A stretch of DNA of 64,000 bases from Candidatus Niyogibacteria bacterium (lineage in GTDB: Bacteria > Patescibacteriota > Minisyncoccia > JACROR01). Location of the stretch: contig JACPLO010000002.1 of assembly GCA_016186495.1 (NCBI GenBank), positions 6,857 to 70,856 of the forward strand, in the 5' to 3' direction. The position numbers were made by a program, and so were the translations under genes. How positions within the stretch are numbered: position 1 is the first letter of the stretch; the number at the start of each line of letters is the position of its first letter. Of the stretch, positions 1 through 64,000 are shown piece by piece. Below the pieces are notes generated by a model. It was given only the letters and a program-made list of their open reading frames with translations, did not search any database and was not told the origin of the DNA.

Positions 1-77
1 CTTTTATTTCTAAAACCGCGGTTTCCAAGCTTCCTTATGGCACAGGAAGGAGTTTTAGTTTTTTAATCGTAATCTCC

Positions 78-545
78 GTGGTTATTTTTATTATTTCTTT
101 GGGATTTTTGGCCGGGGCGTGGTTTTATCAGGGTGTTTTGGAAAACGATCTGCGGATTTTAAGCGGCGATTTAGATAAAATTAAAAAAGAATTTGATCTT
201 GTCTCTTTGGGAGATTTTTCCAAAATCGCCGATTCCATAGAAACAGCCAAGACGGTTTTAGGCGATCATAAAGCCGTTTCCCGCGTTTTTGATTTTTTGG
301 AGAAAAATACTTTGCCGGAAGTAAGGTTTTTAAATTTCAATTATGAATCCGCGGAACAGTCATCTTTGGCGTTCAGCGGAGAAGCTAAAGGGTTTTTGGT
401 TTTAGCCCAGCAAATTTTAATTTTGAAAAAAAATGAATTTTTGAAAAACATATCACTGTCCAATCTTTCTTTGAAAAAAGAAGGGCTGGTCGGTTTTACC
501 CTGACGATGATTTTAGATCCGAAATTAATAAAATACGGCCCGTAA
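78..545 (+). CDS. Membrane-anchored type IV pilus assembly protein, PilN-like (tentative)
   Basis: N-terminal TM helix then soluble domain. It sits directly upstream of a PilO-like gene and pilB. Confidence 0.35.
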   Translation: MVIFIISLGFLAGAWFYQGVLENDLRILSGDLDKIKKEFDLVSLGDFSKIADSIETAKTVLGDHKAVSRVFDFLEKNTLPEVRFLNFNYESAEQSSLAFSGEAKGFLVLAQQILILKKNEFLKNISLSNLSLKKEGLVGFTLTMILDPKLIKYGP

Positions 546-548
546 TTT

Positions 549-1097
549 ATGAAACAAATAATTATCGCCATTATTTTTATCGGAGCGGCCGGAGGAATTT
601 TTTTCGGCTGGAGCGTGCCGATTACCGAAAATATCAAAAATTTATCAAAAGATATTAAAGATTTAGAAGGTGTTTTAAGCCGTTTTTACGATTTAAGAAA
701 ATTCAAAAATGAATTGATGGGAGTCTATAATTCAATCAGCGCCCGGGATTATAATCGTATTCTTGAAATTGTTCCTTTAGCCGCCGGCGAAGGGAATTTA
801 GTGGTGGAATTTGGAAATTTAGCGAAGGAAAATAATCTTCTTCTTAAAAAAATTGACGTGAAATACGCCGTTGAAAGCGAAAAAAAGGCGGTGGTCATAA
901 AAGAAAAATTGCCTTATGAAACCGCGTCTATTTCTTTATCGCTGGACGGCTCTTATAATTCTTTAAAATCTTTTCTTTCCAAATTGGAAAATTCTTTGCG
1001 GATTATTGACATAAAAACGCTGTCTTTTAACGCCGGAGCAAATGATTCTTATGAGTTTAATATTTCGGCCCAAGCCTATTTTCAAGCGAGGGAATAA
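549..1097 (+). CDS. Type IV pilus assembly protein, PilO-like (tentative)
   Basis: Single N-terminal TM plus coiled-coil segment. The start lies 4 bp after the previous stop, inside the pilus operon. Confidence 0.35.
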   Translation: MKQIIIAIIFIGAAGGIFFGWSVPITENIKNLSKDIKDLEGVLSRFYDLRKFKNELMGVYNSISARDYNRILEIVPLAAGEGNLVVEFGNLAKENNLLLKKIDVKYAVESEKKAVVIKEKLPYETASISLSLDGSYNSLKSFLSKLENSLRIIDIKTLSFNAGANDSYEFNISAQAYFQARE

Positions 1098-1115
1098 AAT
1101 GAAAATATTAATTTT

Positions 1116-1415
1116 ATGAAAAATAATATTTTAATAACAATTTTAGCCATTGGAGCGTTGGCAGCCGCCGGCTTTTGGTATTTTAATTTTTTTTCTTCCG
1201 GCCAGGCCGAAGTCGTGGAAAAAGTTTTATCGGCAAATGAATTATCGGGTGAACCGAGGGAATTGCTCAACGCATTGGCAAAAATGCAGAAAATAAAGAT
1301 AAATACCGCTTTTTTTGAGAATCCTCTCTATCTTGGATTGATTGATTTGTCGCCGACTATTGAAATTCCGGAAATGAAAGGGAGAAAAAATCCTTTTTTA
1401 CCGATCGGAGATTAA
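1116..1415 (+). CDS. Small membrane-anchored pilus-operon protein (PilP-like?)
   Basis: 99 aa with N-terminal TM helix, lying between the PilO-like gene and pilB. Confidence 0.25.
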   Translation: MKNNILITILAIGALAAAGFWYFNFFSSGQAEVVEKVLSANELSGEPRELLNALAKMQKIKINTAFFENPLYLGLIDLSPTIEIPEMKGRKNPFLPIGD

Positions 1416-1476
1416 AATTAAAATCCTAAATTCAATAAAAATTAGAAATTGAAAATTGAAATAGAATTTCGCTTAT

Positions 1477-3186
1477 ATGGATATTCGATTTGCTGACCTT
1501 CTCGTGGAGAAAAATATAATCTCCGGAGAAGAATTAAATAAAATAAAACAAGAAGCGGCTTCCCGAAGCGTTCCTTTAGAGGATATTCTTTTGGAAAAAA
1601 AAATACCGGAGATTGAAATTTTAAAATCTAAAAGCGAAATTTTGGGAGCGCCGATCATATCTTTAAAAAAAGGTAAAATTCCTTTTGATGTTTTAAAATT
1701 AGTGCCGGAAGAATCCGCCAAACATTATCGGTTTATTCCTTTTGCCGTCAGCGAAGGCGTTTTAGAAGTGGGAATGGTGGATCCGAATGACATCATCGCC
1801 CGGGAAGCTTTGAATTTTATTTCCGCCAAGATTAATATGCCGTATAAGATTTTTTTAATCAGCAAATCTGATTTTACGGCGGTGTTTGAAGATTATAAAA
1901 GTTTGGGCGGCGAAGTAACCCAGGCGTTGGGAGAATTGGAAAGTATGCTGATAGAAGCGGAAAAATCAATGCCGAAAGAGGCGGAAAAGGTTTTGGAATT
2001 CGTTGAAGAAACGCCGGTTATTAAAGTGGTGGCGGTGATGCTCCGCCATGCCGCGGAAGGAAACGCTTCTGATATCCACATTGAACCCCAGCGCGATCAT
2101 TTAAGAATAAGATTCAGAGTGGACGGCATTCTTCATACAAGTTTAGTTTTACCTCTTAAGGTTCATGAGGCGATCGTTTCCCGCATTAAAATTTTAACCA
2201 ATATGCAGCTTGACGAGAAACGGAAGCCGCAAGACGGCCGGTTTTCCGCCAGTATTGAGAAAAGGCAAATTGATTTTAGAGTTTCCACTTTCCCCACTTT
2301 TTTCGGAGAAAAAGTCGTTATCAGGATTTTGGATGTTGAAAAAGGAATAAAAACGCTTGAGGAAGCCGGATTTTCAGGAAATAATCTGGCAGAAATTAAA
2401 AAGGCGCTTGATCGCCCTTACGGATTGATTTTAATTACCGGTCCGACCGGTTCGGGTAAAACCACCACGCTTTACGCGATGCTTCAGATTTTAAATGAAG
2501 AGGGAAGTAATGTGGTAAGTTTGGAAGATCCGGTGGAATATAACGTGGAAGGAGTCAATCAATCCCAAGTAAAGCCGGAGATCAGTTATAATTTTGCCAA
2601 TGGCTTGCGTTCAATTTTACGCCAAGATCCGGATGTGATTATGGTGGGCGAAATAAGAGATAAAGAGACAGCCCAGCTGGCTATTCATGCGGCTTTAACC
2701 GGCCATTTGGTTCTTTCCACTTTGCATACCAATTCGGCCACGGGCGTGATTCCTCGTTTGATTGATATGGGCGTTGATTCTTATTTAATCGCTCCTACTC
2801 TTGTTTTAGCGATGGCTCAAAGGTTATCCAGAACTCTCTGTCCGGAATCGCGGAAAGAAATTCCGGCTGCCGGAAAAATAAAAGAAATTCTGGAAAAAGA
2901 AATGGCGGAAATTCCTTTGGAAATTAAGAAGAGCATAAAAATACCTTCAAAAATTTATCAAGCAATGCCTTCTGCTTCTTGCCCTAAAGGCACGAAGGGA
3001 CGCATCGCGATCAGCGAAGTTATCGCGATGACGCCGGCGCTGGAAAAAGCCATTCTTTCTGACCCGACTGAACCTAATATTATGAAAGCGGCGCGCCAGC
3101 AGGGAATGATTAAAATGCGCGAAGACGGAATTTTAAAGGTTTTGGAAGGAAAAATCGGGCTTGAAGAATTAACGGAAATTATTTAA
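1477..3186 (+). CDS. pilB: Type IV pilus assembly ATPase PilB/GspE
   Basis: Walker A motif GPTGSGKTTT, GspE N-terminal domain, and a C-terminal Cys cluster. 569 aa. Confidence 0.9.
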   Translation: MDIRFADLLVEKNIISGEELNKIKQEAASRSVPLEDILLEKKIPEIEILKSKSEILGAPIISLKKGKIPFDVLKLVPEESAKHYRFIPFAVSEGVLEVGMVDPNDIIAREALNFISAKINMPYKIFLISKSDFTAVFEDYKSLGGEVTQALGELESMLIEAEKSMPKEAEKVLEFVEETPVIKVVAVMLRHAAEGNASDIHIEPQRDHLRIRFRVDGILHTSLVLPLKVHEAIVSRIKILTNMQLDEKRKPQDGRFSASIEKRQIDFRVSTFPTFFGEKVVIRILDVEKGIKTLEEAGFSGNNLAEIKKALDRPYGLILITGPTGSGKTTTLYAMLQILNEEGSNVVSLEDPVEYNVEGVNQSQVKPEISYNFANGLRSILRQDPDVIMVGEIRDKETAQLAIHAALTGHLVLSTLHTNSATGVIPRLIDMGVDSYLIAPTLVLAMAQRLSRTLCPESRKEIPAAGKIKEILEKEMAEIPLEIKKSIKIPSKIYQAMPSASCPKGTKGRIAISEVIAMTPALEKAILSDPTEPNIMKAARQQGMIKMREDGILKVLEGKIGLEELTEII

Positions 3187-3190
3187 AAAT

Positions 3191-3637
3191 ATGAAAATAA
3201 GAAAAAAATTAGGGTTTACGATTTTGGAAATTTTGGTTGTTTTGGCGATCGGCGCTTTAATTCTTTCTTTTGTTTTTTGGGGCTATCGCGATCTTAAAGC
3301 CAAAAGCCGCGATTCCAGAAGAGAACATGATATTAAAGAAATTCAAAATTCCCTTGTTCTTTACGTGAATGAGGCCGGTGTTTTTCCTTGTACTGGAGAA
3401 GGAGAAATAATTATCGGCGTTAATTCTTGTTTAAAAGACGCGCTTTTGGGAATCGGCGTTATTCCCGCTTTACCCATTGATCCTTTAGGAGGCGCCAGCG
3501 GCAGTTGCGGCAATCCTGCTTCTTACGTTTATTGTTATCAATCTTTGGAAAATGGCTTTAATTATCAAATAAGATATAATTTAGAGACCGACAGCATTTT
3601 AGGCAAAGCAAAAGGCCTTCAAAGCGTATCGCCTTAA
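3191..3637 (+). CDS. Prepilin-type N-terminal cleavage/methylation domain protein (pseudopilin)
   Basis: N-terminus KLGFTILEILVVLAIGALIL is a class III signal, followed by a Cys-rich C-terminus. Confidence 0.7.
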   Translation: MKIRKKLGFTILEILVVLAIGALILSFVFWGYRDLKAKSRDSRREHDIKEIQNSLVLYVNEAGVFPCTGEGEIIIGVNSCLKDALLGIGVIPALPIDPLGGASGSCGNPASYVYCYQSLENGFNYQIRYNLETDSILGKAKGLQSVSP

Positions 3638-3673
3638 AATGCCCCAGAATAAAAATAAAAAATTTATTGGAAA

Positions 3674-4741
3674 ATGAAAGATTATCAAAAAGAATTAACG
3701 GAACTGATAATGATAATGGTTAAAGAGAGCGCTTCCGACCTCCATATTTCAGTGGGGCGCCATCCGACGATCAGAGTCGCCGGCGAGCTTATTCCGCTTG
3801 TTAAAAGGCCGGTGTTGACTCCGGAAGACACCGCGGGGCTGATTTTTACGATGCTTAATGAAAGCCGGCAAAAAGAACTTTTTGAAAAAAGAGAGATTGA
3901 TTTTTCCTATAATTTTCAAGATAAAGTAAGATTTCGGGTCAATGCTTTTTATCAGAAAGGTTTCTTGGGAATAGCTTTGCGGTTTATTTCTGTGGGAATT
4001 AAAGATGTTAAATCTCTTAATTTGCCGGAAACGCTTTTATCTTTTACCGGAAAAGGGCAGGGTTTTTTTCTGGCGGTCGGCCCGACCGGCCACGGCAAAT
4101 CCACGACTTTGGCCAGTATGATTGATGTCATTAATCATGAAAGAGCCGAGCATATTATCACGGTGGAAGACCCCATAGAATACATATTTATTCAGGACAA
4201 ATCAATCATTGACCAGCGTGAAGTCCAAAGTGACACTCATGATTTCAAGCGCGCTTTAAGGTCAATGTTCAGGGAAGACGTTAATGTGGCAATGATCGGC
4301 GAAATGCGCGATTACGAAACCATTTCCGCCGCGGTCACCGCCGCGGAAACCGGCCATCTTATTTTTTCTTCCCTCCACACCAATAATGCCGCTCAAACTA
4401 TTGATCGCATTCTTGATTCTTTTCCGCCCACCCAGCAAAATCAGATTCGTTCCCAGCTGGCCAGCACCATTATCGGAATTTTTTCCCAACGTTTGGTCCC
4501 GCGGGTTTCCGGCGGCCTTATTCCGGCTTACGAACTTTTGATCGCCAATCATGCTGTTCGAAATTTAATTCGGGAAAATAAAGTCCATGAAATTGATATG
4601 GTGATTGAAACCAGCTCTGATCTGGGAATGGTAAGTTTTAACCGTTCTTTGGTGGAATTGGTCAGGCAGGGAGAAATTACCATGGAAAACGCGCTGGCTT
4701 ATTCTTTGAATCCTTCCGGCTTGCAAGCGTTGTCAAAATAA
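3674..4741 (+). CDS. pilT: Twitching-motility / pilus retraction ATPase PilT
   Basis: Walker A motif GPTGHGKSTT, PilT-family length of 355 aa, and a GEMRD motif. Confidence 0.88.
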   Translation: MKDYQKELTELIMIMVKESASDLHISVGRHPTIRVAGELIPLVKRPVLTPEDTAGLIFTMLNESRQKELFEKREIDFSYNFQDKVRFRVNAFYQKGFLGIALRFISVGIKDVKSLNLPETLLSFTGKGQGFFLAVGPTGHGKSTTLASMIDVINHERAEHIITVEDPIEYIFIQDKSIIDQREVQSDTHDFKRALRSMFREDVNVAMIGEMRDYETISAAVTAAETGHLIFSSLHTNNAAQTIDRILDSFPPTQQNQIRSQLASTIIGIFSQRLVPRVSGGLIPAYELLIANHAVRNLIRENKVHEIDMVIETSSDLGMVSFNRSLVELVRQGEITMENALAYSLNPSGLQALSK

Positions 4742-4798
4742 TTTCAAAGCTTGGAGCGCTGCCATAAGAAAATGAATTTTACAACATTAGTATAAATT

Positions 4799-6007
4799 AT
4801 GCTTTTTAATTATCAAGCCCGCACTCCGCAAGGGGAAATAAAATCAGGCAATATTGACGCCGCTTCCACGGAAGGCGCTCTCGCTTCTCTTCAACGCCGA
4901 AATCTTATCGTGATTTCTTTGGAGTCGGTTGAAAAATCAACGCCTTGGTATAAAAGAGGCATTACTTTGTTTGAACGCGTTAAGATGCGCGATGTGGTTA
5001 TTATTTCCCGCCAGCTTTCCACGCTTTTTGAAGCCAAGGTGCCGGTGGTGGAATCTTTAAAAGTTCTTGTTTCTGAAACCGCCAGTCCGGTTTTAAAGAA
5101 ACGTTTAGCCGCGATTTTGGAAGACATTGAAAGCGGCACTTCTATTTCCGAAGCTTTAGGCAAGTATCCTGAAATTTTTTCAAAATTTTACGTTAATATG
5201 GTTAAATCCGGAGAAGAATCCGGAAAACTAAACGAGGTTTTTTCTTATTTAGCCGATTATCTGGAACGTTCATATGATTTGACCGTTAAAGCCAGAAACG
5301 CTTTTATTTATCCGGCTTTCGTTTTAACGGTTTTTACGGTCGTGATGATTTTAATGTTGGTTATGGTGATTCCGCGGCTTTCAACTATTCTGACCGAAAC
5401 CGGCCAATCCCTTCCTTTTTACACAAAAATTATTATCGCTTTCAGCAATTTTTTAAGAAATTTCGGCATTTTACTTTTAGTTTTTTTGGCAATCGGCGTT
5501 ATTTTTCTCTGGCGCTATCTTCAGACCGGCGCGGGTAAAATGGCTTTTTCCCGTTTTCAACTGTCTATTCCGATTGCCGGTGAGCTTTATAAAAAATTTT
5601 ATTTGGCAAGAATAGCCGATAATCTGCAAACTCTTTTGGCGAGCGGGGTTCCCGTGGTGCGCGCTTTGGAAATTACTTCCGATGTGGTGGGCAACGAAGT
5701 TTACGCGGAAATTTTAAAAGAAACTATTTCTATGGTTAAATCCGGCAGTCCGATTTCCGAGGCGTTTTCTCGTTATGAAGAAGTTCCTTTATTGATTTCC
5801 CAATCCGTAAAAATCGGCGAAGAAACCGGCAAGCTGGATTTTATTTTAAGCACAATGGCGCGTTTTTACCGCCGGGAAGTGGATAATGCTGTAGATAATA
5901 TCGTCAGTTTAATTGAGCCGGTGATGATCGTGCTTTTAGGTTTGGGAGTCGGCGTTTTGGTGGCTGCGATTCTTGTTCCAATTTATAACATTTCAACGGG
6001 ATTCTAA
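4799..6007 (+). CDS. pilC: Type IV pilus platform protein PilC/GspF
   Basis: Two GspF-type repeats, three TM segments, 402 aa. Confidence 0.88.
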   Translation: MLFNYQARTPQGEIKSGNIDAASTEGALASLQRRNLIVISLESVEKSTPWYKRGITLFERVKMRDVVIISRQLSTLFEAKVPVVESLKVLVSETASPVLKKRLAAILEDIESGTSISEALGKYPEIFSKFYVNMVKSGEESGKLNEVFSYLADYLERSYDLTVKARNAFIYPAFVLTVFTVVMILMLVMVIPRLSTILTETGQSLPFYTKIIIAFSNFLRNFGILLLVFLAIGVIFLWRYLQTGAGKMAFSRFQLSIPIAGELYKKFYLARIADNLQTLLASGVPVVRALEITSDVVGNEVYAEILKETISMVKSGSPISEAFSRYEEVPLLISQSVKIGEETGKLDFILSTMARFYRREVDNAVDNIVSLIEPVMIVLLGLGVGVLVAAILVPIYNISTGF

Positions 6008-6123
6008 ATAATTTTCAATTTTCATTGAATTTACAATTTAATAATTTACAAACTAACGGGATAAATGAGATAATTAATGAAATAAGGTCGATAAAATAAA
6101 AATAATAAAATATACACGCAGAT

Positions 6124-6618
6124 ATGTTTTTAAGAAAAAATAAAGGTTTTACGTTGATTGAGCTTTTAGTGGTGATTGCCATTATCGGCATTTTGGCTTC
6201 GGTGGTGCTCGCTTCCTTGAATAGCGCGCGCAAGAAAGGCCGCGACGCCCGCCGGGTGGCGGATATCAAACAAATTCAGCTTGCTTTAGAGTTGTATTTT
6301 GACGCCAATAAGGAGTATCCGGACGCTCTTAGCGGAAAATTAAATCCCACTTATTTGCCGGCCGTGCCTGATGATCCTTTGAGTGGCGCTTATTTTTATG
6401 ACGCTTACACTACTTCCACCAATCCTCCGGTGGCGGGAGACGATTGCACGGAAGCCAGCGAGATGTGCCTTTCTTATCATTTAGGCGCTGATCTTGAAGA
6501 AAATACCAATCCGGCTTTAAACGCGGATATGGATGCGGACGGAAATACGATTGACGGGCCGGATGCGGATGGATGCGCTGATGCGGCCGGACGTTATTGC
6601 TATGATGTTAGGCCATAA
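6124..6618 (+). CDS. pilA: Type IV major pilin (PilA-like)
   Basis: N-terminus KGFTLIELLVVIAIIGILASVVLASL is a canonical N-methyl-Phe prepilin signal. The C-terminus is Asp-rich and carries a Cys pair. Confidence 0.85.
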   Translation: MFLRKNKGFTLIELLVVIAIIGILASVVLASLNSARKKGRDARRVADIKQIQLALELYFDANKEYPDALSGKLNPTYLPAVPDDPLSGAYFYDAYTTSTNPPVAGDDCTEASEMCLSYHLGADLEENTNPALNADMDADGNTIDGPDADGCADAAGRYCYDVRP

Positions 6619-6642
6619 TTATTCTGATTTTCAGGTATTTTA

Positions 6643-6682
6643 AACCTCTCCCTCTGGTTAGCCGGAAGGGGAGGTTTTATGT
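6643..6682 (+). terminator. Rho-independent terminator after pilin gene
   Basis: Stem aacctctccc / ggggaggtt followed by ttttatgtttt, 25 bp after the pilA stop. Confidence 0.6.
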
Positions 6683-7491
6683 TTTGTATTTGGCGGATAA
6701 CAAGTTATTATTTAATTATGGCGGGGATTTTAATTTTTATTTTAGGACTAATCATGGGCAGTTTTCTAAATGTGGTCATCTTTCGGCTGAATACCGGAGA
6801 ATCCGTTGCGAAGGGGCGTTCCCGATGTTTTGCCTGCGGCGCGGAGCTGAAGTGGTTTGAACTTATTCCGATTTTTAGTTTTTTGGTTCAAGCCGGCCGC
6901 TGTCGGGCCTGCCAAAGCAGAATATCTCGGCAATATCCGGCCGTGGAGCTGGCCGTGGCTTTGATTTTTTACGCTTTATATTTAAAATGGCTGGTAATTT
7001 GGCCGCCGAATATTCCGGTGTTTATCTGGTGGCTGGTTTTCTGGTCAATTTTTTTGACGCTGGCGGTTTATGATTTTCATCATAAAATTTTGCCTGATAT
7101 TTTAGTTTATCCTTTAGGAATTATCGCGGTTTTGGGCGGAGCGGTTTTTTTTAAAAAAGATTTTTGGCCGGCTTTGGCGATCGGCGTTTTATTTTTCTTG
7201 TTTTTTGCCGGCCTTTGGCTGGTTTCCAGAGGAAAATGGATGGGGCTGGGGGATGCTAAATTATTTTTCAGCGTCGGCGTTTTTTTAGGCTGGCCTTTGG
7301 CGCTGGTGGCGATGTTTTTTTCTTTTTGGCTTGGCGCTATAATAAGCGGTATCATAGTTATTTTAAAAAGGTCGTTAAATTTAAAAAGCGAGATCCCTTT
7401 CGGCCCTTTTATTTTTTTGGGAGCAATAATTGCTTTTTTCTGGGGGGATCTTGTATTTTCTTGGTATTTAAAAATAATTTTTAACGTATGA
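6679..7491 (+). CDS. pilD: Prepilin leader peptidase / N-methyltransferase PilD (peptidase A24)
   Basis: CxxC...CxxC zinc-finger region (CFACGAEL...CRACQSRI), multiple TM helices, 270 aa. Confidence 0.85.
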   Translation: MFCIWRITSYYLIMAGILIFILGLIMGSFLNVVIFRLNTGESVAKGRSRCFACGAELKWFELIPIFSFLVQAGRCRACQSRISRQYPAVELAVALIFYALYLKWLVIWPPNIPVFIWWLVFWSIFLTLAVYDFHHKILPDILVYPLGIIAVLGGAVFFKKDFWPALAIGVLFFLFFAGLWLVSRGKWMGLGDAKLFFSVGVFLGWPLALVAMFFSFWLGAIISGIIVILKRSLNLKSEIPFGPFIFLGAIIAFFWGDLVFSWYLKIIFNV

Positions 7492-7492
7492 A

Positions 7493-7570
7493 CCCCGTTA
7501 GAAATCTTCATAAATAAGGTTTCAAGCGGGGAAATGATTATGCAAAACAAAAAACAAATTTCTAACGGAG
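7493..7570. repeat. Palindromic repeat unit: ccccgttagaaat...atttctaacggag
   Basis: Inverted copies of the window-wide 9-mer. They flank the start of the 7534 CDS directly after the pilD stop. Confidence 0.7.
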
Positions 7571-7995
7571 TGAATATAAACATAAAAAAAGCTTTTCTCC
7601 AGATTTTTATCGGCGCGATAATTATCGGCGGATTGTTTTTTGTCGGCTTATCGCCGCGAGGCCAGAAATTTTCTTCAAATCCGGATAGCGTTAAGAACGG
7701 AGAAAAAAAATATTTTTTAACGCTTAATTACGGCAACGGAAAAATAAGAAAATTCAGCAGCGAAATGGCGGAGGAAAAGACCAGGGCGTGGAATCTGCTC
7801 CAGCTAGCCTCGGCCCAATCGGCGGTGTCAGTGGAAATTGAAGATGGATTTCTTCCCCGTTCCATTGATGGATTTAAAAACACCGATCAAAACAAATGGG
7901 TTTTATTCGTGAACGGAGCAAGGCAAACAAACGGCCCTTTTGAGGTGTTTGTCAAAAAGGGAGATTTGGTGGAGTTTAAGTATGAAAAACAATAA
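7534..7995 (+). CDS. Hypothetical membrane-anchored protein in pilus operon
   Basis: N-terminal TM then a beta-rich domain. No motif recognised. Codon 10-12 is the repeat-encoded SNG. Confidence 0.5.
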   Translation: MIMQNKKQISNGVNINIKKAFLQIFIGAIIIGGLFFVGLSPRGQKFSSNPDSVKNGEKKYFLTLNYGNGKIRKFSSEMAEEKTRAWNLLQLASAQSAVSVEIEDGFLPRSIDGFKNTDQNKWVLFVNGARQTNGPFEVFVKKGDLVEFKYEKQ

Positions 7996-8626
7996 AATAA
8001 ATTTTTTAAGGAGATTTACCCCATTAAATAGTTGCAAAGCAAATTTAACGGGGTTTACGGTTGTTGAAGTGTTGATTACCATGGGAGTTTTTGCGTTAGT
8101 TAGTTCAATGGTTTTGGCGAATTATCCCAAATTTTCCGAGCGGCTGACTCTGGAACAAACCGCTCAAAAAATCGCTTTATCTTTCCGGGAGGCAAAAATC
8201 CTCTCTTTAACGGTCGGAGAATCTGAAATTGGAACGCGAATTTTTCCCGGTTACGGCGTGCATTTTGACGCCGGTGAAAGCGGAAATAATAAAAGATATT
8301 TGATTTTTTCCGATCTTAACGCCGATAAAAAATATGCGGAGCCGGACGACGGAGAAAAAGATATTTTTGGAATCCAAAGCTCCGCTTTTATTTCAGGAGC
8401 TTGTTTCGGGGAAGAAGACGCCGGCAGTTTAAGCGAATGCCAAAGTTATAATCAAACGAAAATTTTAGATATAGTTTTTACTAGGCCAAAACCCAGCATT
8501 GATTTTTATGACGGCGAAAGAAGCCAGTGGCGAGGTGAGCAGAATGTCGGCATTTTTATCGTTAATCCCGAAGGCGATATTAAAAAAATAATTATCTGGA
8601 AAACCGGGCAGATAATGGTTGAATGA
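7940..8626 (+). CDS. Minor pseudopilin (prepilin-type cleavage/methylation domain)
   Basis: The track ORF starts at 7940; the start is uncertain. The mature end GFTVVEVLITMGVFALVSSM begins at ~8049. An unusually long leader, FTPLNSCKANLTG, is encoded by repeat DNA. Confidence 0.7.
   Translation: MRCLSKREIWWSLSMKNNKINFLRRFTPLNSCKANLTGFTVVEVLITMGVFALVSSMVLANYPKFSERLTLEQTAQKIALSFREAKILSLTVGESEIGTRIFPGYGVHFDAGESGNNKRYLIFSDLNADKKYAEPDDGEKDIFGIQSSAFISGACFGEEDAGSLSECQSYNQTKILDIVFTRPKPSIDFYDGERSQWRGEQNVGIFIVNPEGDIKKIIIWKTGQIMVE
8021..8058. repeat. Palindromic repeat (ccccattaaat...aatttaacgggg) overlapping pseudopilin leader
   Basis: Inverted-repeat pair of a family variant. The right arm encodes the L-T-G-F-T cleavage motif. 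Confidence 0.6.
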
Positions 8627-8640
8627 GATTTTATAATTAA

Positions 8641-8708
8641 TTCAAAAGTCAAAATGCAAAATTCAAAATTTCAATTCAAAATTCAAAAGTTTTATTTTTA
8701 ATTTTCAA
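8641..8708. repeat. AT-rich tandem TTCAAAA heptamer run
   Basis: About 6 direct copies of (a)ttcaaaa upstream of the PilV-like gene. Confidence 0.5.
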
Positions 8709-8710
8709 AT

Positions 8711-9229
8711 ATGGCTTATCCAAAATCCGGCAAAGGTTTCAGCTTATTAGAGACGCTTGTGGCTTTGGCGATTTTAAATGCCGCGATTTTAGGGCCAATC
8801 AGTCTGGCTTATGTCAGCATCCGTTCAGCCAGTTTGTCTCATAACATCACGATTGCCGCTTTTTTAGCCGAGGAAGGAGTGGAATTGGCGCGCAGTCAGC
8901 GCGAAAAAAATATTTACAGCGGCAATGATTGGCTTAATAGCCTTGCCGGTTGCGCGGTTGGCAGTCCTTGCCGAATCGCGACTGCCGCGGACGGCGAAAT
9001 CAGCGTTGTTTCTTGCGGCGGATCATGCGCGCCCCTTAATTATGATTCAGATATCGGTCTCTACTGGTATGAGAGCGGAAATGCTTCAATTTTTACCAGA
9101 AGTTTTACGGTTGAGGAAATAAAAGAAAACAAAGAAGCAAAAGTGACGATGACGGTCAGTTGGAAAGAACGTTTTTTAAGCGGCAATCAAAATATTCAGT
9201 TAGAAAGCCATCTTTCCAATTGGCATTAG
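8711..9229 (+). CDS. Minor pilin, PilV/GspI-like
   Basis: N-terminus GFSLLETLVALAILNAAILGPI. Confidence 0.7.
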   Translation: MAYPKSGKGFSLLETLVALAILNAAILGPISLAYVSIRSASLSHNITIAAFLAEEGVELARSQREKNIYSGNDWLNSLAGCAVGSPCRIATAADGEISVVSCGGSCAPLNYDSDIGLYWYESGNASIFTRSFTVEEIKENKEAKVTMTVSWKERFLSGNQNIQLESHLSNWH

Positions 9230-9235
9230 AAATTT

Positions 9236-9892
9236 ATGGCTGAAGATTTTAAATTTAAAAAATTAAGGCGCGGGTCGCGGTTTCTAACGGGGTTTACCCC
9301 AGTTAAATCTTTCGCTTCGCGAAATTTAACGGGGTTTACCCCGTTAAATAGTTGCGAAGCAAATTTAACGGGGTTTACTCTGCTGGAGATGATTGTGTCT
9401 TTGGGAGTTTTTTCCGCGGCGATTTTGATTATTTTAGGGGCTATTTTGTCCATTAATGACGCTCAAAAGAAAATGATTAATATTCAGGCCGTTGAAGATA
9501 ATTTGCGTTTCGCTTTGGACGCAATGTCCAGAGAGATTCGGACCGGATCTGTCTATAATTGCGAAGGAGGAGGTTCGGCGTCCGATTGTCCGGCCGGATC
9601 GCCAATTTTCGCTTTTGATTCCATCAGCGGGGGAAGGATTATTTATCGTTGGAACAGCGTTAATAAAAGCATTGAAGAATCGGAAGACAATGGCTCAACT
9701 TATTATCCGATAACCGGCAACGATCTGAAAATAGAAAAATTAACTTTTTATGTTTTTGGAACAAGAACGATTGATTTTAAACAGCCGCGAGTGACAATGA
9801 TTATAAAAGCATTTGCCGGAGAAGAAAGAGTTAAAACTCGCTCGGAATTCAATATTCAAACCACGGTTACGCAAAGAGAATTAGATTCATAA
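9236..9892 (+). CDS. Minor pilin, PilW/GspJ-like, with triplicated leader
   Basis: Mature end GFTLLEMIVSLGVFSAAILIIL. The N-terminal extension contains three LTGFT repeats encoded by tandem palindromic repeats. Confidence 0.65.
   Translation: MAEDFKFKKLRRGSRFLTGFTPVKSFASRNLTGFTPLNSCEANLTGFTLLEMIVSLGVFSAAILIILGAILSINDAQKKMINIQAVEDNLRFALDAMSREIRTGSVYNCEGGGSASDCPAGSPIFAFDSISGGRIIYRWNSVNKSIEESEDNGSTYYPITGNDLKIEKLTFYVFGTRTIDFKQPRVTMIIKAFAGEERVKTRSEFNIQTTVTQRELDS
9284..9378. repeat. Tandem palindromic repeat array (taacgggg-ttta-cccc(a)gttaaat x3)
   Basis: Three nested hairpin units of the TAACGGGG family inside the 5' end of the PilW-like ORF. Confidence 0.75.
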
Positions 9893-9897
9893 TTTTT

Positions 9898-10353
9898 ATG
9901 TTAAAAGGAAAAAACAAAGGAATCGCGCTTTTATTTTCAATTTTAATGCTAAGCATGGTTTTTACCGCCAGTTTGGCGATTTTTCAGATTGTTTTTACCG
10001 AGTTGAAACTTTCCGAAGGCGTGCGCGATTCCCAGCTTGCTTATTATGCCGCGGATTCGGCCGTGGAATGCGCGCTTTATGTTGATTTAGAGAGTGAAGA
10101 ATTCGGCCAGTCGGGAAAACCGAAAGTGCAGGATGATTGTTCGGGCGTTGATTCTAATGATATTCAAAAATTTGAAAATAATTGGTCAAACGGCGCTATT
10201 TTTACGGTGAATTACAGTAATGGTTCTTGCGCCGATGTGACGGTGGATAAAACCGGCGTGGGAGGATACGGAACATTCATCACCGTTTTAGGATTTAATA
10301 CCTGTGGAAACGCGGCAAGAAAAGTCAACCGCAGTTTGGAAGTGAAATACTAA
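9898..10353 (+). CDS. Minor pilin, PilX N-terminal-domain-like
   Basis: N-terminus KGIALLFSILMLSMVFTASLAIF with a conserved Cys pair. Position follows pilV/W as in fimU-pilVWX operons. Confidence 0.55.
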   Translation: MLKGKNKGIALLFSILMLSMVFTASLAIFQIVFTELKLSEGVRDSQLAYYAADSAVECALYVDLESEEFGQSGKPKVQDDCSGVDSNDIQKFENNWSNGAIFTVNYSNGSCADVTVDKTGVGGYGTFITVLGFNTCGNAARKVNRSLEVKY

Positions 10354-10359
10354 TTTTAA

Positions 10360-12444
<2,085 letters not shown>

Positions 12445-12656
12445 ACGCTTATTGTAAAATTTATTTTCTTATGACAGTGCTCCAAGCCTTGAAAATTATA
12501 GTCGTTTTGTTTCGGAAAAATTACGCGGTACCCCGTTCCTCCTTCGCTTCGCTCAGGATTTTCCGACCGCTATTTTTCCTCGTAAAACTTCTTAATTTTC
12601 AAAGTCTTTCCGCAAGTCAACAAAAACGAATTTTACAATAAGTGTTATATTGTAAT

Positions 12657-12944
12657 ATGGACATCAAAAAATTATCCCAATTGGCGCGGATAAAATTAAA
12701 TAAAAAAGAACAGGAATCTTTCGGTAAAGATTTAGAATCTGTTTTGGGTTACATCGGAAAATTAAAAGAAGCAAAAATAGAAAATGTTCCAGAATTAACT
12801 CATATTTTAGCCGCGAAAAACGTTTTTCGCCTTGACGAGGCGCCGGTTGAGTCGTTCGGAAATTCCGCGGAATTGCTGGAAGCAGCGCCGGAAAAAAAGA
12901 AAGGGTTTGTGAAAGTTAAGAAAGTTTTTAATGGCCAAGATTAA
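12657..12944 (+). CDS. gatC: Asp/Glu-tRNA amidotransferase subunit C
   Basis: MDIKKLSQLARIKLNKKEQE..., ~95 aa, immediately upstream of gatA. The track ORF begins at GTG 12642. Confidence 0.8.
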   Translation: MDIKKLSQLARIKLNKKEQESFGKDLESVLGYIGKLKEAKIENVPELTHILAAKNVFRLDEAPVESFGNSAELLEAAPEKKKGFVKVKKVFNGQD

Positions 12945-14370
12945 TCTATCGGAATTATCAATCGCGAAAGTCCGGGAGCTTTCAATCTTCGGCGGTTTTT
13001 CCGCGCGCGAGCTGGTGGAAATTTATCATCGTCAAATTGAAGAAAAAGACAAAGATATTCACGCTTATTTGGAAATTTTCCAAGACGCTTACCAGCAAGC
13101 CGAAGAATTGGATAAGCGCGTTAAACAAGGAGAATCGCCGGCAGAACTTTTTGGCGTTCCGTTCGCCGTTAAAGACAATATCTTAATCAAAGATAAAAAA
13201 GTTAGCGCCGCTTCTAAAATTTTGGAATCTTATCACGCCTCTTACGATGCTTCGGTGATTAAAAAACTTCGCGCGGCTGGCGCGGTATTTTTAGGCAGGA
13301 CTAACATGGATGAATTTGCGATGGGATCTTCCTGTGAAAATTCCGCTTTTGGCCAGACCAAAAATCCTTATGATTTGGAGCGGGTGCCCGGCGGTTCTTC
13401 CGGTGGTTCGGCCGCGGCCGTCGCCAGCCAGATGTGTTTAGCGGCGTTGGGGTCTGACACAGGCGGTTCAGTGCGCGAGCCCGCGGCTTTTTGCGGAATT
13501 GTCGGATTAAAACCCACTTACGGCGCAGTTTCGCGCTTCGGTCTGATTGCGATGGCTTCTTCTCTTGATCAGATCGGCCCTTTGGCTAAAAATATCGGCG
13601 ACGCCGAGGCAATTTTTAATGTCATTAAAGGCCGGGATCCGAAAGATTCCACTTCCGCGGATTACAAAATAAAAAAATGCGGAGCTAAACCGCGGGTGGG
13701 CGTGCCTAAGGAATTTTTTTCTCTTAAAGAAAAAGGGAAAAAAGGCCTTGATCAGGATGTTTCCGCGGCGATAAACCGGGCAATAGAAATATTGCGTTCT
13801 TTAGATTGCGAAATAAAAGAAGTTTCTTTGCCTTCCAGTGAATACGCTCTGGCTTGTTATTACATCGTGATGCCGGCTGAAGTATCTTCTAATTTGGCGC
13901 GTTATGACGGCGTTCGTTTTGGCCAGCGCGCTCAAGGTAAAATTTTAGAGGAAATTTATGCCAAAACAAGAGGGGAATTGCTCGGCCAAGAAGCGCGCCG
14001 CCGCGTTATTCTGGGGACTTACGCGCTTTCCGCCGGTTATTACGAGGCTTATTATGGCCGCGCGCAGAAAGCGCGCTGGCTGATAAAAAAAGATTTTGAA
14101 AAAGTTTTCCAGGATGTTGACATCTTGCTTTCCCCGACCACGGCAGCGCCGGCTTTTAAACTTGGAGAAAAATCGCTTGATCCCTTATCAATGTATCTTT
14201 CGGATATTTTTACGGTTCCCGCCAATTTAGCGGGAGTGCCGGCTTTGTCTCTTCCTTTCAGCCAGACCGGCGATGAAAAAAGATTGCCGATCGGCATTCA
14301 ATTAACGGCGCCCTGGTTTTACGAAGGGACTTTATTTGAAACCGGAAAACTTTTAGAAAAAAATAATTAA
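12931..14370 (+). CDS. gatA: Glutamyl-tRNA(Gln) amidotransferase subunit A
   Basis: Amidase signature GGSSGGSAAAVA and a Ser-cisSer-Lys triad context. 479 aa. Confidence 0.9.
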   Translation: MAKINLSELSIAKVRELSIFGGFSARELVEIYHRQIEEKDKDIHAYLEIFQDAYQQAEELDKRVKQGESPAELFGVPFAVKDNILIKDKKVSAASKILESYHASYDASVIKKLRAAGAVFLGRTNMDEFAMGSSCENSAFGQTKNPYDLERVPGGSSGGSAAAVASQMCLAALGSDTGGSVREPAAFCGIVGLKPTYGAVSRFGLIAMASSLDQIGPLAKNIGDAEAIFNVIKGRDPKDSTSADYKIKKCGAKPRVGVPKEFFSLKEKGKKGLDQDVSAAINRAIEILRSLDCEIKEVSLPSSEYALACYYIVMPAEVSSNLARYDGVRFGQRAQGKILEEIYAKTRGELLGQEARRRVILGTYALSAGYYEAYYGRAQKARWLIKKDFEKVFQDVDILLSPTTAAPAFKLGEKSLDPLSMYLSDIFTVPANLAGVPALSLPFSQTGDEKRLPIGIQLTAPWFYEGTLFETGKLLEKNN

Positions 14371-14426
14371 GAAAAGAAATTTAGGAGTATTTTCGCAATT
14401 GATAGTAATTGATAACATATTAAATT

Positions 14427-14945
14427 ATGGATTTAATTGAAATTTTAAGAAATTTTTTTCCATTTTCTTCAGAATCTTTTATCGCAGGATTCAAGATTTT
14501 TTCTTTTGCCGCTTCCTTTATTTTTATTGCCGTAATTTTTTACAGTTTAACGAAGATTTATAAGATTTTTTCCAAAAAACATTTGGCTGATTTTTTGGAT
14601 GTCTGGAGCGAATATCCGGCGGAGGCGAGAAATTCCCGCTGGCAGGAAGTAAAGAAAAGATTGAAATCGGAAAATGCCTCGGATTGGAAATTTGCTGTTC
14701 TGGAAGCAGACAGTATTTTAGACGACGTGATGAAGAGAATCGGCTATCCCGGAGCTAATTTGGGCGAACGATTGATTGGCGTTGAGCCGAGCGATTTTGA
14801 TTCTTTGAGCGAAGTTTGGGAGGCGCATAAAGTAAGGAATCGCCTTGCTCATGAAGCCGCTGATTTTAAATTTTCCAAAGAAAGAGCCGAAGAAGTTATC
14901 GCGCTTTACGAAAAAGGCCTCAAAGAACTGGAATATATTTCTTGA
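14427..14945 (+). CDS. Hypothetical membrane-anchored protein
   Basis: N-terminal TM. No family recognised. Confidence 0.45.
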   Translation: MDLIEILRNFFPFSSESFIAGFKIFSFAASFIFIAVIFYSLTKIYKIFSKKHLADFLDVWSEYPAEARNSRWQEVKKRLKSENASDWKFAVLEADSILDDVMKRIGYPGANLGERLIGVEPSDFDSLSEVWEAHKVRNRLAHEAADFKFSKERAEEVIALYEKGLKELEYIS

Positions 14946-14958
14946 ATAAAAAATAAAA

Positions 14959-16233
14959 ATGGAAAATTTTTTCAAGCGGATTCAAAATGAATTTAAGGAA
15001 GCAGCGGCAAAAAATAATTTTGCCGCTGATTTAATCGCAAAACTGCTTACTTGCGACCGGAATCTCTCTTTTGATATTTCATTTCAAAAGAAAGATGGAA
15101 GCGCGGGGACCGTAAAAGGATACCGGGTGCAGCATAATAATATCCTCGGCCCTTATAAAGGAGGATTGCGCTATCATTCTGATGTTTCAATGGATGAAAT
15201 GAAAGCACTCTCTTTTTTGATGACGTTTAAAAATGCCGTGATTGGCGTGCCATTCGGCGGCGGAAAGGGCGGGGTAGCGATTGACCCGAAAACATTAAAC
15301 GAACAGGAGTTAGAAAATTTAACCAGAGCGTTCACTCGGCAGCTCGCTCCCTATATCGGTCCGGAAAAAGATGTGCCAGCTCCGGATATGAATACCAATT
15401 CAAAAATTATGGCGTGGATTTTTGATGAATACGCTAAAATAACCGGCCAATCGGCGCCGGCGGTGGTTACCGGCAAGCCGATTGAATTGGGCGGTTCCGA
15501 AGGGCGCCTTGAAGCAACGGGTTACGGCGGAGTTTACGCTCTTTTGGCGATTTTAAAATTATTAAAAAAAAAGCCGGAAGATTTCACGGTGGCGGTGCAA
15601 GGTTTCGGCAATGTCGGGCAATACGCGGCGGAGTCGTTGCGGCAAAACGGTTTTAAAGTTGTCGCGATTTCCGACTCAAAAGGCGGAATTTATATTCCCG
15701 AAGGCATTTTAGACATTAAAGCATTGGTAAAATGTAAGGCCGAAAAAGGATTTCTTGCCGGATGTTATTGTTTAGGTTCTGTTTGCGATATCCGTAATAA
15801 GCGGATAATGAAAGGGCAGGAGATAGCGCCTGAAGCGGTTTTAACGCTTCCGGTTGATATTATCGTTCCGGCTGCTCTTGAAAATGTGATTGATGAAAGC
15901 AATGCTCGCGATATTCACGCCGGCATTATTCTTGAAATGGCAAACGGCCCGCTGACGGACAAAGCGGATAAGATTCTCGCCGGAAAAAACATTATGATTA
16001 TTCCGGATATTCTTGCCAATGCCGGCGGAGTGGCGGTCAGTTATTTTGAGTGGTATCAAAATATGCGCGGCGAGCGATGGACAAAAGAAAAAGTTTTTTC
16101 AAAACTCAAGAAAAAAATGGAACAGTCCGCGAAAGCCGTTTATCAAATCCATCGTCAGAAAAAAGTCACCTTGCGCGAAGCGGCATATTTGCTGGCGCTG
16201 GAAAAAATCCAGGCTAAATGGCTGAAAAAATAA
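14959..16233 (+). CDS. gdhA: Glutamate dehydrogenase (Glu/Leu/Phe/Val DH family)
   Basis: KGGLRYH...VPFGGGKGG catalytic motif and a GFGNVG Rossmann motif. Confidence 0.9.
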   Translation: MENFFKRIQNEFKEAAAKNNFAADLIAKLLTCDRNLSFDISFQKKDGSAGTVKGYRVQHNNILGPYKGGLRYHSDVSMDEMKALSFLMTFKNAVIGVPFGGGKGGVAIDPKTLNEQELENLTRAFTRQLAPYIGPEKDVPAPDMNTNSKIMAWIFDEYAKITGQSAPAVVTGKPIELGGSEGRLEATGYGGVYALLAILKLLKKKPEDFTVAVQGFGNVGQYAAESLRQNGFKVVAISDSKGGIYIPEGILDIKALVKCKAEKGFLAGCYCLGSVCDIRNKRIMKGQEIAPEAVLTLPVDIIVPAALENVIDESNARDIHAGIILEMANGPLTDKADKILAGKNIMIIPDILANAGGVAVSYFEWYQNMRGERWTKEKVFSKLKKKMEQSAKAVYQIHRQKKVTLREAAYLLALEKIQAKWLKK

Positions 16234-16251
16234 TTATATTAGATTAGAAGG

Positions 16252-16326
16252 CGGACCCGACCGGATTTGAACCGGCGATCTTCCCCGTGACAGGGGGACG
16301 TGTTAACCGGGCTACACCACGGGTCC
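16252..16326 (-). tRNA. tRNA-Asp (GTC)
   Basis: Hand-folded cloverleaf: acceptor GGACCCG/CGGGTCC, anticodon loop CTGTCAC, T-loop TTCAAAT, 75 nt. Confidence 0.85.
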
Positions 16327-16362
16327 TTTAATGATATAAATTATACATAAAATCATTAAAAA

Positions 16363-16389
16363 TTGAAATAAGCATCAAGTGATGTATAA
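16363..16389 (+). promoter_or_regulatory. Candidate sigma70-like promoter for tRNA-Met (ttgaaa...tgtataat)
   Basis: TGTATAAT sits 8 nt upstream of the tRNA 5' end. The -35-like ttgaaa lies 15 bp upstream. Confidence 0.3.
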
Positions 16390-16397
16390 TGAATTTT

Positions 16398-16468
16398 AGC
16401 GGGGTAGACCAGTAGTAGGTCGCAAGGCTCATAACCTTGAAGCGCAGGTGCAATTCCTGCCCCCGCAA
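16398..16468 (+). tRNA. tRNA-Met (CAT), elongator-type
   Basis: Anticodon stem CAAGG/CCTTG, loop CTCATAA, D-stem GACC/GGTC, T-stem GCAGG/CCTGC. It has an A1·A72 mismatch and an atypical T-loop TGCAATT. Confidence 0.55.
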
Positions 16469-16469
16469 C

Positions 16470-17435
16470 ATGAAGATATTTATTACGAGGAAAATTCCCG
16501 AAGCGGGAATTAAAAAGCTCGCGGAAAAACACGAGATTAAAATCAGTCCGCATGATCGCGTTTTATCAAAAGAAGAATTGATTGCCGCGCTGAAAAATCA
16601 GGGATACGGCGCGGTGCTTTGCCTTTTAACCGATAAAATTGATGACGATGTTTTAGAAGCGGCCGGCAAGCAATGCCGGATTTTCGCCAATTTTGCCGTG
16701 GGTTTTGATAATATTGATCTGGTTGCGGCCAAAAAACGGGGCATAATAATTACCAATACGCCGGGAGTTTTAACGGACACCGTGGCAGAGCATACTTTTA
16801 CTTTGATGCTGGCGATTTCCCATCGGATTGCCGAAGCGGATAAATTCACCAAAACCGGAAAATACGAGGGCTGGGCGCCGATGCTTTTATTGGGAAATGA
16901 TTTATCAAGAAAAACTGTCGGCATTGTGGGTTTGGGGCGGATTGGCTCGCGCGTGGCCCATCACGCGGCTAAAGGATTTGACGCGCGCGTGATTTATCAC
17001 GACCTTCAGCGCAATAAAGAATTTGAGAAAGAATTTAACGCGGAATACAGGGAAAAATTGGAAGATTTATTGAAAGAGGCGGATTATGTTTCTCTGCATG
17101 TGCCGCTTTTGCCGGCCACGCGGCATTTGCTGAACGCCGAGCGGCTGAAATTAATGAAGCCGACCGCATATCTTATAAATACTTCGCGCGGGCCGGTGAT
17201 AGACGAAAAAGCGTTAGTGGAAGCGCTGCACGCCAAAATTATCAAAGGCGCGGCTTTGGATGTTTTTGAAAACGAACCGGCGTTAGCCGAAGGATTGGCA
17301 AAACTTGATAACGCAATTTTGACGCCGCATATCGCTTCCGCCACCGAAGAAACGCGCGGCAAAATGGCGGAATTGGCGGTAGATAACATTATTGCTGCTT
17401 TAGAAGGGCGGACACCTCCTAATTTAGTGGGGTAA
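16470..17435 (+). CDS. D-isomer-specific 2-hydroxyacid dehydrogenase (glycerate DH / hydroxypyruvate reductase family)
   Basis: GLGRIGSRVA NAD-binding motif with catalytic R/E/H context. The track ORF starts at TTG 16437 inside the tRNA, so the real start is probably ATG 16470. Confidence 0.82.
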   Translation: MKIFITRKIPEAGIKKLAEKHEIKISPHDRVLSKEELIAALKNQGYGAVLCLLTDKIDDDVLEAAGKQCRIFANFAVGFDNIDLVAAKKRGIIITNTPGVLTDTVAEHTFTLMLAISHRIAEADKFTKTGKYEGWAPMLLLGNDLSRKTVGIVGLGRIGSRVAHHAAKGFDARVIYHDLQRNKEFEKEFNAEYREKLEDLLKEADYVSLHVPLLPATRHLLNAERLKLMKPTAYLINTSRGPVIDEKALVEALHAKIIKGAALDVFENEPALAEGLAKLDNAILTPHIASATEETRGKMAELAVDNIIAALEGRTPPNLVG

Positions 17436-17491
17436 ACCCCGTTAGAAATCGCGAACGCAATGTTCGCGTTCTATTTCTAACGGGGTAAAAC
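17429..17491. repeat. Long palindromic repeat: ggggtaaaccccgttagaaat-cgcgaacgcaatgttcgcg-atttctaacggggtaaaac
   Basis: Near-perfect 60-bp hairpin built from the family 9-mer. The stop codon of the upstream gene lies inside it. Confidence 0.8.
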
Positions 17492-17501
17492 AAACAATAT
17501 T

Positions 17502-18476
17502 ATGCGCGGGGCGATTATAAATTTTCCCAAACAATTTGATTATAAACCGGCGACTAAGAATAAAAGCGTTTTGAAAAAGGCGAAACATTTTGTGGTTGTC
17601 GGAATGGGCGGTTCGGGTTTGGTCGGAGATTTATTGCGTGGTTGCAATCCTCGCCTTGATCTTATTATCCATAAAAATTACGGTTTGCCTGTTTTAGCGG
17701 ACGGCGTTTTGGAAAAAAGTTTGATTGTTTTAAGTTCTTATTCGGGAAATACCGAAGAGGTTCTTGATTCCTATCAAGCGGCTAAGAAAAAAAGATTGGC
17801 GATGGCGGCGATTTCTATTGGCGGAAAATTATTGGAACAGGCTAAAGCTGACGGCATTCCTTACATTCAATTTCCGGATCTGGGAATTGAACCGCGTTTC
17901 GCTTTAGGTTTCAGTTTTCGGGCTTTGGCGGAAATAATCGGCGAAAAAAACGCGTTTGAAGAATCGGGCCGGCTGGCTGAGTTGTTAAAGCCGGAAGATT
18001 TTGAAGAAAAAGGAAAAGAACTGGCCGAGAAATTAAAAGGATTTGTGCCGCTGGTTTATTCATCGGAAAAAAATCGGGCCGCGGCTTACAATTGGAAAAT
18101 AAGATTTAATGAAACCGGCCATGTTCCCGCTTTTTGCAATGTTTTTCCGGAGTTGAATCATAATGAGATGGCGGGATTTGATTTTCAAGAATCAACGCAA
18201 GAATCAATAAAAGAACTTTCGCGGAATTTTTATTTTATTTTTTTAAAAGATTCCGGCGACCATCCGCGGATTATTAAAAGAATGGAAGTAATGGAAGCGA
18301 TTTTGCGCGATAAAAAAATGCCGGTTGAAAATGTCAGTCTTGAAGGAGAAAATTTTCTTCATAAGGTTTTTTCTTCAGTCGCGCTCGCGGATTGGACGTC
18401 TTTTTATCTTGTTCAAACATCCGGCTTTAAAGCCGAAAGCGAGTTTATTGTGGAAAAATTCAAAAAATTGATATAA
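17502..18476 (+). CDS. Bifunctional phosphoglucose/phosphomannose isomerase (archaeal-type SIS)
   Basis: VVVGMGGSGLVGDLL SIS motif, ~320 aa. Confidence 0.72.
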   Translation: MRGAIINFPKQFDYKPATKNKSVLKKAKHFVVVGMGGSGLVGDLLRGCNPRLDLIIHKNYGLPVLADGVLEKSLIVLSSYSGNTEEVLDSYQAAKKKRLAMAAISIGGKLLEQAKADGIPYIQFPDLGIEPRFALGFSFRALAEIIGEKNAFEESGRLAELLKPEDFEEKGKELAEKLKGFVPLVYSSEKNRAAAYNWKIRFNETGHVPAFCNVFPELNHNEMAGFDFQESTQESIKELSRNFYFIFLKDSGDHPRIIKRMEVMEAILRDKKMPVENVSLEGENFLHKVFSSVALADWTSFYLVQTSGFKAESEFIVEKFKKLI

Positions 18477-18483
18477 TATACTA

Positions 18484-18540
18484 GACTTCCCCTTAATCGT
18501 TTCCAAAAACAATTTGTCCGTATTTCGTAATTTAAAGTAT
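18484..18540 (+). promoter_or_regulatory. Conserved upstream motif (gacttcccc-ttaatcgtttccaaaaacaattt...)
   Basis: About 60-bp block that is >80% identical to 54812-54874 upstream of mreB. It ends in tataat 9 bp before the gap ATG. Confidence 0.45.
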
Positions 18541-18549
18541 AATAAATAA

Positions 18550-19572
18550 ATGGTTTCTCACGGATTAAAAATAGCGATTAACGGTTTTGGCCGGATCGGC
18601 CGGATATTTTTCCGGCAGGCTATCGGCGTGCCGGATATTGAAATATTGGCGATCAATGATTTGGGCAGTTTGGAAAACATCGCTTATCTTTTAAAATACG
18701 ATTCTGTTTACGGCCGTTTTGAAAAAGAGATTAAAATCAAGAATGGAATTTTAATCGTGGATGGCCGGAAGATTAAATTTTTCAGCGAAAAAGATCCCGG
18801 CCGGCTTCCTTGGAAAGAATTGGGAATAGACGTGGTGGTGGAATCAACCGGCGTTTTTGATTCCTATGAAAAAGCCGAGCCGCATCTGAAAGCCGGAGCA
18901 AAGAGAGTGGTGATTACGGCGCCAGCCAAAGACAGCGGCCTGACCAAAACCGCCACGCCTAATGTGGGAGTTGATTTTCTAAAAACCGGCTTAATCACTT
19001 CCAACGCTTCTTGCACGACTAACGCTGTGACGCCGGTAGCGGCGGTGATGATGCAAAATCCCGGCGTTAAAAAAGCGATTTTAAACACGGCGCACGGTTA
19101 TACCGCGACTCAAGGAATAGTGGATGGTCCGGCCGGAAAAGATTTTCGCCGCGGCCGCGCCGCGGGGGCGAACATTATTCCTTCATCTACGGGCGCGGGG
19201 GAAGCCGCGGTTAAAGCCATTCCCGCTTTGAAAGGAAAATTTGACGGCGTGGCGATTCGGGTGCCGGTGATTTCCGGTTCTCTGGCTGATTTTACTTTTT
19301 TGGCGGAGAGAAAAACCTCGGCCAAAGAAATTAATGATATTTTTCGCGCCGCCGCCGCGGAGCCGGCTTGGCAAGGAATTTTAACCGTCACCGAAGAGCC
19401 GCTCGTTTCCTCGGATATTTTAAGGCAGCCGTTCGGCGCGATCGTTGATTTGGCGATGACCCGGGTGGTGGACGGCGATTTGGTGAAAGTTTTTTCCTGG
19501 TATGACAATGAGTGGGGATACGGGGCGATGCTTTTAAAACACGTTGAGGCTTTAAAAACTCTTCTGTTATAA
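18550..19572 (+). CDS. gap: Glyceraldehyde-3-phosphate dehydrogenase
   Basis: INGFGRIGR and SNASCTTN active site. Confidence 0.92.
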   Translation: MVSHGLKIAINGFGRIGRIFFRQAIGVPDIEILAINDLGSLENIAYLLKYDSVYGRFEKEIKIKNGILIVDGRKIKFFSEKDPGRLPWKELGIDVVVESTGVFDSYEKAEPHLKAGAKRVVITAPAKDSGLTKTATPNVGVDFLKTGLITSNASCTTNAVTPVAAVMMQNPGVKKAILNTAHGYTATQGIVDGPAGKDFRRGRAAGANIIPSSTGAGEAAVKAIPALKGKFDGVAIRVPVISGSLADFTFLAERKTSAKEINDIFRAAAAEPAWQGILTVTEEPLVSSDILRQPFGAIVDLAMTRVVDGDLVKVFSWYDNEWGYGAMLLKHVEALKTLLL

Positions 19573-19591
19573 AATTCATTTTAATTATTTT

Positions 19592-20044
19592 ATGTTTGTC
19601 CATCTTGCCGCGGATCATGCCGGATTTGATTTAAAAGAAAAACTTAAAATTTATCTGAAAGAATTGGATTATGAAGTTAAAGATCACGGCGCTTTTGAAT
19701 ACAATGAAAAAGACGATTATCCGGATTTTATCCGTTCCGCGGCCAAAGCGGTGGCGGAAAATCCGGAAATTGACCGTGCCGTTGTTTTAGGCGGATCCGG
19801 CCAGGGCGAAGCCATGCTCGCCAATCGTTTTCAAGGCGTTCGCGCCGCGGTTTTTTACGGCAAACCTTATTCTATAATTAAACTTTCCCGCGAACACAAC
19901 AATGCCAATGTTTTGTCTTTAGGCGCGCGTTTTTTGAGCGAAGAAGAAGCCAAAGAAGCGGCCAAGCTTTGGCTGAAAACGCCGTTTTCGGAAGATGTCC
20001 GCCATCAGAGAAGAATTAAAAAAATTGATGTTAAAAATGGCTGA
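19592..20044 (+). CDS. rpiB: Ribose-5-phosphate isomerase B
   Basis: RpiB/LacAB fold motifs (HLAADHAGFDLK...), 150 aa. Confidence 0.85.
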   Translation: MFVHLAADHAGFDLKEKLKIYLKELDYEVKDHGAFEYNEKDDYPDFIRSAAKAVAENPEIDRAVVLGGSGQGEAMLANRFQGVRAAVFYGKPYSIIKLSREHNNANVLSLGARFLSEEEAKEAAKLWLKTPFSEDVRHQRRIKKIDVKNG

Positions 20045-20672
20045 TATTATTCCCGCGATTAACGCGGATAATTTTGAAGAAATAAAAGAAAAAATAAAAT
20101 TGGTTGAATCGTACGCGAAATGGCTGCATTTGGATGTCGCGGACGGGACATTTACCAAAAATACTGTTTGGCATAATGCCGATGATCTTCAAGGATTGGA
20201 CGCTTCGCTTTTGATTGAAGTTCATTTAATGATTAACGATGTTGAGAAGCGCGTTGTTGATTGGTTTCTGCCTGTCATAAAAAGAATTATTTTTCATCTG
20301 GAGGCGGTAAAAGACGCTGATTTTATTATTGCCAAATGCCGAGAAGCGGGAAAAGAAGCGGGGATAGCGATAAATCCCGAAACTTCCTGGACCCGTCTTT
20401 ATCCTTATTTTGGAAAAGCGGATATGTTTCAGATTTTGGGAGTGCGTCCCGGCTTAGCCGGGCAAAAATTTAACGAAGAAGTTTTGCGTAAAATAGAAGA
20501 AGTGCGAAAAAACTGCCAAAATTGTATAATAGAAAGCGATGGCGGGATGAATGAAGAAACAGCTTTAAAGGCAGTTCAGGCCGGCGCAAATCTGATTGCC
20601 GCGGCCTCCGCGATATTTAACGATAATATTGAAGAATCTTTTAGAAGATTAAAATCAGCCGTTAACGGATAA
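20028..20672 (+). CDS. rpe: Ribulose-phosphate 3-epimerase
   Basis: HLDVADG(T)F and HLM(I)ND motifs. The start, ATG 20028 or 20037, overlaps the rpiB end. Confidence 0.85.
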   Translation: MLKMADIIPAINADNFEEIKEKIKLVESYAKWLHLDVADGTFTKNTVWHNADDLQGLDASLLIEVHLMINDVEKRVVDWFLPVIKRIIFHLEAVKDADFIIAKCREAGKEAGIAINPETSWTRLYPYFGKADMFQILGVRPGLAGQKFNEEVLRKIEEVRKNCQNCIIESDGGMNEETALKAVQAGANLIAAASAIFNDNIEESFRRLKSAVNG

Positions 20673-20685
20673 CCGCGTTTGGCTG

Positions 20686-21585
20686 ATGTTGATATTAATC
20701 ATGCATTTACACGACGATAAAATCAAAGGATTGGAAGAAATAGCCAATAAAATTCGGCAATCTATCATTGAAATGCTTATCAAAGCGGGCTCGGGGCATT
20801 CGGCCGGCCCTTTGGGCATGGCGGATGTTTTTACTTTGATGTATTTTCATGTTTTAAAGCATGATCCGAAAAATCCTGACTGGCCAGAGCGCGACCGGCT
20901 GGTTCTTTCCAACGGCCATATTTGTCCTGCGCAGTACGCGGCGATGGCGCACGCGGGGTATTTTCCGATAAAAGAATTAAATACTTTGCGCAAATTAGGC
21001 AGTCGCTTGCAAGGCCACCCTCATCGTTCAGCTTTACCCGGTTTGGAAACGACTTCCGGGCCTTTGGGTTCCGGCCTTTCGCAAGCCGTGGGAATGGCGA
21101 TTGCTTTGCGGATGGACAGTAAGAAAAACATCGTCTATTGCCTGATGTCTGACGGCGAACATGACGCTGGCCAGACTTGGGAAGCGGCAATGCTGGCCGG
21201 CCGCGAAAAATTATGGAATTTAATCGCGATAATGGACCGAAATAATATTCAGATAGACGGCAATACTGAAGACGTAATGCCTTTGGAACCGCTTCGCGAA
21301 AAATACGAATCGTTCGGCTGGCATGTGATTGACGCCGGCGGGCATGATTTTCAGGAGCTTAATTCGGCAATTGAAGAAGCAAAAGCGGTTTATGAAAAGC
21401 CGGCCATGATTATCGCCCACACCATTCCCGGCAAAGGCGTTGAATATATGGAGCGCGATTTTCGCTGGCACGGCAATCCGCCCGGCAAAGGTCCGGAAGA
21501 TAAATTTTTGAAAGACAAGCAAGGTCCGGAAGCCCTTAAAGAATTAAGGACATTATGGGGACGCATTAAAAGCGAACACGAATAA
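20686..21585 (+). CDS. Transketolase, N-terminal (TPP-binding) subunit
   Basis: GSGHSAGPLGMAD...SNGH motifs. A split tkt gene. Confidence 0.9.
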   Translation: MLILIMHLHDDKIKGLEEIANKIRQSIIEMLIKAGSGHSAGPLGMADVFTLMYFHVLKHDPKNPDWPERDRLVLSNGHICPAQYAAMAHAGYFPIKELNTLRKLGSRLQGHPHRSALPGLETTSGPLGSGLSQAVGMAIALRMDSKKNIVYCLMSDGEHDAGQTWEAAMLAGREKLWNLIAIMDRNNIQIDGNTEDVMPLEPLREKYESFGWHVIDAGGHDFQELNSAIEEAKAVYEKPAMIIAHTIPGKGVEYMERDFRWHGNPPGKGPEDKFLKDKQGPEALKELRTLWGRIKSEHE

Positions 21586-21637
21586 TAGAAAGTTAAAAAT
21601 TAAAATTCAATCCGTCGGCTGGCGGACAAAATTAAAA

Positions 21638-22633
21638 ATGATTAACAAAAACGTAAAATTAGTTAAAGAAATTTTTGATTTAAAAAAAATCAGCCAGGCG
21701 CCGACGAGGAACGGTTATGGCGAAGGTTTGATTGAAGCCGGAAAGAAAAATAAAAACATCGTGGTGCTTTGCGCGGATTTGACCGAGTCCACGCGCTCGG
21801 AAGCGTTTAAAAAAGAATTTTCGGATCGTTTCATTGAATTAGGCGTGGCGGAGCAAAATATGGCGTCAGTCGCCTCGGGAATGGCTCTCATCGGCAAAAT
21901 TCCGTTTATTTCTTCTTACGCTATGTTCAGTCCGGGCAGAAATTGGGAACAGATCAGAACAACGATTGCTTATAATAATACTCATGTGGTGATTGCCGGC
22001 GCGCATGCCGGAGTTTCGGTTGGGCCGGACGGCGCGACGCATCAAGCCATTGAAGATATCGCGATTACCCGAGTTATGCCGAATATGTCCGTGATCGTGC
22101 CTTGCGACGCGATTGAAGCAAAAAAAGCCACGATGGCTTCGGCGGGGTTAAAAGGCGCGGTTTATCTTCGTTTTGCCCGTGAAAAAACGCCGGTTTTTAC
22201 AACTTTGGAAACATCTTTTAAGATCGGCAAAGCGGAAATTTTCTGGGATTTTAACAAAAAGCCGGATGTGGCGATAATTGCTTGCGGACCGCTTTTACAT
22301 AACGCCATTTTAGCCGCGGCTGAACTTGAAAAAGAAGGAATCGCGGCGCGAGTCATCAATAATCACACTATAAAACCAATGGATGAGGAAACCATAATTA
22401 AGGCGGCAAAAGACGCGGGAGCTGTGGTCACCGTGGAAGAACATCAGATAAACGGCGGAATGGGATCGGCAGTGGCGGAGGTTTTGGCAAGAAATTATCC
22501 GGCGCCGATTGAATTTGTCGGCGTGGAGAACAGATTTGGAGAGTCGGGAGAACCGAATGAATTGATTGAACATTTCGGAATGGGAGTAAAACATATTAAA
22601 AAAGCGGCCAAAAAAGTTTTAAAAAGAAAATAA
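21638..22633 (+). CDS. Transketolase, C-terminal (pyrimidine-binding) subunit
   Basis: Transketolase Pyr and C-terminal domains, adjacent to the N-terminal subunit gene. Confidence 0.9.
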   Translation: MINKNVKLVKEIFDLKKISQAPTRNGYGEGLIEAGKKNKNIVVLCADLTESTRSEAFKKEFSDRFIELGVAEQNMASVASGMALIGKIPFISSYAMFSPGRNWEQIRTTIAYNNTHVVIAGAHAGVSVGPDGATHQAIEDIAITRVMPNMSVIVPCDAIEAKKATMASAGLKGAVYLRFAREKTPVFTTLETSFKIGKAEIFWDFNKKPDVAIIACGPLLHNAILAAAELEKEGIAARVINNHTIKPMDEETIIKAAKDAGAVVTVEEHQINGGMGSAVAEVLARNYPAPIEFVGVENRFGESGEPNELIEHFGMGVKHIKKAAKKVLKRK

Positions 22634-22641
22634 ATAATAAA

Positions 22642-23637
22642 ATGTTTGAACAAAAGTTTGATTTTATCGCGATTGGCGACACGACCACCGACGCTTTCAT
22701 CCGTTTAAAAGAAGCGTCGGCGCATATTGATATTGACAAAGGCGCGAGGGAAATTTGTATGAAATTCGCGGATAAGATTCCTTATGAAGAAGTTATTGTC
22801 GTTCCGGCGGTGGGGAACAGCGCGAATGCTTCTGTGGCCGCGGCGCGCCTCGGATTGAAAAGCGCGCTCGTTTCCAACATCGGCGGTGATTATTTTGGCA
22901 AAGAATGTCTTGCTGTTTTAAAAAAAGAAGCCGTTGCCTTAAAATTCATTAAAATCCATAAAGGCCAAAAAACGAATTACCATTATATTTTATGGTTTGA
23001 GGATGACCGGACTATTTTGATAAAACATGAAGAATTTAAATACGAATTACCCGACATTAACAGCCCCGGCTGGATTTATTTATCGTCTCTTGGCGGAAAT
23101 TCTTCGTCTTTTCATAAAAAAGTTGAAGAATTTTTATCCGAACATCCGAAGATTAAAGTCGCGTTCCAGCCCGGAACTTTTCAGATGAAAATGGGCGTGG
23201 AAGCGCTGAAGGAGATTTATCGGCGAAGCGACGTTTTTTTGTGCAATAAAGAAGAATCGCAGAGGATTTTAAAAACAGAAGAAAATGACGTTAAAAAACT
23301 TCTTTTTATGATTCGGGAATTAGGGCCGAAAATTGCCGTTATTACCGACGGCATTAAAGGCGCGTACGCTTTTGACGGCGTGAATGCCTGGTTTATGCCG
23401 CCATATCCTGACCCGAAGCCGCCTTTTGAAAGAACCGGCGCGGGCGACGCTTTTTCTTCCACTTTTGTCGTCGCTTTGGCTTGCGGCCAATTCATTGAAG
23501 ATGCGCTTCGCTGGGCTCCCATTAATGCTATGTCCGTGGTTCAGCAGGTTGGCGCGCGAGCCGGCCTTCTTTCCCGTTCTCAATTGGAACAATATCTGAA
23601 AGAAGCCCCTTCATACTATAAGCCGGAGAAAATTTAA
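22642..23637 (+). CDS. PfkB-family carbohydrate/ribokinase-like kinase
   Basis: GAGDAF anion-hole motif near the C-terminus and GG dipeptide motifs. Confidence 0.7.
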   Translation: MFEQKFDFIAIGDTTTDAFIRLKEASAHIDIDKGAREICMKFADKIPYEEVIVVPAVGNSANASVAAARLGLKSALVSNIGGDYFGKECLAVLKKEAVALKFIKIHKGQKTNYHYILWFEDDRTILIKHEEFKYELPDINSPGWIYLSSLGGNSSSFHKKVEEFLSEHPKIKVAFQPGTFQMKMGVEALKEIYRRSDVFLCNKEESQRILKTEENDVKKLLFMIRELGPKIAVITDGIKGAYAFDGVNAWFMPPYPDPKPPFERTGAGDAFSSTFVVALACGQFIEDALRWAPINAMSVVQQVGARAGLLSRSQLEQYLKEAPSYYKPEKI

Positions 23638-23641
23638 TTAT

Positions 23642-24505
23642 ATGGCGGACTTAAACGGATTTTTAAAAAAAGCGGCAGAAGAGGGCTGGGCCTTGGGGCA
23701 TTTTAATATTTCCAATCTGGAGCAGCTGCGCGCTATTTTAAACGCAGCTCAATCCGCGATGGCTCCTATTCATATCGGCACCTCCGAAGGAGAACGTGGT
23801 TTTATCGGCTTAAAGCAGGCGGTTTATCTGATCAGGGCTTTTCGCGAAGAAACAGGCCTGCCGATTTTTTTAAACGCGGATCATTGTAAAAGCGTTGCTT
23901 CGGCTAAGGAAGCGGCGGATGCCGGATACGAATCAATTCATATTGATCTTTCAACCGAGCCGTTTGAAGAAAATATCAAAGGGACGAAAGAAGCGGTGGA
24001 ATACGCCAAATCTAAAAATAAAAATATTTCCGTGGAAGGCGAACTTGGTTTTTTAAGAGGCGAATCAAAAATTCAGAAAGAAGTTGTTGAAATAAAACCG
24101 GCAGATTTTACAAAAATAAAAGAAGCCGAAGAATTCGTCAAAAAAACCGGTGTAGACCGTCTGGCGCCGGTGGTCGGAAACATTCACGGCATTGCCGCCA
24201 ATGAACCGAAATTGGACATTGAACGGATCAGAAAAATTCACGAGGCATTGCCGGAAATTACTTTGGTTCTTCATGGCGGCTCCGGCATTCCCGATGATCA
24301 AATAAAAGAAGCGATTAAAGCCGGCATTAGCAACATTCACGTCAATACGGAAATAAGAGTGGCTTACAGCGCGGCTTTGCGCCGAACTCTCGCACAAAAA
24401 CCCGAAGAAACCACGCCTTATAAATTATTTTCGGAAGCAATTAAGGCCGTGGAAGAAAAAGTAAAAGAAAAATTAACGCTATTCAACAGCGTCAATAGGA
24501 TTTAA
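23642..24505 (+). CDS. fba: Class II fructose/ketose-bisphosphate aldolase
   Basis: N-terminus EGWALGHFNISNLEQLRAIL and HGGSG motifs of the class II FBA family. Confidence 0.8.
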   Translation: MADLNGFLKKAAEEGWALGHFNISNLEQLRAILNAAQSAMAPIHIGTSEGERGFIGLKQAVYLIRAFREETGLPIFLNADHCKSVASAKEAADAGYESIHIDLSTEPFEENIKGTKEAVEYAKSKNKNISVEGELGFLRGESKIQKEVVEIKPADFTKIKEAEEFVKKTGVDRLAPVVGNIHGIAANEPKLDIERIRKIHEALPEITLVLHGGSGIPDDQIKEAIKAGISNIHVNTEIRVAYSAALRRTLAQKPEETTPYKLFSEAIKAVEEKVKEKLTLFNSVNRI

Positions 24506-24558
24506 AATTGATTAAACAGGCAGTTGATTTTTTAGCTGTTTTTTATTAAACTGTTTTT

Positions 24559-25257
24559 ATGCTGCTAAAAGTTCAGGAACGGAAAATTAAAGGAAAAAAA
24601 GTAAAAACTTTGCGCCAGCAAGGCTTGATTCCCGCTGTTCTTTACGGCGGAAACGAAAAAGAGAATACGCTTTTCAGCGTGGAAAATAATGAATTTAAAA
24701 AAGTATGGAATGAAGCGGGCGGTTCTTCGGTGATAGAATTGGAAACTCCGGCCGGAAAAAAAAATGTTTTAATCCAGGATGTGGCGTTTAATCCTTTAAA
24801 AGGCGAGCCGCTTCATATTGATTTTTACGCCGTTAGAATGGATAAACTTATTACAACGGCCGTGCCGATAGTTTTTAAAGGGGAATCTCCGGCGGTGAAA
24901 AATTTAGGCGGCATTTTGGTAAAAGTCGTGCATGAGCTTGAAGTTGAAGCCTTGCCTCAGAATTTGCCTTCGGAAATTTTAATTGATATTTCCGGCTTGG
25001 CGAATTTAAACGATCATTTTATTGTCGGCGATCTTGATTTGGAAAAAAGCGTTAAAATCAAGGCGGAAAAAGACGAAGTCATCGTTTTGGTTAAAGCGCA
25101 GGAAGAAGAAAAAGAAGAAGAAAAAGAACTCGCTCTTGAAGATATTGAAGTGGAAGCGAAAGGTAAAAAAGAAAAAGATGAAGAAGCCGGCGCAACGGCG
25201 TTATCGGAAAAATTGCCGGAAAAGCCGTTGGAAAAATCAAAAAGTGAAAAAAAGTAA
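24559..25257 (+). CDS. rplY: 50S ribosomal protein L25 (Ctc-type) with acidic/Lys-rich tail
   Basis: N-terminus KGKKVKTLRQQGLIPAVLYGG, plus a low-complexity E/K-rich C-terminus. Confidence 0.85.
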   Translation: MLLKVQERKIKGKKVKTLRQQGLIPAVLYGGNEKENTLFSVENNEFKKVWNEAGGSSVIELETPAGKKNVLIQDVAFNPLKGEPLHIDFYAVRMDKLITTAVPIVFKGESPAVKNLGGILVKVVHELEVEALPQNLPSEILIDISGLANLNDHFIVGDLDLEKSVKIKAEKDEVIVLVKAQEEEKEEEKELALEDIEVEAKGKKEKDEEAGATALSEKLPEKPLEKSKSEKK

Positions 25258-25264
25258 AAGCGTA

Positions 25265-26707
25265 ATGTTTTTTAGAAAATTTCAAACTTTTGTTTTAATT
25301 TTTATTTTTATAACGGGCGCTTTTTTAAGCGTCCGTTCCGCGTTTTCTCAAAGCCAAACCGTTGACCCCGTTAGAGGTAAGATTCCGGAGGAATCTGCCG
25401 GTTTGCCGTTAGCAAATCGGACCTCTAACGGGGTTGATCCGGCCGCGATTTTGGAACAACGGGCTAAACTGCTGGAAGAAGAAAAGGAAGTGGAAGAACA
25501 GATTGGCGGATTGATGGTTATTATTCAAAATAAACAAGGGGAAACCGCCAGTTTGGAGCGCGATATCGCCATTATTAACGCCGAGATTAAAAAAGCAAAA
25601 CTGGCCATTAAAGCCAGAACTCTGACGATTGATAATCTTAATTCATCAATCGGAGAAAAATCTAAATTTATTGTTAAACTTTTAGACAAACAAGAGCGCG
25701 AAAAAGAATCTTTAGCCGAGCTTTTGCGGCAATTGAATGAATTTGGAGACACCACTTTAGTGGAGATTATTTTGGGTTATGAAAATCTTTCCGATTTTTT
25801 CGTGAATATGGATTCTTTGGATTTTCTTCAAAAATTCATTCAGGATTCTTTTGACGAAATTAAAATAACAAAAGAGAATACTGAAGAAGAGAAGTCTATT
25901 CTGGAAGAAAAAAAGAAAGAAGAATCAGAACTCCGTTATTTGCAGGAGCTTGAGAAAAAAAGAACTGAAGAAAGAGAAAAAGAAAAGAAAAAGATTTTAG
26001 AAATTACGCGCGGCGAAGAAAATGAATACCAAAAGCTTTTGGCCAGTCGGAAGAAAGATATTGCTCAAATCAGAAATCAACTTTTTATTTTGCGTGGTTC
26101 GGACGCCATTCCTTTTGAAAAAGCCATTGAATACGCCAATATCTCATTTAAGGCAACAGGCGTGCGCCCAGCTTTTCTTTTGGGAATAATTGCCGAAGAA
26201 TCCGAATTGGGCGCTAATTTAGGGTCCGGAAATTGGAAAACTGACATGTACGATTGTTATCGCCGAATCGGCTACAATAAGTCGGCGGAAAAACAAAAAA
26301 CCGCTTTTTTAGCGATTATTTCAGAATTATTTATTGACAGTCCTGATTCAAGGCCGGTTTCCAAAGCGCCGTATTACGGCTGCGGCGGAGCCATGGGGCC
26401 GGCGCAGTTTATGCCCGCTACTTGGTGGGATCCGGTTGGCAATACGGGATATAAAAAATTGATCGCTCAATATACCGGCCATAATCCTCCGGACCCGTGG
26501 AGTCCGGAAGACGCTTTTATGGCCGCGGCGCTTTTGCTTAAAGACAACGGCGCGGCGGCCGGAGGATTTACCGCGGAACGCCGGGCAGCTTTAAGATATT
26601 TAGCCGGCGGCAATTGGAATAAGCCGGCTTACGCTTTTTACGGCGACGACGTGATGGCTTTGGCTAAAAAATATCAAGATCAGATTGATATTTTAACGGA
26701 ATCTTAA
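25265..26707 (+). CDS. Secreted coiled-coil protein with C-terminal lytic-transglycosylase (SLT/lysozyme-like) domain
   Basis: Signal/TM, long coiled coil, then EESELG (catalytic E-S) and [13 protein letters not shown] motifs. The track ORF 25022 is a 5' over-extension. Confidence 0.55.
25365..25434. repeat. Palindromic repeat inserted in-frame in CDS (accccgttagaggt...acctctaacggggt)
   Basis: 14-bp perfect inverted repeats 42 bp apart. It encodes DPVRG...TSNGVDP in the linker of the transglycosylase protein. Confidence 0.8.
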
Positions 26708-27579
26708 TTTTTAAAAGCTTCAATAATTGGATCAAGATCGCCGGCCATTATTTTATCCAGATTATGCCAAGATTTCTTAAGCCGGTGGTCGGTGACGCGG
26801 TCTTGAAGAAAATTGTAAGTTCTTATTTTTTCCACCCGTTCCTGGGCGCCGATTTGCTCGCGCCGCGCTTCGCGCGATTCTTTTTCTTCTTTTAAGCGCT
26901 GTTCTTCCAAAAGTTTGGCTTTCAAAATGCTCATCGCTTTTTCGCGATTTTTTTGCTGGCTTCTTTCGGCGGAAGAAAAAATGATCAGTCCGCTGGGTTT
27001 ATGAAGAAGACGGACCGCTGTTTCCACTTTATTGACGTTTTGGCCGCCCGGCCCGCCCGCTCGCGTAAAACTGATTTCCAGATCATTTGGTTTTATTTCC
27101 AAATTTTTTTCCGGATAAACGGGAAGAATCGCCACGGAAGCGGTGGAAGTGTGGATGCGGCCGCTTTTTTCCGTTTTTGGCACGCGCTGGATGCGATGGA
27201 CGCCGCTTTCATTTTTAAGGCGCGAGTAAACGCCTTTTCCTTCAATTTCGTAAACCGCTTCTTTACAGCCGCCTTGTTCGCTTTTTGATTCGTTGATTAA
27301 GGAAATTTTATAACCTTTTTTCCCCGCGTATTTTACATACATCGCGGCCAGATCATTGGCAAAAAGAGCGGCTTCTTCGCCGCCGGCGCCGGCCCTGATT
27401 TCAAAAATAATCGTCTTAGGATTTTCTTCCGAAGCTGTTTCTTCTTTTTTTGAAATTTGAGCAATTGATCGGGAAAGTTCCTGCAGTTTTTGGGATTTTT
27501 CAGAAGTCCAATTTTGCGAGAGTTCTTTAATTAACCGGTCATACTCTTGTTTTAATTTTTCAGATTCCGGATTATTCAT
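26704..27579 (-). CDS. prfA: Peptide chain release factor 1
   Basis: GGQ motif ([16 protein letters not shown]) and a PKT tripeptide (RF1 PxT type). Confidence 0.78.
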
Positions 27580-27806
27580 TTATTTGTTTTTCGGGATTTG
27601 GCTTTGGCTTTTTCCTGGCGCGCTTTGAATTTTTCCACTCGTCCGGCGGTATCAATCAATTTTTCTTTTCCGGTGTAAAAAGGATGGCAAGCGCCGCAAA
27701 TTTCCACCATAATATTTTTTTTAACGGAACCCACGGTTTTTTTATGGCCGCAAGCGCATTCAATAACGGCCTCATTATAGTATTGGGGATGGATGTCTTT
27801 TTTCAT
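27576..27806 (-). CDS. rpmE: 50S ribosomal protein L31
   Basis: MKKDIHPQY... with a CxxC...CxxC zinc motif. 76 aa. Confidence 0.9.
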
Positions 27807-27827
27807 AAAGCTATTTTATCTTTTTAG

Positions 27828-28691
27828 TTGCAAAAACACAAGACTTCGTTTATGATATTATTTATGGTTGTAACTGACCAAGAAAATCAAAATAAAAATG
27901 AAAATAATAATTTGGCTGTCATTCAAAGCGAAGAAAAATCAGATTTAACCGCCAAAGGGCAGGAAACCGCGGTTTTAGCCGAATCCGCCATTCCCGAACG
28001 CTTTGATCAAGAGCTGGAAAAAATGTTTAAAGCCGGCGTGCATTTCGGCTATTCGCGAAGCCGGCGGCATCCTAAAATGACGCCTTATATTTTCGGTTTG
28101 CGGAACAACGCGGAAGTTTTTGATTTGGAAAAAATAAAAGTGAAACTGAAAGAAGCTTCGGCTTTTATCCGAGAGTTGGGAAAAGAGAAGAAAACCGTTG
28201 TCTTAGTGGGAACTAAACCGGCTATTCGCGATATCGTGGAAAAGGCGGCGCGAGAAGCCGGCCTGCCTTATGTGAATGAACGCTGGTTGGGCGGTTTTAT
28301 CACTAATTTTCCCGTCATCAGGAAAAGAATGGATTATTATGAGAATTTAAAAAATGAAAAAGAAAGCGGCGGCCTGGAAAAATACACCAAAAAGGAACGT
28401 TTGGAAATCGCGAAAGAATTAGCGGTACTGGGAAGAAATTTTGACAGTTTGCTGGCGTTAAAAAAACTTCCCGACGCTCTTTTAATTGTTGATCCTGAAA
28501 ATGAAAAAACAGCCGCCAAAGAAGCGGCGGATAAAAAAATTCCCGTGGTCGCTATTTTGAATAGCGACAGCAATCCGGAAAATATTTCTTATCCTATTCC
28601 GGCCAATGACGCTTCCCGGGCGAGCGTGGATTATTTATTGTCAAAAATTACCGAGGCTTATCAAGAAATTACCGATGCGCCGAAGACATGA
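27828..28691 (+). CDS. rpsB: 30S ribosomal protein S2 (with N-terminal extension or later start)
   Basis: MFKAGVHFGYSRSRRHPKM is the S2 signature. The conserved core starts ~55 codons into the ORF. Confidence 0.85.
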   Translation: MQKHKTSFMILFMVVTDQENQNKNENNNLAVIQSEEKSDLTAKGQETAVLAESAIPERFDQELEKMFKAGVHFGYSRSRRHPKMTPYIFGLRNNAEVFDLEKIKVKLKEASAFIRELGKEKKTVVLVGTKPAIRDIVEKAAREAGLPYVNERWLGGFITNFPVIRKRMDYYENLKNEKESGGLEKYTKKERLEIAKELAVLGRNFDSLLALKKLPDALLIVDPENEKTAAKEAADKKIPVVAILNSDSNPENISYPIPANDASRASVDYLLSKITEAYQEITDAPKT

Positions 28692-28732
28692 AGGCAATAA
28701 GGAAAAAAAGCAAAAAATTCTGATAAAAAAAT

Positions 28733-28862
28733 GAATCCCGTTAGAGATTAAAGACTTTATTTTTTAACGGAATTTAAAAATATCTTTAATAATGATAATT
28801 AGAAATTATAAGAATAATTTACGGAAATGATTAAAATCATTTCCTATCTCTAACGGGATGAA
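28733..28862. repeat. 130-bp palindromic element, copy A (TIR atcccgttagagat / atctctaacgggat)
   Basis: About 90% identical to copies at 43461 and 50474. It has an internal perfect hairpin, ggaaatgatt-aaaa-tcatttcc. The tsf ATG at 28858 lies in the right TIR. Confidence 0.9.
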
Positions 28863-29445
28863 GAATAATTTAGATATTGTTAAAAAATTAAGAGAAGAAA
28901 CCAATGTTTCGGTAATGGCTTGTAAAAAAGCTTTAGAACGAGCGGAAGGCGATTTTAGCCGGGCTTTGGCGTTTTTGAAAAGAGAGAGCGCCGGAATCGC
29001 GGACAAGAAGAGTGACCGCCGGACCAGTTCCGGTTTAGTGGCGTCTTATATCCATTTGGGAGGAAAAATAGGCGTTTTGGCGGAAGTAAGATGCGAGACC
29101 GATTTTGTGGCGCGAAATGACGCTTTTAAAGAATTTGCCGGAAATATCGCGATGCATATCGCGGCGATGGATCCCCATTTTTTGTCTTTAGATCAGGCGC
29201 CGTTGGAAATTAAAAAAGAAATGAGGGAAATTTTTGAAAAAGAGGCCGCGGAAACGGGCAAACCAGCGGAAATAAAAGAAAAAATTGTTAACGGCAAACT
29301 GGAAACTTATCTAAAAGAAAAAAGCCTTTATTCCCAGTTTTACGTCAAAAATCAGGATATTACGGTGGAAGAATATATCAAGGAAACTATCCAGAAATTC
29401 GGCGAGAACATCGTTGTTTCCCGTTTTGCGCGCTTTGTTGTTTAG
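28858..29445 (+). CDS. tsf: Elongation factor Ts (short form)
   Basis: VMACKKALERAEGDFSRALAFLK UBA-like N-terminus, 195 aa. It lies downstream of rpsB as in the canonical operon. Confidence 0.85.
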   Translation: MKNNLDIVKKLREETNVSVMACKKALERAEGDFSRALAFLKRESAGIADKKSDRRTSSGLVASYIHLGGKIGVLAEVRCETDFVARNDAFKEFAGNIAMHIAAMDPHFLSLDQAPLEIKKEMREIFEKEAAETGKPAEIKEKIVNGKLETYLKEKSLYSQFYVKNQDITVEEYIKETIQKFGENIVVSRFARFVV

Positions 29446-29453
29446 CTGAAATT

Positions 29454-29876
29454 ATGTTTTTTTTCTTAATTTTAATTATTGTTTCTTTTTTTGGAATTTT
29501 AACGACTATTTTCAGGCATTGGCCGCGCGTCCGTTCTTTGCCGCCGGAAGAGATTTCTTCGGTTTTAGCGGGGAGCCGTTCATTTTTGGACGGATTTATT
29601 TTTGGTTTTCTTATTCCGTCTTTCCGGCGCGTTCAGAGCAGTTGCGTGCCGATATTTTACGTTACTTCGGAAAAAACCGTCAGGCGGTCGCGCCTTTTAA
29701 TCCTTAAAATAGAGAGCCGCCTTCAAAAAATAACCGACCATTTGAAAGGCAGGCGGATTTTGAACGTCCAAAACAAAAATAATGGCCGCAATTATGAATA
29801 CTGGCAGGAGATAAACGAACATCAAAACGGTTTAAAAGAGGAAATAAAAGAAGGAGAAAAACCTAAGCCGAGGTAG
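29454..29876 (+). CDS. Hypothetical membrane-anchored protein
   Basis: N-terminal TM. No family recognised. Confidence 0.4.
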   Translation: MFFFLILIIVSFFGILTTIFRHWPRVRSLPPEEISSVLAGSRSFLDGFIFGFLIPSFRRVQSSCVPIFYVTSEKTVRRSRLLILKIESRLQKITDHLKGRRILNVQNKNNGRNYEYWQEINEHQNGLKEEIKEGEKPKPR

Positions 29877-29899
29877 CTCAAAAGCAGAGCAATGGTTTT
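29867..29899 (+). pseudogene. tRNA-like 5' half (acceptor + D-arm), partner of 3' half at 30016-30048
   Basis: GCCGAGG-TA-GCTC-AAAAGCA-GAGC-A-ATGGT... aligns to positions 1-33 of the adjacent tRNA-Thr. Its acceptor strand pairs 6 of 7 with the downstream CCTCGAC. Confidence 0.45.
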
Positions 29900-29900
29900 G

Positions 29901-29918
29901 CCCGCCCCGTTAGAAATG
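29901..29918. repeat. Left 18-bp inverted repeat ccccgttagaaatgccga flanking tRNA-Thr
   Basis: Exact reverse complement of 29993-30010. Confidence 0.85.
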
Positions 29919-29989
29919 CCGACGTAGCTCAGTGGTAGAGCAACGGTTTTGTAAACCGTAGGTCGTGGGTTCAAATCCCTCCGTCGGCT
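29918..29989 (+). tRNA. tRNA-Thr (TGT)
   Basis: Hand fold: acceptor GCCGACG/CGTCGGC, D-stem GCTC/GAGC, anticodon stem ACGGT/ACCGT with loop TTTGTAA, T-loop TTCAAAT. 72 nt. Confidence 0.8.
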
Positions 29990-29992
29990 CAT

Positions 29993-30010
29993 CGGCATTT
30001 CTAACGGGGT
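29993..30010. repeat. Right 18-bp inverted repeat tcggcatttctaacgggg flanking tRNA-Thr
   Basis: Exact reverse complement of 29901-29918. Confidence 0.85.
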
Positions 30011-30015
30011 AAACA

Positions 30016-30048
30016 GGTTGGAGGTTCGAATCTTCTCCTCGACTCCAA
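30016..30048 (+). pseudogene. tRNA-like 3' half (variable loop, T-arm, acceptor, encoded CCA)
   Basis: AGGTT-GGAGG-TTCGAAT-CTTCT-CCTCGAC-T-CCA. The T-stem pairs with two G-U wobbles. The acceptor is complementary to the 5' half at 29867. Confidence 0.45.
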
Positions 30049-30109
30049 GATTAGATTTTTTACAATCATAATTCATGCGGCTTGCTTATTTATCAATGGA
30101 GATTAAAAA

Positions 30110-30877
30110 ATGTTAATATTATGTTATGAAAGTTGTTCTGCTAACGTTCAAGTCCTCATGAAAAAACCGCGGCACATTATTTATCATTCACGGATACATC
30201 TTTTAATAACTATCGGAATAATTTTTATTCCTTTTGTTTTTCTTTTACTCTTTTCGCAATATGCAAAAATTAGCACCGCGAAGCTCTTCGCCAATCTTTT
30301 TGTTTCTTTCTTAAGACTGCTCGCCGCATATCTTATCGCGGCTGTACTTGCTTGGACGAGCGCAGTCTTACTTTATCGGGGGCGGCGAGCTCTTGTCGCG
30401 CTTCCTATTTTTGATGTCTTGCAGAGTTTTCCGACTTTCGCGGCCTTGCCGCTCGCAGTTTATCTCTGGGGGCCGTCAGCAATAACCGTTATCGTATTTT
30501 TAATTTTGACTATTATCTGGCCGATTTTTTTCTCGCTTATCAGTTCTTTAAAGCTTATGCGTAAAGATTGGGAAGAAGCCGCGGCCATTGCGGGACTTCG
30601 CGGTTTTGATTATCTTCGCCGGTTTCTCTGGCCAATCAGCCTTCCCGGCCTTATCACCGGGTCAATTATTGGCCTGGGCGAAGGATGGGAAGCTTTGGTT
30701 GCCACGGAAATAATCGTAGCGGCGCGGACCGGACTCGGCAGTTTTTTCTCTCTCTATGCTCAAGACACCTTCATAACTGTGTTTGGAATAATTGGGCTTC
30801 TTCTCTTTATATTCAGCGTTAATAAAATATTTTGGCTTCCGCTTCTTGAGCGAAGCCATCGTTTGATGGAAGAATAA
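30110..30877 (+). CDS. ABC transporter permease (NitT/TauT-type)
   Basis: 6 TM helices and the EAA-like loop (EEAAAIAGL). Confidence 0.8.
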   Translation: MLILCYESCSANVQVLMKKPRHIIYHSRIHLLITIGIIFIPFVFLLLFSQYAKISTAKLFANLFVSFLRLLAAYLIAAVLAWTSAVLLYRGRRALVALPIFDVLQSFPTFAALPLAVYLWGPSAITVIVFLILTIIWPIFFSLISSLKLMRKDWEEAAAIAGLRGFDYLRRFLWPISLPGLITGSIIGLGEGWEALVATEIIVAARTGLGSFFSLYAQDTFITVFGIIGLLLFIFSVNKIFWLPLLERSHRLMEE

Positions 30878-30890
30878 ATGGAAGAATAAT

Positions 30891-31475
30891 ATGAACTCGA
30901 TTATCTTTTCATATCTTACACATTGGCGAAGTTTGGGGTATGCGCTTGTATTTATCGGGATGATAATTGAAGGAGACATTATTTTGTTTACTTCTTCGTT
31001 TCTTGCGCATCAAGGTTTTTTTAATATCGGCGATTTAATGTTCTTTGCATTGGCCGGCGTATTAATAGGAGATTTACTGTGGTATTTGCTCGGCTGCCTG
31101 ATGGATAATCATATTAATAATAATTCCAATTTATCTTTTGTAGCCCGCTGGATAGCAAGAATCGCGAAGCCGCTTGACGCTCATCTTCTTAATCGTTCAT
31201 ACCGCACTATTTTTATTTCAAAATTTGCATTCGGCTTTCATCATGCGCTCTTAACGCGTTTAGGCATGCTTCGCTTTTCTTGGAAAAAATTTATTAAAAT
31301 TGATTTTATTTCCGCTGTGCCTTGGATGATTATAGTCGGCGGGCTCGGATATTTTTCTGGAGCAGCTTTTTTTGCTTCAAAACATTATCTTCGGTTAGCG
31401 GAAACAGGATTATTAATTACGCTTGTTCTTTTTCTTGCTATTGAACATTTCGTAATAAAGAAACTGAAACTTTGA
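30891..31475 (+). CDS. DedA/VTT-family membrane protein
   Basis: IGMIIEGDIILF...G motif region and a multi-TM topology. Confidence 0.55.
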   Translation: MNSIIFSYLTHWRSLGYALVFIGMIIEGDIILFTSSFLAHQGFFNIGDLMFFALAGVLIGDLLWYLLGCLMDNHINNNSNLSFVARWIARIAKPLDAHLLNRSYRTIFISKFAFGFHHALLTRLGMLRFSWKKFIKIDFISAVPWMIIVGGLGYFSGAAFFASKHYLRLAETGLLITLVLFLAIEHFVIKKLKL

Positions 31476-31476
31476 T

Positions 31477-32238
31477 ATGAATCCTACGCTCATTTTAAAA
31501 AATATTTCAAAAAATTTTCAGGAAGATCGCGGGCAGAAACTCCCTGTGCTTAAAGGCATTGATCTTGAAATAGCCGCTGGAGAATTTTTCATAATCCTCG
31601 GGCCCTCGGGGTCAGGCAAGTCAACGCTTCTTCGCATTATGAGCGGCCTTGAATCGGAGTATGAAGGAAAAATCGGATACGGCAGCGGCATTACGCCGTC
31701 TGATTTCAGCTTTGTATTTCAGCAATTTGCGCTCTTCCCGTGGCTTACCGTATTTGAAAATATCGCCATCGGGCTCCGAGCGCGGCATACGCCGGAAAAC
31801 ATTATTAAAGAACGGGTAGAAAATGAACTCAAACGGTTTAATCTAAAGCATTTTGCCGATTCTTTCCCAAAAGAATTATCGGGAGGGATGAAACAGCGCG
31901 TTGGCATCGCCCGGGCATTAACAACCGATCCTAAGATTATTTTTATGGACGAACCATTCTCGGAGCTTGATTCTTTCACCGCTGAAGAGCTTCGCAAAGA
32001 ATTTTCGCATATTTGGAAAGGGCGCCAGCTTGTTGAAGCTGGCGCCCGCCAAACCATTATTATGGTGACCCATCTCATAGAGGAAGCGCTGGAGCTTGCT
32101 GACAGAATCGCCGTGCTTACCCCGCGGCCCGGAAAAATAGAAAGGATTATTACGAACACTCTCGCCAAGCCGCGCAATAAACGATCTCCGGAATTCTTTT
32201 GCCTTGAAGATGAGATTTATAAATTAATAAGGCCGTAA
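31477..32238 (+). CDS. ABC transporter ATP-binding protein
   Basis: Walker A GPSGSGKST, signature LSGGMKQR, and Walker B IIFMDEP. Confidence 0.88.
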   Translation: MNPTLILKNISKNFQEDRGQKLPVLKGIDLEIAAGEFFIILGPSGSGKSTLLRIMSGLESEYEGKIGYGSGITPSDFSFVFQQFALFPWLTVFENIAIGLRARHTPENIIKERVENELKRFNLKHFADSFPKELSGGMKQRVGIARALTTDPKIIFMDEPFSELDSFTAEELRKEFSHIWKGRQLVEAGARQTIIMVTHLIEEALELADRIAVLTPRPGKIERIITNTLAKPRNKRSPEFFCLEDEIYKLIRP

Positions 32239-32250
32239 ATTCCGTAATTT

Positions 32251-32934
32251 ATGAAAAAATACATAATTTCAGCCATAATTTTAATTTTGGGCTTAAGCGC
32301 GTATTATTTTATTTATCAGCTAAAAATCGGAGATAATAATATGAAGGAAGCAAACGAAAATTCTAAGGAGGATTTGAATCCCGTTAAAAATAACGAGTTG
32401 AGCGATGTTGAGAATAGCGCCGCGAAACAGCGTAAAATTTCTAACGGGATGAATCCGCGCGCGACGCTGGAAACGAGCATGGGTAATATTACGATAGAAC
32501 TTTATCCTAAAGATGCGCCGAAAACCGTGGCTAATTTTATCGGTTTAGCTAAAAAAGGATATTATAACGGCGTTATTTTTCATCGGGTGGTAAGCGGTTT
32601 TGTCATTCAGGGAGGCGATCCGACCGGCACGGGCGCCGGCGGCAATTCCATTTACGGCGGCGATTTTGAAGACGAACTTGATTTAAATACGGAAAGTTAT
32701 CAGCGCGGATATTTAAAAGGCGCGGTCGCGATGGCTAATCGCGGGCCTGACACTAATTCCAGCCAATTTTTTATTATGCTTGAAGATAAATCTTTGCCTA
32801 AGCTTTACACTATTTTCGGCAAAGTGGCGGAAGGAGATGATGTCGTCCAAAATATCGGCCGGGTGAAAGTAGGCGCTAATGACAAGCCATTGGCGCCGGT
32901 TATCATAAATAAAATTATTGTTGAAGGAAATTAG
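32251..32934 (+). CDS. Peptidyl-prolyl cis-trans isomerase (cyclophilin type), membrane-anchored
   Basis: GYYNGVIFHRVV...GGDPTGTGAGG cyclophilin core, with an N-terminal TM. Confidence 0.88.
   Translation: MKKYIISAIILILGLSAYYFIYQLKIGDNNMKEANENSKEDLNPVKNNELSDVENSAAKQRKISNGMNPRATLETSMGNITIELYPKDAPKTVANFIGLAKKGYYNGVIFHRVVSGFVIQGGDPTGTGAGGNSIYGGDFEDELDLNTESYQRGYLKGAVAMANRGPDTNSSQFFIMLEDKSLPKLYTIFGKVAEGDDVVQNIGRVKVGANDKPLAPVIINKIIVEGN
32375..32456. repeat. Palindromic repeat inserted in-frame in cyclophilin linker (ttgaatcccgttaaaaat...aatttctaacgggatgaat)
   Basis: The ends match the 130-bp element termini. It encodes NPVKNN...ISNGMNP between the TM anchor and the PPIase domain. Confidence 0.8.
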
Positions 32935-33014
32935 TCTTATTTCTAACGGGATTGATTTATTTTTTTTATAATGATATTTTTTAAATAAATAAGTTCATTT
33001 ATATCGGAGGCGAT

Positions 33015-33644
33015 ATGGATACAGGAAAATTCATTGTTTTTGAAGGCGGGGAAGGCTGCGGAAAAAGCACCCAAGCGAATTTACTCTTTGAATGGCTGAA
33101 AAAAAACGGCTATGATGTTTTACTAACCAAAGAACCCGGAGGCGACGAAGGAATTTGCCGAGAGATAAGATCAATTCTGCTTAATAAAAATTATCAAGAA
33201 TCATTTTCCGAAAGAACGGAATTGCTTCTTTTTACGGCGGATCGGGCCCAGCATGTTGATTTTACGATTAAACCGGCTTTAGAGTCCGGAAAGTTCGTGA
33301 TCAGCGATCGTTATGAAGCTTCCACTTTTGCGTATCAATGCGGAGGCCGGAAAATCGAGCCGAAAAATTTTCTATGGTTAAACAGATATGCCGCTAAAGG
33401 GTTGCGTCCGGATTTTACTTTTTGGCTTGATCTTGATCCGAAGATCGGTTTGCGCCGGAATATGAATACGGAAAAGCGCGATCGGTTTGAAACTGAAGAT
33501 GTTATTTTTCACAATCAAGTTCGCGAAGGATTTGTTAATTATTTTCAGGCCATTAATTCTTATTCGTACAAAAAACTGGAAGGACAGTTATCAATTGAAG
33601 AGCTGCATCAATCGGTTTTAACAACAATAAGACAGTTTATCTAA
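33015..33644 (+). CDS. tmk: Thymidylate kinase
   Basis: P-loop FEGGEGCGKSTQ and the DRY motif region. Confidence 0.85.
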   Translation: MDTGKFIVFEGGEGCGKSTQANLLFEWLKKNGYDVLLTKEPGGDEGICREIRSILLNKNYQESFSERTELLLFTADRAQHVDFTIKPALESGKFVISDRYEASTFAYQCGGRKIEPKNFLWLNRYAAKGLRPDFTFWLDLDPKIGLRRNMNTEKRDRFETEDVIFHNQVREGFVNYFQAINSYSYKKLEGQLSIEELHQSVLTTIRQFI

Positions 33645-33662
33645 CTGTCTTATTTTTTTTTG
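33628..33662 (+). terminator. Rho-independent terminator overlapping tmk stop
   Basis: Perfect stem aagacagtt/aactgtctt with loop tatc, followed by a T10 run. Confidence 0.7.
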
Positions 33663-33717
33663 ATCAGAAATTTTTTTTGCTTGTTTTATTATTTTTTGTT
33701 AATTAAAATTAAAAGAT

Positions 33718-34992
33718 ATGACAACTTCTAACGGGGTAAAACAAAATATCGTTATTTTGGGAGCGGGGTTTGCCGGCGTGAGAGCGGCTTTGGATTTAGC
33801 CAGATACCTGCCTTCGGAAGCGAAAATTACCCTGATTGACCGGAATTCTTTCCATTCATACACGCCGGCTTATTACGAAGTGGCGGCCGCTTTTTTGCCG
33901 GAAAAAGAAGAGCTTTCCCGGGAACAATTTGAATTATTGGCTTCAACCGCCGCCATTCCTCTTAAAACTATTTTTGAAAAATATAAAAATGTGGAATTGG
34001 CAATCGGCGAAGTGGCGGATATTTTGCCTGAAAAAAATCAGATTGAGATAAAATCGGGCGGAAAATACCGCTATGATTGGCTGATCATCGCTTTGGGAAG
34101 CGAACAAGATTATTTCGGGTTATCGGAGATCAAAAAATATGTTTATACTTTAAAAAGCCTGGAAGGCGCGCTTAATTTGCGGAACGGCATTGATGAATTA
34201 TTTTGGCGCCGGGCTAAGCATGAAAAAATAAAAATAATAGTGGCGGGCGGCGGATTTTTGGGAAGCGAGATAGCGGCCGAACTTGCCGGTTATGTCAAAA
34301 AACTTAATCGCCAACATTCTCGGCCAAAAGAAAATTGCGAAATAAGCATTATTGAAGGAGGACAGAATGTTTTAGGAAACGCCAGCGAATGGGCGCGGAA
34401 AAAAGCGGCCGGCCGGTTGGAAAAATTGGGCGTAAAAATTTCAACAAACAGTTTAATCAGCAAAGTAACCGAAGAAAAATTGATTTTGAAAGACGGCCAA
34501 ACTGTTTCTTATGATATTTTAATTTGGACAGTCGGCGTTCGGGCTTGCGCGATTACCGGCCAACTGGTCGGCCAAGGGCAAGAATTAAAGGGCAAAGGAT
34601 GCCTGGCCGTTGACCGATATTTGCGCGTCATTCCCTATGAAAATATTTTTGCCGCCGGAGATATTGCTTACGCGTCCGATTACGAAATAAATACTTTTAT
34701 GCCGATGACCGCTCAAGTCGCTATTCTTCACGGCCAATATATCGCTTACACGATAAAAAGAATGATTCGCAAACGCCGCCCGTTCCCTTATTGGCCGCAC
34801 CAAAATAGATTTAGCATCGCGCTTGGCGGAAAATACGCGCTTTTTGACGGAAAGCGGTTTAAATTCTCCGGTTTTTTCGCCTGGCTTTTGAAACATTTGA
34901 CGACTTTAAAATATTTCGCGGGCATTCTTCCTTTTTATCGCGCTTTTTTTATCTGGCAACGGGGTTTTAAGATATATAAAGATAACGATTAA
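33718..34992 (+). CDS. FAD-dependent pyridine nucleotide-disulfide oxidoreductase (NDH-2-like)
   Basis: N-terminal IVILGAGFAGV and a second IIVAGGGFLGSE dinucleotide fold. The start codon region ATGACAACTTCTAACGGGGT is a repeat half-site encoding MTTSNGV. Confidence 0.7.
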   Translation: MTTSNGVKQNIVILGAGFAGVRAALDLARYLPSEAKITLIDRNSFHSYTPAYYEVAAAFLPEKEELSREQFELLASTAAIPLKTIFEKYKNVELAIGEVADILPEKNQIEIKSGGKYRYDWLIIALGSEQDYFGLSEIKKYVYTLKSLEGALNLRNGIDELFWRRAKHEKIKIIVAGGGFLGSEIAAELAGYVKKLNRQHSRPKENCEISIIEGGQNVLGNASEWARKKAAGRLEKLGVKISTNSLISKVTEEKLILKDGQTVSYDILIWTVGVRACAITGQLVGQGQELKGKGCLAVDRYLRVIPYENIFAAGDIAYASDYEINTFMPMTAQVAILHGQYIAYTIKRMIRKRRPFPYWPHQNRFSIALGGKYALFDGKRFKFSGFFAWLLKHLTTLKYFAGILPFYRAFFIWQRGFKIYKDND

Positions 34993-35055
34993 CCGCGGCC
35001 TTGATTTTTTTTTAAAAAAAGCGAATAATAGAAGTCGTTTAATTTTAATGATGAA

Positions 35056-36270
35056 ATGATAAAAAGGATTTATCTTGATCATGCTGCCGCCACTTATCTG
35101 GATAAGCGCGTCCGGCGGGCAATGAATTCATTTTGGGAAGAAAATTTCGGCAATCCTTCTTCTTTATATAAAGAAGGAAGAAAAGCGAAGAAAGCGCTTG
35201 ATCAGGCGCGGGCGGGCATCGCTTCGCTTATCAACGCGCGGCCGGATGAAATTATTTTTACCGGCAGCGGCACGGAAAGCGATAATTTGGCGATTTTCGG
35301 AATAGCCAAAGCGCTTGGAGTTCCGATTTCCAAGCCAAAAGGGCATATTATCACCACTAAAATAGAACATCACGCGATTTTGAACGCGGTTGAAAATTTA
35401 GAGGAAGAAGGTTTTGAGGCGACTTATCTGAATGTGGATAAAAATGGGCTGGTTGATCCGATTGACGTTAAAAAAGCCCTGCGTCCGGACACCGCGCTGG
35501 TTTCCGTAATATACGCCAATAATGAAATCGGAACTATTCAGCCTATCGCGGAAATTTCCGAAATAATCAAAGAATACCGGAAAAATAAAATGGGAATTCA
35601 GGAAAAAACTCCGTTTTTTCATTCCGATGCCTGCCAAGCCGCGGGTTATTTGGAAATGGACGTTGAAAAATTGGGCGTGGATTTGATGACGGTCAACGGT
35701 TCAAAAATTTATGGCCCAAAAGGGATAGGATTTTTATACGTCAGATCGGGCGTAAAATTAAAACCGATTATTTACGGAGGCGGCCAGGAAAAAGGTTTGC
35801 GTTCAGGAACGGAAAATTTGGCGGCGATCGTTGGTTTGGCCGAGGCCTTTAAAATCGCTCAACAAGAAAGAAAAAAAGAATCGGCGCGCCTGATAAAACT
35901 TCGCGATAAGCTGGCTCAAGGCATTTTAAAAACCATTCCTAAAACCGTTTTGAACGGCCATCCTGAAAAACGTTTGCCCAACAACGTGAATGTTTCTATT
36001 CTTGATATTGAAGGGGAAAGCACTATGCTTTATCTGGACGCTCGCGGCATTGCCGTTTCCACTGGTTCGGCTTGCACTTCACGGAGTTTAGAGCCCTCTC
36101 ATGTCATTTCCGCGCTGGGCCGGCCTTTTGAATATGGCCACAGTTCGCTGCGCCTTACCTTAGGCAGAAAAACCAGCAAAAAGGAGATAGATTATGTTTT
36201 AAAAATTTTGCCGGAAGTGGCGGGGATTTTGAGAAAAATTTCTCCTTTTTTGCTGAAGGCAAAAAAATAA
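35056..36270 (+). CDS. nifS: Cysteine desulfurase (NifS/IscS class V aminotransferase)
   Basis: PLP-lysine context SGSKIYGPKGIG and a SGSACTS active-site Cys loop. Confidence 0.9.
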   Translation: MIKRIYLDHAAATYLDKRVRRAMNSFWEENFGNPSSLYKEGRKAKKALDQARAGIASLINARPDEIIFTGSGTESDNLAIFGIAKALGVPISKPKGHIITTKIEHHAILNAVENLEEEGFEATYLNVDKNGLVDPIDVKKALRPDTALVSVIYANNEIGTIQPIAEISEIIKEYRKNKMGIQEKTPFFHSDACQAAGYLEMDVEKLGVDLMTVNGSKIYGPKGIGFLYVRSGVKLKPIIYGGGQEKGLRSGTENLAAIVGLAEAFKIAQQERKKESARLIKLRDKLAQGILKTIPKTVLNGHPEKRLPNNVNVSILDIEGESTMLYLDARGIAVSTGSACTSRSLEPSHVISALGRPFEYGHSSLRLTLGRKTSKKEIDYVLKILPEVAGILRKISPFLLKAKK

Positions 36271-36279
36271 TAAAGAAAA

Positions 36280-36741
36280 ATGAAGAAGAAAAAAAATAAT
36301 AAAAAATTTAAAAAAGACATTAATGTCGCCAATCAATTCACCGGCGAAGGATGGGTTTATTCGGAGACGGTAAAAAAACATTTTTTTTATCCAAAAAATT
36401 TATTGCTTAAAGATCCGAAACCCGGAGATTTTGACGCGGAAGGAATGGTGGGTTCTCCGGCTTGCGGCGATATGATGAGAATGTGGCTTAAAGTTGATCC
36501 TAAGACTAAACAGATTAAAAAATTAAAATGGCGGACTTTCGGCTGCGCTTCGGCCATTGCTTCCACTTCTATGTTTTCCGTAATGGCGACGGAAAAAGGA
36601 GGAATGACTATAAATGAAGCGCTTAAAATAAAACCGCAGGATATTTTGAAGCGGCTCGGCGGCTTGCCGGAGATTAAAATTCACTGTTCGGTTTTGGCGG
36701 ACCAGGCTTTCCGAAAAACCGTTGAAAATTTACCGCAATAA
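36280..36741 (+). CDS. iscU: Fe-S cluster assembly scaffold IscU/NifU
   Basis: SPACGDMMR...LKWRTFGCASAIASTS...HCSVLA, giving the three conserved Cys. Confidence 0.9.
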   Translation: MKKKKNNKKFKKDINVANQFTGEGWVYSETVKKHFFYPKNLLLKDPKPGDFDAEGMVGSPACGDMMRMWLKVDPKTKQIKKLKWRTFGCASAIASTSMFSVMATEKGGMTINEALKIKPQDILKRLGGLPEIKIHCSVLADQAFRKTVENLPQ

Positions 36742-36798
36742 ATTTGCTTCGCAAAATTAAAAAGACACCGATTGATTAATATGTTAAAATTATAAACG

Positions 36799-37032
36799 AT
36801 GGCGAATAAAAAGATTAAAATAGGCAAAATTTACGTGGATCGCGGCCTCTGCATCGGTTCGGGATCTTGCGCGGCGGTGGCGCCGGAGGTTTTTGCTTTA
36901 GATAAGGAAAATAAAGCCTATGTTTTTAATGAAAAAGGAACGGATGACGAGATGATTTTTTTAGCGGCCCAATCTTGTCCGGTTAAGGCGATTTTTATTT
37001 ATGATGAAAATAGCCGGCAAATTTATCCGTAG
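36799..37032 (+). CDS. Small ferredoxin-like protein
   Basis: CIGSGSC...C...C pattern, 77 aa, inside the Fe-S assembly cluster. Confidence 0.55.
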   Translation: MANKKIKIGKIYVDRGLCIGSGSCAAVAPEVFALDKENKAYVFNEKGTDDEMIFLAAQSCPVKAIFIYDENSRQIYP

Positions 37033-37088
37033 TTTTTAGAAATTCATTTATTATTTACGATATATCGAAAATAAAAACATTATTATTT

Positions 37089-37433
37089 ATGGAACAAAAA
37101 ATAAATCCCGTTAAAAGTTTTATAGCAAAAAAAGTATTAACTAAAAAGAAAGCCGAAGGCGAATTTGTCGACAAAAGTATGGATAACGACAAGCTCGGCA
37201 GAACTTCTAACGGGATAAAAAAAATTTTAGAAACTGAAATCGCGCCGATGCTCGCGATGCATGGCGGAAGAGTGGAATTTGTCAGTTTTGAAGAGGGGAC
37301 GGTAAAAATTCGGCTTAAAGGCGCTTGCCATGGCTGCGCGCTTTCCGAATTAACCTTGAAAGAAGGCGTGGAAAGAATTCTTAAAGAAAAAATCCGCAAA
37401 ATAAAAAGCGTGGAAAATGTTGAACCCCGTTAG
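37089..37433 (+). CDS. NifU C-terminal-domain (Nfu-type) Fe-S carrier with repeat-encoded N-terminal extension
   Basis: MHGGRVEFVSFEEGTVKIRLKGACHGC CxxC motif. The first ~42 codons are encoded by a palindromic repeat. Confidence 0.78.
   Translation: MEQKINPVKSFIAKKVLTKKKAEGEFVDKSMDNDKLGRTSNGIKKILETEIAPMLAMHGGRVEFVSFEEGTVKIRLKGACHGCALSELTLKEGVERILKEKIRKIKSVENVEPR
37103..37216. repeat. Palindromic repeat in-frame at 5' end of nfu (aaatcccgttaaaagtt...aacttctaacgggat)
   Basis: 15-bp inverted repeats ~100 bp apart. It encodes NPVKSF...RTSNGIKK. Confidence 0.8.
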
Positions 37434-37537
37434 AAGTTCAACCATGCTTTATTATATTAAAATCAAAAGTAAGCAAAGTCGCCTAACGGCTCACTTTAAT
37501 GTAAATTTTTATTATTATGACAACTTCTAATGGGGTG
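37422..37537. repeat. Palindromic repeat spanning nfu stop to nifS2 start (gaaccccgttagaagtt...aacttctaatggggtg)
   Basis: The left arm contains the nfu TAG stop. The right arm overlaps the nifS2 ATGACAACTTCTAATGGGGTG start. Confidence 0.8.
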
Positions 37538-38716
37538 AATAAATCGCGATCTAAATATATTTATTTTGATTATGCCGCCACTACGCCGGTTGACGCGGAA
37601 GTTTTGTCCGCGATGGAGCCCTATTTCAAGAAAAAATCCGGCAATCCCAGTTCTTTGCATTTAATGGGCCAAGAAGCGAGGCGGGCCGCGGATGATGCGC
37701 GCGAACAAATGAAAAATTTTTTAAATGCTTCGTCTCTTCGGGAAATTATTTTTACCGGCTCCGCGACCGAAGCCAATAATTTGGCGATTTTTGGCGTGAT
37801 TAAAGCGATGAGATATTGGCCGGCTAAATTGCCGCATATTATCACCACGGCGATTGAACATAAATCAGCGTTGGCGCCATGCCAAGAATTGGAAAAAAAG
37901 GGGGAAGCAGAAGTCACTTATTTAAAACCAAACAAAGAAGGGTTTATTAATGCTGAAGAATTAAGGCAAGCCCTGCGTCCGGATACCGCACTGGTTTCCG
38001 TAATGTACGTCAACAATGAAATCGGGACTATTCAGCCCATCGCGGAAATTTCCGAAATAATCAAAGAATACCGGAAAAATAATTTAAAAATAACTCCGTT
38101 TTTTCATTGCGACGCCGTTCAAGCGGCCGGATTTTTGGACATGGACGCGCAAAAATTAGGCGTGGATTTGATGGTTGTTTCCGGTCATAAGATTTATGGG
38201 CCAAAAGGCATTGGCGCGTTGTATGTCCGGGAAGGCGTGAAAATTCAACCCTTGGCTTACGGCGGAGAACAGGAATACGGAATAAGGCCCGGCACGGAAG
38301 CCGTGTCTTTAATCGTCGGTTTAGGCAAAGCAGCGGAAATAACCGCCAGATGGAAATTTGATAAAAATAATCTGGAAAAAATTTTAAAGTTGAGAAATTA
38401 TTTGATTGACGAATTGTTAAAAATCCCGGGAATCCAGTTAAACGGCTCGCGTGAAAATCGTTTGCCTAATAACGCAAATATCGCTTTAACCGGCTATAAT
38501 ATGGATTCTTTGCTGATTAATCTTTTTGAAAAAGGAATCTGCGTTTCTTCCGGCGCGGCTTGCGGCGCCAGAGGGCGTAACCCTTCGTATGTTATTTTTG
38601 CGATCAGCGGCGACCGGAAACGGGCGATTTCCAGTTTGCGCATTACTTTAGGGCGGGAAACAAACAAAAAAGAAATAGATTTATTTTTAGAAAAATTGAT
38701 TGGCACTCTTGCATAA
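37517..38716 (+). CDS. Cysteine desulfurase paralogue (class V aminotransferase)
   Basis: PLP-Lys SGHKIYGPKGIG and a SSGAACG active-site loop. It shares a ~100-bp near-identical DNA tract with the 35056 gene. Confidence 0.9.
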   Translation: MTTSNGVNKSRSKYIYFDYAATTPVDAEVLSAMEPYFKKKSGNPSSLHLMGQEARRAADDAREQMKNFLNASSLREIIFTGSATEANNLAIFGVIKAMRYWPAKLPHIITTAIEHKSALAPCQELEKKGEAEVTYLKPNKEGFINAEELRQALRPDTALVSVMYVNNEIGTIQPIAEISEIIKEYRKNNLKITPFFHCDAVQAAGFLDMDAQKLGVDLMVVSGHKIYGPKGIGALYVREGVKIQPLAYGGEQEYGIRPGTEAVSLIVGLGKAAEITARWKFDKNNLEKILKLRNYLIDELLKIPGIQLNGSRENRLPNNANIALTGYNMDSLLINLFEKGICVSSGAACGARGRNPSYVIFAISGDRKRAISSLRITLGRETNKKEIDLFLEKLIGTLA

Positions 38717-38743
38717 AGACTGCCAATTTGTTAAAATATTAAA

Positions 38744-40036
38744 ATGGACTTGGAAAAACTGTCTAAATTTCAAATAGTGCTGTTGACGCTTTTAGTGAGT
38801 TTTATGACTTCACTGGTTACCGGCATTGTGACCGTAACTTTGGTTAATCAGGCGCCGCCGGCGATGACCCAAACTATCCATAAAGTCATTGAAAAAGTCC
38901 CGATCTTAAAAGAAGACAATCGGCCGAAAGAAATTATTGAACGGACGAAAATCATTACCCAGGAGGATTTGATTATCGGATTGGCAAAAGAATATTCAAA
39001 CGCGGTTGTCAGCGTGATTGCCACCAAAGATTTGCCGGTGGTTGAACAATATTTTGTTGATCCTTTTGAAAATGATGATTTTTTCCAGCAATTTATTCCG
39101 CCAGAGCTTCTGCCAAAATTTCAGGTGCCCCGATACCGCCAAAAAGGAACGGAAGAAAAGCAGATTTCCAGCGGCACGGGATTTTTCGTTTCCGCGGACG
39201 GCCTGCTGGTGACCAACCGCCATGTGGTGGAAGATAAGGAAGCGGAATACTCAATCATAATGAATAACGGGCAAAAAATGTCCGTGAAAATTTTAGCAAG
39301 GGATCCTCTTCAGGATGTCGCTGTTTTAAAAGCGGAAGGCGTAAAAGGTTCGGATTTTATTTATATTCCATTGGGAAATTCGGATAATTTAAAAGTAGGG
39401 CAGACCGTGGTGGCGATCGGCAATGCTTTAGGCGAGCTTCAAAATACGGTTTCCGTGGGCGTTATTTCCGGTTTGATGCGGACGGTTATGGCGAGCGGAG
39501 CGTTGGCCGGACCGGAAATTCTCCAGGAAGTGATTCAAACCGACGCGGCCATTAATCCGGGAAATTCCGGCGGCCCGCTTCTTGATTTGGAAGGGAAGGT
39601 GATCGGCGTTAACACGGCGATGGCATACGGCGCACAAAGCGTCGGGTTTGCTTTGCCGGTCAGCATTATTAAAAAAGATATCGCCGATGTTAAAGAATTC
39701 AATAAAATAAAATATCCGTTTTTAGGCGTCCGATATTTGATCGTTAATTCTAAAATTAAAGAAGAAAAGAACTTGTCGGTTGATTACGGCGCGCTTCTCA
39801 TAAAAGATGAAAAAGGCGCGCCGGCCGTGATGGCGGGAAGTCCGGCCGCCGCCGTCGGGCTTAAAGAGGGAGATATTATTTTAGAATTCAATAAAATAAA
39901 AATTGATCAGGAAAATAATCTGGCTAAATTATTAAGCAAACATAAGGTCGGAGAAAAAGTTTCGCTTAAAATTTTACGCGATGGAAAAGAAATAAATATA
40001 GAAATGGAATTAATGGAGAGGCCGGAAAATTTATGA
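38744..40036 (+). CDS. htrA: HtrA/DegP-family serine protease with PDZ domain
   Basis: GNSGGPLLDLEGKVIGVNTA catalytic Ser motif, His/Asp upstream, and a C-terminal PDZ. Confidence 0.85.
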   Translation: MDLEKLSKFQIVLLTLLVSFMTSLVTGIVTVTLVNQAPPAMTQTIHKVIEKVPILKEDNRPKEIIERTKIITQEDLIIGLAKEYSNAVVSVIATKDLPVVEQYFVDPFENDDFFQQFIPPELLPKFQVPRYRQKGTEEKQISSGTGFFVSADGLLVTNRHVVEDKEAEYSIIMNNGQKMSVKILARDPLQDVAVLKAEGVKGSDFIYIPLGNSDNLKVGQTVVAIGNALGELQNTVSVGVISGLMRTVMASGALAGPEILQEVIQTDAAINPGNSGGPLLDLEGKVIGVNTAMAYGAQSVGFALPVSIIKKDIADVKEFNKIKYPFLGVRYLIVNSKIKEEKNLSVDYGALLIKDEKGAPAVMAGSPAAAVGLKEGDIILEFNKIKIDQENNLAKLLSKHKVGEKVSLKILRDGKEINIEMELMERPENL

Positions 40037-40058
40037 TTTAATAAATTTATTATAGAGT

Positions 40059-42749
40059 ATGCTGCCATTTTCAAATTTTACCATTAAAGCTCAAGAAGCG
40101 ATTCGCCGGGCTCACGAGCTGGCGATTGAAAGGGGGCAAAATCAGATTGACGCGCCCCATCTTTTAGCTGCCTTGTTTCTTCAGGAAGAGAGCATTGTTA
40201 TTTCTCTTTTAGAAAAAATGGAAATTGATATTGACGCTTTGTTAGACGATGTTTTAGCGGAAATTGAGGACAATTCAAAAATGGCGGTTCCGCTCGTTTC
40301 GCCGCAAGTTTATTTGAGCCAGGATTTGGGGCGCGTGATTGAAGCGGCGCAGAGAACGGCTGCGGCAATGAAAGATCAGTTTATTTCAACGGAGCATCTT
40401 TTTATCGGTATTTTGGAAACGCCTTTAAAAATCAGCGGCCTTTTAAGCCGTTATAACATCAAGCGGGAAGAAGTCATGAGAATACTTTCCGATTTAAAAG
40501 GCGCCCAGCGAGTGACCGATGTTGAACCGGAAACAAAATACCGTTCTTTAAAGAAATATACCCGCGATCTGACGGAAATGGCGAGAAAAGATCAGTTTGA
40601 TCCGGTCATCGGCCGAGATGAAGAAATTCGCCGTTTGATGCAGGTTTTGAGCCGCCGCACCAAAAATAATCCGGTTTTAATCGGCGAAGCGGGAGTGGGG
40701 AAAACAGCGATTGTTGAAGGTCTGGCTCAACGCCTGGCTTGCGGCGAAGTGCCGGAATCTTTGAAAGATAAAGAACTCATCGCTTTGGATATGGGATCGC
40801 TTATCGCCGGCACTAAATATCGGGGCGAATTTGAAGAGCGGCTTAAAGCGGTAATGCGCGAAATAAAAAAATCCGAAGGGAAAATTATTCTTTTTATAGA
40901 TGAACTTCATACTTTAGTGGGAGCGGGAGCGGCGGAAGGCGCGATGGACGCTTCTAATTTGTTAAAGCCGGCTTTGTCGCGCGGAGAATTGCGGACAGTC
41001 GGCGCCACCACTTTAAAGGAATATCAGCGCCACATTGAAAAGGATCCGGCTCTGGCTCGGCGATTCCAGCCGGTTTACGTGGATGAACCAGGAATAGAAG
41101 ATACGATTGCCATTTTGCGGGGCATTAAAGAAAAATACGAACTTCATCACGGCGTGCATATAAAAGACGATGCTTTGCAATCCGCGGTTTATCTTTCCAG
41201 CCGTTATATTGCCGATAGATTTTTGCCGGATAAAGCCATTGATTTGATGGATGAAGCGGCTTCCGCCCTTCGTTTGGAGCTGGAAAGCATGCCGGAAGAA
41301 TTAGAAACAACGGGGAATGAGATTCGGCGCCTGGAAATAGAAAAAGAGGCCTTGAAAAAAGAAAAAGGCGTGAAAAACTCGGCAAAAATAAAAAAAGTCC
41401 AGAAAAACATTGATGATCTTAAAGAAAAAATTTCCGGATTGGAACTCAAATGGAAAAATGAAAAACAAGCCATTGGTTTTATCCGCCAGTATAAAAAAGA
41501 TTTGGATGAATTGCGTTTGGAAGCGGAAAACGCCGAGCGTAAAGCGGACTTGGCGCGGGTGGCGGAAATCCGCTACGGCCGAATACCCGAATTAACCAAA
41601 AAACTTCGCGCCGAAGAAACACGGCTTAAGAAATTTCAATCTTCCCACCGCATTCTGAAAGAAGATATTACCGAAGAAGACATCGCGGAGGTGGTTTCGC
41701 GCTGGACCGGCATCCCGATTAAAGGGCTTTTAGAAGAAGAGTCGCAAAAATTATTGCGGATGGAAGAAGATTTGGCAAAACGGGTGGTGGGGCAGAATGA
41801 AGCTCTAAAAAAAATCGCCAATGCGGTCCGGCGTTCGCGCGCCGGCATTTCCGAAGAAGACCGGCCAATCGGTTCATTTATATTTTTAGGCCCGACGGGC
41901 GTGGGAAAAACCGAATTAGCCCGCACTTTAGCTGAATTTCTTTTTAATGACGAAAAAGCGCTTATTCGCGTGGATATGTCGGAATATATGGAAAAACACG
42001 CAATTTCAAAATTTATCGGTTCGCCGCCAGGTTATGTCGGATACGAAGAAGGAGGCCAGCTGACCGAGCTTATCCGTCATCGGCCTTATTCAGTCGTGCT
42101 TTTTGACGAAATTGAAAAAGCTCATCCGGAAGTTTTCAATATAATGCTTCAAATTTTAGATAACGGCCGGTTAACTGATGCCAAAGGCCGGCACGTTAAT
42201 TTTAAAAATACCGTTATTATTATGACTTCCAATATCGGTTCTGAATTTGTCAGGGAAATGGAGACTTTAGGTTTTGAAACGGAAATTAAAGACGTTAACC
42301 GGAAAAGCGATGATTTGAAAGAAAAAATAAAAAAAGCGCTGGAAAAAAAATTCCGGCCGGAATTTTTAAATCGTTTGGATGAAATTATTGTTTTTAATTC
42401 TTTAAGTGAAGATAATTTGGCGACTATTGTCGGCATTCAGCTTGATCGGGTGCGCAAACGGCTGGCTAGAAAAAACGTTTTTTTAAAAATTTCAAAAGAA
42501 GCGAGCGCGCTTTTGGCAAAACAGGGATATGACCCTCATTATGGCGCGCGTCCCCTTAAACGGCTGATTCAAAATAAAATTTTAAATCCTTTATCCGAGA
42601 AAATAGTGGCTGGAGAGATTAAAGCGGGTGATAAAGCGCATATTACCGTTGAAAACGGCGAATTAGCGATTGAATCAAGCGGCCGGAAGAACCAAATGGA
42701 AATGCCTTTATTAAGGCCGGCAAAAATTAAAACAGCGAAAACAGGATGA
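40059..42749 (+). CDS. clpB: Chaperone ClpB (AAA+ disaggregase)
   Basis: Two AAA modules ([15 protein letters not shown] and [12 protein letters not shown]), a middle coiled-coil, and Clp_N repeats. 896 aa. Confidence 0.92.
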
Positions 42750-42756
42750 TTAAGCG

Positions 42757-43458
42757 ATGGAAAATTATCAAGTTAAAATTAAACAGTTTGAAGGGCCATT
42801 TAATCTTTTATTGGATTTGATTGAAGAGCGGAAACTTTCCATCAATGAGATTTCTCTGGCGGAAGTTTCCAGCCAATATCTCGATTATCTTAGAAAACTT
42901 CCTCAATTGCCGCGCGCCGAAGCCGCTTCTTTTTTAGTTGTGGCCGCGGCTTTAATTTTAATAAAATCAAAATCGCTGCTTCCTTCTTTTGAGCTGACCG
43001 GGGAAGAAGAAGAATCCATTGAAGATTTAAAAAAACGGCTTGAACTTTACAAAAAAATGCGGCAGTTTTCATTTTATATTAATTCTTTATACGGCAAAAA
43101 AATAGTTTATAAACGTGAAGCTTTTTTGGGCGTCAAACTTGGTTTTATTGAACCGAAAGGAATCAAGATAAGCGCGCTTTGCGCGGCTCTTAAAAATTTA
43201 ATGAGAACTTTTCCGGCAAAAGAAATAATTCCAGAGAAAATAATTGAAAAAGTGGTAAAACTGGAGGATAAAATAGATGAACTGCGCCGGCGGATGGAAA
43301 AAATGATAAAAACTTCTTTTCGGGAGTTTGCCGGTTTTGAAGATAAAACCGGTTTGGTGGTCAGTTTTTTAGCGATGCTCGAGCTGGTAAAATTAGGAGC
43401 AGTTGCGGTTATTCAAAAAGAGCATTTTGGCGATATTGAAATCAGCAAATCATTTTAA
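42757..43458 (+). CDS. scpA: Segregation and condensation protein A (kleisin)
   Basis: ScpA N-terminus FEGPFNLLLDLIEERKLSINEISLAEV. Confidence 0.85.
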   Translation: MENYQVKIKQFEGPFNLLLDLIEERKLSINEISLAEVSSQYLDYLRKLPQLPRAEAASFLVVAAALILIKSKSLLPSFELTGEEEESIEDLKKRLELYKKMRQFSFYINSLYGKKIVYKREAFLGVKLGFIEPKGIKISALCAALKNLMRTFPAKEIIPEKIIEKVVKLEDKIDELRRRMEKMIKTSFREFAGFEDKTGLVVSFLAMLELVKLGAVAVIQKEHFGDIEISKSF

Positions 43459-43460
43459 AT

Positions 43461-43595
43461 AATGAATCCCGTTAGAGATTAAAACCTTTATTTTTTAACG
43501 GAATTTAAAAATAACATCAATGAAAATAATTAGAATTACAAGAATAATTCACGGAAATGATTTTAATCATTTCCTATCTCTAACGGGATGAATTT
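43461..43595. repeat. 130-bp palindromic element, copy B
   Basis: About 90% identical to copies A and C. It sits between the scpA stop and scpB. The scpB ATG at 43588 is inside the right TIR. Confidence 0.9.
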
Positions 43596-44217
43596 ATCCA
43601 ACATTATAGAATCAATTTTGTTTATTTACGGCGAGCCGATGAAAATATCGCGGCTGGCTGAAATTTTAAACAAAAAAGAAAACGAAGTGGAAGAGGCTTT
43701 GGCGGTTTTGGAAAATAATTTAGCGGAACGGGGATTAAAATTAATTAAAAACAACGGCGAAGCAACGCTGGCCACTGTTTCCGAAGCTTCCGAATTTATC
43801 CAAGGGCTTTTAAAAGAAGAATTCAGCGGTAAATTAACCAAAGCGGCTTTAGAAACTTTGGCGATTGTCGCATATTCAGGCCCTTTGCCGCGCGCGGAAA
43901 TTGATTTTATCAGGGGAGTAAATTCTTCTTTCATTTTGCGGAATTTGCTGATCAGCGGGCTGGTGGAAAGGGAAATTAATCCTAAAGACCGGAGAACTTT
44001 TATTTATAAGCCGTCAATGGATTTTTTGCGGTTTTTAGGCCTTAGTAAATTAGAAGATTTGCCGGAATACGGCGAATTTCGGAAAAGTTTGGAAGATTTT
44101 TCGTCCCTCACGCTTAATTTAAACGTGAGGGGCGAAGAAGAAATAAATCCCGTTAGAAGCCGTGATCGCTTTATGAAACAGCCGCAATCTAATGAAAATC
44201 AAAATTCATCAGAATAA
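43588..44217 (+). CDS. scpB: Segregation and condensation protein B
   Basis: Winged-helix ScpB motifs (IESILFIYGEP...), adjacent to scpA. Confidence 0.85.
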   Translation: MNLSNIIESILFIYGEPMKISRLAEILNKKENEVEEALAVLENNLAERGLKLIKNNGEATLATVSEASEFIQGLLKEEFSGKLTKAALETLAIVAYSGPLPRAEIDFIRGVNSSFILRNLLISGLVEREINPKDRRTFIYKPSMDFLRFLGLSKLEDLPEYGEFRKSLEDFSSLTLNLNVRGEEEINPVRSRDRFMKQPQSNENQNSSE

Positions 44218-44268
44218 AATTAAATTTCTATCAGATCGCCGATCACAATCTGCTTCTAACGGGATAAA
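44147..44268. repeat. Palindromic repeat spanning scpB 3' end (aaatcccgttagaagc...gcttctaacgggat)
   Basis: 14-bp inverted repeats ~105 bp apart with an internal gtgatcg/cgatcac inverted repeat. The last ~23 scpB codons (INPVRSRD...) are repeat-encoded. Confidence 0.75.
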
Positions 44269-44279
44269 TAATAAAGAAA

Positions 44280-45200
44280 ATGTTTAAAATTAAAGGTTTA
44301 ATTTCATTTCCGCTGATTTTCAGTTTTTTGTTTTTAGTTTTTATCTGGAATATTTCTTTGCCCGAAAATTTTCAGGAAGCGGCCGTGGCGGTTGACGGTT
44401 TTGCAAAATCAGGAACGGAATTTTCCGAGTTGATTGCTGAAACTAACATTGAAGGCCAGAGTTATCTTGTTTTTGATTTTTTCGGGAGAATTATTGCTTC
44501 CCGTAAAAGTGATTTACAGTGGCCGTTGGCCAGTTTAACAAAATTGATGACCGCTCTTTTAACCGAAGAAAATATCGGAAAAGAGGCGGTTATTTCCGTT
44601 TCCCGCCGGGCGATTTCAGCGGAAGGCGATGACGGTTTTTTAGCGGAAGAAATTTTCCGGCGCGATGATTTGCGCGACGCCATGCTGATCCATTCTTCCA
44701 ACGATGCCGCTTACGCGCTGGCCGAACATTTTGGCTGGGATGAATTTATAAAATTAATGAATCAAAAAGCGGCGTTTCTCGGCATGGCCCAAACATTTTT
44801 TTTCGATCCGGCCGGTCTTGATTTTTCCAAAACCAGCGCTGGCGCTTACGGTTCAGCCGGAGATTTGATGATTTTACTGGGATATTTAATGGAAAATCAT
44901 CCTCAAGTTTTAGAAGCAACGCGCTTGCCGTTTTTGAAAATTGAATCTTTGGAAGGAAATAAGCATCGTTTTACCAATACTAACCGGCTAATTTACGAAA
45001 TTCCGCAGTTTTTGGCCGGAAAGACCGGTTTTACCGACATTGCCGGCGGTAATTTGGCGGTGGTGGCGGATATCGGCATTAATCAGCCGGTGGGGATAAT
45101 TATTTTAGGGTCTTCGGAGAAAGGAAGATTTGAAGATGTGTTAAAATTATATCAGGCAACCAGAAAGTGGTTTCAAAATCATCCCTTACTCTTCAAATAA
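44280..45200 (+). CDS. D-alanyl-D-alanine carboxypeptidase (S11, PBP5/6-like)
   Basis: SLTK (SxxK), SSN and KTG motifs, plus an N-terminal signal/TM. Confidence 0.8.
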   Translation: MFKIKGLISFPLIFSFLFLVFIWNISLPENFQEAAVAVDGFAKSGTEFSELIAETNIEGQSYLVFDFFGRIIASRKSDLQWPLASLTKLMTALLTEENIGKEAVISVSRRAISAEGDDGFLAEEIFRRDDLRDAMLIHSSNDAAYALAEHFGWDEFIKLMNQKAAFLGMAQTFFFDPAGLDFSKTSAGAYGSAGDLMILLGYLMENHPQVLEATRLPFLKIESLEGNKHRFTNTNRLIYEIPQFLAGKTGFTDIAGGNLAVVADIGINQPVGIIILGSSEKGRFEDVLKLYQATRKWFQNHPLLFK

Positions 45201-45214
45201 TTGAAGGGTGAGGG

Positions 45215-46288
45215 ATGATCTTAAATGTTCTGAAAATTTTCGGGCTTTCATCTTTAGCATTTTTTATCGGCATTTTTCTTACGCCGCTTTTAACGCATTA
45301 TCTTTATAAATACAAAATGTGGAAAAAGAAGAGTGGGAAAAAAATCGCGTTAGGAGGAGGAGAAACGACGATTTTTAATGAACTGCATAAAGAAAGAGAT
45401 ACGGGCACGCCGCGGATGGGCGGAATCATAATTTGGGCAAGTGTTTTACTGACCATTATTATATTTTGGTTGATTTTTCAGTTTTTTCCGTCTGAACTTA
45501 CGAAAAAACTTAATTTTTTAAGCCGAGAACAGACTTGGCTTTTATTGTTTACGCTCGTGTTCGCTTCCGTGGTCGGCTTGATTGAGGATTTTTTAATTGT
45601 TTTTGGCCGAGGGTATAAGAGAGATTCAGGCCTGGAATTAAAAACAAGAATTTTTATCGTGCTTTTGATCGGTTTGATCGGCGCCTGGTGGTTTTTTACA
45701 AAGCTTGAAGTGTCAAGCATTATGATCCCTTTTTTGGGGCAACTGGAGCTGGGCTGGTTTTTTATTCCGTTTTTTATGTTGGTGATGCTTGCTTTGTTTT
45801 CAGGGGGCGTTATTGACGGCTTGGATGGATTGTCCGGAGGCGTAATGGCGGCTATATTTTCATCTTACGCCGGCATTGCTTTTTTTCAGAATCAAATAGA
45901 CACCGCCGCGTTTTGCGCTGTTGTTGTCGGAGGAATCCTCGCTTTTTTATGGTTTAATATCCCCCCCGCCCGTTTTTATATGTCTGAAACCGGAATACTG
46001 GGGTTGACCACAACCTTGGCGGTTGTCGCTTTTTTGACCGGCCAGGTAATTATTTTGCCGATTATCGCTTTTCCGCTTTTTATAACAACTGCTTCTAATA
46101 TCATTCAGATTTTGTCTAAAAAATTTAGAAGCGGCAAAAAAGTATTTTTGGTGGCGCCTCTTCACCATCATTTTGAAGCCAAGGGCTGGCCGCCTTATAA
46201 AGTAACGATGCGTTTTTGGATTGTCAGCGTAGTCTTCGCGATTTTAGGAATAGTCGTCGCTTTAATCGGAAAAGTGCCTCCACGCTAA
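45215..46288 (+). CDS. mraY: Phospho-N-acetylmuramoyl-pentapeptide transferase
   Basis: VAPLHHHFEAKGWPPYKVTMRFW motif and 10 TM helices. Confidence 0.8.
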   Translation: MILNVLKIFGLSSLAFFIGIFLTPLLTHYLYKYKMWKKKSGKKIALGGGETTIFNELHKERDTGTPRMGGIIIWASVLLTIIIFWLIFQFFPSELTKKLNFLSREQTWLLLFTLVFASVVGLIEDFLIVFGRGYKRDSGLELKTRIFIVLLIGLIGAWWFFTKLEVSSIMIPFLGQLELGWFFIPFFMLVMLALFSGGVIDGLDGLSGGVMAAIFSSYAGIAFFQNQIDTAAFCAVVVGGILAFLWFNIPPARFYMSETGILGLTTTLAVVAFLTGQVIILPIIAFPLFITTASNIIQILSKKFRSGKKVFLVAPLHHHFEAKGWPPYKVTMRFWIVSVVFAILGIVVALIGKVPPR

Positions 46289-46315
46289 TTAAGTCATTGT
46301 TCGCTAGTGCGGGAA

Positions 46316-47371
46316 TTATAACTCTATTTTAGAAAGCGCGCCGCCATCCAAAACATAGACGGTTTTTTGAGAAGGGCGGACGGCAAAAGTCGGATTTTTG
46401 CCTTTGTAAATCGGCTGCATATTGCGATTGCCGCGGCCGTCAATTTCTAAGGCAAAAATGCCGTTTTCCGCGGCAAAAATAATAACATCTTCTCTTAAAG
46501 GAAAGAAATCAATATTTTTGATGGGAGAACGGGTTTTGATAATCATTTCTTTTTCCGCCGACAAATAATAAGGAAGAGGGAGATTTTTTTCCAGCCATTC
46601 GGTCCAGATTTCATTGTCTTTTTCCAACCAGATTTTTAATTTTTTATGCTTGTCAAATCTGATAAATTGGCGCGCCTGATCCTCGCCTTCATTTTCGGTT
46701 AGAAGATATTCGGGAGCTGGCGCGGGAAAAGCGCGAACCGTTTTGTTTTCAAAATCAAATTCGGTTTTTAAAAAAGAACGATCGGAAAAAGAAAGCAAAG
46801 CCGTTTGATTTTCCGGCCAATAAACATCGCCTATTTTTTTAAAAGAAGAAAAGATTTTATTTATTGAGATTGAGGCGTTTGTCATAAATTCTTCGGAAGC
46901 CGGAAGATAAAAAACTATTTTTCTCATTTCGTTTTTTAATTCTTCCAGGATTAATATTTCATCAAAAGGTGAAGCAAAAACGGAGATAAAAGGTCCTCGC
47001 GCCAGAGTTTTTCCCTCCGGCGAACGGGGAATTAGGAAAGCGCGGGCTTCCGTTACCAATTGAGGATTTATTTTCAGATTTTTTTGCCAAGGCCAATAGT
47101 TTTCTTTAGCCACCAGAGCGGAATAAACATCGGGTTTTAGATTTTGGATGAAGACTCCGCCTTGCAAAAGATTTGTTTGTTTTTCCAGGTTGTTGTCAAT
47201 AAATATCTCTGAACTGGAAAGAGGAGAATAAATATAAATTCCTCCGGTTTTGGCTAAAGACCAATTATTCGCCAAGCGATAGCCGGCGGTATACAAAAGA
47301 ACAAGCGGCGTGATAATAAAAAAAACCGCGATTGAAAGAAAAAGTAATTTTCGCCGATATTTAAGAGTCAT
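46316..47371 (-). CDS. Hypothetical membrane-anchored periplasmic protein
   Basis: N-terminal TM, 351 aa. It is the only minus-strand gene in the cell-wall block. No family recognised. Confidence 0.45.
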   Translation of the reverse strand: MTLKYRRKLLFLSIAVFFIITPLVLLYTAGYRLANNWSLAKTGGIYIYSPLSSSEIFIDNNLEKQTNLLQGGVFIQNLKPDVYSALVAKENYWPWQKNLKINPQLVTEARAFLIPRSPEGKTLARGPFISVFASPFDEILILEELKNEMRKIVFYLPASEEFMTNASISINKIFSSFKKIGDVYWPENQTALLSFSDRSFLKTEFDFENKTVRAFPAPAPEYLLTENEGEDQARQFIRFDKHKKLKIWLEKDNEIWTEWLEKNLPLPYYLSAEKEMIIKTRSPIKNIDFFPLREDVIIFAAENGIFALEIDGRGNRNMQPIYKGKNPTFAVRPSQKTVYVLDGGALSKIEL

Positions 47372-47435
47372 TAATAATCATTATATCTTCTGCTTTTTCC
47401 TTGTAAAGCGCCGGAAAATAGGATAAAATTTCGGC

Positions 47436-48716
47436 GTGAGGCGATTGAACGAAGAAAAATTCATTATTAAAGGATCGGCTGGAAGGCTCAAAGGAATTAT
47501 TCCGGTCAGAGGTTCAAAAAATGCCTGTTTGAAGGCGATGGCTGCCGCGGTTTTAACCGATAAGCCGATAACAATTAAGAATGTTCCTTTAATTGAAGAT
47601 GTTTTTAGAATGCGGGAGCTTTTGGAATTTTTAGGCGCCGAAGTTAAAGAAACAGGCCGGCGTTCTTTTTTAATTTCAGCGGAAAATATAAAAAAATCCT
47701 GTCTTGATTTTGAGATCGCTAAATCTTTTAGGGCGTCTGTGGTGCTGACCGGACCTCTTTTAGCCCGTTTGGGGACTGTTTCTTTTCCTTTCCCCGGCGG
47801 CTGCGTGATCGGCAAGCGGCCGATCGATATGTTTCTTAATGGTTTTGAAAAAATGGGAGCCAAGGTTTTTACAAATGGAAAAGGAAATAATTTTACGATT
47901 AAAGCCAAGGTATTGAAAGGCGCGGAAATTTTTTTTCGGATAGTCAGCGTAACCGGCACGGAGACTTTAATGATGGCGGCAACATTGGCGCGAGGGCGCA
48001 CTGTTTTGCGCAATGCCGCTCAAGAACCGGAGATCATAAATTTAGCTGATTTTTTAAACAGTTGCGGAGCGCGAATTAAAGGCGCCGGCACCAGTACCAT
48101 CGTCATCAACGGCGTAAAAAAGCTCGGCCCCGGAGTTTTTAATACGCCGCCTGATCGGATTGAAACCGGAAGTTTTTTGATTTTAGGAGCGCTTTCAGGG
48201 GATAAATTACGCGTGATTCATTGCAATCCTCTTCATATTTTAAGTCTGATTGAATATTTGGAATCAATGGGCGTTAGTTTAAAAAAAGGAAAGGATTGGG
48301 TGGAAATAAGCCGGCCGAAATTTTTCAAGCCAGTGAACATAAAGACCAGCGAGTATCCCGGTTTTCCTACCGATCTTCAAGCGCCATTTTCCGTTTTATT
48401 GACCCAAGCTAAGGGAACAAGTTCGTTGTTTGAAACGGTTTATGACGGCCGTTTGAATTATATCAATGATTTAGTTAGAATGGGCGCGAATATTATTTTA
48501 TGCGACGCGCATCGGGCGATATTCCACGGGAAAACTTATTTAAAGGGCAGGGAAGTGGAAGCCCCGGATCTTCGGGCCGGCCTGACTTTTATTTTAGCCG
48601 CTTTGATTGCCAAAGGAAAATCTATCATTCATAATGTTTATAATATAGATCGGGGATATGAAAAAATAGAAGAAAGGCTGTGGGACGCGGGGGCGGCCAT
48701 CAAAAGAATTATTTGA
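47436..48716 (+). CDS. murA: UDP-N-acetylglucosamine 1-carboxyvinyltransferase
   Basis: GSKNA...MAAAVL N-terminal motif and the EPT fold. 426 aa, starting at GTG or a nearby TTG. Confidence 0.9.
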   Translation: MRRLNEEKFIIKGSAGRLKGIIPVRGSKNACLKAMAAAVLTDKPITIKNVPLIEDVFRMRELLEFLGAEVKETGRRSFLISAENIKKSCLDFEIAKSFRASVVLTGPLLARLGTVSFPFPGGCVIGKRPIDMFLNGFEKMGAKVFTNGKGNNFTIKAKVLKGAEIFFRIVSVTGTETLMMAATLARGRTVLRNAAQEPEIINLADFLNSCGARIKGAGTSTIVINGVKKLGPGVFNTPPDRIETGSFLILGALSGDKLRVIHCNPLHILSLIEYLESMGVSLKKGKDWVEISRPKFFKPVNIKTSEYPGFPTDLQAPFSVLLTQAKGTSSLFETVYDGRLNYINDLVRMGANIILCDAHRAIFHGKTYLKGREVEAPDLRAGLTFILAALIAKGKSIIHNVYNIDRGYEKIEERLWDAGAAIKRII

Positions 48717-48748
48717 CTTTTACTTTTTGATTTCTGAATTTTTTTATT

Positions 48749-49762
48749 ATGTCTATTTTTGTTAAAAAATTAGGGATAGATTTGGGTACGGCCAATACTT
48801 TGGTTTTCGTGCCCGGCCGGGGAGTGATTTTGAATGAACCGTCAGTGGTGGCGGTTTCGGTTCCGGATAATAAAGTAATCGCCGTGGGGAATGAAGCGCG
48901 CGTGATGATCGGCAAAACGCCGGACGACATCGTGGCTTATCGTCCGATGAAAGACGGAGCAATCGCCGATTATCGGGTAACCGAAGCCATGCTTCGTTAT
49001 TTTATCGGCAAAGCTCTTCCCAAGTGGAATATTTTTAGGCCGGAAGTGATGGTTTCCGTGCCGGCCGGCGTTAATTCCACTCAGACAAGATCGGTGATGG
49101 AAGCGGCGATGAAAGCGGGAGCGCGCGCCGCTTACGTTATTAAAGAGCCGATTTTAGCGGCGATCGGCGCCAACATTCCCATTCATGAGCCGACCGGACA
49201 TATGATTGTTGATATCGGAGGAGGAACTACGGATGTGGCGGTTATTTCTTTAGGCGGAATTGTGGTTTCTACTTCCGTAAAAATGGCAGGCAATAAAATT
49301 GACCAAGCAATCATTGATTATGCCAAGAAAGCGTTTAATTTGGCGATTGGCGACCGAACCGCCGAAGACATTAAAATTACGATTGGTTCGGCTTTAGCTT
49401 TAGGCGAAGATTTGGCTTATCAAGTCAAAGGGAGAGATTTTCTGACCGGCCTGCCCCGTTCCACGGAAATAAAAACTTTTGAAATCGTAAAGGCGATTGA
49501 ATCTGAACTTCAAGAAATTATCAAAGCGATTAAGGCGGTTCTTCAGGATACTCCGCCGGAACTTGCTTCGGATATCATTGATAAAGGAATTACGATGAGC
49601 GGCGGTTCTTCGCTTTTAAGGAATTTAGACGAATTAATCCATCGGGCGACCGGCATTAAAGCGTATTTAGCCGAAGATCCTCTGCTTTGCGTGGCCCGCG
49701 GCACGGGCATTGCTTTGGAACATTTGGATATTTATAAAAAAAGCGTCATTACTAAAAAATAA
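48749..49762 (+). CDS. mreB: Rod-shape-determining actin homologue MreB (paralogue 1)
   Basis: LGIDLGTANTLVFV phosphate-1 and DIGGGTTD phosphate-2 motifs. Confidence 0.9.
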   Translation: MSIFVKKLGIDLGTANTLVFVPGRGVILNEPSVVAVSVPDNKVIAVGNEARVMIGKTPDDIVAYRPMKDGAIADYRVTEAMLRYFIGKALPKWNIFRPEVMVSVPAGVNSTQTRSVMEAAMKAGARAAYVIKEPILAAIGANIPIHEPTGHMIVDIGGGTTDVAVISLGGIVVSTSVKMAGNKIDQAIIDYAKKAFNLAIGDRTAEDIKITIGSALALGEDLAYQVKGRDFLTGLPRSTEIKTFEIVKAIESELQEIIKAIKAVLQDTPPELASDIIDKGITMSGGSSLLRNLDELIHRATGIKAYLAEDPLLCVARGTGIALEHLDIYKKSVITKK

Positions 49763-49779
49763 TAATTGCCGCAAAAATA

Positions 49780-50478
49780 GTGCCTTACCCATTTTTATTG
49801 CAATCCCATATTAAATCCGGCCGATTGGCTCACGGATATTTGTTGATCGGTTCAATTGAACAGGCAAGAAAAATCGCGGCGGAAGCGGCCGGCCGGCTGC
49901 TTGAAAATTTCAATCAAAACCATCCTGATTTTTTTGAATTTTGCGGCGAATCTTTCGGCATCAGCGAGGCGAGAGAGTTAATCAGAAAAACTTATCTGAA
50001 AGCATTCGGCGCCGGCAACAAAAAAATATTTTTTATCGGCGCGGAAACTATAACTTTGGAAGCTGCCAGCGCGCTTTTAAAAACAATGGAAGATTTTTCA
50101 GACGCGGCGCATTTTTTTCTTTCCGTTCTTTCGGAGGAAAATTTGCCGGTTACTCTTTGTTCGCGATTGGTTAAAATCCGGATGGCTTTTGAGCCGGAAG
50201 CGGGCTTCACGGACTATTGGCGGAATTTTGAAAAGAAACCTCATATTGATAAAATGGAATATCTTAAAAAAATAGCGGATAAAAAAGATGAAAAAGAACA
50301 AAAAAAAATTTTGGACGCCCGCGAAATTTATTTTGAAGATATTTTAAAAAATAGCGGCAATGACGAACAGCGAAAAAAATCTTTGGAAAATTTGGAAAAT
50401 CTGGTTTTCGCGAGAGAATTAATGGACGGTCCGGCCGCTTATCCTAAATCTATTTTAGAATATCTGATATTAACATGA
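49780..50478 (+). CDS. DNA polymerase III delta'-like clamp-loader subunit (short)
   Basis: N-terminus HGYLLIGS... resembles HolB, but at 232 aa it is truncated relative to canonical delta'. Confidence 0.5.
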   Translation: MPYPFLLQSHIKSGRLAHGYLLIGSIEQARKIAAEAAGRLLENFNQNHPDFFEFCGESFGISEARELIRKTYLKAFGAGNKKIFFIGAETITLEAASALLKTMEDFSDAAHFFLSVLSEENLPVTLCSRLVKIRMAFEPEAGFTDYWRNFEKKPHIDKMEYLKKIADKKDEKEQKKILDAREIYFEDILKNSGNDEQRKKSLENLENLVFARELMDGPAAYPKSILEYLILT

Positions 50479-50604
50479 ATCCCGTTAGAGATTAAAACCT
50501 TTATTTTTTAACGGAATTTAAAAATATCATCAATGAAGATAATTGGAAATTACAAGAATAATTTACGGAAATGATTTTAATCATTTCCTATCTCTAACAG
50601 GATG
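50474..50604. repeat. 130-bp palindromic element, copy C
   Basis: About 90% identical to copies A and B. The holB-like TGA stop lies in the left TIR (aacATGAatcccg). The right TIR is slightly degenerate (taacagg). Confidence 0.9.
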
Positions 50605-50697
50605 AAATACGCTTTAATTATTATTTTAACATTTTTAATAATTATTTTTGTTGTTTCGGCGATAAGATTGATGATAGGAAATTAGTTTTTATTCAAA

Positions 50698-51255
50698 ATG
50701 CAAAATTATAATGATTTCTCAAAACTTGATATTGAAATTCAAAAAGCGATTCATTGGTTTGGCAATGAAATTATTTCTTTAAGAACCGGCCGCGCCAACC
50801 CCGCTTTAGTGGAGGATTTAGAGATTGATTCTTACGGTTCTAAAATGCCTTTAAAGCATTTGGCCGCGATCAGCACGGAAGACGCGCGCACTTTAAATAT
50901 CAAACCTTGGGATAAAAATAATATTCAAGCGATTGAGTTGGCGGTTCGTTCTTCCAATTTAGGGCTTCAGCCCCTGGTGGATCAGGATATTATCCGGATT
51001 ATTATTCCTGAACTTACCGAAGAGCGCCGCGGGGCTTTAAAAAAAATGCTTAAAGAAAAATTAGAGCAAGCTAAAGTTTCCGTCCGCCGAGCCAGGGACG
51101 AGGTTTGGAGCAAAATTCAGGAGAAAGAGCGCGCCGGAGAAATCAGCGAAGATGAAAAATTCCGCCTTAAAGACAAAATGCAGGAAAAAATTGACGCGGC
51201 TTTCAAAAAACTGGAAGAGATAGCCGATAAAAAAGAAAAAGAAATAAGTTTTTAG
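50698..51255 (+). CDS. frr: Ribosome recycling factor
   Basis: RRF family motifs and length, 185 aa. Confidence 0.9.
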   Translation: MQNYNDFSKLDIEIQKAIHWFGNEIISLRTGRANPALVEDLEIDSYGSKMPLKHLAAISTEDARTLNIKPWDKNNIQAIELAVRSSNLGLQPLVDQDIIRIIIPELTEERRGALKKMLKEKLEQAKVSVRRARDEVWSKIQEKERAGEISEDEKFRLKDKMQEKIDAAFKKLEEIADKKEKEISF

Positions 51256-51256
51256 A

Positions 51257-52339
51257 ATGCTGACCACTCTTTTTATTTTTTTTGTTATTTTAGTTTTATT
51301 GATTCTTTCGCATGAATTCGGGCATTTTATTTTTGCTAAATGGAATGGCGTTAAGGTGGAAGAATTCGGCTTTGGCTTGCCGCCGCGGCTTTTCAGCGTT
51401 AAAAAAGGAGAAACGGTTTATTCAATAAATCTTTTGCCTTTTGGCGGATTTGTGAAGATAGAAGGGGAAGAAATAAAAGACGATTTGCCGATCGGGCCGC
51501 GCAGTTTCGCGGCTAAAAGCATAAAAGCGCGGGCGATGATTATCGCGGCGGGCGTGTTTTTTAATCTTATCTTGGCGTTTTTTATTTTTTCTTTCGGCAA
51601 TTGGTGGGGAACGCCGGCCGCGCTCGGCGACGGAGAGAGAGCCGAAGATGAAAAAATATTTATCGTGGAAGTGCAGGAAAAATCTCCGGCGGAAACAGCC
51701 GGCCTTTTGGCGGGCGATACGCTGCTTAAGCTTAGAAGTAAAAGTGAAGAGTTGGCAGTTTCAAAAATCAGCGAAGTTCAGAATTTTATTAAGCAAAATC
51801 GCGGCCGGGAAATCACTGTTTTTTACAAAAGAGACGGGCAAGAATTAACCAGTTTGGCTAAACCGCGTTCGGAAACCAAAGAAAATGAAGGAGCGTTAGG
51901 AATCGTGATGGCTAAAATAGGGACAAAAAGTTATCCGTTCCATCAGGCAATCTGGCAAGGTTTAAAAACAACGATTTTTTTAACCGGCGCTATGGTCGCG
52001 GGCATTGTTGATTTTTTTGTGGTTTTAATCAGAGGTGAAGGAGGATTAGGGCAGATTGCCGGGCCGATAGGAATCGTCGGTTTGGTGGGAAGCGCGGCCA
52101 GTTTCGGTTTCTTATATCTTTTGCAATTTATGGCTTTTTTATCGGTTAATCTGGCGGTGATAAATTTTATTCCTTTTCCCGGGCTGGATGGCGGTCGGCT
52201 GTTTTTTTTGGCCGCGGAAGCGATCCGCGGCAAGCCGATTGGCGCTAAAATTAGCACATGGGCGCACGCGGTCGGTTTGGTTCTTCTTTTAATTTTAATG
52301 CTGATAATTACTTATAATGATATTGCGAAGATTCTTTAA
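51257..52339 (+). CDS. rseP: RIP zinc metalloprotease RseP (site-2 protease)
   Basis: HEFGH zinc motif in TM1, a PDZ, and the LDGG motif. Confidence 0.85.
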   Translation: MLTTLFIFFVILVLLILSHEFGHFIFAKWNGVKVEEFGFGLPPRLFSVKKGETVYSINLLPFGGFVKIEGEEIKDDLPIGPRSFAAKSIKARAMIIAAGVFFNLILAFFIFSFGNWWGTPAALGDGERAEDEKIFIVEVQEKSPAETAGLLAGDTLLKLRSKSEELAVSKISEVQNFIKQNRGREITVFYKRDGQELTSLAKPRSETKENEGALGIVMAKIGTKSYPFHQAIWQGLKTTIFLTGAMVAGIVDFFVVLIRGEGGLGQIAGPIGIVGLVGSAASFGFLYLLQFMAFLSVNLAVINFIPFPGLDGGRLFFLAAEAIRGKPIGAKISTWAHAVGLVLLLILMLIITYNDIAKIL

Positions 52340-52354
52340 TTTTAAGTTTAGTTA

Positions 52355-52702
52355 ATGAAAAAATTAAAAGACAGTTTTAAATTCGCTTTTAACGGTTTGA
52401 AAGAAACTCTTATTTTTGAGAGGAATTTTAAAATAATGCTTTTTGCCGCTTTATTGATGGCCGGAGCGGTATTTTATTTTGATTCCACTCGGACGGAAAA
52501 AGCGGTTATTTTTACGGCGATTTTCGCGGTTTTGACTTTGGAATTGGTGAATACCGCGATTGAACGAATTTTGGATTTTCTTGAACCGGCGCATCATGAA
52601 CAAGTGCGGATTATAAAAGACTTGATGGCCGCCGTGGTAATGGTGGCTTGTTTTGGCGCGGTTATTATCGGTTTAATAGTGTTTTGGCCGCATTTTAGAT
52701 AA
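52355..52702 (+). CDS. dgkA: Diacylglycerol/undecaprenol kinase DgkA family
   Basis: E(L)VNTAIE motif, 3 TM, 115 aa. Confidence 0.7.
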   Translation: MKKLKDSFKFAFNGLKETLIFERNFKIMLFAALLMAGAVFYFDSTRTEKAVIFTAIFAVLTLELVNTAIERILDFLEPAHHEQVRIIKDLMAAVVMVACFGAVIIGLIVFWPHFR

Positions 52703-52782
52703 AAATAAGATAAGAAAAACTAAATTAATATTATAAAAATCCAGCAAGGAATATTCTTTGCTGGATTTTTAAAACAATAGAT

Positions 52783-53343
52783 TTAAAAAAAATGGATGGT
52801 CAGAAAACCTTGAACTCTGGCGAGTTCAATAATCGTTGATAAATCATCAACGATTACAGTTTCGTTTACTTCTATGTTATTTTCAGCAATAAATGATTTT
52901 AAATTTTTGAATACGCAAATATCCGGTTTTATTTTTTTTGATTTTTTAAATTTAATGTTAATCGGCAGAGTAAATAAAAACGGCTTTATAAATAAATCCA
53001 GAATATTTTCTCTAGTTTGGATAAAATCAAAATCGCTGAATTCAAAAGGAAGATTATTTTCAAAAAAAATAATCCGATGAAGAGACCAAAGCGATCGGTC
53101 GGTCAGAAGGCCGACCAGACAATGATTTTTCTTTAATTTTTTTATGCTTTCTACCATCTCTGTCTTTATTATCACTTGCGATTTCTTATTTAAGATAAAT
53201 TCAGTAATTTCCTGGAGAAAAAGGAAAATTTTTGGCGTTCTTATTTTCATTTTTTTTGCCAGCCATCGCCATAATTTTTCTCCTTTCCCGCATTCCACGA
53301 TAACGCCGTCAAAATCCAAAACCACCATTTTTATCTGCGGCAA
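52783..53343 (-). CDS. HAD-superfamily hydrolase-like protein
   Basis: N-terminal DxDGV (VVLDFDGVIVE) motif I. Confidence 0.5.
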   Translation of the reverse strand: MPQIKMVVLDFDGVIVECGKGEKLWRWLAKKMKIRTPKIFLFLQEITEFILNKKSQVIIKTEMVESIKKLKKNHCLVGLLTDRSLWSLHRIIFFENNLPFEFSDFDFIQTRENILDLFIKPFLFTLPINIKFKKSKKIKPDICVFKNLKSFIAENNIEVNETVIVDDLSTIIELARVQGFLTIHFF

Positions 53344-53474
53344 TCAAACCACCTCCTTTTTATATTATAAAAGTGCCGTTTAATCTTTTTAATAAGATTA
53401 AGATATCGCGGCAATTATGTCAAAAAAATTATGTTTTGTTTGTTCATCGCCGGAAATAATGTTAATCTGTCAGT

Positions 53475-54722
53475 ATGCGCCAATCAAAACTTTTCGCTAA
53501 AACCGGCAAAAACGCTCCGAAAGACGAGATTACGAAAAACGCCGCGCTTCTTGTCCGCGCCGGTTTCATAGATAAATTGATGGCCGGAGTTTACACTTTT
53601 TTGCCGCTGGGTTTTCGCGCGCTTAAAAAAATTGAAGCGATTATCCGGGAAGAAATGGAAAAAGCCGGCGGCCAAGAAATTTTAATGCCCGCGCTTCAGC
53701 CGAAGGAAAATTGGGAAAAAACCGGCCGCTGGAAAACGATGGATGATCTTTATAAAATTAAAGATAAAAGCGGGCGTGAATTTGCTTTAGGCCCGACCCA
53801 TGAGGAAGTCATCGTGCCTTTGGTTAAAAAGCATATTTTTTCTTATAAAGATCTGCCGTTCTGCGTTTTTCAGATTCAGGATAAATTCAGGATGGAATTG
53901 CGGCCTAAGTCCGGCCTTTTGCGCGGCCGGGAATTTATGATGAAAGATTTTTATTCTTTCCACGCCGACCAAAAAGATTTAGAAAAATATTACGAAGAAA
54001 TGAAGCGCTATTATCGGAATATTTTTGAAAAATGCGGCTTGGCCGGAAAAACTTATCTTACTTTTGCTTCCGGCGGAAGTTTTTCAAAATATTCCCATGA
54101 ATTTCAGGCCATAACCGAAGCCGGTGAAGATACAATTTATCTTTGTGAATCCTGCCAAATTGGGGTAAATAAAGAAATTATAAACGAACAAAGCGATTGC
54201 CCCGAATGCGGAAACAAAAATTTAACCGAGAAAAAATCGATTGAAGTCGGAAATATTTTTAATTTAAAAACAAAATTTTCCGATGCTTTCGGTTTGAAAT
54301 ATAAAAATGAAAAAGGCGAAGAATTTCCCGTTTTTATGGGTTGTTATGGCCTTGGCTTGGGGCGGCTTTTAGGCGCAATCGCGGAAACGCAAAATGACGA
54401 CAAAGGCCTGATTTGGCCGAAAAATGTCGCGCCATATTCGGTTCATTTAATCAATATTGCCGGCGTTGAAAAAGAAGCGGATAATCTTTATGAAGATTTG
54501 AAGAGCCGCGGGTTTGAAATTTTATATGACGATCGCGGCGATAAAAGCGCGGGCGAGAAATTTTCCGACGCGGATTTAATCGGTTTGCCTTTCCGGGTGG
54601 TGGTCAGCGAGAAAACGATAAAAGAAAAAAAGTATGAAATTAAAGAGCGGGGCAGAAAAACGATAAAGTTGATAAATAAGAAAGAATTGTTAGAAATTTT
54701 AATTAAACAATGTGAATTATAA
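53475..54722 (+). CDS. proS: Proline--tRNA ligase (class II, compact form)
   Basis: N-terminus MRQSKLFAKTGKNAPKDE...RAGFI, class II motifs, and a Cys cluster. Confidence 0.72.
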   Translation: MRQSKLFAKTGKNAPKDEITKNAALLVRAGFIDKLMAGVYTFLPLGFRALKKIEAIIREEMEKAGGQEILMPALQPKENWEKTGRWKTMDDLYKIKDKSGREFALGPTHEEVIVPLVKKHIFSYKDLPFCVFQIQDKFRMELRPKSGLLRGREFMMKDFYSFHADQKDLEKYYEEMKRYYRNIFEKCGLAGKTYLTFASGGSFSKYSHEFQAITEAGEDTIYLCESCQIGVNKEIINEQSDCPECGNKNLTEKKSIEVGNIFNLKTKFSDAFGLKYKNEKGEEFPVFMGCYGLGLGRLLGAIAETQNDDKGLIWPKNVAPYSVHLINIAGVEKEADNLYEDLKSRGFEILYDDRGDKSAGEKFSDADLIGLPFRVVVSEKTIKEKKYEIKERGRKTIKLINKKELLEILIKQCEL

Positions 54723-54874
54723 AATACTCCTAAATTGCTTTTCTCAACGCGGTAAGAGGGAGACCCTAAATCCCCCCTATTATAACAGGTCGCAAAGCGA
54801 CCTAAAGTAGACTCCCCCTTAATCGTTTCCAAAAGCAATTTAGGAGTATTTTGTAATTAAAAGTTTTATAATTT
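54723..54874 (+). promoter_or_regulatory. Structured leader upstream of mreB2: 21-bp inverted repeat + conserved motif
   Basis: aatactcctaaattgcttttc ... caaaagcaatttaggagtatt flank a ggtcgc-aaa-gcgacc hairpin. The 3' part matches 18484-18540. Confidence 0.5.
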
Positions 54875-55927
54875 ATGCTTAATAAAATTTTTTCACTTTT
54901 TTCCCATGATATCGGCATTGATTTAGGGACAGCCAATACGTTAGTTTACGTGAAAGGCCGGGGAATTGTCATAAATGAACCTTCGGTTGTGGCGATTAAT
55001 CAGAAAACCGGGCAGATCGTGGCAATTGGCGCAAACGCCAAAAGAATGGTGGGCCGGACGCCAACTCATATTGCGGTGGTGCGTCCTTTGGTGGAAGGAG
55101 TGATTTCTGATTTTGAAGTAACCGAAGAAATGATTTCTTATTTTATCCGTAAAGTGCATTCTAACCGCGCTTTTTTGACGGCGCGGCCAAAAGTGGTGAT
55201 CGGGATTCCTTCGGGCATTACGGAAGTGGAGAGGCGCGCCGTCAGGGACGCGGCTAAAAATGCCGGCGCCCGGGAAGTTTATTTAGTGGAAGAGCCGATG
55301 GCGGCGGCCATCGGCATTAGAATGCCGATTTACGAACCGATCGGCAATATGATAATTGATATCGGCGGCGGGACGAGCGATATCGCGGTTATTTCATTGG
55401 GAGGAATTGTAAAATCCACCAATCTGCGCGTGGCGGGCGATCGTTTCAATCAAGATATTATAAATTACGTGCGCGATGAATTTAAAATTTTGATCGGTGA
55501 AAGAACCGCCGAAGACGTTAAAATGGCGATCGGTTCCGCTTATAACAACGGCGATTCTTCAGAGTCTATTATTCGGGGCCGCGATCTGATAACCGGTTTG
55601 CCGCGCGAAATATCGGTAAGCGACGCTGATATCAGAGAAGCTATTTCTAAATCCGTAAAATCTTTAATTTATTCGGTCAAGGAATTAATTGAAGAAACGC
55701 CGCCGGAACTGGTTTCGGACATTATGCATCGCGGCATTATGATGGTGGGCGGCGGATCATTTTTAAAAGGCTTAGATAGAATTATAGAAATGGAAACTAA
55801 AATACCGGTAAAAGTGGCCGAAGATCCTTTAACGGCAGTGGTGCGCGGAACCGGGATTATTCTTGAAGATATCGCGGCGATAAAAGACGTTTTAATAAAC
55901 CATGAAGACGATTTACCGCCCCGATAA
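54875..55927 (+). CDS. mreB: MreB (paralogue 2)
   Basis: IGIDLGTANTLVYV and DIGGGTSD motifs. It is followed by mreC, mreD and pbp2. Confidence 0.9.
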   Translation: MLNKIFSLFSHDIGIDLGTANTLVYVKGRGIVINEPSVVAINQKTGQIVAIGANAKRMVGRTPTHIAVVRPLVEGVISDFEVTEEMISYFIRKVHSNRAFLTARPKVVIGIPSGITEVERRAVRDAAKNAGAREVYLVEEPMAAAIGIRMPIYEPIGNMIIDIGGGTSDIAVISLGGIVKSTNLRVAGDRFNQDIINYVRDEFKILIGERTAEDVKMAIGSAYNNGDSSESIIRGRDLITGLPREISVSDADIREAISKSVKSLIYSVKELIEETPPELVSDIMHRGIMMVGGGSFLKGLDRIIEMETKIPVKVAEDPLTAVVRGTGIILEDIAAIKDVLINHEDDLPPR

Positions 55928-56693
55928 GTCTTTTAAAAGCGTTAGTTTTAAGATATTGGCAAGCGTTTTTATAGCGCTTGTTTTATTGACCGTGGCTTAT
56001 TTTGATTTTTTGGAAGCGGCTTTGGCAAATTCTATTTTTAATTTTTTCAAACCGATTTTAAATTTTTCAATCTCGGCTAAAAATACTTTAAACGGCTTTA
56101 TTTTCATTTTCGCGGATAAAATCCGGCTGGCGGAAGAAAACAAGAATTTGCAAGAAACCGCGGATGATTTGAAAGGGCGTTTGGAAAATTTAGAATTAAT
56201 TAAGAAAGAAAATAAAGAATTACGGGAAATGCTGGGCCGGATTTCCGAAGAGAAAATTTTAGCCAATGTTGTTTTATTTTCGCCGGAAATCTATGATGCT
56301 TTTATTTTAGATGTCGGCGGAGAAGAAGGCGTGAAAGCGGGGATGAATGTGGTTTCTTCGGGAGATATCTTTTTAGGTTATATTAGCGAGGTTTACGCTA
56401 AGACCAGTCGGGCAACTTTTATTTCCTATCCTAATCAGGAAACTAACATTTTTTTGGAAAATAGCGGGACGCCGATTACAGCCGTAGGATTAGGAGGAGA
56501 AATGATGAAATTTTCTTTGCCGCGCGAAGCTTCTGTTCAGGTCGGCGAAAGAGCGCTGATTATGGCTAAGACGGCGCGCTTGGTCGGTTTTGTGGAAAAA
56601 ATAGAAAAATCCAGCACGAATTCTTTGCAAAATGTTATTTTACGTTTACCTTTGAATATCCGAAATTTAAGAACCGCGTTGATTATTAAATAA
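55902..56693 (+). CDS. mreC: Rod shape-determining protein MreC
   Basis: N-terminal TM, coiled-coil, and beta-rich C-terminus. It lies downstream of mreB. Confidence 0.78.
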   Translation: MKTIYRPDKSFKSVSFKILASVFIALVLLTVAYFDFLEAALANSIFNFFKPILNFSISAKNTLNGFIFIFADKIRLAEENKNLQETADDLKGRLENLELIKKENKELREMLGRISEEKILANVVLFSPEIYDAFILDVGGEEGVKAGMNVVSSGDIFLGYISEVYAKTSRATFISYPNQETNIFLENSGTPITAVGLGGEMMKFSLPREASVQVGERALIMAKTARLVGFVEKIEKSSTNSLQNVILRLPLNIRNLRTALIIK

Positions 56694-56699
56694 ATCCCG

Positions 56700-57173
56700 A
56701 TGGCTTTAAATGTTATTTTAGAGAGAATTTTATATTTTTTTATTTTGATTTTTGGAATTTTTATTTTGCCTTGGCCGGCGTTATTTGGATTTTTTTCGTA
56801 TTTAATAGCGCGTTTTTCCTGGGCGTTTGAATTAATTATCGTCGGCATAGTGTTGGACGCTTTCAGCGGTTTGCCTTTCGGTTTTTTTTCTTTTTTATTT
56901 TTAGTAAGTTTATTGGCGATAGAATTTTTAAGATCGTTTTTTTATGAACAAGGATTTTATGTCATTCTTATCCGGGGGTTGGCGGCAATATCGGTTTTTT
57001 TTATTCTGGAAACGGCATTTTTCGGAATTTTTCAGGGAGCCGCTGTTTATGGAAACTTTGGATTTTGGAAAGCGTTATTTTTCAGTTATTTGACGGCTTT
57101 GATTGTTTTGTTTTCAGCTTTAATTTTTCATTTGATTATTTCTTATGCGGCAAAGAAAGAAAATTTTTTCTAA
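56700..57173 (+). CDS. mreD: Rod shape-determining protein MreD
   Basis: Polytopic small membrane protein between mreC and pbp2. Confidence 0.62.
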   Translation: MALNVILERILYFFILIFGIFILPWPALFGFFSYLIARFSWAFELIIVGIVLDAFSGLPFGFFSFLFLVSLLAIEFLRSFFYEQGFYVILIRGLAAISVFFILETAFFGIFQGAAVYGNFGFWKALFFSYLTALIVLFSALIFHLIISYAAKKENFF

Positions 57174-58857
57174 AAAAGACATATCTCCCGACGAAATATT
57201 TTTAGACGCCAAAAATATGCCGAATTTCAGCCGGGAAAGTTTTGAGGGAATAATGGAAAAAGCCATTATTTCCGCCAACGCTTGGGTAATGACGGCGGTT
57301 TTCGGATTGGTTTTAGCGGTTATGTTTTTGAAAGTAGGTATTCTTCAGATCAGCCAAGGAGAAATGTTTTATCAGAGAGCTAAGGAAAATCGTTTGCATT
57401 TAATGTCCCTTTTTCCGGAAAGAGGAGTAATTTATGATCGGCGCGGCCTGGAGTTGGCCCGGAATGAAAATTTTTCCAATGAAATTATCCGCGTTTACGC
57501 TGATTTGCCCGGTTTGTCGCATCTTTTAGGATATATGGGTTTTCTTTCAGAAGAAGAATTAAAAGAAGGAAATTTTGATCGGCAGTCTAAATACGGCCGG
57601 GCGGGGCTGGAAAAAGGGCTGGATAATTTTTTAAGAGGAAAAGAAGGGCAGCGTTTGGTGGAAGTTGATTCTTTAGGCAAAATAGTTTCGGAAAGTATTC
57701 AACGAGCGCCGGAAAATGGAGCTAATATCACGCTTAGCATTGACGCCGAGATGCAGTCAAAACTTTTTGAGAAAATTCAAAATACCGCCCAAGACCGAGG
57801 GTTTAAAGGGGGAGCGGGAATTGTAATGGATTCTCAAAACGGCGAGATTTTAGCGATGACCAGTTGGCCGGAATACGATCCTAACGCTTTTTCAAAAGGA
57901 GAAGCTGAAAAATTGCCTTTTTTCTTGAATAATGAGGAAAAACCGCTTTTTTTTAGGGCAATTTCCGGACTTTATTCGCCGGGTTCCTCGATTAAACCAG
58001 TTATCGCTTTAGCGGCTTTAAAAGAGGGAGTGATTGATAAGGACCATTCTATTTTCAGCGCGGGAAGCATTTCTGTGGCTAATCCTTACGATCCCGGCAA
58101 GAAATCCGTGTTTTACGATTGGAAAGCGCATGGCTGGGTGAATCTTGAAAAAGCGCTGGCGGTTTCATCAAATGTTTATTTTTACGCGATTGGCGGCGGT
58201 TTTGAAGAAATCAGCGGCCTTGGCGTTTCGCGCCTTAAAAAATATTTTGAAATGTTCGGTTTGGGGAAAAAGACCGGGCTTGAATTTTTGCCGGAAGAGG
58301 AAGGGTTTATTCCAAGCCCGGATTGGAAAGAAAAATATTTTTCAGACAAAATTTGGCGCTTGGGAGACACTTATAATTTAAGCATCGGCCAAGGATGGCT
58401 TGAGGTTACTCCGCTTCAAATGGCGGTCGTGACTTCAATCATCAGCCAAAATGGCAAAAAAATTAAACCCCATTTGGTAAAAGAGATGATTTTTACCGAT
58501 AAAAAGAATGTTCCTTTGCCGTTAAGTTTTGAGAAAATTGATATTGAAGAAAAATATTTTAAAATTGTTAAAGAAGGAATGAAGATGGCCGTGGAAGAAG
58601 GAACCGCAAAAGCGCTTTCCGGTTTAAGGGCAGAGATAGCGGCTAAAACCGGCACAGCCCAAATCGGAAGCAATAGGGTGGATTCCTGGCTTGTCGCTTT
58701 CGCGCCTTATGATAATCCTCGGCTGGTTTTAACCATAGTTTTGGAAGGAGGAAACGCCAATAATTTAATAGGCGCTCCTTTTGCGGCTAAGCAATTTTTT
58801 GAGTGGCTGATTTTAAATCGTCCCGAATATCTGGCTGTTGATAACGGGATTGACTGA
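57145..58857 (+). CDS. mrdA: Penicillin-binding protein 2 (elongasome transpeptidase)
   Basis: SSIK (SxxK), SSN and KTGT motifs, with an N-terminal TM. Confidence 0.88.
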   Translation: MRQRKKIFSKKDISPDEIFLDAKNMPNFSRESFEGIMEKAIISANAWVMTAVFGLVLAVMFLKVGILQISQGEMFYQRAKENRLHLMSLFPERGVIYDRRGLELARNENFSNEIIRVYADLPGLSHLLGYMGFLSEEELKEGNFDRQSKYGRAGLEKGLDNFLRGKEGQRLVEVDSLGKIVSESIQRAPENGANITLSIDAEMQSKLFEKIQNTAQDRGFKGGAGIVMDSQNGEILAMTSWPEYDPNAFSKGEAEKLPFFLNNEEKPLFFRAISGLYSPGSSIKPVIALAALKEGVIDKDHSIFSAGSISVANPYDPGKKSVFYDWKAHGWVNLEKALAVSSNVYFYAIGGGFEEISGLGVSRLKKYFEMFGLGKKTGLEFLPEEEGFIPSPDWKEKYFSDKIWRLGDTYNLSIGQGWLEVTPLQMAVVTSIISQNGKKIKPHLVKEMIFTDKKNVPLPLSFEKIDIEEKYFKIVKEGMKMAVEEGTAKALSGLRAEIAAKTGTAQIGSNRVDSWLVAFAPYDNPRLVLTIVLEGGNANNLIGAPFAAKQFFEWLILNRPEYLAVDNGID

Positions 58858-58895
58858 AATTCAGGAGTAAGATAAGGTGTCTAAATAAATTTAAT

Positions 58896-59384
58896 ATGGC
58901 TAATCATAATTATAATATTGAATATTTAAGCAAAGAAGGTTTTGAAAAACTTCGGGAAGAGTTGAGGATTTTAAGTAATGAACGCCGCCGAAAAATAGCC
59001 GAGCGTTTGGAATACGCAAAATCTTTAGGTGATCTTTCCGAGAATGCCGAATATCAGCAAGCTAAAGAAGATCAAACTTCCAATGAAATGCGCATCGCGG
59101 AATTGGAAAATATTCTGCAGGGAGCGGAAATTATCCAAAAATCTTCGGCCGATACTGTGGAAGTAGGCGCAAAAGTGGTGGCGGAAAAAAGCGAAACAAA
59201 AGCGGCCAAGCGCGGCGTTTGCGAATTTTTAATCGTTGGTTCAGAAGAAGCGGATCCGGCGGCTAACAAGATTTCTCACGAATCTCCCATTGGCCGCGCT
59301 TTTTTGGGAAAAAAGAAAGGAGAAGAAGTGAATGTTCTTACTCTCAAAGGCGCGGTTTATTACAAAATTTTGGATATTCTTTAA
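58896..59384 (+). CDS. greA: Transcription elongation factor GreA
   Basis: N-terminal coiled-coil with acidic tip and a C-terminal FKBP-like domain. Confidence 0.9.
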   Translation: MANHNYNIEYLSKEGFEKLREELRILSNERRRKIAERLEYAKSLGDLSENAEYQQAKEDQTSNEMRIAELENILQGAEIIQKSSADTVEVGAKVVAEKSETKAAKRGVCEFLIVGSEEADPAANKISHESPIGRAFLGKKKGEEVNVLTLKGAVYYKILDIL

Positions 59385-59468
59385 ATTCAGCCTTTTATTG
59401 TGTTATAATAATATGATAATGCTTGCCTGAAATTTGCCATTTAGCGGTATAATAACAGATTTCTAAAA

Positions 59469-60944
59469 GTGAATAGTTTTGAAGAAATTCGCCAAGGGCG
59501 GATTAAAAAATTAAACGAATTGAAAAAGGCGGGGCAAGAGCCGTTTCCGGCGGAAGTTCCCGAAATTTTATCTTTGGAAGAAATTCAAAGTTCTTTTAAT
59601 AAATTGAAAGCCAAGAAAAAGCCGTTTTGGGCCGCGGGGCGATTAATGGCGTGCCGCGAGCACGGCGGATTGCTTTTTGCCGATCTTTATGACGGAACCG
59701 TTAAAATGCAGATTTGTTTTAGAAAAGACGATTTGTCGGAAGAATTGTTCAAAATTTTTAAAGATCAAGTTGATATCGGCGATTTTATTTTAATTGAAGG
59801 AAAACCTTTTTTAACGAAAAAGAAAGAAAGAACTCTGGCGGTAAGCGCTTGGCGGATTTTATCCAAGAGTTTGAGGCCGCTGCCGGAAAAATGGCACGGC
59901 CTTCAGGATGTGGAAGAAAGATACCGCCGCCGATATCTTGATCTTTTAATGAATGATGAAATTAAAAAAAGATTTTTAGCGCGGTCAAAAATAATCAGTG
60001 AAACGAGAAATTTTTTGGAAGAGAACGGCTATTTGGAAGTGGAAACGCCGATCCTTCAGCCGCTGGCCGGAGGAGCCGCGGCCGTTCCTTTTAAAACCCA
60101 TCATCAGGCGCTGGATATTGATCTTTATTTAAGAATCGCGCCGGAACTTTATTTAAAAAAACTTTTAGTGGGAGGCCTTAACAAAATTTATGAGCTTGGC
60201 AGGAATTTCAGGAATGAAGGAATAGACGCGACGCATAATCCGGAATTTACCATGCTGGAATTTTATGAAGCTTATTCTGACGCGAAAAAACAGCGCGTTT
60301 TCGTGGAAAAAATGATCAAGCATCTTGTTAAAAAAGTTTTGAAAAAGAATTATTTGGAATACGGCGGAATAAAAATAGATTTTTCTCAAAAATTTTCGGT
60401 GATTTCTTATTTTGATCTTTTGAAAAAATATGCTTTGATTTTGGATCCAAAATCAGCTTCAAATTATGATTTGGCGCTGATTGCCAAACGGTTGGGCGTG
60501 GAGGCGGCTGATTCCGACGCTAAAGATAAAATTATGGATAATATTTATAAAAAAATTTGCCGGCCGCGGCTTATTCAGCCAATTTTCATTATTGATTATC
60601 CGGCGGAATTTTCTCCTTTTGCCAAAATAAATCCGGAAAAGCCCGAATTTATAGATCGTTTTCAGCTGGTCATCGGCGGATTGGAATTGGTTAACGCTTT
60701 TTCAGAACTTAATGATCCTTTGGAACAAAGGGAAAGATTTTTAGAACAGGATAGAAAAAGAAAAGAAGGGGAGGCGGATGTTTCGCCGAGCGACGAAGAA
60801 TATCTGGAAGCGATGGAATACGGCATGCCGCCGGCTGGCGGCGTAGGCATCGGCTTTGACCGTTTAATGATGCTTTTGACCGGAGCTCAAAATATCCGGG
60901 AAGTGATTTTATTCCCCACATTAAGGCCAAAACCCTCTCACTAA
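59469..60944 (+). CDS. lysS: Lysine--tRNA ligase (class II)
   Basis: OB-fold N-terminus and class II motifs 1-3 (FRNEG, GGLE..., GIGIDRL). Confidence 0.92.
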   Translation: MNSFEEIRQGRIKKLNELKKAGQEPFPAEVPEILSLEEIQSSFNKLKAKKKPFWAAGRLMACREHGGLLFADLYDGTVKMQICFRKDDLSEELFKIFKDQVDIGDFILIEGKPFLTKKKERTLAVSAWRILSKSLRPLPEKWHGLQDVEERYRRRYLDLLMNDEIKKRFLARSKIISETRNFLEENGYLEVETPILQPLAGGAAAVPFKTHHQALDIDLYLRIAPELYLKKLLVGGLNKIYELGRNFRNEGIDATHNPEFTMLEFYEAYSDAKKQRVFVEKMIKHLVKKVLKKNYLEYGGIKIDFSQKFSVISYFDLLKKYALILDPKSASNYDLALIAKRLGVEAADSDAKDKIMDNIYKKICRPRLIQPIFIIDYPAEFSPFAKINPEKPEFIDRFQLVIGGLELVNAFSELNDPLEQRERFLEQDRKRKEGEADVSPSDEEYLEAMEYGMPPAGGVGIGFDRLMMLLTGAQNIREVILFPTLRPKPSH

Positions 60945-60997
60945 TAAAACTATTATTTTTATTCAACGTTAAATTTTATCATTGCCGCGTAATTTTA

Positions 60998-61036
60998 ACC
61001 TCCGCACTTATGTATAAGTGCGGAGGTTTCTTTATT
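60998..61036 (+). terminator. Rho-independent terminator after lysS
   Basis: Perfect 13-bp stem acctccgcactta/taagtgcggaggt with loop tgta, then ttctttatt. Confidence 0.75.
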
Positions 61037-61051
61037 AGTGTGGTGGTAATG

Positions 61052-61145
61052 TTTTCCACAGGGGGGTATTGGAAAATTATTTGAAGTGGTATAAACTACT
61101 AACATAGTGGTAAATTGTGGATAAATCTGTGGATAGTGTGGATAA
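61052..61145. promoter_or_regulatory. DnaA-box cluster (TTATCCACA-type) upstream of mraZ
   Basis: TGTGGATAA at 61116-61124 and 61137-61145 are perfect reverse complements of TTATCCACA. TGTGGATAG at 61128-61136 has 1 mismatch. TTTTCCACA at 61052-61060 has 1 mismatch and is forward-oriented. There are further degenerate AGTGGTAAA copies. Confidence 0.6.
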
Positions 61146-61166
61146 CTTTTAAAAGCATGGAAATAT

Positions 61167-61601
61167 ATGCTAATTGGTGAATTTTTACATACTATAGACG
61201 CTAAAAAACGGATTTCTTTGCCGGCAAAATTCAGAAAAGAGATCGGTAAAGGAGCGGTCATCACCAAAGGTTTGGATAAATGCCTTTTTGTTTACCCGGT
61301 TTCTGAATGGAAAAATTTTGCCGAATGGTTAAGCGCTTTGCCGATGGGACAAAAAGACAAAAGAGATTTGACGCGGATTTTTTTAGCCAGCGCCTCGGAA
61401 GTGGAAAGCGATAAATTGGGGCGGATTTTAATTCCGGATTATTTGAAAAAATACGCCGAATTAGAAGAGAAAGCGGTAATTTGCGGAATGTACAAACGTT
61501 TGGAAATTTGGAATGAAAAAAGATGGGAAAAATATCGGGAAGAAACGGAAAAGCAAGCTGATATTCTGGCGGAAAAAATGGGAGAAATGGGAATAGCTTA
61601 A
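61167..61601 (+). CDS. mraZ: Transcriptional regulator MraZ
   Basis: Two MraZ repeats with DxxxR motifs (IDAKKRISLPAKFR / KLGRILIPDYL). Confidence 0.9.
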   Translation: MLIGEFLHTIDAKKRISLPAKFRKEIGKGAVITKGLDKCLFVYPVSEWKNFAEWLSALPMGQKDKRDLTRIFLASASEVESDKLGRILIPDYLKKYAELEEKAVICGMYKRLEIWNEKRWEKYREETEKQADILAEKMGEMGIA

Positions 61602-61604
61602 TTT

Positions 61605-62510
61605 ATGACCCATACCCCGGTTCTTTTAAAGGAAGTCGTAGAATTATTGAATGTTGAAAACGGCAAAGTATTCGTGGATGCCACGGCTGACGGCGGAGGC
61701 CATCTTCAGGCAATTTTAGAGAAACTTCCAAGAGACGGAAAAATTATCGGCTTGGATCAGGATGAAGAAATGATCGGCCGCTTGATAAAAAAATTCAATA
61801 AAAACAGCCGGCTGAAATTTATCACGGGGAATTTTAGAAATCTTGGCGATTTATTAAAAAATTACCAAGGGAAAATAGACGGCATTTTATACGATTTAGG
61901 CTTAAGTTCTTGGCAGCTTGAATTTTCCGGAAGAGGATTTTCTTTTCTTCGGGATGAACCGCTTCTAATGACCTTTAAAGCCGAGCTTGAACCTTTTGAT
62001 CTTACCGCGGAAAAAATTATCAATGATTGGAATAGAAAAGAGCTTGAAAATTTAATTAAAAAATACGGCGAGGAAAAATACGCGGCGCGAATAGTCGAGG
62101 CGATTATTGAAGCGAGAAAGAGAAAGAGAATAAGGAGAACCGGCGAATTGGCTGAAATTATTAAATTCGCAACGCCGGAAAATTATGAAAAAGGGCGCCT
62201 TCATCCCGCTACCCGCACTTTTCAAGCCTTGCGTCTCACAGTTAATGACGAGCTTAACGTTTTAAGCGAAGGGCTGGCGGCCGGTTGGGAGCTTTTGAAA
62301 AATGACGGGCGGCTGGCGGTTATTTCATTCCATTCGCTTGAAGATCGGATTGTTAAAAATTTTTTTAGAGATAAAAAACAGCAAGGAAAAGCGGAAATTC
62401 TGACCAAAAAACCGATTAGCCCTTTGCCGGAAGAAATCAGAGTTAATTTCCGTTCGCGTTCCGCCAAATTAAGAGTTGCCAAAAAATTACAATATGGCGC
62501 ATTTTATTAA
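61605..62510 (+). CDS. rsmH: 16S rRNA (cytosine1402-N4)-methyltransferase
   Basis: HTPVLLKEV...DATADGGGH SAM motif, downstream of mraZ. Confidence 0.9.
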   Translation: MTHTPVLLKEVVELLNVENGKVFVDATADGGGHLQAILEKLPRDGKIIGLDQDEEMIGRLIKKFNKNSRLKFITGNFRNLGDLLKNYQGKIDGILYDLGLSSWQLEFSGRGFSFLRDEPLLMTFKAELEPFDLTAEKIINDWNRKELENLIKKYGEEKYAARIVEAIIEARKRKRIRRTGELAEIIKFATPENYEKGRLHPATRTFQALRLTVNDELNVLSEGLAAGWELLKNDGRLAVISFHSLEDRIVKNFFRDKKQQGKAEILTKKPISPLPEEIRVNFRSRSAKLRVAKKLQYGAFY

Positions 62511-62820
62511 AATAAAAATAATGGATAATAACCGAATTTACGTCTGCGGTATTTTAGTAATTCTCGCGATTTTTCTTTCTTTTTTTTATCTTCATTTGAT
62601 CGGCGTCAGGATTCAGAAGAATTTTTCTAAAAACGAACTTAGCGAGAAATTGGATTCAGCCCATAAATATTATCAGAAAATGGAGCTTGGTTATATCCGT
62701 GAATTGGCTTTGGTCAGCGAAAAACAAAAAGAATACGGGTTTGTGGGGGCCGGCGAGGTTAAATTCGTTAGCGCTGAAGAAAAAGATTTGGCGCGCGCTT
62801 ATTTTCCCGTTAATCCTTAA
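62476..62820 (+). CDS. FtsL-like small bitopic division protein (tentative)
   Basis: Single TM plus short coiled-coil. Position between rsmH and ftsI as in dcw clusters. Confidence 0.5.
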   Translation: MPKNYNMAHFIKIKIMDNNRIYVCGILVILAIFLSFFYLHLIGVRIQKNFSKNELSEKLDSAHKYYQKMELGYIRELALVSEKQKEYGFVGAGEVKFVSAEEKDLARAYFPVNP

Positions 62821-62834
62821 ATTTGATTTCGGCG

Positions 62835-64000
62835 ATGCTTAAGATTATTGCCAGAAGAATCAACTGGGTTTTTTTATTCAGCTTTTTTTTAGGAGGGTCT
62901 TTGTTGGCTCGCTTGTTTTTTTTACAGATAATTTCGGGTGGATATTACCAATCTGTGGCGTCGCGCCAACGAAATTATTCCGCGGTGCTTGAGCCGCGCC
63001 GGGGAAATATTTATTTTCAAAATAAATCGGGAGAATTAATTACCGCGGCTGGCACTAAAGAAGGTTATGATATCTATATCAATCCGCGACTTTTAAATGA
63101 AACTAACGCTGACGCCGAAGCGCTTTATAAAAAATTAGAGGTTATTTTTCCGTTGAAAGCGGATCAGCCTTTGGCGGAAAAATTAGACCGGGAATATTTT
63201 TTCAACCGTTTAAAGCGGATAAATGATCCTTTTGAAATTATAGTTAAAAACGTAGAAGAAGAAAAAGCGGTTTTAGTCCGGGATTTAAAAATAGACGGCG
63301 TAGGTTTGGCGCCAACCGAATGGCGTTATTATCCGGCGGGAAAAACTGCTTCTCATGTTCTCGGATTTTTAGGATACAATGGCGATCAGCTTGAAGGCCG
63401 TTATGGAATAGAGCAGTATTTTGAGGAAGTGATTAAAGGCAAAAAAGGCTATATTGAAGGAGAAAAATCAGCTCAAGGATTTTTAATTGATTTGGGAAAA
63501 AAAATATTGAATTTGCCTCAGGAAGGGCAGGATGTGGTTTTAACGATTAACATTGACGTTCAGTTGTTTTTAGAAGAAACTCTCGGAAAAACGCGGCAAA
63601 AATGGAGAGCAAAAAGCGCCGCCGGAATAATCATAGAGCCGCGGACGGGGAAAGTTTTAGCGATGGCCAGCCAGCCTGATTTTGATCCTAATAAATATGG
63701 CGAAGCTGAAGACTTGAGTGTTTTTGTTAATCCGCTGGTGGAAAGAATTTATGAATTCGGTTCGGTTTTCAAACCGCTGACCATGGCGGCGGCTTTAGAT
63801 AAGGGGGTAATAACGCCGGAAACAAAATATTACGACCGCGGTTATTTGATTTTAAATAATCGGCGCATTGAAAATTATGACGGCAAAGGCCGGGGAGAAG
63901 TTGATATGCAGAAAGTCTTGGAAGAATCTCTGAACACCGGCGCGGTTTTCGCGATGCAGAAACTCGGCAAAGAAAATTTTTACGATTATATGCAAAAATA
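62835..64000 (+). CDS. ftsI: Peptidoglycan D,D-transpeptidase FtsI/PBP3-like (5' partial, runs off window)
   Basis: N-terminal TM, PBP dimerisation domain, and SVFK (SxxK) at ~63760. There is no stop before the window end. Confidence 0.8.
   Translation, partial: MLKIIARRINWVFLFSFFLGGSLLARLFFLQIISGGYYQSVASRQRNYSAVLEPRRGNIYFQNKSGELITAAGTKEGYDIYINPRLLNETNADAEALYKKLEVIFPLKADQPLAEKLDREYFFNRLKRINDPFEIIVKNVEEEKAVLVRDLKIDGVGLAPTEWRYYPAGKTASHVLGFLGYNGDQLEGRYGIEQYFEEVIKGKKGYIEGEKSAQGFLIDLGKKILNLPQEGQDVVLTINIDVQLFLEETLGKTRQKWRAKSAAGIIIEPRTGKVLAMASQPDFDPNKYGEAEDLSVFVNPLVERIYEFGSVFKPLTMAAALDKGVITPETKYYDRGYLILNNRRIENYDGKGRGEVDMQKVLEESLNTGAVFAMQKLGKENFYDYMQK

Follow-up and report, generated by a model that had tools for sequence, protein, structure and literature searches.

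A probable MITE-like family of hairpin elements with conserved 9-mer termini that duplicates its target and rebuilds start codons in a Candidatus Niyogibacteria genome

The closest described systems are the prokaryotic MITEs such as Nezha, Chunjie and MITEAba12. These share with the elements described here a small size, terminal inverted repeats (TIRs), duplicated flanking bases (TSDs), the lack of a transposase, a high number of copies, stable hairpin folds, and presence or absence at orthologous sites in related genomes. Different from them, the present elements have a TIR core of only 10 bp and a 4-bp TSD of fixed sequence, compared with 21-bp TIRs and 9-bp direct repeats for Chunjie in a passage of PMC3184786. 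Moreover, the interiors are nearly all different even among the copies of one genome, the same ends recur in hosts that are very divergent, a parent insertion sequence is not known, and start codons are targeted and rebuilt. The Rickettsia palindromic elements (RPEs) are palindromic selfish DNA that lies in frame in genes and is translated with the protein; the peptides that their families encode are conserved, and roughly half of all copies are found inside genes (PMC10969869). The copies in the genes for an SLT-domain protein, a cyclophilin and Nfu, in the ScpB tail and in three pilin leaders resemble them, but gene-boundary copies predominate here and only arm-encoded residues (NPVR or SNG) recur. 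We know of no clear TIR-plus-TSD termini in RPEs.

The Correia elements (CREE/NEMIS) of Neisseria are alike in being ~100-150 bp long, in having TIRs that pair into a long stem, in reaching a high copy number in a small genome, and in adjoining genes with which they are co-transcribed. They have ~26 bp TIRs, a TA duplication, an IHF site and homogeneous interiors, and to our knowledge they do not target start codons. Neisseria REP2 and the Borrelia upstream inverted-repeat sequences lie directly upstream of genes and supply the start codon, as a passage of PMC3184786 describes. Promoter, ribosome-binding site and ATG are all part of these repeats, whereas here the ATG or GTG comes from the TSD plus the terminal base, with no ribosome-binding site; the passage mentions neither TSDs nor empty sites for them. 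Integron attC sites and REP/REPIN sequences with RAYT are also sequence-variable hairpins of very variable length that are recognised by a short conserved stem, the fold being kept by covariation. However, attC sites have the opposite box order, no TSD, and cassette arrays beside intI, and REPs are extragenic, with a conserved 5' GTAG, no TSD and linkage to RAYT; neither set of features was found for the present elements.

In the window, that is, the whole 64-kb stretch of DNA analysed, TCTAACGGG/CCCGTTAGA has 20 exact matches on both strands, against 0.27 expected from dinucleotide-preserving shuffles (mean 0.27, maximum 2), an enrichment at the level of the window. TCTAACGGR gives 21 matches and TCTAACGGG with one mismatch allowed gives 32, so the more than 30 occurrences reported in the first-pass annotation are true only with one mismatch. 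The inverted pairing noted there is borne out by 11 pairs, with CCCGTTAGA always first and TCTAACGGG second, each 47-121 bp long with both 9-mers counted in; a partner arm is missing for only 3 of the 20 exact matches. Beside these pairs there are three mini-copies (35-38 bp) and three unpaired right ends (9283, 32942 and 33727), and a search for a left partner of the possible degenerate right end at 6052, just outside the reported span, found none. The variant GGGGTTTACCCC is present as well, and we reinterpret it as the junction of a right end, a TSD and a left end in tandem copies. Since the copies share conserved and inverted termini, the doubt whether they form a family does not apply. 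We read the 9-mers, with a probability of roughly 0.8, as conserved ends belonging to a family of DNA transposons that are non-autonomous, form hairpins and are MITEs by anatomy.

Table 1. Copies and fragments of the element in the window (positions within the window).
Feature	Position	Strand	TSD or flanks	Context
Possible degenerate unpaired right end, ACTAACGGG	6052..6061	+	A then TAAA (typical R+TAAA)	One-mismatch match; weak
E1, 78 bp, C-G type	7493..7570	+	TGAA 7489-7492 and 7571-7574	Former ATGA stop/start overlap of pilD and the next gene
Mini-element, 35 bp, degenerate arms CCCATTAAA/TTTAACGGG	8019..8053	-	TTTA 8015-8018 and 8054-8057	Leader of pilin-like gene; in-frame reading ...RRFTPLNSCKANLTG/FTVVEV
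Unpaired right end opening tandem array	9283..9292	-		Within pilin-like gene 9236-9892
Mini-element, 38 bp	9297..9334	-	TTTA 9293-9296 and 9335-9338, common to neighbours	Prepilin leader; in frame, no stop codons
Mini-element, 35 bp	9339..9373	-	TTTA 9335-9338 and 9374-9377	Same prepilin leader as 9297..9334; regenerates LTG/FTLLEM
E2, 49 bp simple hairpin, C-G type	17437..17485	+	TAAA 17433-17436 and 17486-17489	2-hydroxyacid dehydrogenase gene, whose TAA stop is in the left TSD; fold z = -8.4
E3, 68 bp	25366..25433	+	TTGA 25362-25365 and 25434-25437	SLT-domain gene; fold z = -8.0
E4, 123 bp, T-A type, TACGG-hairpin subfamily	28736..28858	+	TGAA 28732-28735 and 28859-28862	tsf start codon; short ORF MNPVRD, then stop
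E5, inverted pair around tRNA-Thr(UGU) 29918-29990	29905..30009	+	No TSD: left CCCG, right TAAA	Arms reach into tRNA 5' end; degenerate tRNA-like halves on both sides
E6, 71 bp, left arm CCCGTTAAA	32379..32449	+	TGAA 32375-32378 and 32450-32453	Cyclophilin gene, N-terminal region
Unpaired right end	32942..32951	+	A+TTGA	8 nt past cyclophilin stop codon
Unpaired right-end fragment ATGACAACTTCTAACGGGG	33718..33736	+		Gives NDH-2-like gene its ATG and residues MTTSNGV
E7, 110 bp, left arm CCCGTTAAA	37106..37215	+	TAAA 37102-37105 and 37216-37219	After nfu codon 6; NifU domain begins at residue 43
E8, 111 bp, C-G type, right arm TCTAATGGG	37425..37535	+	TGAA 37421-37424 and 37536-37539	Two codons into nifS
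E9, 122 bp, E4 subfamily	43467..43588	+	TGAA 43463-43466 and 43589-43592	scpB start codon
E10, 117 bp, AGCCGYGATCGC subfamily	44148..44264	+	TAAA 44144-44147 and 44265-44268	scpB frame enters and terminates inside at 44217
E11, 123 bp, E4/E9 subfamily, right arm TCTAACAGG	50480..50602	+	TGAA 50476-50479 and 50603-50606	Left TSD contains TGA stop of holB-like gene

The elements in the window are ~33-123 bp long and form hairpins with the consensus 5'-Y CCCGTTAGA RRY ... RYY TCTAACGGG R-3'. The TIR comprises 10 bp, YCCCGTTAGA, and three covarying pairs extend the stem to 13 bp, the first ten base pairs being conserved and the next three variable yet complementary. The interior, between a few and ~110 nt long, has another sequence in nearly every copy; among 174 elements (the window plus 120 metagenome loci) there are 143 clusters, with unalignable interiors and near-invariant ends. 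In the 13-bp stem 97.9% of cells are paired, and 144 cells are changed on both sides as compared with 43 in shuffles, a number reached by 0 of 500 shuffles. The z values of the predicted folds lie between -3.5 and -8.4. The TSD has a length of 4 bp and reads TGAA or TAAA, rarely TTGA, with A/TGAA and G/TAAA as the preferred sites. It is a true duplication: the 4-nt flanks are identical in 98 of the 174 elements, TGAA occurring with TGAA and TAAA with TAAA (Fisher p ~1e-22), where the pattern used to select the metagenome loci demanded a gap of 80-110 nt and RTRAA at one of the sides, with no constraint on the left flank. The remaining 76 pairs, whose flanks do not match, include every tRNA-enclosing pair. 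Nested and tandem insertions are present, the ends of tandem copies being joined as TCTAACGGG-RTRAAY-CCCGTTAGA. With TIR and TSD, the elements are MITEs by anatomy. Invariant ends with unalignable interiors are not what simple selfish decay predicts, and hint at either in-situ selection on the arms (a host function) or rapid turnover.

Three relatives (L001-L003) with 66-90% EF-Ts amino-acid identity were compared, of which L001 is syntenic with 80-89% nucleotide identity over aligned blocks. No copy of the 9-mer was found in the 50 kb of syntenic DNA of the three. Five junctions have a clean empty site in the relatives with a single copy of the duplicated bases: L001 is empty at E3 (single GTTGAT), E4 (AATAATGAAAACGG) and E6 (GGTGAATCCGCG), and L003 at E7 and E8, its Nfu being without the insert. 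The comparison of related genomes at orthologous junctions, which the first-pass annotation had proposed, has thus revealed presence/absence differences at all five, and relatives without copies together with precise empty sites show mobility directly. As for the earlier description of a REP/Correia/RPE-like mobile element, the empty sites bear out mobility and the in-frame insertions bear out the likeness to RPEs, but TIR and TSD make these elements MITEs rather than REP or Correia elements.

As a pattern, the surviving copies sit where damage is least, namely at stop codons, in tolerant regions or prepilin leaders that they enter in frame and stop-free, and at start codons. Where a copy sits on a stop codon, the TGA or TAA is preserved in the left TSD, as for pilD at E1. 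The inserts in the SLT-domain, cyclophilin and nfu genes (E3, E6 and E7) amount to 72, 75 and 114 bp in total, all in frame and stop-free, and copies in coding sequence are, judging from their reading frames, translated. The concentration at gene boundaries claimed previously mostly stands, with the placement of stop and start codons corrected gene by gene. The stops of pilD (7489-7491), the 2-hydroxyacid dehydrogenase gene (17433-17435) and the holB-like gene (50476-50478) are indeed at an element, but in the duplicated TRAA just outside the arm rather than inside it. The nfu stop (37431-37433) is, as stated, a TAG within the left arm, here that of E8, whereas the scpA stop (43456-43458), placed earlier inside an arm, is actually ~10 nt upstream of it. 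The tsf and scpB starts are likewise at an element, and the correction is that their ATG is made from the last base of the element and the TSD. The ATGs of the NDH-2-like gene (33718) and nifS (37517) do lie within right-end sequence; 14 nt of the NDH-2 fragment recur at the right end of E8, and the NDH-2-like orthologues begin MIQN (L002) and MMKN (L003).

The new point is that TGAA-type copies are placed on start codons and that the start is rebuilt. These copies mostly lie exactly on the start codon (A/TGAA), and in 87% an A precedes TGAA. Together with the TSD, the terminal A or G of the element rebuilds ATG or GTG, and the right end plus TG opens an ORF of at least 60 codons in 45 of the 95 TSD-bearing elements. 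From the original ATG a short ORF, MNPVR..., now starts, and its frame is the only one that is open through the left arm. In 24 of 44 start-codon copies this bridging ORF ends at one of two stops in the right arm, TAA (gap +4) or TGA (overlap -4, which with the rebuilt start reads ATGA or GTGA). Of 41 copies, 22 have an interior free of stops in the bridging frame, compared with 1-6 in the five other frames and 3.9 in shuffles (p ~4e-12 against a chance expectation of 10%, near the shuffle result), and these start-codon copies span 23 unrelated sequence clusters. In E1 the right-end G plus TG gives GTG and the short ORF reads MNPVRNLHK followed by a stop; in E8 it starts at what was presumably the original ATG of nifS (37416) and stops at the TAA of the right arm, 4 nt ahead of GTG 37535.

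Because the short ORF ends 4 nt before the rebuilt start or overlaps it, translational coupling of the bridging ORF to the downstream gene is suggested. We propose that, once the last base of the element and the TSD have rebuilt the start and the original ATG begins the MNPVR... ORF, translation of this ORF would melt the closing stem, that in most copies it would proceed to the right-arm TAA (4 nt upstream) or the overlapping TGA, and that the downstream gene would then be expressed via termination-reinitiation. The ends of the metagenome relatives appear to be built to keep the downstream gene translatable. In the near-identical E4, E9 and E11, the short ORF has only 6 codons and ends ~100 nt before the rebuilt ATG, so termination-reinitiation is not the whole story there. 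No Shine-Dalgarno enrichment was found at the original start sites (9 of 44, against a 17% background), and only 6 of the 51 window genes have a Shine-Dalgarno-like motif.

What moves the elements? No transposase was found in or near any copy among the 74 window ORFs scanned, which include all but four of the + strand ORFs that reach 80 aa and are not nested within a longer ORF (a matching contig gave Pfam families for three of the four), and no pair of ends in 820 kb of loci encloses a transposase-sized ORF. As neither an autonomous partner nor a mobilising enzyme was found, the word transposon is used on the grounds of anatomy and insertion polymorphism only. The enzyme would presumably be encoded elsewhere in the genome, act in trans and recognise the terminal 9-10 bp; since the arms covary, they are probably recognised as the duplex of a folded single strand. 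It is possible, if rather doubtful, that, in place of a DDE transposase working on double-stranded TIRs, a structure-specific enzyme (HUH/Y1 as in IS200/IS605 or REP-RAYT systems, or a tyrosine recombinase that works like integron integrase on attC) moves folded single-stranded hairpins, in which case the TSD would be a shared core or cleavage tetranucleotide. This would agree with arm positions 1 and 11-13, which covary rather than being conserved, with a duplicated core limited to TGAA/TAAA and the same on both sides, and with joined ends that resemble a recombinase site of two inverted arms and a 6-bp spacer. The G.U and A.C mismatches of the stem are symmetric (6 vs 9), as fits a constraint on DNA and not on sense RNA, and elements that look complete can measure as little as 25-38 bp, too short to be bent easily into a DDE synapse, though small copies may be internal deletions. 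A DDE partner was found neither in the window ORFs nor in the 820 kb of loci; but no linked HUH or integrase gene was found either, and a Xer-like recombinase is present in only 3 of 120 loci, which we estimate to be about chance. IS200/IS605 elements, moreover, lack a TIR and carry a pair of subterminal hairpins on a single strand, attC sites show the reverse order of boxes (RYYYAAC...GTTRRRY), and TAAA-type copies lack the strong strand bias (15 sense, 9 antisense) that an IS200/IS605-like insertion into the lagging-strand template predicts.

The hairpins might instead be RNA or DNA signals selected by the host, such as RNase III-type stems, mRNA stabilisers, attenuators or sites bound by a conserved protein, with mobility secondary or past. 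Within one genome the ends are far more conserved than the interiors (~10 substitutions in ~260 end positions of the one-mismatch matches), compensatory changes maintain pairing, tRNA genes in one or the other orientation are bracketed, in the manner of processing stems, by five pairs that have no TSD, and one subfamily keeps a right-subterminal hairpin with covariation in contigs of several metagenome samples, among them the Ca. Nomurabacteria contig L053. We nevertheless consider such an origin unlikely, given that the three relatives express the same genes without any element in the syntenic DNA, that the elements insert with duplication, nest and land inside coding sequence, and that neither sense-RNA asymmetry nor an Rfam match was seen. 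Far less probable is a DNA uptake sequence (DUS/USS-like) for type IV pilus-based competence, spread by biased uptake and recombination, with the inverted pairs doubling as terminators. A 9-mer at about one per 3 kb, in inverted pairs at gene ends and with preferred coding frames, does resemble DUS/USS, and a complete set of type IV pilus genes is present in the window. The empty-site comparisons contradict this reading, however, as copies are insertions with TSD and not point-mutational conversions, few matches are unpaired, the motif is wholly absent from the relatives, and the same ends occur in hosts of widely different GC. Equally hard to sustain is the idea of intron-like elements removed from RNA, whose insertion at starts or inside genes would be harmless. 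CPR bacteria have unusual insertions in rRNA genes, and here direct repeats flank a stem whose precise removal would restore the original mRNA. Yet all coding-sequence copies have a length that is a multiple of three and are stop-free, and the start-codon short ORF is kept open; splicing would remove both constraints, which therefore count against it, and neither ribozyme or bulge-helix-bulge geometry nor an Rfam match was found.

The MITE-like ends, with the same TSD rule, recur on at least 120 contigs from metagenomes, of which L053 was traced to Ca. Nomurabacteria and L037 to Ca. Azambacteria; the carriers have 31-65% GC and apparently belong to more than one phylum, the gene content of some contigs not being CPR-like in appearance. 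Hence the claim that the element is new for this kind of genome holds insofar as nothing matching these ends was found in the literature, Rfam or named MITEs, but the element is not specific to this genome. Relatives of E10 occur on the Azambacteria contig and at other loci. In the TACGG-hairpin subfamily, E9 is 89% identical to E4 and 95% to E11.

The first-pass annotation had noted an over-represented 9-mer, and this enrichment is real: TCTAACGGG and its complement have 20 matches in the 64-kb window, against a mean of 0.27 and a maximum of 2 in dinucleotide-preserving shuffles, with 21 matches for TCTAACGGR and 32 for the 9-mer when one mismatch is permitted. TCTAACGGG is the commonest window 9-mer that is not A/T-dominated, and ranks third in the filtered ranking. 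The left-end 9-mer CCCGTTAGA is followed by the right-end TCTAACGGG at 47–121 bp in 11 pairs, and the opposite arm order is seen in the window only where two elements abut. The elements are 33–123 bp long in the window and up to about 135 bp in metagenome loci among the matches listed; a long closing stem is predicted for every pair tested, with a free energy 3.5–8.4 SD below shuffled controls. The base flanking each 9-mer covaries, left C with right G and left T with right A, so the conserved terminal inverted repeat (TIR) is 10 bp, YCCCGTTAGA. Stem complementarity most often ends at 13 bp, positions 11–13 being variable yet paired: across 101 distinct elements 97.9% of the cells in the 13-bp stem are paired, and 144 cells carry changes on both sides compared with 43 in column shuffles (0 of 500 shuffles reach 144), while pairing falls to 37–54% in slid-register controls. 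The copies, described earlier as a family of inverted pairs, thus align with conserved inverted termini, a 10-bp TIR plus three covarying pairs. Complete copies number about 14 and are accompanied by several end fragments; at ~1 per 4 kb, they stand among ribosomal, Fe-S cluster and cell-division genes.

Of the 4-bp target-site duplications (TSDs) in the window, six read TGAA, three TAAA and one TTGA in the + orientation; those of the three pilin-leader copies read TTTA. A metagenome scan with the pattern CCCGTTAGA-N(80-110)-TCTAACGGGRTRAA, for which we estimate ~30 chance matches per terabase, matched at least 120 contigs. Among the matches listed, the left flank, which is absent from the scan pattern, is nearly always ATGAAY, GTAAAC or similar and equal to the right flank. 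When the window elements were pooled with the metagenome loci among the matches listed (174 elements), the 4-nt cores were identical in 98, and a mix of TGAA with TAAA was essentially never seen (Fisher p about 1e-22). Since TGAA pairs with TGAA and TAAA with TAAA, the flank is a true duplication and not a fixed motif. Nested insertions (L015, L082) and tandem insertions with one common duplication are also present.

An EF-Ts search of species-representative genomes gave three relatives: a Patescibacteria MAG with 90% EF-Ts amino-acid identity (L001), a Candidatus Niyogibacteria MAG with 67% (L002) and another Patescibacteria MAG with 66% (L003). Neither the 9-mer nor a comparable repeat was found in these three loci (50 kb total). 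L001 is collinear with the window at 24.5–33 kb, with 80–89% nucleotide identity over aligned blocks, and the alignment is interrupted precisely at three elements, where base-level comparison gives an empty site (Table). The L003 Nfu is without the 38-codon block present after codon 6 of the window Nfu, and nfu and nifS overlap in L003, with an element standing between them in the window. Presence and absence at the orthologous junctions of relatives therefore give five clean empty sites, three in L001 and two in L003; because the outgroups L002 and L003 are also without any copy, the insertions are gains in the window's lineage. As for strain-level polymorphism, contigs with identical proteins represent the same strain and have the same copies. 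The inverted termini, the TSD and the empty sites support the earlier interpretation as a mobile or structural palindromic element, and we have little doubt that these are mobile hairpin elements with a TSD.

Table. Elements, insertions and neighbouring features in window coordinates; inserted DNA is in square brackets.
Feature	Position (strand)	Length	Detail
Mini-elements in two pilin-like genes	8015-8057; 9283-9377	35-38 bp	exactly on Gly-Phe-Thr codons
tRNA-Asp and tRNA-Met	16250-16469		head to head; tRNA-Met at 16398-16469
2-hydroxyacid dehydrogenase ORF	16437-17435		mechanical TTG start
In-frame insertion, SLT-domain gene		72 bp	stop-free; L001 ...AAACC GTTGAT CCGG...; window ...AAACC GTTGAC[CCCGTTAGAGG...CCTCTAACGGG]GTTGAT CCGG...
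Release-factor gene	26704-27579 (-)		PCRF and RF-1 domains; begins at PCRF profile position 59
Ribosomal protein S2, N-terminal extension	27895-28002	~105 bp	in frame, relative to L001
Element on tsf start	28736		L001 AATAATGAAAACGG; window ATGAAT[CCCG...CGGG]ATGAAG
Degenerate tRNA-like halves	29868-29904; 30010-30048		flank tRNA-Thr pair
tRNA-enclosing pair	29905-30009		arms reach into first five nucleotides of tRNA
Block between tRNA-Thr and cyclophilin gene	30010-32250	~2.2 kb	BPD_transp_1 permease, VTT/DedA-domain protein, ABC ATPase
In-frame insertion, cyclophilin gene		75 bp	stop-free; L001 GGTGAATCCGCG; window TTGAAT[CCCG...CGGG]ATGAATCCGCG
Element at nifS	37425		~37-codon ORF ends at right-arm TAA; GTG 37535 lies 4 nt beyond
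In-frame insertion, nfu		114 bp	stop-free
Element on scpB start	43467		
ORF between Glycos_transf_4 gene and EPSP_synthase-family gene	46316-47371 (-)	351 aa	on minority strand
ORF overlapping EPSP_synthase-family gene	47381-48013 (-)		probably spurious
Element after holB-like gene	50480		

The elements are MITEs by definition, each of the traits tested being present: small size (below about 300 bp), TIR, TSD, no transposase gene, and polymorphic insertion. The likeness to REP, Correia and RPE repeats that had been proposed for them holds for an RPE-like in-frame residence, and does not extend to membership of the three families in view of the TSD, the TIR length and the unrelated peptides. 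In Correia elements the TIR is about 26 bp and the duplication TA, whereas here they are 10–13 bp and TRAA. REP/REPIN sequences are extragenic palindromes without TSD, linked to a RAYT (Y1 HUH) gene; in contrast, the present elements have a TSD and include intragenic copies, and no match to a Y1 transposase was found in the window. Integron attC sites have the order R'' RYYYAAC ... R' GTTRRRY and lie in cassette arrays with intI, unlike these elements, whose order is GTTAGA...TCTAAC and which are scattered among syntenic housekeeping genes, with no integrase found in the window. IS200/IS605-derived elements have two subterminal hairpins on one strand and no TIR, and insert 3' of a fixed tetra- or pentanucleotide without duplication. 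Here the ends are mutually pairing true TIRs, which counts against membership, and a TnpA gene was not seen; the fixed TRAA at both ends can also be read as a cleavage site. DNA uptake sequences (DUS/USS) are mostly single copies of point-mutation origin, common to related species, and are ruled out, as nearly all copies here are paired, were gained by insertion (empty sites) and are missing from relatives. Rickettsia palindromic elements share the in-frame residence in genes (PMC10969869) and encode a peptide conserved within each family; however, the interiors and peptides of the present elements are unrelated between copies and the host is a Patescibacteria bacterium, so they are not members. 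As described in PMC3184786, Chunjie has 21-bp TIRs and 9-bp repeats, as opposed to the 10-bp TIR and 4-bp TSD that place our elements outside it, and Neisseria REP2 and Borrelia repeats supply a start codon, a property in common with those described here. A literature search of incomplete coverage found no description of these ends, of Patescibacteria MITEs or of a MITE with a bridging ORF, and one for the 9-mers, for CPR/Parcubacteria MITEs and for MITEs with translational coupling gave nothing relevant.

The most striking placement pattern is the siting on start codons. Of the 95 TSD-bearing elements among the matches listed, 45 end in a base that, with the TG that follows, forms the start codon of an ORF 60 or more codons long. 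An A precedes the left TGAA in 87% of TGAA-type copies among the matches listed, so the site is ATGAA; ends with a T-A pair just outside the 9-mers are nearly confined to TGAA sites (34/36 among the matches listed). Five of the six TGAA-type copies in the window lie on a start codon or no more than two codons from one, against a background of 851 TGAA sites and an ATGAA start in only 11 of 51 genes. The original ATG keeps its native upstream context and opens M-N-P-V-R... in the sole frame that crosses the left arm. Among the matches listed, only 8 of 44 start-codon cases have this short ORF in frame with the gene, where one third is expected (p = 0.02); in 24 of the 44 it spans the whole element to a right-end stop, the stop being either the TAA of TCTAACGGG, 4 nt upstream of the rebuilt start, or a TGA overlapping the start as (A/G)TGA. 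In 22 of 41 copies no stop codon interrupts the interior in the frame of the short ORF, compared with 5 and 1 in the other two sense frames and 4–6 in the antisense frames (all among the matches listed) and with 3.9 for shuffled interiors; against a chance expectation of 10%, which is close to the shuffle result, the binomial p is about 4e-12. As the open cases span 23 unrelated sequence clusters, common ancestry is no explanation of the open frames. The element at nifS is a complete bridging example, and we take the ATG at 37416 to be the original nifS start. In three 123-bp window copies there is instead a 6-codon ORF, MNPVRD*, covering exactly the 13-nt left arm.

In the mechanism that we propose, the ends would rebuild the start codon, and a ribosome setting out from the old ATG would unwind the hairpin and pass over to the rebuilt start; translation of MNPVRD* would melt at least the closing stem, leaving the rebuilt ATG exposed. 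A Shine-Dalgarno-like motif lies 4–18 nt upstream of only 6 of 51 window genes, with A/T-rich sequence before most starts, and the host appears to initiate translation largely without Shine-Dalgarno pairing. Initiation is probably governed by context and lack of structure, so that unwinding of the hairpin by ribosomes is a plausible requirement. Retention of a Shine-Dalgarno sequence at the original ATG was considered and is unsupported, there being no enrichment at start-codon insertions (9/44 among the matches listed); the host is Shine-Dalgarno-poor overall. Start-codon siting and the open short ORF suggest a way in which a gene can tolerate DNA lying between it and its translation start, and text searches gave no account of this for prokaryotic MITEs. 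We put the probability of the overall explanation, coupling mechanism included, at roughly 0.8; the coupling step taken by itself we favour by a small margin.

Copies inside coding sequences, those in the SLT-domain gene, the cyclophilin gene and nfu, always have a length, duplication included, that is a multiple of three, and contain no stop codons; the three pilin-leader mini-copies are likewise in frame and stop-free. Coding copies are therefore translated, which counts against RNA-level removal, and a splicing or intron reading is ruled out by the same two constraints. An alternative genetic code with UGA as Gly is also ruled out, as TAA is used as a flanking stop codon too. Each arm has one open reading frame, N-P-V-R inward and S-N-G outward, and it is because a single frame is open across each arm that the peptides recur. 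ScpB and Nfu have acquired element-encoded C-termini. In the pilin-like genes the target is GGG|TTTA|C, the codons GGG TTT ACN containing GTTTAC, and Gly-Phe-Thr is the prepilin-peptidase cleavage site. The insertions rebuild ...LTG|FT..., hence the inserted residues remain in the cleaved leader peptide. Read on the other strand, the prepilin site contains the G|TAAA|C target, which makes it a natural hot spot.

Pfam scans of 74 window ORFs, covering every non-nested + strand ORF of at least 80 aa except four (for three of which Pfam families were taken from the matching contig), gave no transposase, integrase or HUH protein; the genes are housekeeping only, comprising type IV pilus, LigA, GatCA, glycolysis and pentose-phosphate enzymes, S2/EF-Ts, Fe-S cluster assembly, ClpB, ScpAB, and cell-wall and MreB genes. 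Neither the 64-kb window nor the 820 kb of loci yielded an autonomous IS with cognate TIRs, and distant left-right pairs with equal TSD enclose no transposase, all being spans between separate or nested small elements. The 1,196 ORFs from the loci cluster into housekeeping families only, and no recurrent mobile protein near the elements is clearly enriched among the matches listed (Xer-like recombinase in 3 loci, 23S-IVS/Avd-like protein in 3). The constancy of the 10-bp end across hosts of 31–65% GC suggests a conserved mobilising enzyme. TIR with TSD is characteristic of DDE transposons. A serious rival, limited to the mobilisation step, is recognition of a folded single strand by a structure-specific enzyme, in the manner of attC or HUH systems, which is favoured by covarying arms, complete-looking copies as small as 25–38 bp, a core that is strict and matching throughout, and joined ends that resemble a recombinase site. 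Stem mismatches are unbiased toward sense RNA (6 G.U vs 9 A.C), and the strand bias of TAAA-type copies is not strong (15 sense vs 9 antisense among the matches listed).

A broader reading, which we regard as doubtful, would make the elements a cross-phylum hairpin superfamily adapted to the start codons of compact, Shine-Dalgarno-poor operons, in which a structure-specific enzyme would recognise a folded single strand by its 10-bp terminal duplex and insert it at A|TGAA. The ends would have evolved to rebuild the start codon, with one frame open inward and stops in the other two frames at the exit, the element making its own handover to the rebuilt start. If so, the element would carry its own translational bypass, and the arms would be selected both for mobility and for host gene expression. 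Constant ends with divergent interiors are the main observation that a plain picture of decaying selfish DNA leaves unexplained. The ~29 window ends carry only ~10 substitutions in their 9-mers (tallied from one-mismatch matches), whereas the 174 interiors fall into 143 clusters at a loose threshold among the matches listed; this contrast points to either rapid turnover or in-place selection on the arms. The only alike copies in the window are those on the tsf and scpB starts and after the holB-like gene (89–95% identity), members of a subfamily with further copies in contigs from Nomurabacteria and elsewhere. The subfamily retains a hairpin beside the right arm, TTACGG-stem-loop-stem-CCT, with compensatory changes at three pairs, and its central ~70 nt are unalignable. 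In a consensus scan, promoter-like matches inside three elements, sought as outward promoters of this TACGG subfamily, were not above background, and Rfam searches (window at the gathering threshold, seven loci at an E-value threshold) gave only tRNAs and one chance miRNA match.

Carrier contigs range from 31 to 65% GC among the matches listed. A homologue of a window protein is encoded in 16 loci (closest per locus 33–75% identical, among the matches listed), and an exact-protein look-up assigned L053 to Candidatus Nomurabacteria and L037 to Candidatus Azambacteria. Among the proteins encoded by contigs with elements of the GC-rich 'GTAAAC' type are Etf, Hdr-like, FlpD and TctC, a gene content that does not look CPR-like; judged by such carrier genes, the family may cross phyla. 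Elements of C-G / GTAAA type with GC-rich internal hairpins were seen in L057, L127–L129 (Ga0208192_1000027 and relatives), L018, L013 and L105, whose genes include EtfAB, Hdr-like CCG and FlpD, TctC, molybdopterin oxidoreductase and long GAF/PAS histidine kinases. Several of these internal hairpins (GGGGCATTAAACCCC) resemble right end-TSD-left end junctions that have decayed in nested copies. Viral contigs have five short copies and no long element. The usual description of CPR/Patescibacteria genomes is one of streamlining with little mobile DNA. The elements can break assemblies and lead gene callers astray, with spurious N-terminal extensions, incorrect start codons and altered C-termini, and they add peptide segments to conserved proteins.

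A tRNA gene is enclosed, in either orientation, by five pairs among the matches listed (the window pair, L027, L068, L070 and L106), and none of these five has a TSD. The split between the degenerate tRNA-like halves falls in the anticodon loop, where TTTTG|TAAAC matches the G|TAAA target perfectly; when joined, the halves match in ARAGORN at a relaxed threshold only, and end in an encoded CCA. The neighbouring block is missing from L001, where both flanking genes adjoin, and NDH-2 directly follows the tRNA in L002 and L003. Recombination between elements is the simplest reading of the tRNA pair arrangement.

Several other features were observed in the window. The release-factor ORF looks truncated at its N-terminus, as is expected of prfB with its programmed +1 frameshift; an L31 gene lies just downstream on the minus strand (gene calls on L124). 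The S2 extension is without element termini and is therefore an ordinary indel, located in a variable tail; the Pfam S2 domain does not begin until residue 66 of the mechanical ORF. The 351-aa ORF has no Pfam match even at E = 0.05, and the EPSP_synthase-family gene beside it we take to be murA. Since the mechanical start of the 2-hydroxyacid dehydrogenase ORF overlaps tRNA-Met, the real start lies further downstream.

Follow-up and report, generated by a model that had tools for sequence, protein, structure and literature searches.

A tripled prepilin cleavage motif in a Niyogibacteria minor pilin as the probable footprint of a small mobile palindromic element

The minor pilin ORF at positions 9236-9892 of the 64,000-nucleotide stretch of Candidatus Niyogibacteria DNA analyzed here (the window) raises the question of why a pilin should carry LTGFT three times, with the pilin helix directly behind the third copy only. 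This arrangement had been pointed out in an earlier note on the same DNA, which proposed that a repeat family coincides in part with the prepilin cleavage motif and has made the leader longer; both points were borne out. The homologues of the ORF are prepilin-type or type II secretion proteins; an exact look-up of the window pilin sequence found no record. The Pfam N_methyl motif occupies residues 46-67 and thus covers the third GFT alone, and the combination typical of type IV prepilins, namely G(-1)|F/M(+1), Glu(+5) and about 20 hydrophobic residues, is found at the third GFT only. In the stretch 9283-9378, one upstream right arm stands before two complete units, 42 and 39 nt in length; the stretch reads TCTAACGGG-GTTTAC, then CCCAGTTAAAT..TTTAACGGG-GTTTAC, then CCCGTTAAAT..TTTAACGGG-GTTTAC, and is translated as RFLTGFTPVKSFASRNLTGFTPLNSCEANLTG|FTLLEMIVSLGVF; the RNA of 9262-9392 folds at -62.4 kcal/mol (z = -7.5). 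A second pilin nearby, whose true start is ATG 7982 and not TTG 7940, has one such unit, which reads FTPLNSCKANLTG|FTVVEV; its N_methyl motif lies at residues 24-45, behind a leader of 24 residues.

These units are members of a dispersed palindromic element, about 30-135 nt long, with arms AYCCCGTTARA...TYTAACGGGRT. Its general structure is 5'-Y-CCCGTTARA-(at least 3 copy-specific bases)...loop or cargo...(complementary bases)-TYTAACGGG-R-3', so built that the complete element can fold as a single hairpin, and on either side stands one copy of the directly duplicated 4-nt target, T-N-N-A. In the window, the 9-nt arm core TYTAACGGG has 26 matches against 1.8 expected, a number reached by none of 100 shuffles; TTAACGGGGTTTAC with up to two mismatches has 9 matches against 0.49 expected; and two paired-arm patterns found 2 and 5 elements against 0 in shuffles. 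Altogether, 13 paired elements with arms YCCCGTTARA / TYTAACGGGR, typically extended by at least three complementary bases, were located in the window, a density of roughly one copy per 5 kb (Table 1). Twelve of the 13 have identical TNNA flanks, and three copies at unrelated loci are 85-96% identical. The hairpin that the earlier note had placed at 17429 without pilin context was indeed found, at 17424-17450, in an intergenic position.

Table 1. Features of the window: the two pilin genes, their units, and the other copies of the element
Feature	Positions	Strand	Evidence or related observation
Prepilin peptidase (A24), the enzyme expected to cut off leader and inserts	6679..7491	+	Pfam A24_N_bact and Peptidase_A24; same operon
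82-nt element at start codon of DUF4430-like gene; TGAA duplicated, right copy GTGAAT is the old start	7488..7575	+	Empty sites in L127, L130
Pseudopilin gene with one unit in leader	7982..8626	+	Element-free orthologue L127 starts MKNKG|FTIIEM
39-nt unit with degenerate left arm, ATTTAC-CCCATTAAAT..TTTAACGGG-GTTTAC	8014..8058	+	Repeat family D13
Minor (PilW/GspH-like) pilin gene, 47-residue leader with inserts	9236..9892	+	ORF, homologues, N_methyl
Upstream right arm TCTAACGGG + GTTTAC; first LTGFT	9283..9297	+	Absent from empty-site relative L001
Unit 1, 42 nt: left arm CCCAGTTAAAT, loop, right arm TTTAACGGG, duplicated GTTTAC; second LTGFT	9298..9339	+	Orthologous single unit in L002/P0003
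Unit 2, 39 nt: CCCGTTAAAT..TTTAACGGG + GTTTAC; third LTGFT, predicted real cleavage site	9340..9378	+	
Degenerate right arm, GTAAAC, then 53-nt element, intergenic; the 17429 copy of the earlier note	17424..17490	+	
72-nt element, TTGA duplicated	25361..25438	+	
127-nt element at tsf start codon, ATGAA duplicated; one of three near-identical copies	28731..28863	+	Empty site in L255
Element with tRNA-Thr(UGU) interior and 18-bp perfect arms, between two halves of a second Thr-like tRNA	29900..30014	+	
75-nt in-frame element in linker of membrane-anchored cyclophilin, TGAAT duplicated	32374..32454	+	Empty site in L255
Solitary right arm directly past cyclophilin stop codon	32942..32956	+	
Solitary right arm preceded by ATGACAAC; gene reads MTTSNG|VKQN...	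33727..33741	+	
114-nt in-frame element behind codon 5 of Nfu-like gene, TAAA duplicated	37101..37220	+	Removal gives MEQKIKKILETEIAPML
Element between Nfu-like and cysteine desulfurase genes; mutated right arm TAATGGGG, TGAA duplicated, in-frame ATGACAAC	37420..37540	+	
126-nt element at start codon of scpB-like gene, ATGAAT duplicated	43462..43593	+	
121-nt element across end of gene 43588-44217, TAAA duplicated	44143..44269	+	
125-nt element, third copy of the 28731 subfamily, mutated right arm TCTAACAGG	50475..50607	+	

Scans of public collections added at least 137 long and at least 132 short copies among the matches listed, in Patescibacteria, Omnitrophota, Planctomycetota, Desulfobacterota and others. 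Among these listed matches, 130 of 137 long copies have a complementary closing Y-R pair and 90 of 137 have identical TNNA flanks; for roughly half of the long copies, the duplicated sequence, RTGRA, serves a housekeeping gene as its start codon.

This distribution bears on the origin of the units. That they arose or vary by slipped-strand mispairing or duplication in the pilin 5' end, with the dispersed hairpins derived from the pilin, would fit their tandem order between direct repeats of 17-20 nt, their occurrence as 0, 1 or 2 copies among relatives, and the fact that joined arms encode LTGFTPL, near the pilin consensus GFTLLE. Nonetheless, this local model is very improbable and already largely refuted by the dispersed family, since only about 4% of the copies (4 of ~137 long and 6 of ~132 short, among the matches listed) lie in pilins, and the family also occurs in genomes and sites that lack any pilin context, mostly at start codons. 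Moreover, the interiors of units 1 and 2 differ, unit 2 being nearer to the unit of the other pilin (family D13). Thus, the suggestion in the earlier note that the repeat derives from a pilin 5' end did not hold, pilin copies being a small minority and the commonest site of the element being the start codon of unrelated housekeeping genes. The slipped-strand variation also suggested there may contribute secondary gain or loss of units between the direct repeats, but it leaves the source of the units unexplained, since the same type of element occupies about a dozen unrelated sites in the window.

Presence or absence of the element at orthologous sites offers a more direct view. The earlier note had proposed a comparison of copy number among relatives, and it does vary: in close relatives with nearly identical flanks, the 9236 pilin has no unit (L001), one (L002) or two. 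A sister lineage of about 86% nucleotide identity has no arm in ~36 kb, and provides clean empty sites for four window copies, namely those in the 7982 pilin, at the DUF4430-like and tsf start codons, and in the cyclophilin linker, which with the 9236 pilin makes five polymorphic sites. In all five comparisons, the filled site has two copies of TNNA where the empty site has one; for example, L255 reads GAATA|ATGAA|AACGG at tsf and GCG|GTGAA|TCCGCGC in the cyclophilin linker. (An apparent 119-nt insertion in L128 was discarded as a run of N.) Where pilin orthologues lack the element, their leaders are ordinary ones (for example, MKNKG|FTIIEM and MNHESKITNQKKG|FTLIEM), and the long leader, rightly called atypical at the outset, is therefore a by-product of insertion. 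The same insert was also found at G|FT in the distant pilins L003, L004 and L006, where the arm changes are compensatory. One detail argues against simple insertion: L001 has CTTCCGGCTGGATTTAC where the window pilin has 9283-9297, and the upstream right arm (9283-9291) differs from this empty-site sequence at 6 of 12 positions.

Within coding sequence, and there only, the reading frame is conserved. The copies inside ORFs measure 42, 39, 39, 75 and 114 nt, lengths that are all divisible by three, and contain no stop; the six pilin-leader copies from a DNA-only scan are all in frame behind a canonical leader (p = 0.0014); and 72 of 132 short copies are multiples of three (p = 4e-7, among the matches listed). 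Copies at start codons are distributed 25/18/14 over the three frames, without frame bias. A targeting of stop codons by the TAAA class was considered and dropped, as only 11 of 123 copies among the matches listed qualify.

Taken as a whole, we consider it probable that a small mobile palindromic element, non-autonomous, like a very small MITE and similar in behavior to the Rickettsia palindromic elements (RPEs), left the tripled LTGFT as its footprint. The pilin target would be TTTA within GGN-TTT-ACN, the codons of Gly(-1)|Phe(+1)-Thr(+2), and because it lies inside the G|FT codons, insertion would remake ...ACG GGG TTT AC (LTGFT) on the right and GFT-P on the left. Such events would have left two tandem units (42 + 39 nt) and an extra upstream right arm in ORF 9236, and one 39-nt unit in ORF 7982. 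Since the units are multiples of three and free of stop codons, translation beginning at the conserved upstream ATG could pass through them without interruption. The basic leader MAEDFKFKKLRRG and this ATG are conserved in relatives both with and without units, and the frame is kept, which speaks against the units being pure 5'-UTR hairpins, an outcome that the earlier note had named as part of its refutation, as far as sequence conservation can indicate. The prepilin peptidase should cut the last G|F alone, the sole one before a hydrophobic helix with Glu(+5). Judged from the sequence, it is thus most likely that the insert is translated and then removed together with the leader by this upstream-encoded peptidase; being thrown away with the insert, the leader would be a permissive landing site. 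The usual class III leader has about 5-15 residues. In the window pilin, two features agree with other class III signal peptides, namely a canonical last G|FTLLEM that has both the hydrophobic helix and Glu(+5), and an A24 peptidase in the operon, whereas the leader of 47 residues (24 in the second pilin) and the two decoy GFT motifs without helix do not.

Several observations sit less easily with a mobile element: identical flanks are missing in 35-45% of the copies outside the window (matches listed), TNNA is fixed per subfamily instead of varying freely, conservation of the 11-nt termini spans several phyla, an unusual feature in a MITE, and the start-codon positions of about half of the long copies have no obvious explanation in target preference alone. 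Some of these would be expected if the arms were halves of a site-specific recombination site, in which right arm, a 4-6 nt center and left arm form an inverted 11-nt pair around a crossover, as in dif, lox or att. The elements would then be tiny circles that a host or mobile recombinase integrates, and their direct repeat would be a crossover region and not a fill-in product. Tandem copies indeed have a single common center (window 9283-9378; L037; L166), the TNNA center is constant per subfamily, and unlike flanks in many copies are expected if one center moves with the element. Furthermore, three copies lie in or beside tRNA anticodon loops, each carrying an isoacceptor tRNA, which is the classical integrase arrangement, and, by a count made by eye, 19 of 30 positions agree between the empty pilin site and the joined arms. 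However, no recombinase was identified, only one half-site is conserved per junction, 2.9 million viral contigs contain no solitary joined site, and the perfect duplications of the recently expanded window copies (12 of 13) are explained by a staggered cut as well; hence we regard recombination at such a site as unlikely. In the same viral contigs, a phage origin was not supported either, as they contain, besides no joined site, one long copy, on an uninformative contig. Splicing of the tRNA-borne copies was also rejected: ARAGORN on deletion variants restores the L021 tRNA-Ala(UGC), but with C33, and does not restore the outer tRNA of the window, the anticodon stem of which is 3 nt short.

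The frequent position at gene starts suggests another possibility, that the unit is a cis-acting RNA device of the host, a 5' hairpin before the start codon that controls or enables translation or processing, for instance by regenerating a leaderless 5'-AUG or through translation coupled to unmasking, with the pilin copies as side products. Among the matches listed, the right arm abuts the start of a real gene in 46 of 51 copies with ATGAA, 12 of 12 with ATGGA and 10 of 19 with GTGAA, and the genes concerned include TopA, MurG, L1, L36, AtpD and EF-Ts. A Shine-Dalgarno sequence precedes the right ATG in just 3 of 57; in 8 of 57, against a background of 2%, the left copy has a -10-like hexamer before it at leaderless spacing. 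The folds are strongly stable, and a second hairpin beside one arm covaries, with 18 different stems. Against this, the same genes in the sister lineage have no element at all, copies also lie within coding sequence, tRNA genes and plain spacers, each subfamily has an interior unrelated to those of the others, and no Rfam family matches; an Rfam 15 search of the whole window at the gathering threshold returned only three tRNAs, and a permissive scan of one long copy gave nothing better than E = 1. A host RNA device is thus distinctly improbable, and any behavior at the RNA level looks like an adaptation that renders the insertion harmless, not like the element's reason to exist.

Among other candidate identities, a DNA uptake sequence fits the density and the inverted pairs but does not account for the duplicated targets, the empty sites, the arm extensions that differ from copy to copy, or the spread across phyla, and an invertible promoter gives no account of a presence/absence polymorphism with duplication. 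An integron attC has the form 5'-RYYYAAC...GTTRRRY-3', measures 57-141 bp and lies at the 3' end of a cassette ORF; in the element, the core order is reversed, GTTAGA...TCTAAC, and there are no cassette arrays, so this identity was rejected as well. The attC order is seen only in the 26-nt junction of tandem copies, which is too short for an attC.

In kind, the mobile element that we favor belongs with the MITEs and RPEs, as a family itself undescribed; a literature search on the arm sequences, on MITEs or palindromic repeats of Patescibacteria, and on leaderless Saccharibacteria found no relevant publication. The element is short, non-coding, multicopy and dispersed, with terminal inverted repeats, as expected of a MITE. 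RPEs are short palindromic dispersed repeats that lie in frame in unrelated genes and are translated as an extra peptide, and also occur in RNA genes and spacers (PMC10969869). The window element is likewise palindromic, dispersed, and situated in RNA genes, spacers and, in frame, unrelated genes, and in-frame insertion without stops was found in the pilins, the Nfu-like gene and the cyclophilin. The likeness to RPEs is one of behavior and not of membership, as the family is set apart by its description: its sequence is presumably unrelated, its hosts are Patescibacteria and other phyla, it extends down to ~30 nt, has sharp inverted termini of 11-14 nt with TNNA duplication, and prefers start codons and signal-peptide codons. 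Correia elements (CREE/NEMIS) and bacterial MITEs share with it the non-coding nature, terminal inverted repeats, target duplication, high copy number and presence/absence among strains, and mostly lie just upstream of genes, co-transcribed as hairpins. Correia elements, however, are 100-155 bp long with 26-bp inverted repeats and TA duplication and are confined to Neisseria, whereas the window family has termini of 11-14 nt, TNNA, interiors unrelated between subfamilies, and no known parent insertion sequence. In piggyBac and IS1380, the 4-bp duplication also has T first and A last (TTAA in piggyBac) and the ends begin CCC...GGG (PMC10813416). The likeness is architectural only. In the window family the central two bases vary, and an element of 30-40 nt, as double-stranded DNA, lacks the length needed for synapsis. 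Neither an IS1380-like transposase nor a full-length element bounded by such ends turned up in 1.7 Mb of loci chosen for short copies. REP/REPIN with RAYT and the IS200/IS605-derived PATE are also hairpin repeats in hundreds of copies, probably handled as single-stranded hairpins, and the flanking TTTAC and TTGAT resemble the target motifs of IS608 and ISDra2. REPs, however, are extragenic, with a GTAG head and no duplication, whereas window copies lie inside ORFs and tRNA genes, have no GTAG head and duplicate TNNA; IS200/IS605 elements have no inverted termini, and their two ends are subterminal hairpins that differ from each other. When TNNA was compared with the variable arm positions, mutual information stayed within the shuffle range, except at the closing pair and one position of the variable stretch (L+4: 0.24 against a shuffle maximum of 0.173), and thus gave no sign of a guide.

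As to the chemistry of movement, we prefer a hairpin (single-strand) intermediate or a staggered 4-nt cut, either of which would be served by an enzyme acting in trans. In 1.7 Mb of loci, chosen for short copies, no autonomous copy was found, i.e., no arm pair 300-6000 nt apart enclosing an ORF, and no transposase or mobilizing enzyme with these ends. A broader reading, which we offer tentatively and consider rather doubtful, is that the elements represent an unrecognized cross-phylum class of hairpin mobile DNA that moves as a folded single strand, or is neutralized at the RNA level, through an unknown enzyme, and lands on start codons, leaderless 5' ends and pilin G|FT codons; it could also carry tRNA genes into isoacceptor anticodon loops. 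If the hairpin were cut or bypassed in the transcript, it would be a new kind of bacterial intervening sequence.

On the mobile-element explanation, a class of oddly long prepilin leaders in uncultured bacteria would be transposon scars, and a cleaved signal peptide would be a safe harbor for selfish DNA. The copy-rich genome and its copy-free sister lineage form a natural system for finding the mobilizing enzyme. Finally, an abundant repeat family sits directly on start codons of essential genes in several phyla, which prompts one to ask how the gene behind the element continues to be translated; because of this position, gene callers misplace starts, as seen in the window at 7534, 33718 and 37517.

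The triplicated LTGFT sequence that an earlier note had described in a minor pilin was confirmed by re-reading ORF 9236-9892 (the PilW/GspH-like 9236 pilin) and its DNA, and arms and units of a palindromic mini-element were indeed found inside the leader; the repeat family thus overlaps and expands it, as the note had proposed. In agreement with its claim that only the last G/FT (slash, cleavage site) adjoins the pilin helix, the N-terminal methylation motif (Pfam) lies on the last GFT alone, at residues 46-67 of the 9236 pilin and 24-45 of the 7982 pilin, a pseudopilin. The TTG at 7940 had been taken as the start of the latter, but the true start is the ATG at 7982. The RNA fold predicted for the unit stretch of the 9236 pilin has -62.4 kcal/mol (z = -7.5), and the extra upstream right arm (9283-9291), set against the empty site of L001, a locus of a relative, shows 6 mismatches in 12 positions, which a simple insertion would not produce.

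Features of the window, with their coordinates
Feature	Position	Description
9236 pilin	9236-9892	N-terminus MAEDFKFKKLRRGSRFLTGFTPVKSFASRNLTGFTPLNSCEANLTG/FTLLEMIVSLGVF
Leader repeat, first part	within 9283-9378	right arm (TCTAACGGG) + GTTTAC
Leader repeat, second part	within 9283-9378	42-nt unit CCCAGTTAAAT...TTTAACGGG + GTTTAC
Leader repeat, third part	within 9283-9378	39-nt unit CCCGTTAAAT...TTTAACGGG + GTTTAC
7982 pilin, unit	8014-8058	single 39-nt unit, left arm decayed
A24 prepilin peptidase	6679-7491	Pfam match
Long similar copies	28731-28863, 43462-43593, 50475-50607	alike over the whole 125-127 nt (85-96% identity), loci unrelated
tRNA-bearing element with the flanking tRNA halves	29867-30055	18-bp perfect arms; tRNA-Thr(UGU) at 29918-29990, between halves of a second Thr-like tRNA
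43-nt inverted repeat	4742-4784, 12452-12494	91% complementary; encloses a 7.7-kb block
Related direct copy of 43-nt repeat	about 12596-12640	before gatC
69-nt repeat	18477-18545, 54803-54871	83% identity; upstream of gap-like and mreB-like genes
Partial inverted copy of 69-nt repeat	54706-54749	near the second copy
Direct repeats	35422-35588, 37916-38082	two cysteine desulfurase-like paralogues; not mobile
Direct repeats	49094-49263, 55241-55410	two mreB-like paralogues; not mobile

The suggestion that the repeat derives from a pilin 5' end was rejected, since the hairpin is a window-wide family and not a pilin feature; the copy near 17429, said to lack pilin context, is present and intergenic. 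With 26 occurrences in the window where 1.8 are expected, the 9-nt core TYTAACGGG is far above chance, and in nearly all copies a left arm, AYCCCGTTARA, is followed 15-105 nt on by a right arm, TYTAACGGGRT. The window holds 13 paired-arm elements; paired-arm patterns found 2 and 5 elements in it and none in shuffles. The common rule is T-N-N-A / Y-CCCGTTARA-nnn ... nnn-TYTAACGGG-R / T-N-N-A. The element itself spans Y to R, and to either side stands TNNA (TGAA, TAAA, TTTA or TTGA) as a direct repeat. The two arms form a perfect inverted repeat, with extension bases that vary among copies but are complementary within each.

Among homologues of the 9236 pilin whose flanks are nearly identical, the number of units differs, so that the copy-number variation for which the note had proposed a check among relatives does occur. 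By its EF-Ts, the window belongs to a Candidatus Niyogibacteria MAG. Elements are kept in contigs 99.95% identical to the window. No arms were found in about 36 kb scanned of a sister lineage from Hainich groundwater (L127-L130, L255-L259; ~86% nucleotide identity to the window), and at all four sites compared with it TNNA stands once in the empty and twice in the filled site. Just upstream of the element at the tsf start, the Lys/Glu-rich C-terminal tail of ribosomal protein S2 is shortened in the window lineage (279-287 residues, 27828-28691, versus 347 in the sister, L255 1458-2501).

Sites with differing numbers of elements (slashes, cleavage sites in proteins and target boundaries in DNA)
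Site	Empty or fewer units	Filled
9236 pilin, relative P0001/L001	0 units, MTEDLKFKKLRRGSRLPAG/FTLLEM	
9236 pilin, relative P0003/L002		1 unit, RRGFTPVKCFAKRNLTG/FTLLEM
9236 pilin, window		2 units
7982 pilin	sister: ATGAAAAATAAAGGGTTTACG, giving MKNKG/FTIIEM	window: one 39-nt unit
DUF4430-like gene start	sister: ..TATATGAATATAAAC..	window: ..GTATGAA/C-CCCG...CGGA-G/TGAATATAAAC..
tsf start	sister: GAATA/ATGAA/AACGG	window: 127-nt element between two ATGAA
Cyclophilin linker	sister: GCG/GTGAA/TCCGCGC	window: 75-nt in-frame element

Within coding sequence of the window, the elements have lengths that are multiples of three and contain no stop codons. The pilin units measure 42, 39 and 39 nt, and the element of the cyclophilin linker 75 nt; another, of 114 nt, follows codon 5 of an Nfu-like gene, where its removal restores MEQKIKKILETEIAPML. 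Metagenome contigs were also scanned for short elements in a way independent of gene calling; 72 of 132 units among the matches listed were multiples of three (p = 4e-7), and all six pilin G/FT copies listed were in frame behind a canonical leader, e.g., MNYKINSTKYTKRG FTPLEVRTKGGQPDKSRLFLTG/FTLIELLVVIAII. The elements listed at start codons, in contrast, had no frame bias (25/18/14). Frame is thus kept only where the ribosome must read through, which argues, from sequence, that the units are translated rather than spliced out.

A separate scan for long copies, with one genome per species, matched at least 120 stretches of DNA. Hosts among the matches listed include all classes of Patescibacteria, Omnitrophota, Planctomycetota (including Pirellulales and Scalinduaceae), Desulfobacterota, Nitrospirae, Spirochaetia, Edwardsbacteria and Stahlbacteria; viral contigs held almost no copies. 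TNNA was identical on both sides in 90, and the closing Y-R pair complementary in 130, of 137 long copies listed. The most striking regularity is the association with start codons: among the matches listed, the RTG of the duplicated motif was the start of a real gene for ATGAA in 46/51, ATGGA in 12/12 and GTGAA in 10/19. For both ATG classes this amounts to 58/63, against a background of 31% for any ATGRA that opens a frame at least 60 codons long (p = 7e-24). The genes include TopA, MurG, L1, L36, AtpD, TypA and EF-Ts. The ATG directly follows the right arm and lacks a Shine-Dalgarno sequence. The left copy frequently coincides in part with the stop codon of the preceding gene (ATGA, n = 7; TAG within the left arm, n = 5), and a -10-like hexamer precedes it at leaderless spacing in 8/57 (background 2%). 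In some subfamilies an in-frame ATG lies immediately within the right arm, so that gene callers give the N-termini MTTSNG- (33718, 37517) and MIMQNKKQISNG- (7534). These mechanical ORF starts lie inside elements, the ancestral GTG/GTA starts being at 7570, 33736 and 37535; annotations of element-bearing genomes will have spurious N-terminal extensions.

In pilins, the target is TTTA or TTCA within GGN-TTY-ACN. Insertion rebuilds ...ACG GGG TTT AC at the right end of the element, so that a correct cleavage site always arises beside the hydrophobic helix; the left target copy turns into a helix-free GFT-P. The prepilin peptidase presumably cuts off the leader at the last G/F, and additional leader residues should therefore cost little. 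Like inserts occur in distant pilins (proteins P0023, P0029, P0030, P0038 and P0045; loci L032, L094, L118 and L166), with compensatory arm changes, e.g., in L003, where ACCCTGTTAGAG pairs with CTCTAACAGGGT. In L118 and L166 an in-frame stop follows the left arm, but the element brings its own ATG and a basic leader. Cases from other genomes (L118 544-1380; L166 2307-2492; L169 2913-2981 and 4163-4231) comprise two different pilin genes behind identical elements that provide an ATG and a basic leader, a pilin behind two tandem elements, and minimal copies of 27-31 nt, scarcely more than two arms.

As to what moves the element, the smallest copies, approximately two arms and a 3-nt loop, are too short for synapsis as duplex DNA. 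A second hairpin (GG...CC) stands beside one arm in 30 of 138 long copies among the matches listed, with 18 different stem sequences. Together, the tiny copies, the arm complementarity within each copy and the second hairpins favor an intermediate folded as a single strand during movement. A site-specific recombinase is nonetheless kept alive, given that TNNA is specific to the subfamily, tandem copies share one center, and unlike flanks are frequent outside the window (35-45% of copies, among the matches listed). TNNA did not covary with internal bases of the element, and there is thus no sign of an IS200/IS605-type guide. No copy of autonomous size with the element ends (arms 300-6000 nt apart) was found in 1.7 Mb of loci chosen for their short copies. 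The 4-nt T..A duplication and CCC...GGG ends resemble piggyBac/IS1380, which is only a lead (PMC10813416). The element failed the tests for attC, REP/REPIN and IS200/IS605 derivatives; no Rfam family matches it, and its arm sequence was not found in any relevant context in the literature searched. Closest in behavior are the Rickettsia palindromic elements, with their in-frame insertions in genes (PMC10969869), and also similar are the Correia-type MITEs, hairpins that lie directly before genes and are present in some strains but not in others. From both, the family differs in sequence, size range, termini, duplication, host range and start-codon habit, and it is thus classed as a variant of that sort.

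Some elements hold a whole tRNA gene and lie within or next to another tRNA gene for the same amino acid. The split outer Thr-like tRNA of the window has an anticodon stem 3 nt short, and sister locus L255 has a plain tRNA-Thr at this position. At L021 (about 3180-3330) a tRNA-Ala(CGC) lies inside a tRNA-Ala(UGC) that is otherwise intact and keeps G3:U70, and at L089 (430-600) a 3' tRNA remnant comes after a tRNA-Val. The 7.7-kb block comprises pilC, pilins, peptidase and minor pilins up to ligA; the matching gene junctions of L127 and L129 are too short for the 43-nt repeat. The 69-nt repeat may serve both of its downstream genes as a common promoter or leader.

Follow-up and report, generated by a model that had tools for sequence, protein, structure and literature searches.

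Three protein-coding genes in the window, the whole 64-kb stretch of patescibacterial DNA analysed here, carry palindromic segments that leave their reading frames uninterrupted (open reading frames 25265-26707, 32251-32934 and 37089-37433). The first gene, assigned by a Pfam match to the SLT_2 lytic-transglycosylase-like (LT) proteins, holds a 68-nt element at 25366-25433, directly past a signal-peptide-like N-terminus, with 20-nt arms (25365-25384 and 25415-25434) that are 90% complementary and with TTGA repeated on either side (25362-25365 and 25434-25437); including the target duplication it adds 72 nt, or 24 amino acids. In the cyclophilin gene, a 71-nt element at 32379-32449 lies in the linker that joins the membrane helix to the PPIase core, its arms TCCCGTTAAAAAT (32379-32391) and ATTTCTAACGGGA (32437-32449) complementary at 12 of 13 positions and its flanks both TGAA (32375-32378 and 32450-32453), for a gain of 75 nt or 25 amino acids. 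The Nfu gene (NifU C-terminal domain) carries, past codon 5, a 110-nt element at 37106-37215 between two copies of TAAA (37102-37105 and 37216-37219), adding 114 nt or 38 amino acids; here too the arms, TCCCGTTAAAAGT (37106-37118) and ACTTCTAACGGGA (37203-37215), pair at 12 of 13 positions. A sequence-only reading of this DNA had described the three segments as palindromes inserted in frame within genes, and the observation is confirmed: the arms read as ..PV(R/K).. and ..SNG.. in all three genes, and the added peptides of 24, 25 and 38 residues are hydrophilic (GRAVY -0.61, -1.20 and -0.79, respectively). They lie outside the conserved domains, as had been claimed; in the AlphaFold model of the cyclophilin, residues 27-65, a stretch made up of the linker and most of the insert, have pLDDT values below 50.

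Alignment with orthologues found relatives without the segment for all three genes, so that an ancestral origin, which had been named as the outcome that would overturn the insertion interpretation, failed in each case. In L007, a syntenic relative, the LT orthologue (86% identity) is missing precisely the 24-residue segment, and in the DNA its empty site reads ACCG[TTGA]TCCGGCC. Eight cyclophilin orthologues (198-205 aa, 72-84% identical over aligned residues) are without the 25-residue segment, their ..EN(x)xxVNPR.. stretch running directly into the PPIase core, and the empty site in L007 DNA is GCGG[TGAA]TCCGCGCG. Three Nfu orthologues begin MEQKIKKILETE.. (MEQKIKKIL..), compared with MEQKI-[38 aa]-KKILETE in the window, and the L010 DNA has the empty site AAAA[TAAA]AAAAATT; in L008 and L009 the same site is occupied by elements of other lengths. 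Because the filled DNA exceeds the empty DNA by the element and a duplicated 4-bp target, a hallmark of transposition, the segments are insertions, not ancestral sequence, and the earlier interpretation is supported. Filled and empty pairs with a TNNA duplication, the empty site being in L007 or L010, exist for seven sites (LT, cyclophilin, S2/EF-Ts, Nfu start, Nfu/NifS, ScpA/ScpB and ScpB/S11), together with the right-end junction at the Pyr_redox start, and these pairs show insertion with target duplication directly.

Three copies proved to be an under-count: at least 14 paired copies, along with 3 orphan arms, occur in the window. Their conserved end, 13 nt long, is (C/T)CCCGTTAGA(A/G)(A/G)T and is present at both ends of copies; the motif TCTAACGGG, with at most one mismatch, occurs 32 times in the window against 9.5 +/- 3.2 expected, and none of 100 shuffles reaches 32. 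Copy length is 35-123 nt within the window and ranges over 22-391 nt in other genomes and loci; no copy contains a long ORF. Interiors are mostly unrelated from copy to copy, conservation being confined to the 13 nt, and subfamily A comprises three window copies of 121-123 nt with 93% mean column identity, whose homology ends exactly at the TGAA flanks and which has further copies at other sites in metagenomes. Every copy folds into a long hairpin; a single arm alone is not palindromic. The duplicated target is a 4-bp T-N-N-A, mainly TGAA, TAAA, TTTA or TTGA, and identical 4-nt flanks bound 13 of the 14 window pairs as against 0 of 14 in an outward-shifted control. Against the 14 copies in this 64 kb, the relatives L006 and L007 have none in 23 kb, and 20 kb of L010 contain a single paired copy, which is degenerate.

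A length of 3n nt, a check proposed with the sequence-only reading and run here within the window, characterizes all six fully intragenic copies versus one of eight intergenic or boundary copies, and the intragenic inserts amount to 13 to 38 extra amino acids. The reading frame shared by the three genes first reported is less striking than it appears, since each arm is stop-free in two of three frames and palindromy makes the frames pair; the present orientation is the sole stop-free one in two of those three genes. An alternative genetic code was considered and rejected, the ORFs being long and contiguous under table 11. The three further intragenic copies all lie in pilin-like genes and use the other open frame (FLTG / PLx). 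One of them, a 35-nt copy at 8019-8053 in the leader peptide of gene 7982-8626, adds 39 nt between two TTTA repeats (8015-8018 and 8054-8057), reads ..FTPLNSCKANLTGFT.. and restores the G|FT prepilin cleavage motif. The leader of gene 9236-9892 contains a tandem array at 9280-9373, in which an orphan right arm (9280-9292) precedes two full copies (9297-9334, adding 42 nt, and 9339-9373, adding 39 nt) with TTTA between and around them, which reads as FLTGFTPVKSFASRNLTGFTPLNSCEANLTGFTLLE. An origin of the arms from pilin leaders was also considered and set aside; a pilin motif follows just 1 of 215 arms of the cross-phylum set.

Other copies lie at gene junctions, where they supply start or stop codons. 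Where the prepilin peptidase gene (6679-7491) adjoins gene 7534-7995 there is a 78-nt copy with target TGAA (7493-7570); the TGA stop falls in the left TGAA (7489-7492), and the right arm forms ..ISNGV.. at the N-terminus of the downstream protein. Similarly, a 49-nt near-perfect hairpin (17437-17485) separates a 2-hydroxyacid dehydrogenase gene (16437-17435) from a PGI-like gene (17502-18476), and the left copy of its target, TAAA, carries the TAA stop. The three subfamily A copies all have TGAA targets. The 123-nt copy between S2 and EF-Ts (28736-28858) stands where, in L007, the S2 stop and EF-Ts start overlap (TAATG) without an element; in the window the former start position now begins a mini-ORF, MNPVRD*, and the EF-Ts ATG (28858) is re-formed from the last base of the copy and the target duplication. 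The 122-nt copy between ScpA and ScpB (43467-43588) likewise stands where the stop and start overlap in L010, ATCA[TGAA]TTTACC, and the other 123-nt copy (50480-50602) lies 3' of gene 49780-50478 and 5' of a 28-aa mini-ORF and the RRF gene. At the junction of Nfu and the NifS-like gene, a 111-nt copy with target TGAA (37425-37535) provides the Nfu stop from its left arm (TAG, 37431-37433) and, at its right end, the ATG (37517) that begins the next protein, MTTSNGV...; L010 has no element there, and its Nfu and NifS-like genes overlap at ATGT[TGAA]CAAAAC. A 117-nt copy with target TAAA (44148-44264) at the 3' end of ScpB provides the final 22 residues and the stop (..INPVRSRDRFMKQPQSNENQNSSE*), the protein being 209 aa in the window versus 186 aa in L010.

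Two orphan right arms also lie on the plus strand at gene ends. One, ATTTCTAACGGGA at 32939-32951, begins 5 nt past the cyclophilin stop, and the other, at 33724-33736, lies at the start of a Pyr_redox_2 protein, where with the ATG at 33718 it gives the N-terminus MTTSNGVK; the L010 orthologue begins MKQNIVV. The arm pair at 29905-30009 brackets tRNA-Thr (29918-29990) in a perfect inverted repeat (18 of 18), and its right arm is also complementary to the first 5 nt of the tRNA. Its flanks (CCCG versus TAAA) hold no target duplication, so the bracket is not a simple insertion; the L007 tRNA-Thr has just GATTAGAAAT on its 5' side and a T-run on its 3' side.

When one genome from each species was scanned, the same ends with T-N-N-A repeats appeared in Desulfobacterota, Planctomycetota, Omnitrophota, a number of Patescibacteria classes and others. 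A partner arm lies within 400 nt of 115 of the 155 seed 14-mers in this cross-phylum set, whereas viral contigs gave 3 of 121. Of 73 cross-phylum pairs, 44 are bounded by identical TNNA on both sides (the control gave 0 of 73), 29 lack a perfect duplication, and 40 have an insertion length of 3n. Further subfamilies include one of 92 nt in MAG DX4.bin27 and one of 93 nt in several delta-proteobacterial MAGs. Mis-binned CPR contigs were rejected as the source of the cross-phylum matches, given host GC contents of 0.31-0.59, gene content typical of each phylum and the length of some contigs (>1 Mb).

Neither a transposase nor a longer parent element with these ends was found in the window or in about 130 loci, a search that covered some 1 Mb of sampled loci and is far from exhaustive, and no piggyBac / IS1380-type DDE transposase lies near any copy in those loci. 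Distant arm pairs (L027, L078, L082, L103 and L106) enclose ordinary genes, for a hydrolase, an aldehyde oxidoreductase, a sirtuin, pseudopilins, an AIR-synthase-like protein and similar, and no autonomous element. When 723 ORFs taken from 120 loci were compared with one another by BLAST, only housekeeping clusters resulted, and a Pfam scan of 20 window ORFs, including both long minus-strand ORFs, returned no transposase, integrase or HUH/Y1 transposase. A metagenome scan with an interior 22-mer of the 121-nt subfamily reached six loci, five copies of the same short element and one chance match, with no autonomous partner, and none of 72,556 plasmids matched the bare palindrome in a BLAST search. 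The only transposase seen, a Mu-type MuA in the phage-like contig L247, works by a chemistry that does not fit. No element matches an Rfam family at gathering thresholds or at E <= 1, and literature searches found neither the arm sequences in a relevant context, nor a paper on MITEs in Patescibacteria, nor one on TNNA target duplication.

The elements are very probably a family of non-autonomous, MITE-like palindromic DNA transposons with 13-bp terminal inverted repeats (TIRs), integrating at T-N-N-A and duplicating 4 bp. They are small (below the rough 500-bp limit for MITEs) and without a transposase gene, share TIRs, show their target duplications in filled and empty sites and form dispersed subfamilies. 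A transposase supplied in trans would make a staggered 4-bp cut. An insertion of 3n nt would be read as ..PV(R/K)...(I/T)SNG.. or ..PL(E/N)...(F/N)LTG.., two readings being available because the element is palindromic and both arms are stop-free in two of three frames. Given these same properties, purifying selection would leave two kinds of survivor. In one, in-frame, stop-free copies would persist where the protein tolerates them (just past a signal peptide, the linker of a membrane anchor, the extreme N-terminus or a cleaved prepilin leader) as an extra hydrophilic peptide; from the frame and stop statistics we infer that the intragenic inserts are translated. In the other, copies would persist at gene junctions, the preferred TGAA and TAAA coinciding with stop codons and ATGAA starts, and would pull apart genes that once overlapped while bringing a new stop (TAG, left arm) or start (ATGACAACTTCTAAYGGGG, right end). 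What makes the family unusual is how very short its conserved ends are, how variable its interiors and how it spreads across phyla. Several observations count against a transposon explanation: the sampled loci yielded no transposase or longer parent, most interiors are unrelated, 13 conserved nucleotides are very little for a transposase to recognize, there are copies of 22-30 nt, too short for transposition as such, and a duplication is imperfect or missing in 29 of the 73 cross-phylum pairs and missing at the tRNA-Thr bracket.

Other explanations account for parts of this pattern. That the arms are kept as a functional RNA or DNA hairpin signal (a terminator, an RNase III-type stem, an mRNA stabiliser or a protein-binding site), with mobility secondary or absent, is unlikely, even though many copies sit at junctions, all of them fold, the tRNA bracket pairs at 18 of 18 positions and the arms covary beyond the core (GAGGT/ACCTC, GAGAT/ATCTC, GAAGC/GCTTC and, in metagenomes, GTGAT/ATCAC). 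Target duplications and empty sites prove insertion, the same junctions in close relatives are without the element, Rfam has no match even at E <= 1, and conservation at the nucleotide level across phyla of 31-59% GC is not expected of such a signal; individual copies may have acquired a secondary, co-opted role. It is very improbable that the intragenic copies go untranslated through ribosome bypass, as with byp elements and T4 gene 60, or through removal from the mRNA. The direct repeats around each hairpin do resemble take-off and landing codons, but skipped elements need neither a 3n length nor freedom from stops, and all six intragenic copies have both compared with one of eight elsewhere; the opposite orientation, moreover, would hold stops in two of three genes.

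There is next to no likelihood that the segments are ancestral protein sequence lost in relatives, with incidental palindromy: L008 and L009 likewise have an insert at the Nfu site, but each segment is missing from many orthologues in several species, the same 13-nt arms surround unrelated interiors at 14 or more sites, and filled minus empty leaves the element and a 4-bp direct repeat every time. Short intragenic segments bounded by inverted repeats also recall invertase sites (intragenic invertons) or those of another site-specific recombinase yielding two isoforms, and the ends in the pilin array, abutting across a 4-bp spacer, resemble a recombinase core site. Such an arrangement is highly implausible, since inversion would bring stops into both LT and Nfu, the 9-97 nt that separate the 13-nt arms leave very little room for an invertase to form its synapse, the cyclophilin locus has an identical orientation in five of five independent assemblies, and no recombinase gene was found nearby. 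DNA uptake sequences, such as the Neisseria DUS and Haemophilus USS, accumulate genome-wide, often as inverted pairs, and arise in place by point mutation and recombination. The window has about one arm per 2 kb, in coding and non-coding DNA, and a type IV pilus cluster, but insertions with target duplications that are missing at orthologous sites do not fit an origin in place, and the motif is missing in close relatives yet common to distant phyla; that the 9-13-mer is an uptake sequence is scarcely credible.

Beyond the MITE-like family itself, the elements could tentatively be placed, at somewhat less than even likelihood, in an undescribed multi-phylum palindromic superfamily defined solely by the 13-bp end CCCCGTTAGAAAT and the TNNA target, with thousands of copies in Patescibacteria, Desulfobacterota, Planctomycetota, Omnitrophota and others, a number that depends on the fraction of seed matches that are true pairs. 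If so, the mobiliser might be a prokaryotic transposase resembling piggyBac/IS1380, or an enzyme encoded by the host or carried on a phage, and the stop-free ends would be a recurrent source of in-frame peptides, longer prepilin leaders and new starts and stops in streamlined genomes. Ends so nearly alike in distant phyla suggest a common transposition machinery or vector, and the enzyme, if found, would with its 13-bp recognition site and 4-bp target be of interest for work on mobile DNA and genome engineering. Patescibacteria have small, tightly packed genomes with overlapping genes, and here an element has been tolerated dozens of times per genome, either because it landed in frame or because it carried the stop and start codons that it needed. 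It thereby provides a concrete, datable origin for protein extensions specific to a lineage and for gene junctions that have become 'unpacked', and it warns annotators that starts can be mis-called within elements, as for Nfu.

Several known systems share features with these elements. REP and REPIN sequences are likewise short palindromic repeats of high copy number, often in inverted pairs that form long hairpins. REPINs, however, are extragenic and species-specific, make no target duplication, consist of REPs that are each palindromic with a GTAG-type 5' end, and are associated with a RAYT gene; the intragenic copies, TNNA duplications and non-palindromic arms of the window, and the lack of a RAYT-type gene in the scanned ORFs, exclude them. 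Integron attC sites have the order R'' (RYYYAAC) ... R' (GTTRRRY), span 57-141 bp and lie 3' of cassette ORFs beside an integrase, whereas the window elements have the reverse order (GTTAGA ... TCTAAC), intragenic copies with duplications and no integrase, so this candidate was also rejected. The byp elements of Magnusiomyces capitatus mitochondria are GC-cluster-like mobile hairpins that, like those described here, lie in protein-coding genes between short matching repeats, but they break the frame and are skipped by the ribosome. Every intragenic copy in the window is in frame and stop-free, so read-through is a simpler reading than bypass.

A possible relationship to piggyBac and IS1380 is no more than a lead. 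The 4-bp duplication has T first and A last, as in the TTAA of piggyBac, and the CCCC...GGGG termini would suit ends that begin CCC and finish GGG. The piggyBac end, CCCTAGAAAG, resembles CCCCGTTAGAAAT, and the IS1380 family has short inverted repeats of 13-16 bp and duplications of 4-5 bp. IS1247, for example, is listed with IR 16/13 and DR 5 (Table 2, PMC3281130). Unlike the TTAA of piggyBac, the target of the window elements has its inner two bases free.

Bacterial MITEs offer a broader likeness, being small, with TIRs and target duplications, without transposase coding, in many copies and with subfamilies of shared interior, and they too make occasional in-frame fusions and affect adjacent genes. 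Correia, ERIC and RUP elements duplicate TA, and to our knowledge no known bacterial MITE has ends matching CCCCGTTAGAAAT together with a TNNA duplication. The group, including Correia/NEMIS, ERIC, RUP and Nezha, is reviewed in PMC10969869; the window elements differ in that a parent insertion sequence was not found in the sampled loci and in having near-identical ends across phyla. A precedent in behaviour is that of the Rickettsia palindromic elements (RPE-1 to RPE-10), short palindromes in frame within unrelated housekeeping genes (Ogata et al. 2000, 2002, per review PMC10969869). Like RPE, the window elements are palindromic repeats that sit in frame in protein-coding genes and add a peptide outside conserved cores, occur between genes and beside genes for RNA as well, and lack an associated transposase. 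RPE families, however, have a whole-length consensus and a conserved encoded peptide (PMC10969869), whereas the window elements, judged against that description, conserve only their 13-nt ends around unrelated interiors, are mostly shorter (35-123 nt versus about 100-150 nt), and have a clear 4-bp TNNA duplication and a multi-phylum range. No rickettsial locus is among the 120 genome loci, and the window host belongs to a different phylum, Patescibacteria, outside the RPE host range of Rickettsia and close relatives; NCBI lists an identical Nfu protein under Candidatus Niyogibacteria bacterium. No sequence relationship to the RPE families is expected. The term RPE-like, applied in the sequence-only reading, is thus apt as a description of how these elements behave and does not extend to membership of the Rickettsia families.

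The inverted-repeat pairs that a sequence-only reading had placed within three genes are present, and all three reading frames continue through them uninterrupted. Two 20-nt arms of 90% complementarity lie at 25365-25434 in an SLT_2 lytic-transglycosylase-like gene, and 13-nt arms paired at 12 of 13 positions lie at 32379-32449 in the cyclophilin gene and at 37106-37215 in the Nfu gene; at each site the arms are translated as ..PV(R/K).. and ..SNG.., as that reading stated. The core 9-mer of the arms, TCTAACGGG, occurs 32 times in the window (at most one mismatch, both strands), as compared to 9.5 +/- 3.2 times in shuffled sequence, where none of 100 shuffles reached 32. Pairing of arms over the 64 kb yields at least 14 left-right pairs and three orphan right arms, all listed arms having the end (C/T)CCCGTTAGA(A/G)(A/G)T in common and the arms showing covariation specific to individual copies. 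The elements terminate in CCCC...GGGG or TCCC...GGGA and are bordered by a target-site duplication (TSD), T-N-N-A, the 4-nt flanks being identical for 13 of the 14 window pairs and for 0 of 14 in an outward-shifted control. A further inverted repeat, unrelated to these and with arms of 44 nt (54706-54749 and 54824-54867, 82% complementary, 74 nt apart), is situated between the gene for a class II tRNA synthetase (53475-54722) and a gene starting at 54875, and may represent a different palindromic element family.

Whether such segments are ancestral or inserted is answered by orthologues, which do not possess them, in agreement with the insertion originally proposed. The host of the window belongs to the Patescibacteria: the names on its nearest cyclophilins are Patescibacteria or Parcubacteria, and a protein identical to its Nfu is listed under Candidatus Niyogibacteria bacterium. 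The cyclophilin (227 aa) contains a 25-aa segment between its membrane helix and PPIase core that is absent from eight orthologues of 198-205 aa. On the related contig L007 (GCA_038064095.1), where the gene order L25, SLT, RF, L31, S2, EF-Ts, tRNA-Thr, cyclophilin is that of the window, the transglycosylase-like orthologue is 86% identical and is without exactly 24 residues, and three Nfu orthologues begin MEQKIKKILETE.. where the window reads MEQKI-[38 aa]-KKILETE... The corresponding empty sites are ACCG[TTGA]TCCGGCC for the transglycosylase-like gene, GCGG[TGAA]TCCGCGCG for cyclophilin, and AAAA[TAAA]AAAAATT for Nfu; filled DNA differs from empty DNA only by the element and a second copy of the bracketed 4 bp, so that one copy stands on each side of the element. 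Similarly, in L007 and in L010, another related contig, there is overlap or direct contact between the genes of the pairs S2/EF-Ts, Nfu/NifS, ScpA/ScpB, and ScpB/S11-peptidase, and in the window each pair is parted by an element with TGAA or TAAA flanks. No arms are found in 23 kb of the related contigs L006 and L007, and L010 has one paired copy in 20 kb; the window's lineage has thus seen an expansion. Because this insert-poor relative does have a copy, a degenerate one (6594-6633, CCCCGTTAAAC...TTTAACGGAG, TCAA flanks, upstream of a Pyr_redox_2 gene), the family is older than that expansion.

The sole frame with a stop is CCC-CGT-TAG in the left arm and xTTC-TAA in the right arm, and when an insertion is 3n nt long its palindromic structure obliges PV(R/K) to pair with (I/T)SNG, PL(E/N) with (F/N)LTG, and stop with stop. 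This pairing is a direct consequence of the sequence, and explains the earlier remark that the arms are read in the same frame; likewise, the hydrophobic and then N/D residues before PV and after SNG arise because the TSD yields codons xTN and NAY. The added length is divisible by three in all six fully intragenic copies of the window (39, 42, 39, 72, 75, and 114 nt) and in only one of eight intergenic or boundary copies. Inversion of the transglycosylase or Nfu element would introduce stop codons. The inserted peptides are hydrophilic, as had been proposed, and either follow a signal-peptide-like segment, occupy a linker, or enter at residue 5; an AlphaFold model of the cyclophilin gives pLDDT below 50 for residues 27-65, comprising the linker and most of the insert (residues 42-66). 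Judged from the reading frames, the inserts are probably translated as peptide.

Three copies occupy leaders within a type IV pilus gene cluster (1477-10353) that encodes a PilB-like ATPase (1477-3186), PilC (4799-6007), the major pilin (6124-6618, MFLRKNKGFTLIELLVV), a prepilin peptidase (6679-7491), and minor pilin-like proteins (7982-8626, 8711-9229, 9236-9892, and 9898-10353). These copies are read in the FLTG frame, and together with the TTTA duplication restore the prepilin cleavage motif G|FT, so that their only effect would be a longer leader, removed on processing. The same arrangement, GFTPLEIRRCFLTGFTLIELLVV, is found in the prepilin leaders of two Phycisphaerae pseudopilin genes (L082, a metagenome-assembled locus, 1815-2576 and 3360-4235).

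At gene junctions the elements supply start and stop codons. The Nfu stop codon is the left-arm TAG of an element, the ScpB terminus falls within an element, and two proteins begin MTTSNGV with an ATG from an element's right end. The public Nfu annotation (P0122, 84 aa) starts at a methionine inside the element; by orthologue comparison the original start, MEQKI, lies upstream and still in frame (37089-37433). Three related copies of 121-123 nt, with 93% mean column identity and homology that stops exactly at the TGAA flanks, sit on old start codons (ATGAA; 28730-28750, 43461-43481, and 50474-50494) in one orientation relative to the downstream gene, and the upstream TSD copy opens a 6-codon mini-ORF, MNPVRD-stop. 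Between the element at 50480-50602 and the ribosome recycling factor gene is a hydrophobic 28-codon mini-ORF (50603-50689, MKYALIIILTFLIIIFVVSAIRLMIGN, then a stop). Two minus-strand ORFs, 46316-47371 (351 aa) and 52783-53343 (186 aa), are among the few on that strand and have no Pfam match. The tRNA-Thr gene (29918-29990) is bracketed by a perfect 18/18 inverted repeat (29905-30009), in which the element arms are extended by 5 nt that complement the 5' end of the tRNA, and which has no target duplication; L007 has only GATTAGAAAT on the 5' side and a T-run on the 3' side. Either the left arm may have been the template for the right one, or two ends may have captured the tRNA between them.

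JGI metagenomes contain additional copies of the 121-nt subfamily at different loci, with a matched change in both arms (GTTAGTGAT / ATCACTAAC). The remaining interiors are mostly unrelated, and each forms a hairpin by itself. At the Nfu site the same TAAA holds elements of 114 nt (window 37102-37219), 84 nt (1530-1640 of related contig L008), and 45 nt (700-760 of L009), TSD included, with arms AGAAAG/CTTTCT versus AAAAGT/ACTTCT in nearly identical flanking coding DNA. Both interior ends are common to the 84-nt and 45-nt versions, and thus deletion in place occurs; re-insertion at a hot spot could explain the site, as could rapid turnover in place.

Scanning one genome per species for the 14-mer ACCCCGTTAGAAAT yielded at least 120 loci. 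Among the loci listed, a partner arm lies no more than 400 nt away for 115 of 155 seeds, versus 3 of 121 in viral contigs, which served as a chance control. Hosts among these loci include delta-proteobacterial, Thermodesulfobacteriota, and Gammaproteobacteria MAGs; Kazan, Stahlbacteria, and KSB1; Pirellulales, Phycisphaerae, and other Planctomycetota; Omnitrophota; and Saccharibacteria, Moranbacteria, Nealsonbacteria, Komeilibacteria, Jorgensenbacteria, and Kerfeldbacteria, with GC of 0.31-0.59 and some contigs longer than 1 Mb. For the 73 scorable pairs among the loci listed, TNNA flanks are identical in 44 versus 0 in a shifted control (TAAA/TTTA 21, TGAA/TTCA 9, TCAA/TTGA 7), and 40 insertions are 3n long versus 24 expected by chance. 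The partner-arm logo of these loci conserves T-N-N-A-C-CCCGTTAGAAAT and nothing past position 13, and single genomes among them hold subfamilies with interiors in common.

No transposase was found within the window or between widely spaced arms of a pair, nor did one recur near copies among the loci listed. The sole transposase met is of Mu type (MuA domains), encoded with a MuB-like AAA protein on the phage-like contig L247 (IMGVR_UViG_3300038429_000794), which carries three element copies within 750 nt (3244-3992). Mu transposition generates a 5-bp duplication, a misfit with Mu chemistry as the mover of the elements; a transposable phage is nonetheless a plausible vehicle for spreading the family between hosts. 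The piggyBac transposon targets TTAA and has the end CCCTAGAAAG; the elements resemble it in their CCC...GGG ends, the TAGAAA motif, and a 4-bp T..A duplication. In the IS1380 family, inverted repeats measure 13-16 bp and duplications 4-5 bp (PMC3281130, Table 2), and kinship with piggyBac or IS1380 is offered as a lead only. In-frame fusions by intragenic MITEs are already known, with Rickettsia palindromic elements as the extreme case (PMC10969869), and the kind of element is therefore not new. Rfam holds no family matching the elements, plasmids gave no match, and the literature search found no paper that gives the arm sequence in a setting of relevance here and none on MITEs in Patescibacteria. 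The elements are thus best filed as an unrecorded family of a kind already known, unusual in that 13 nt alone are conserved, interiors are highly variable, and the same ends recur across phyla among the loci listed.
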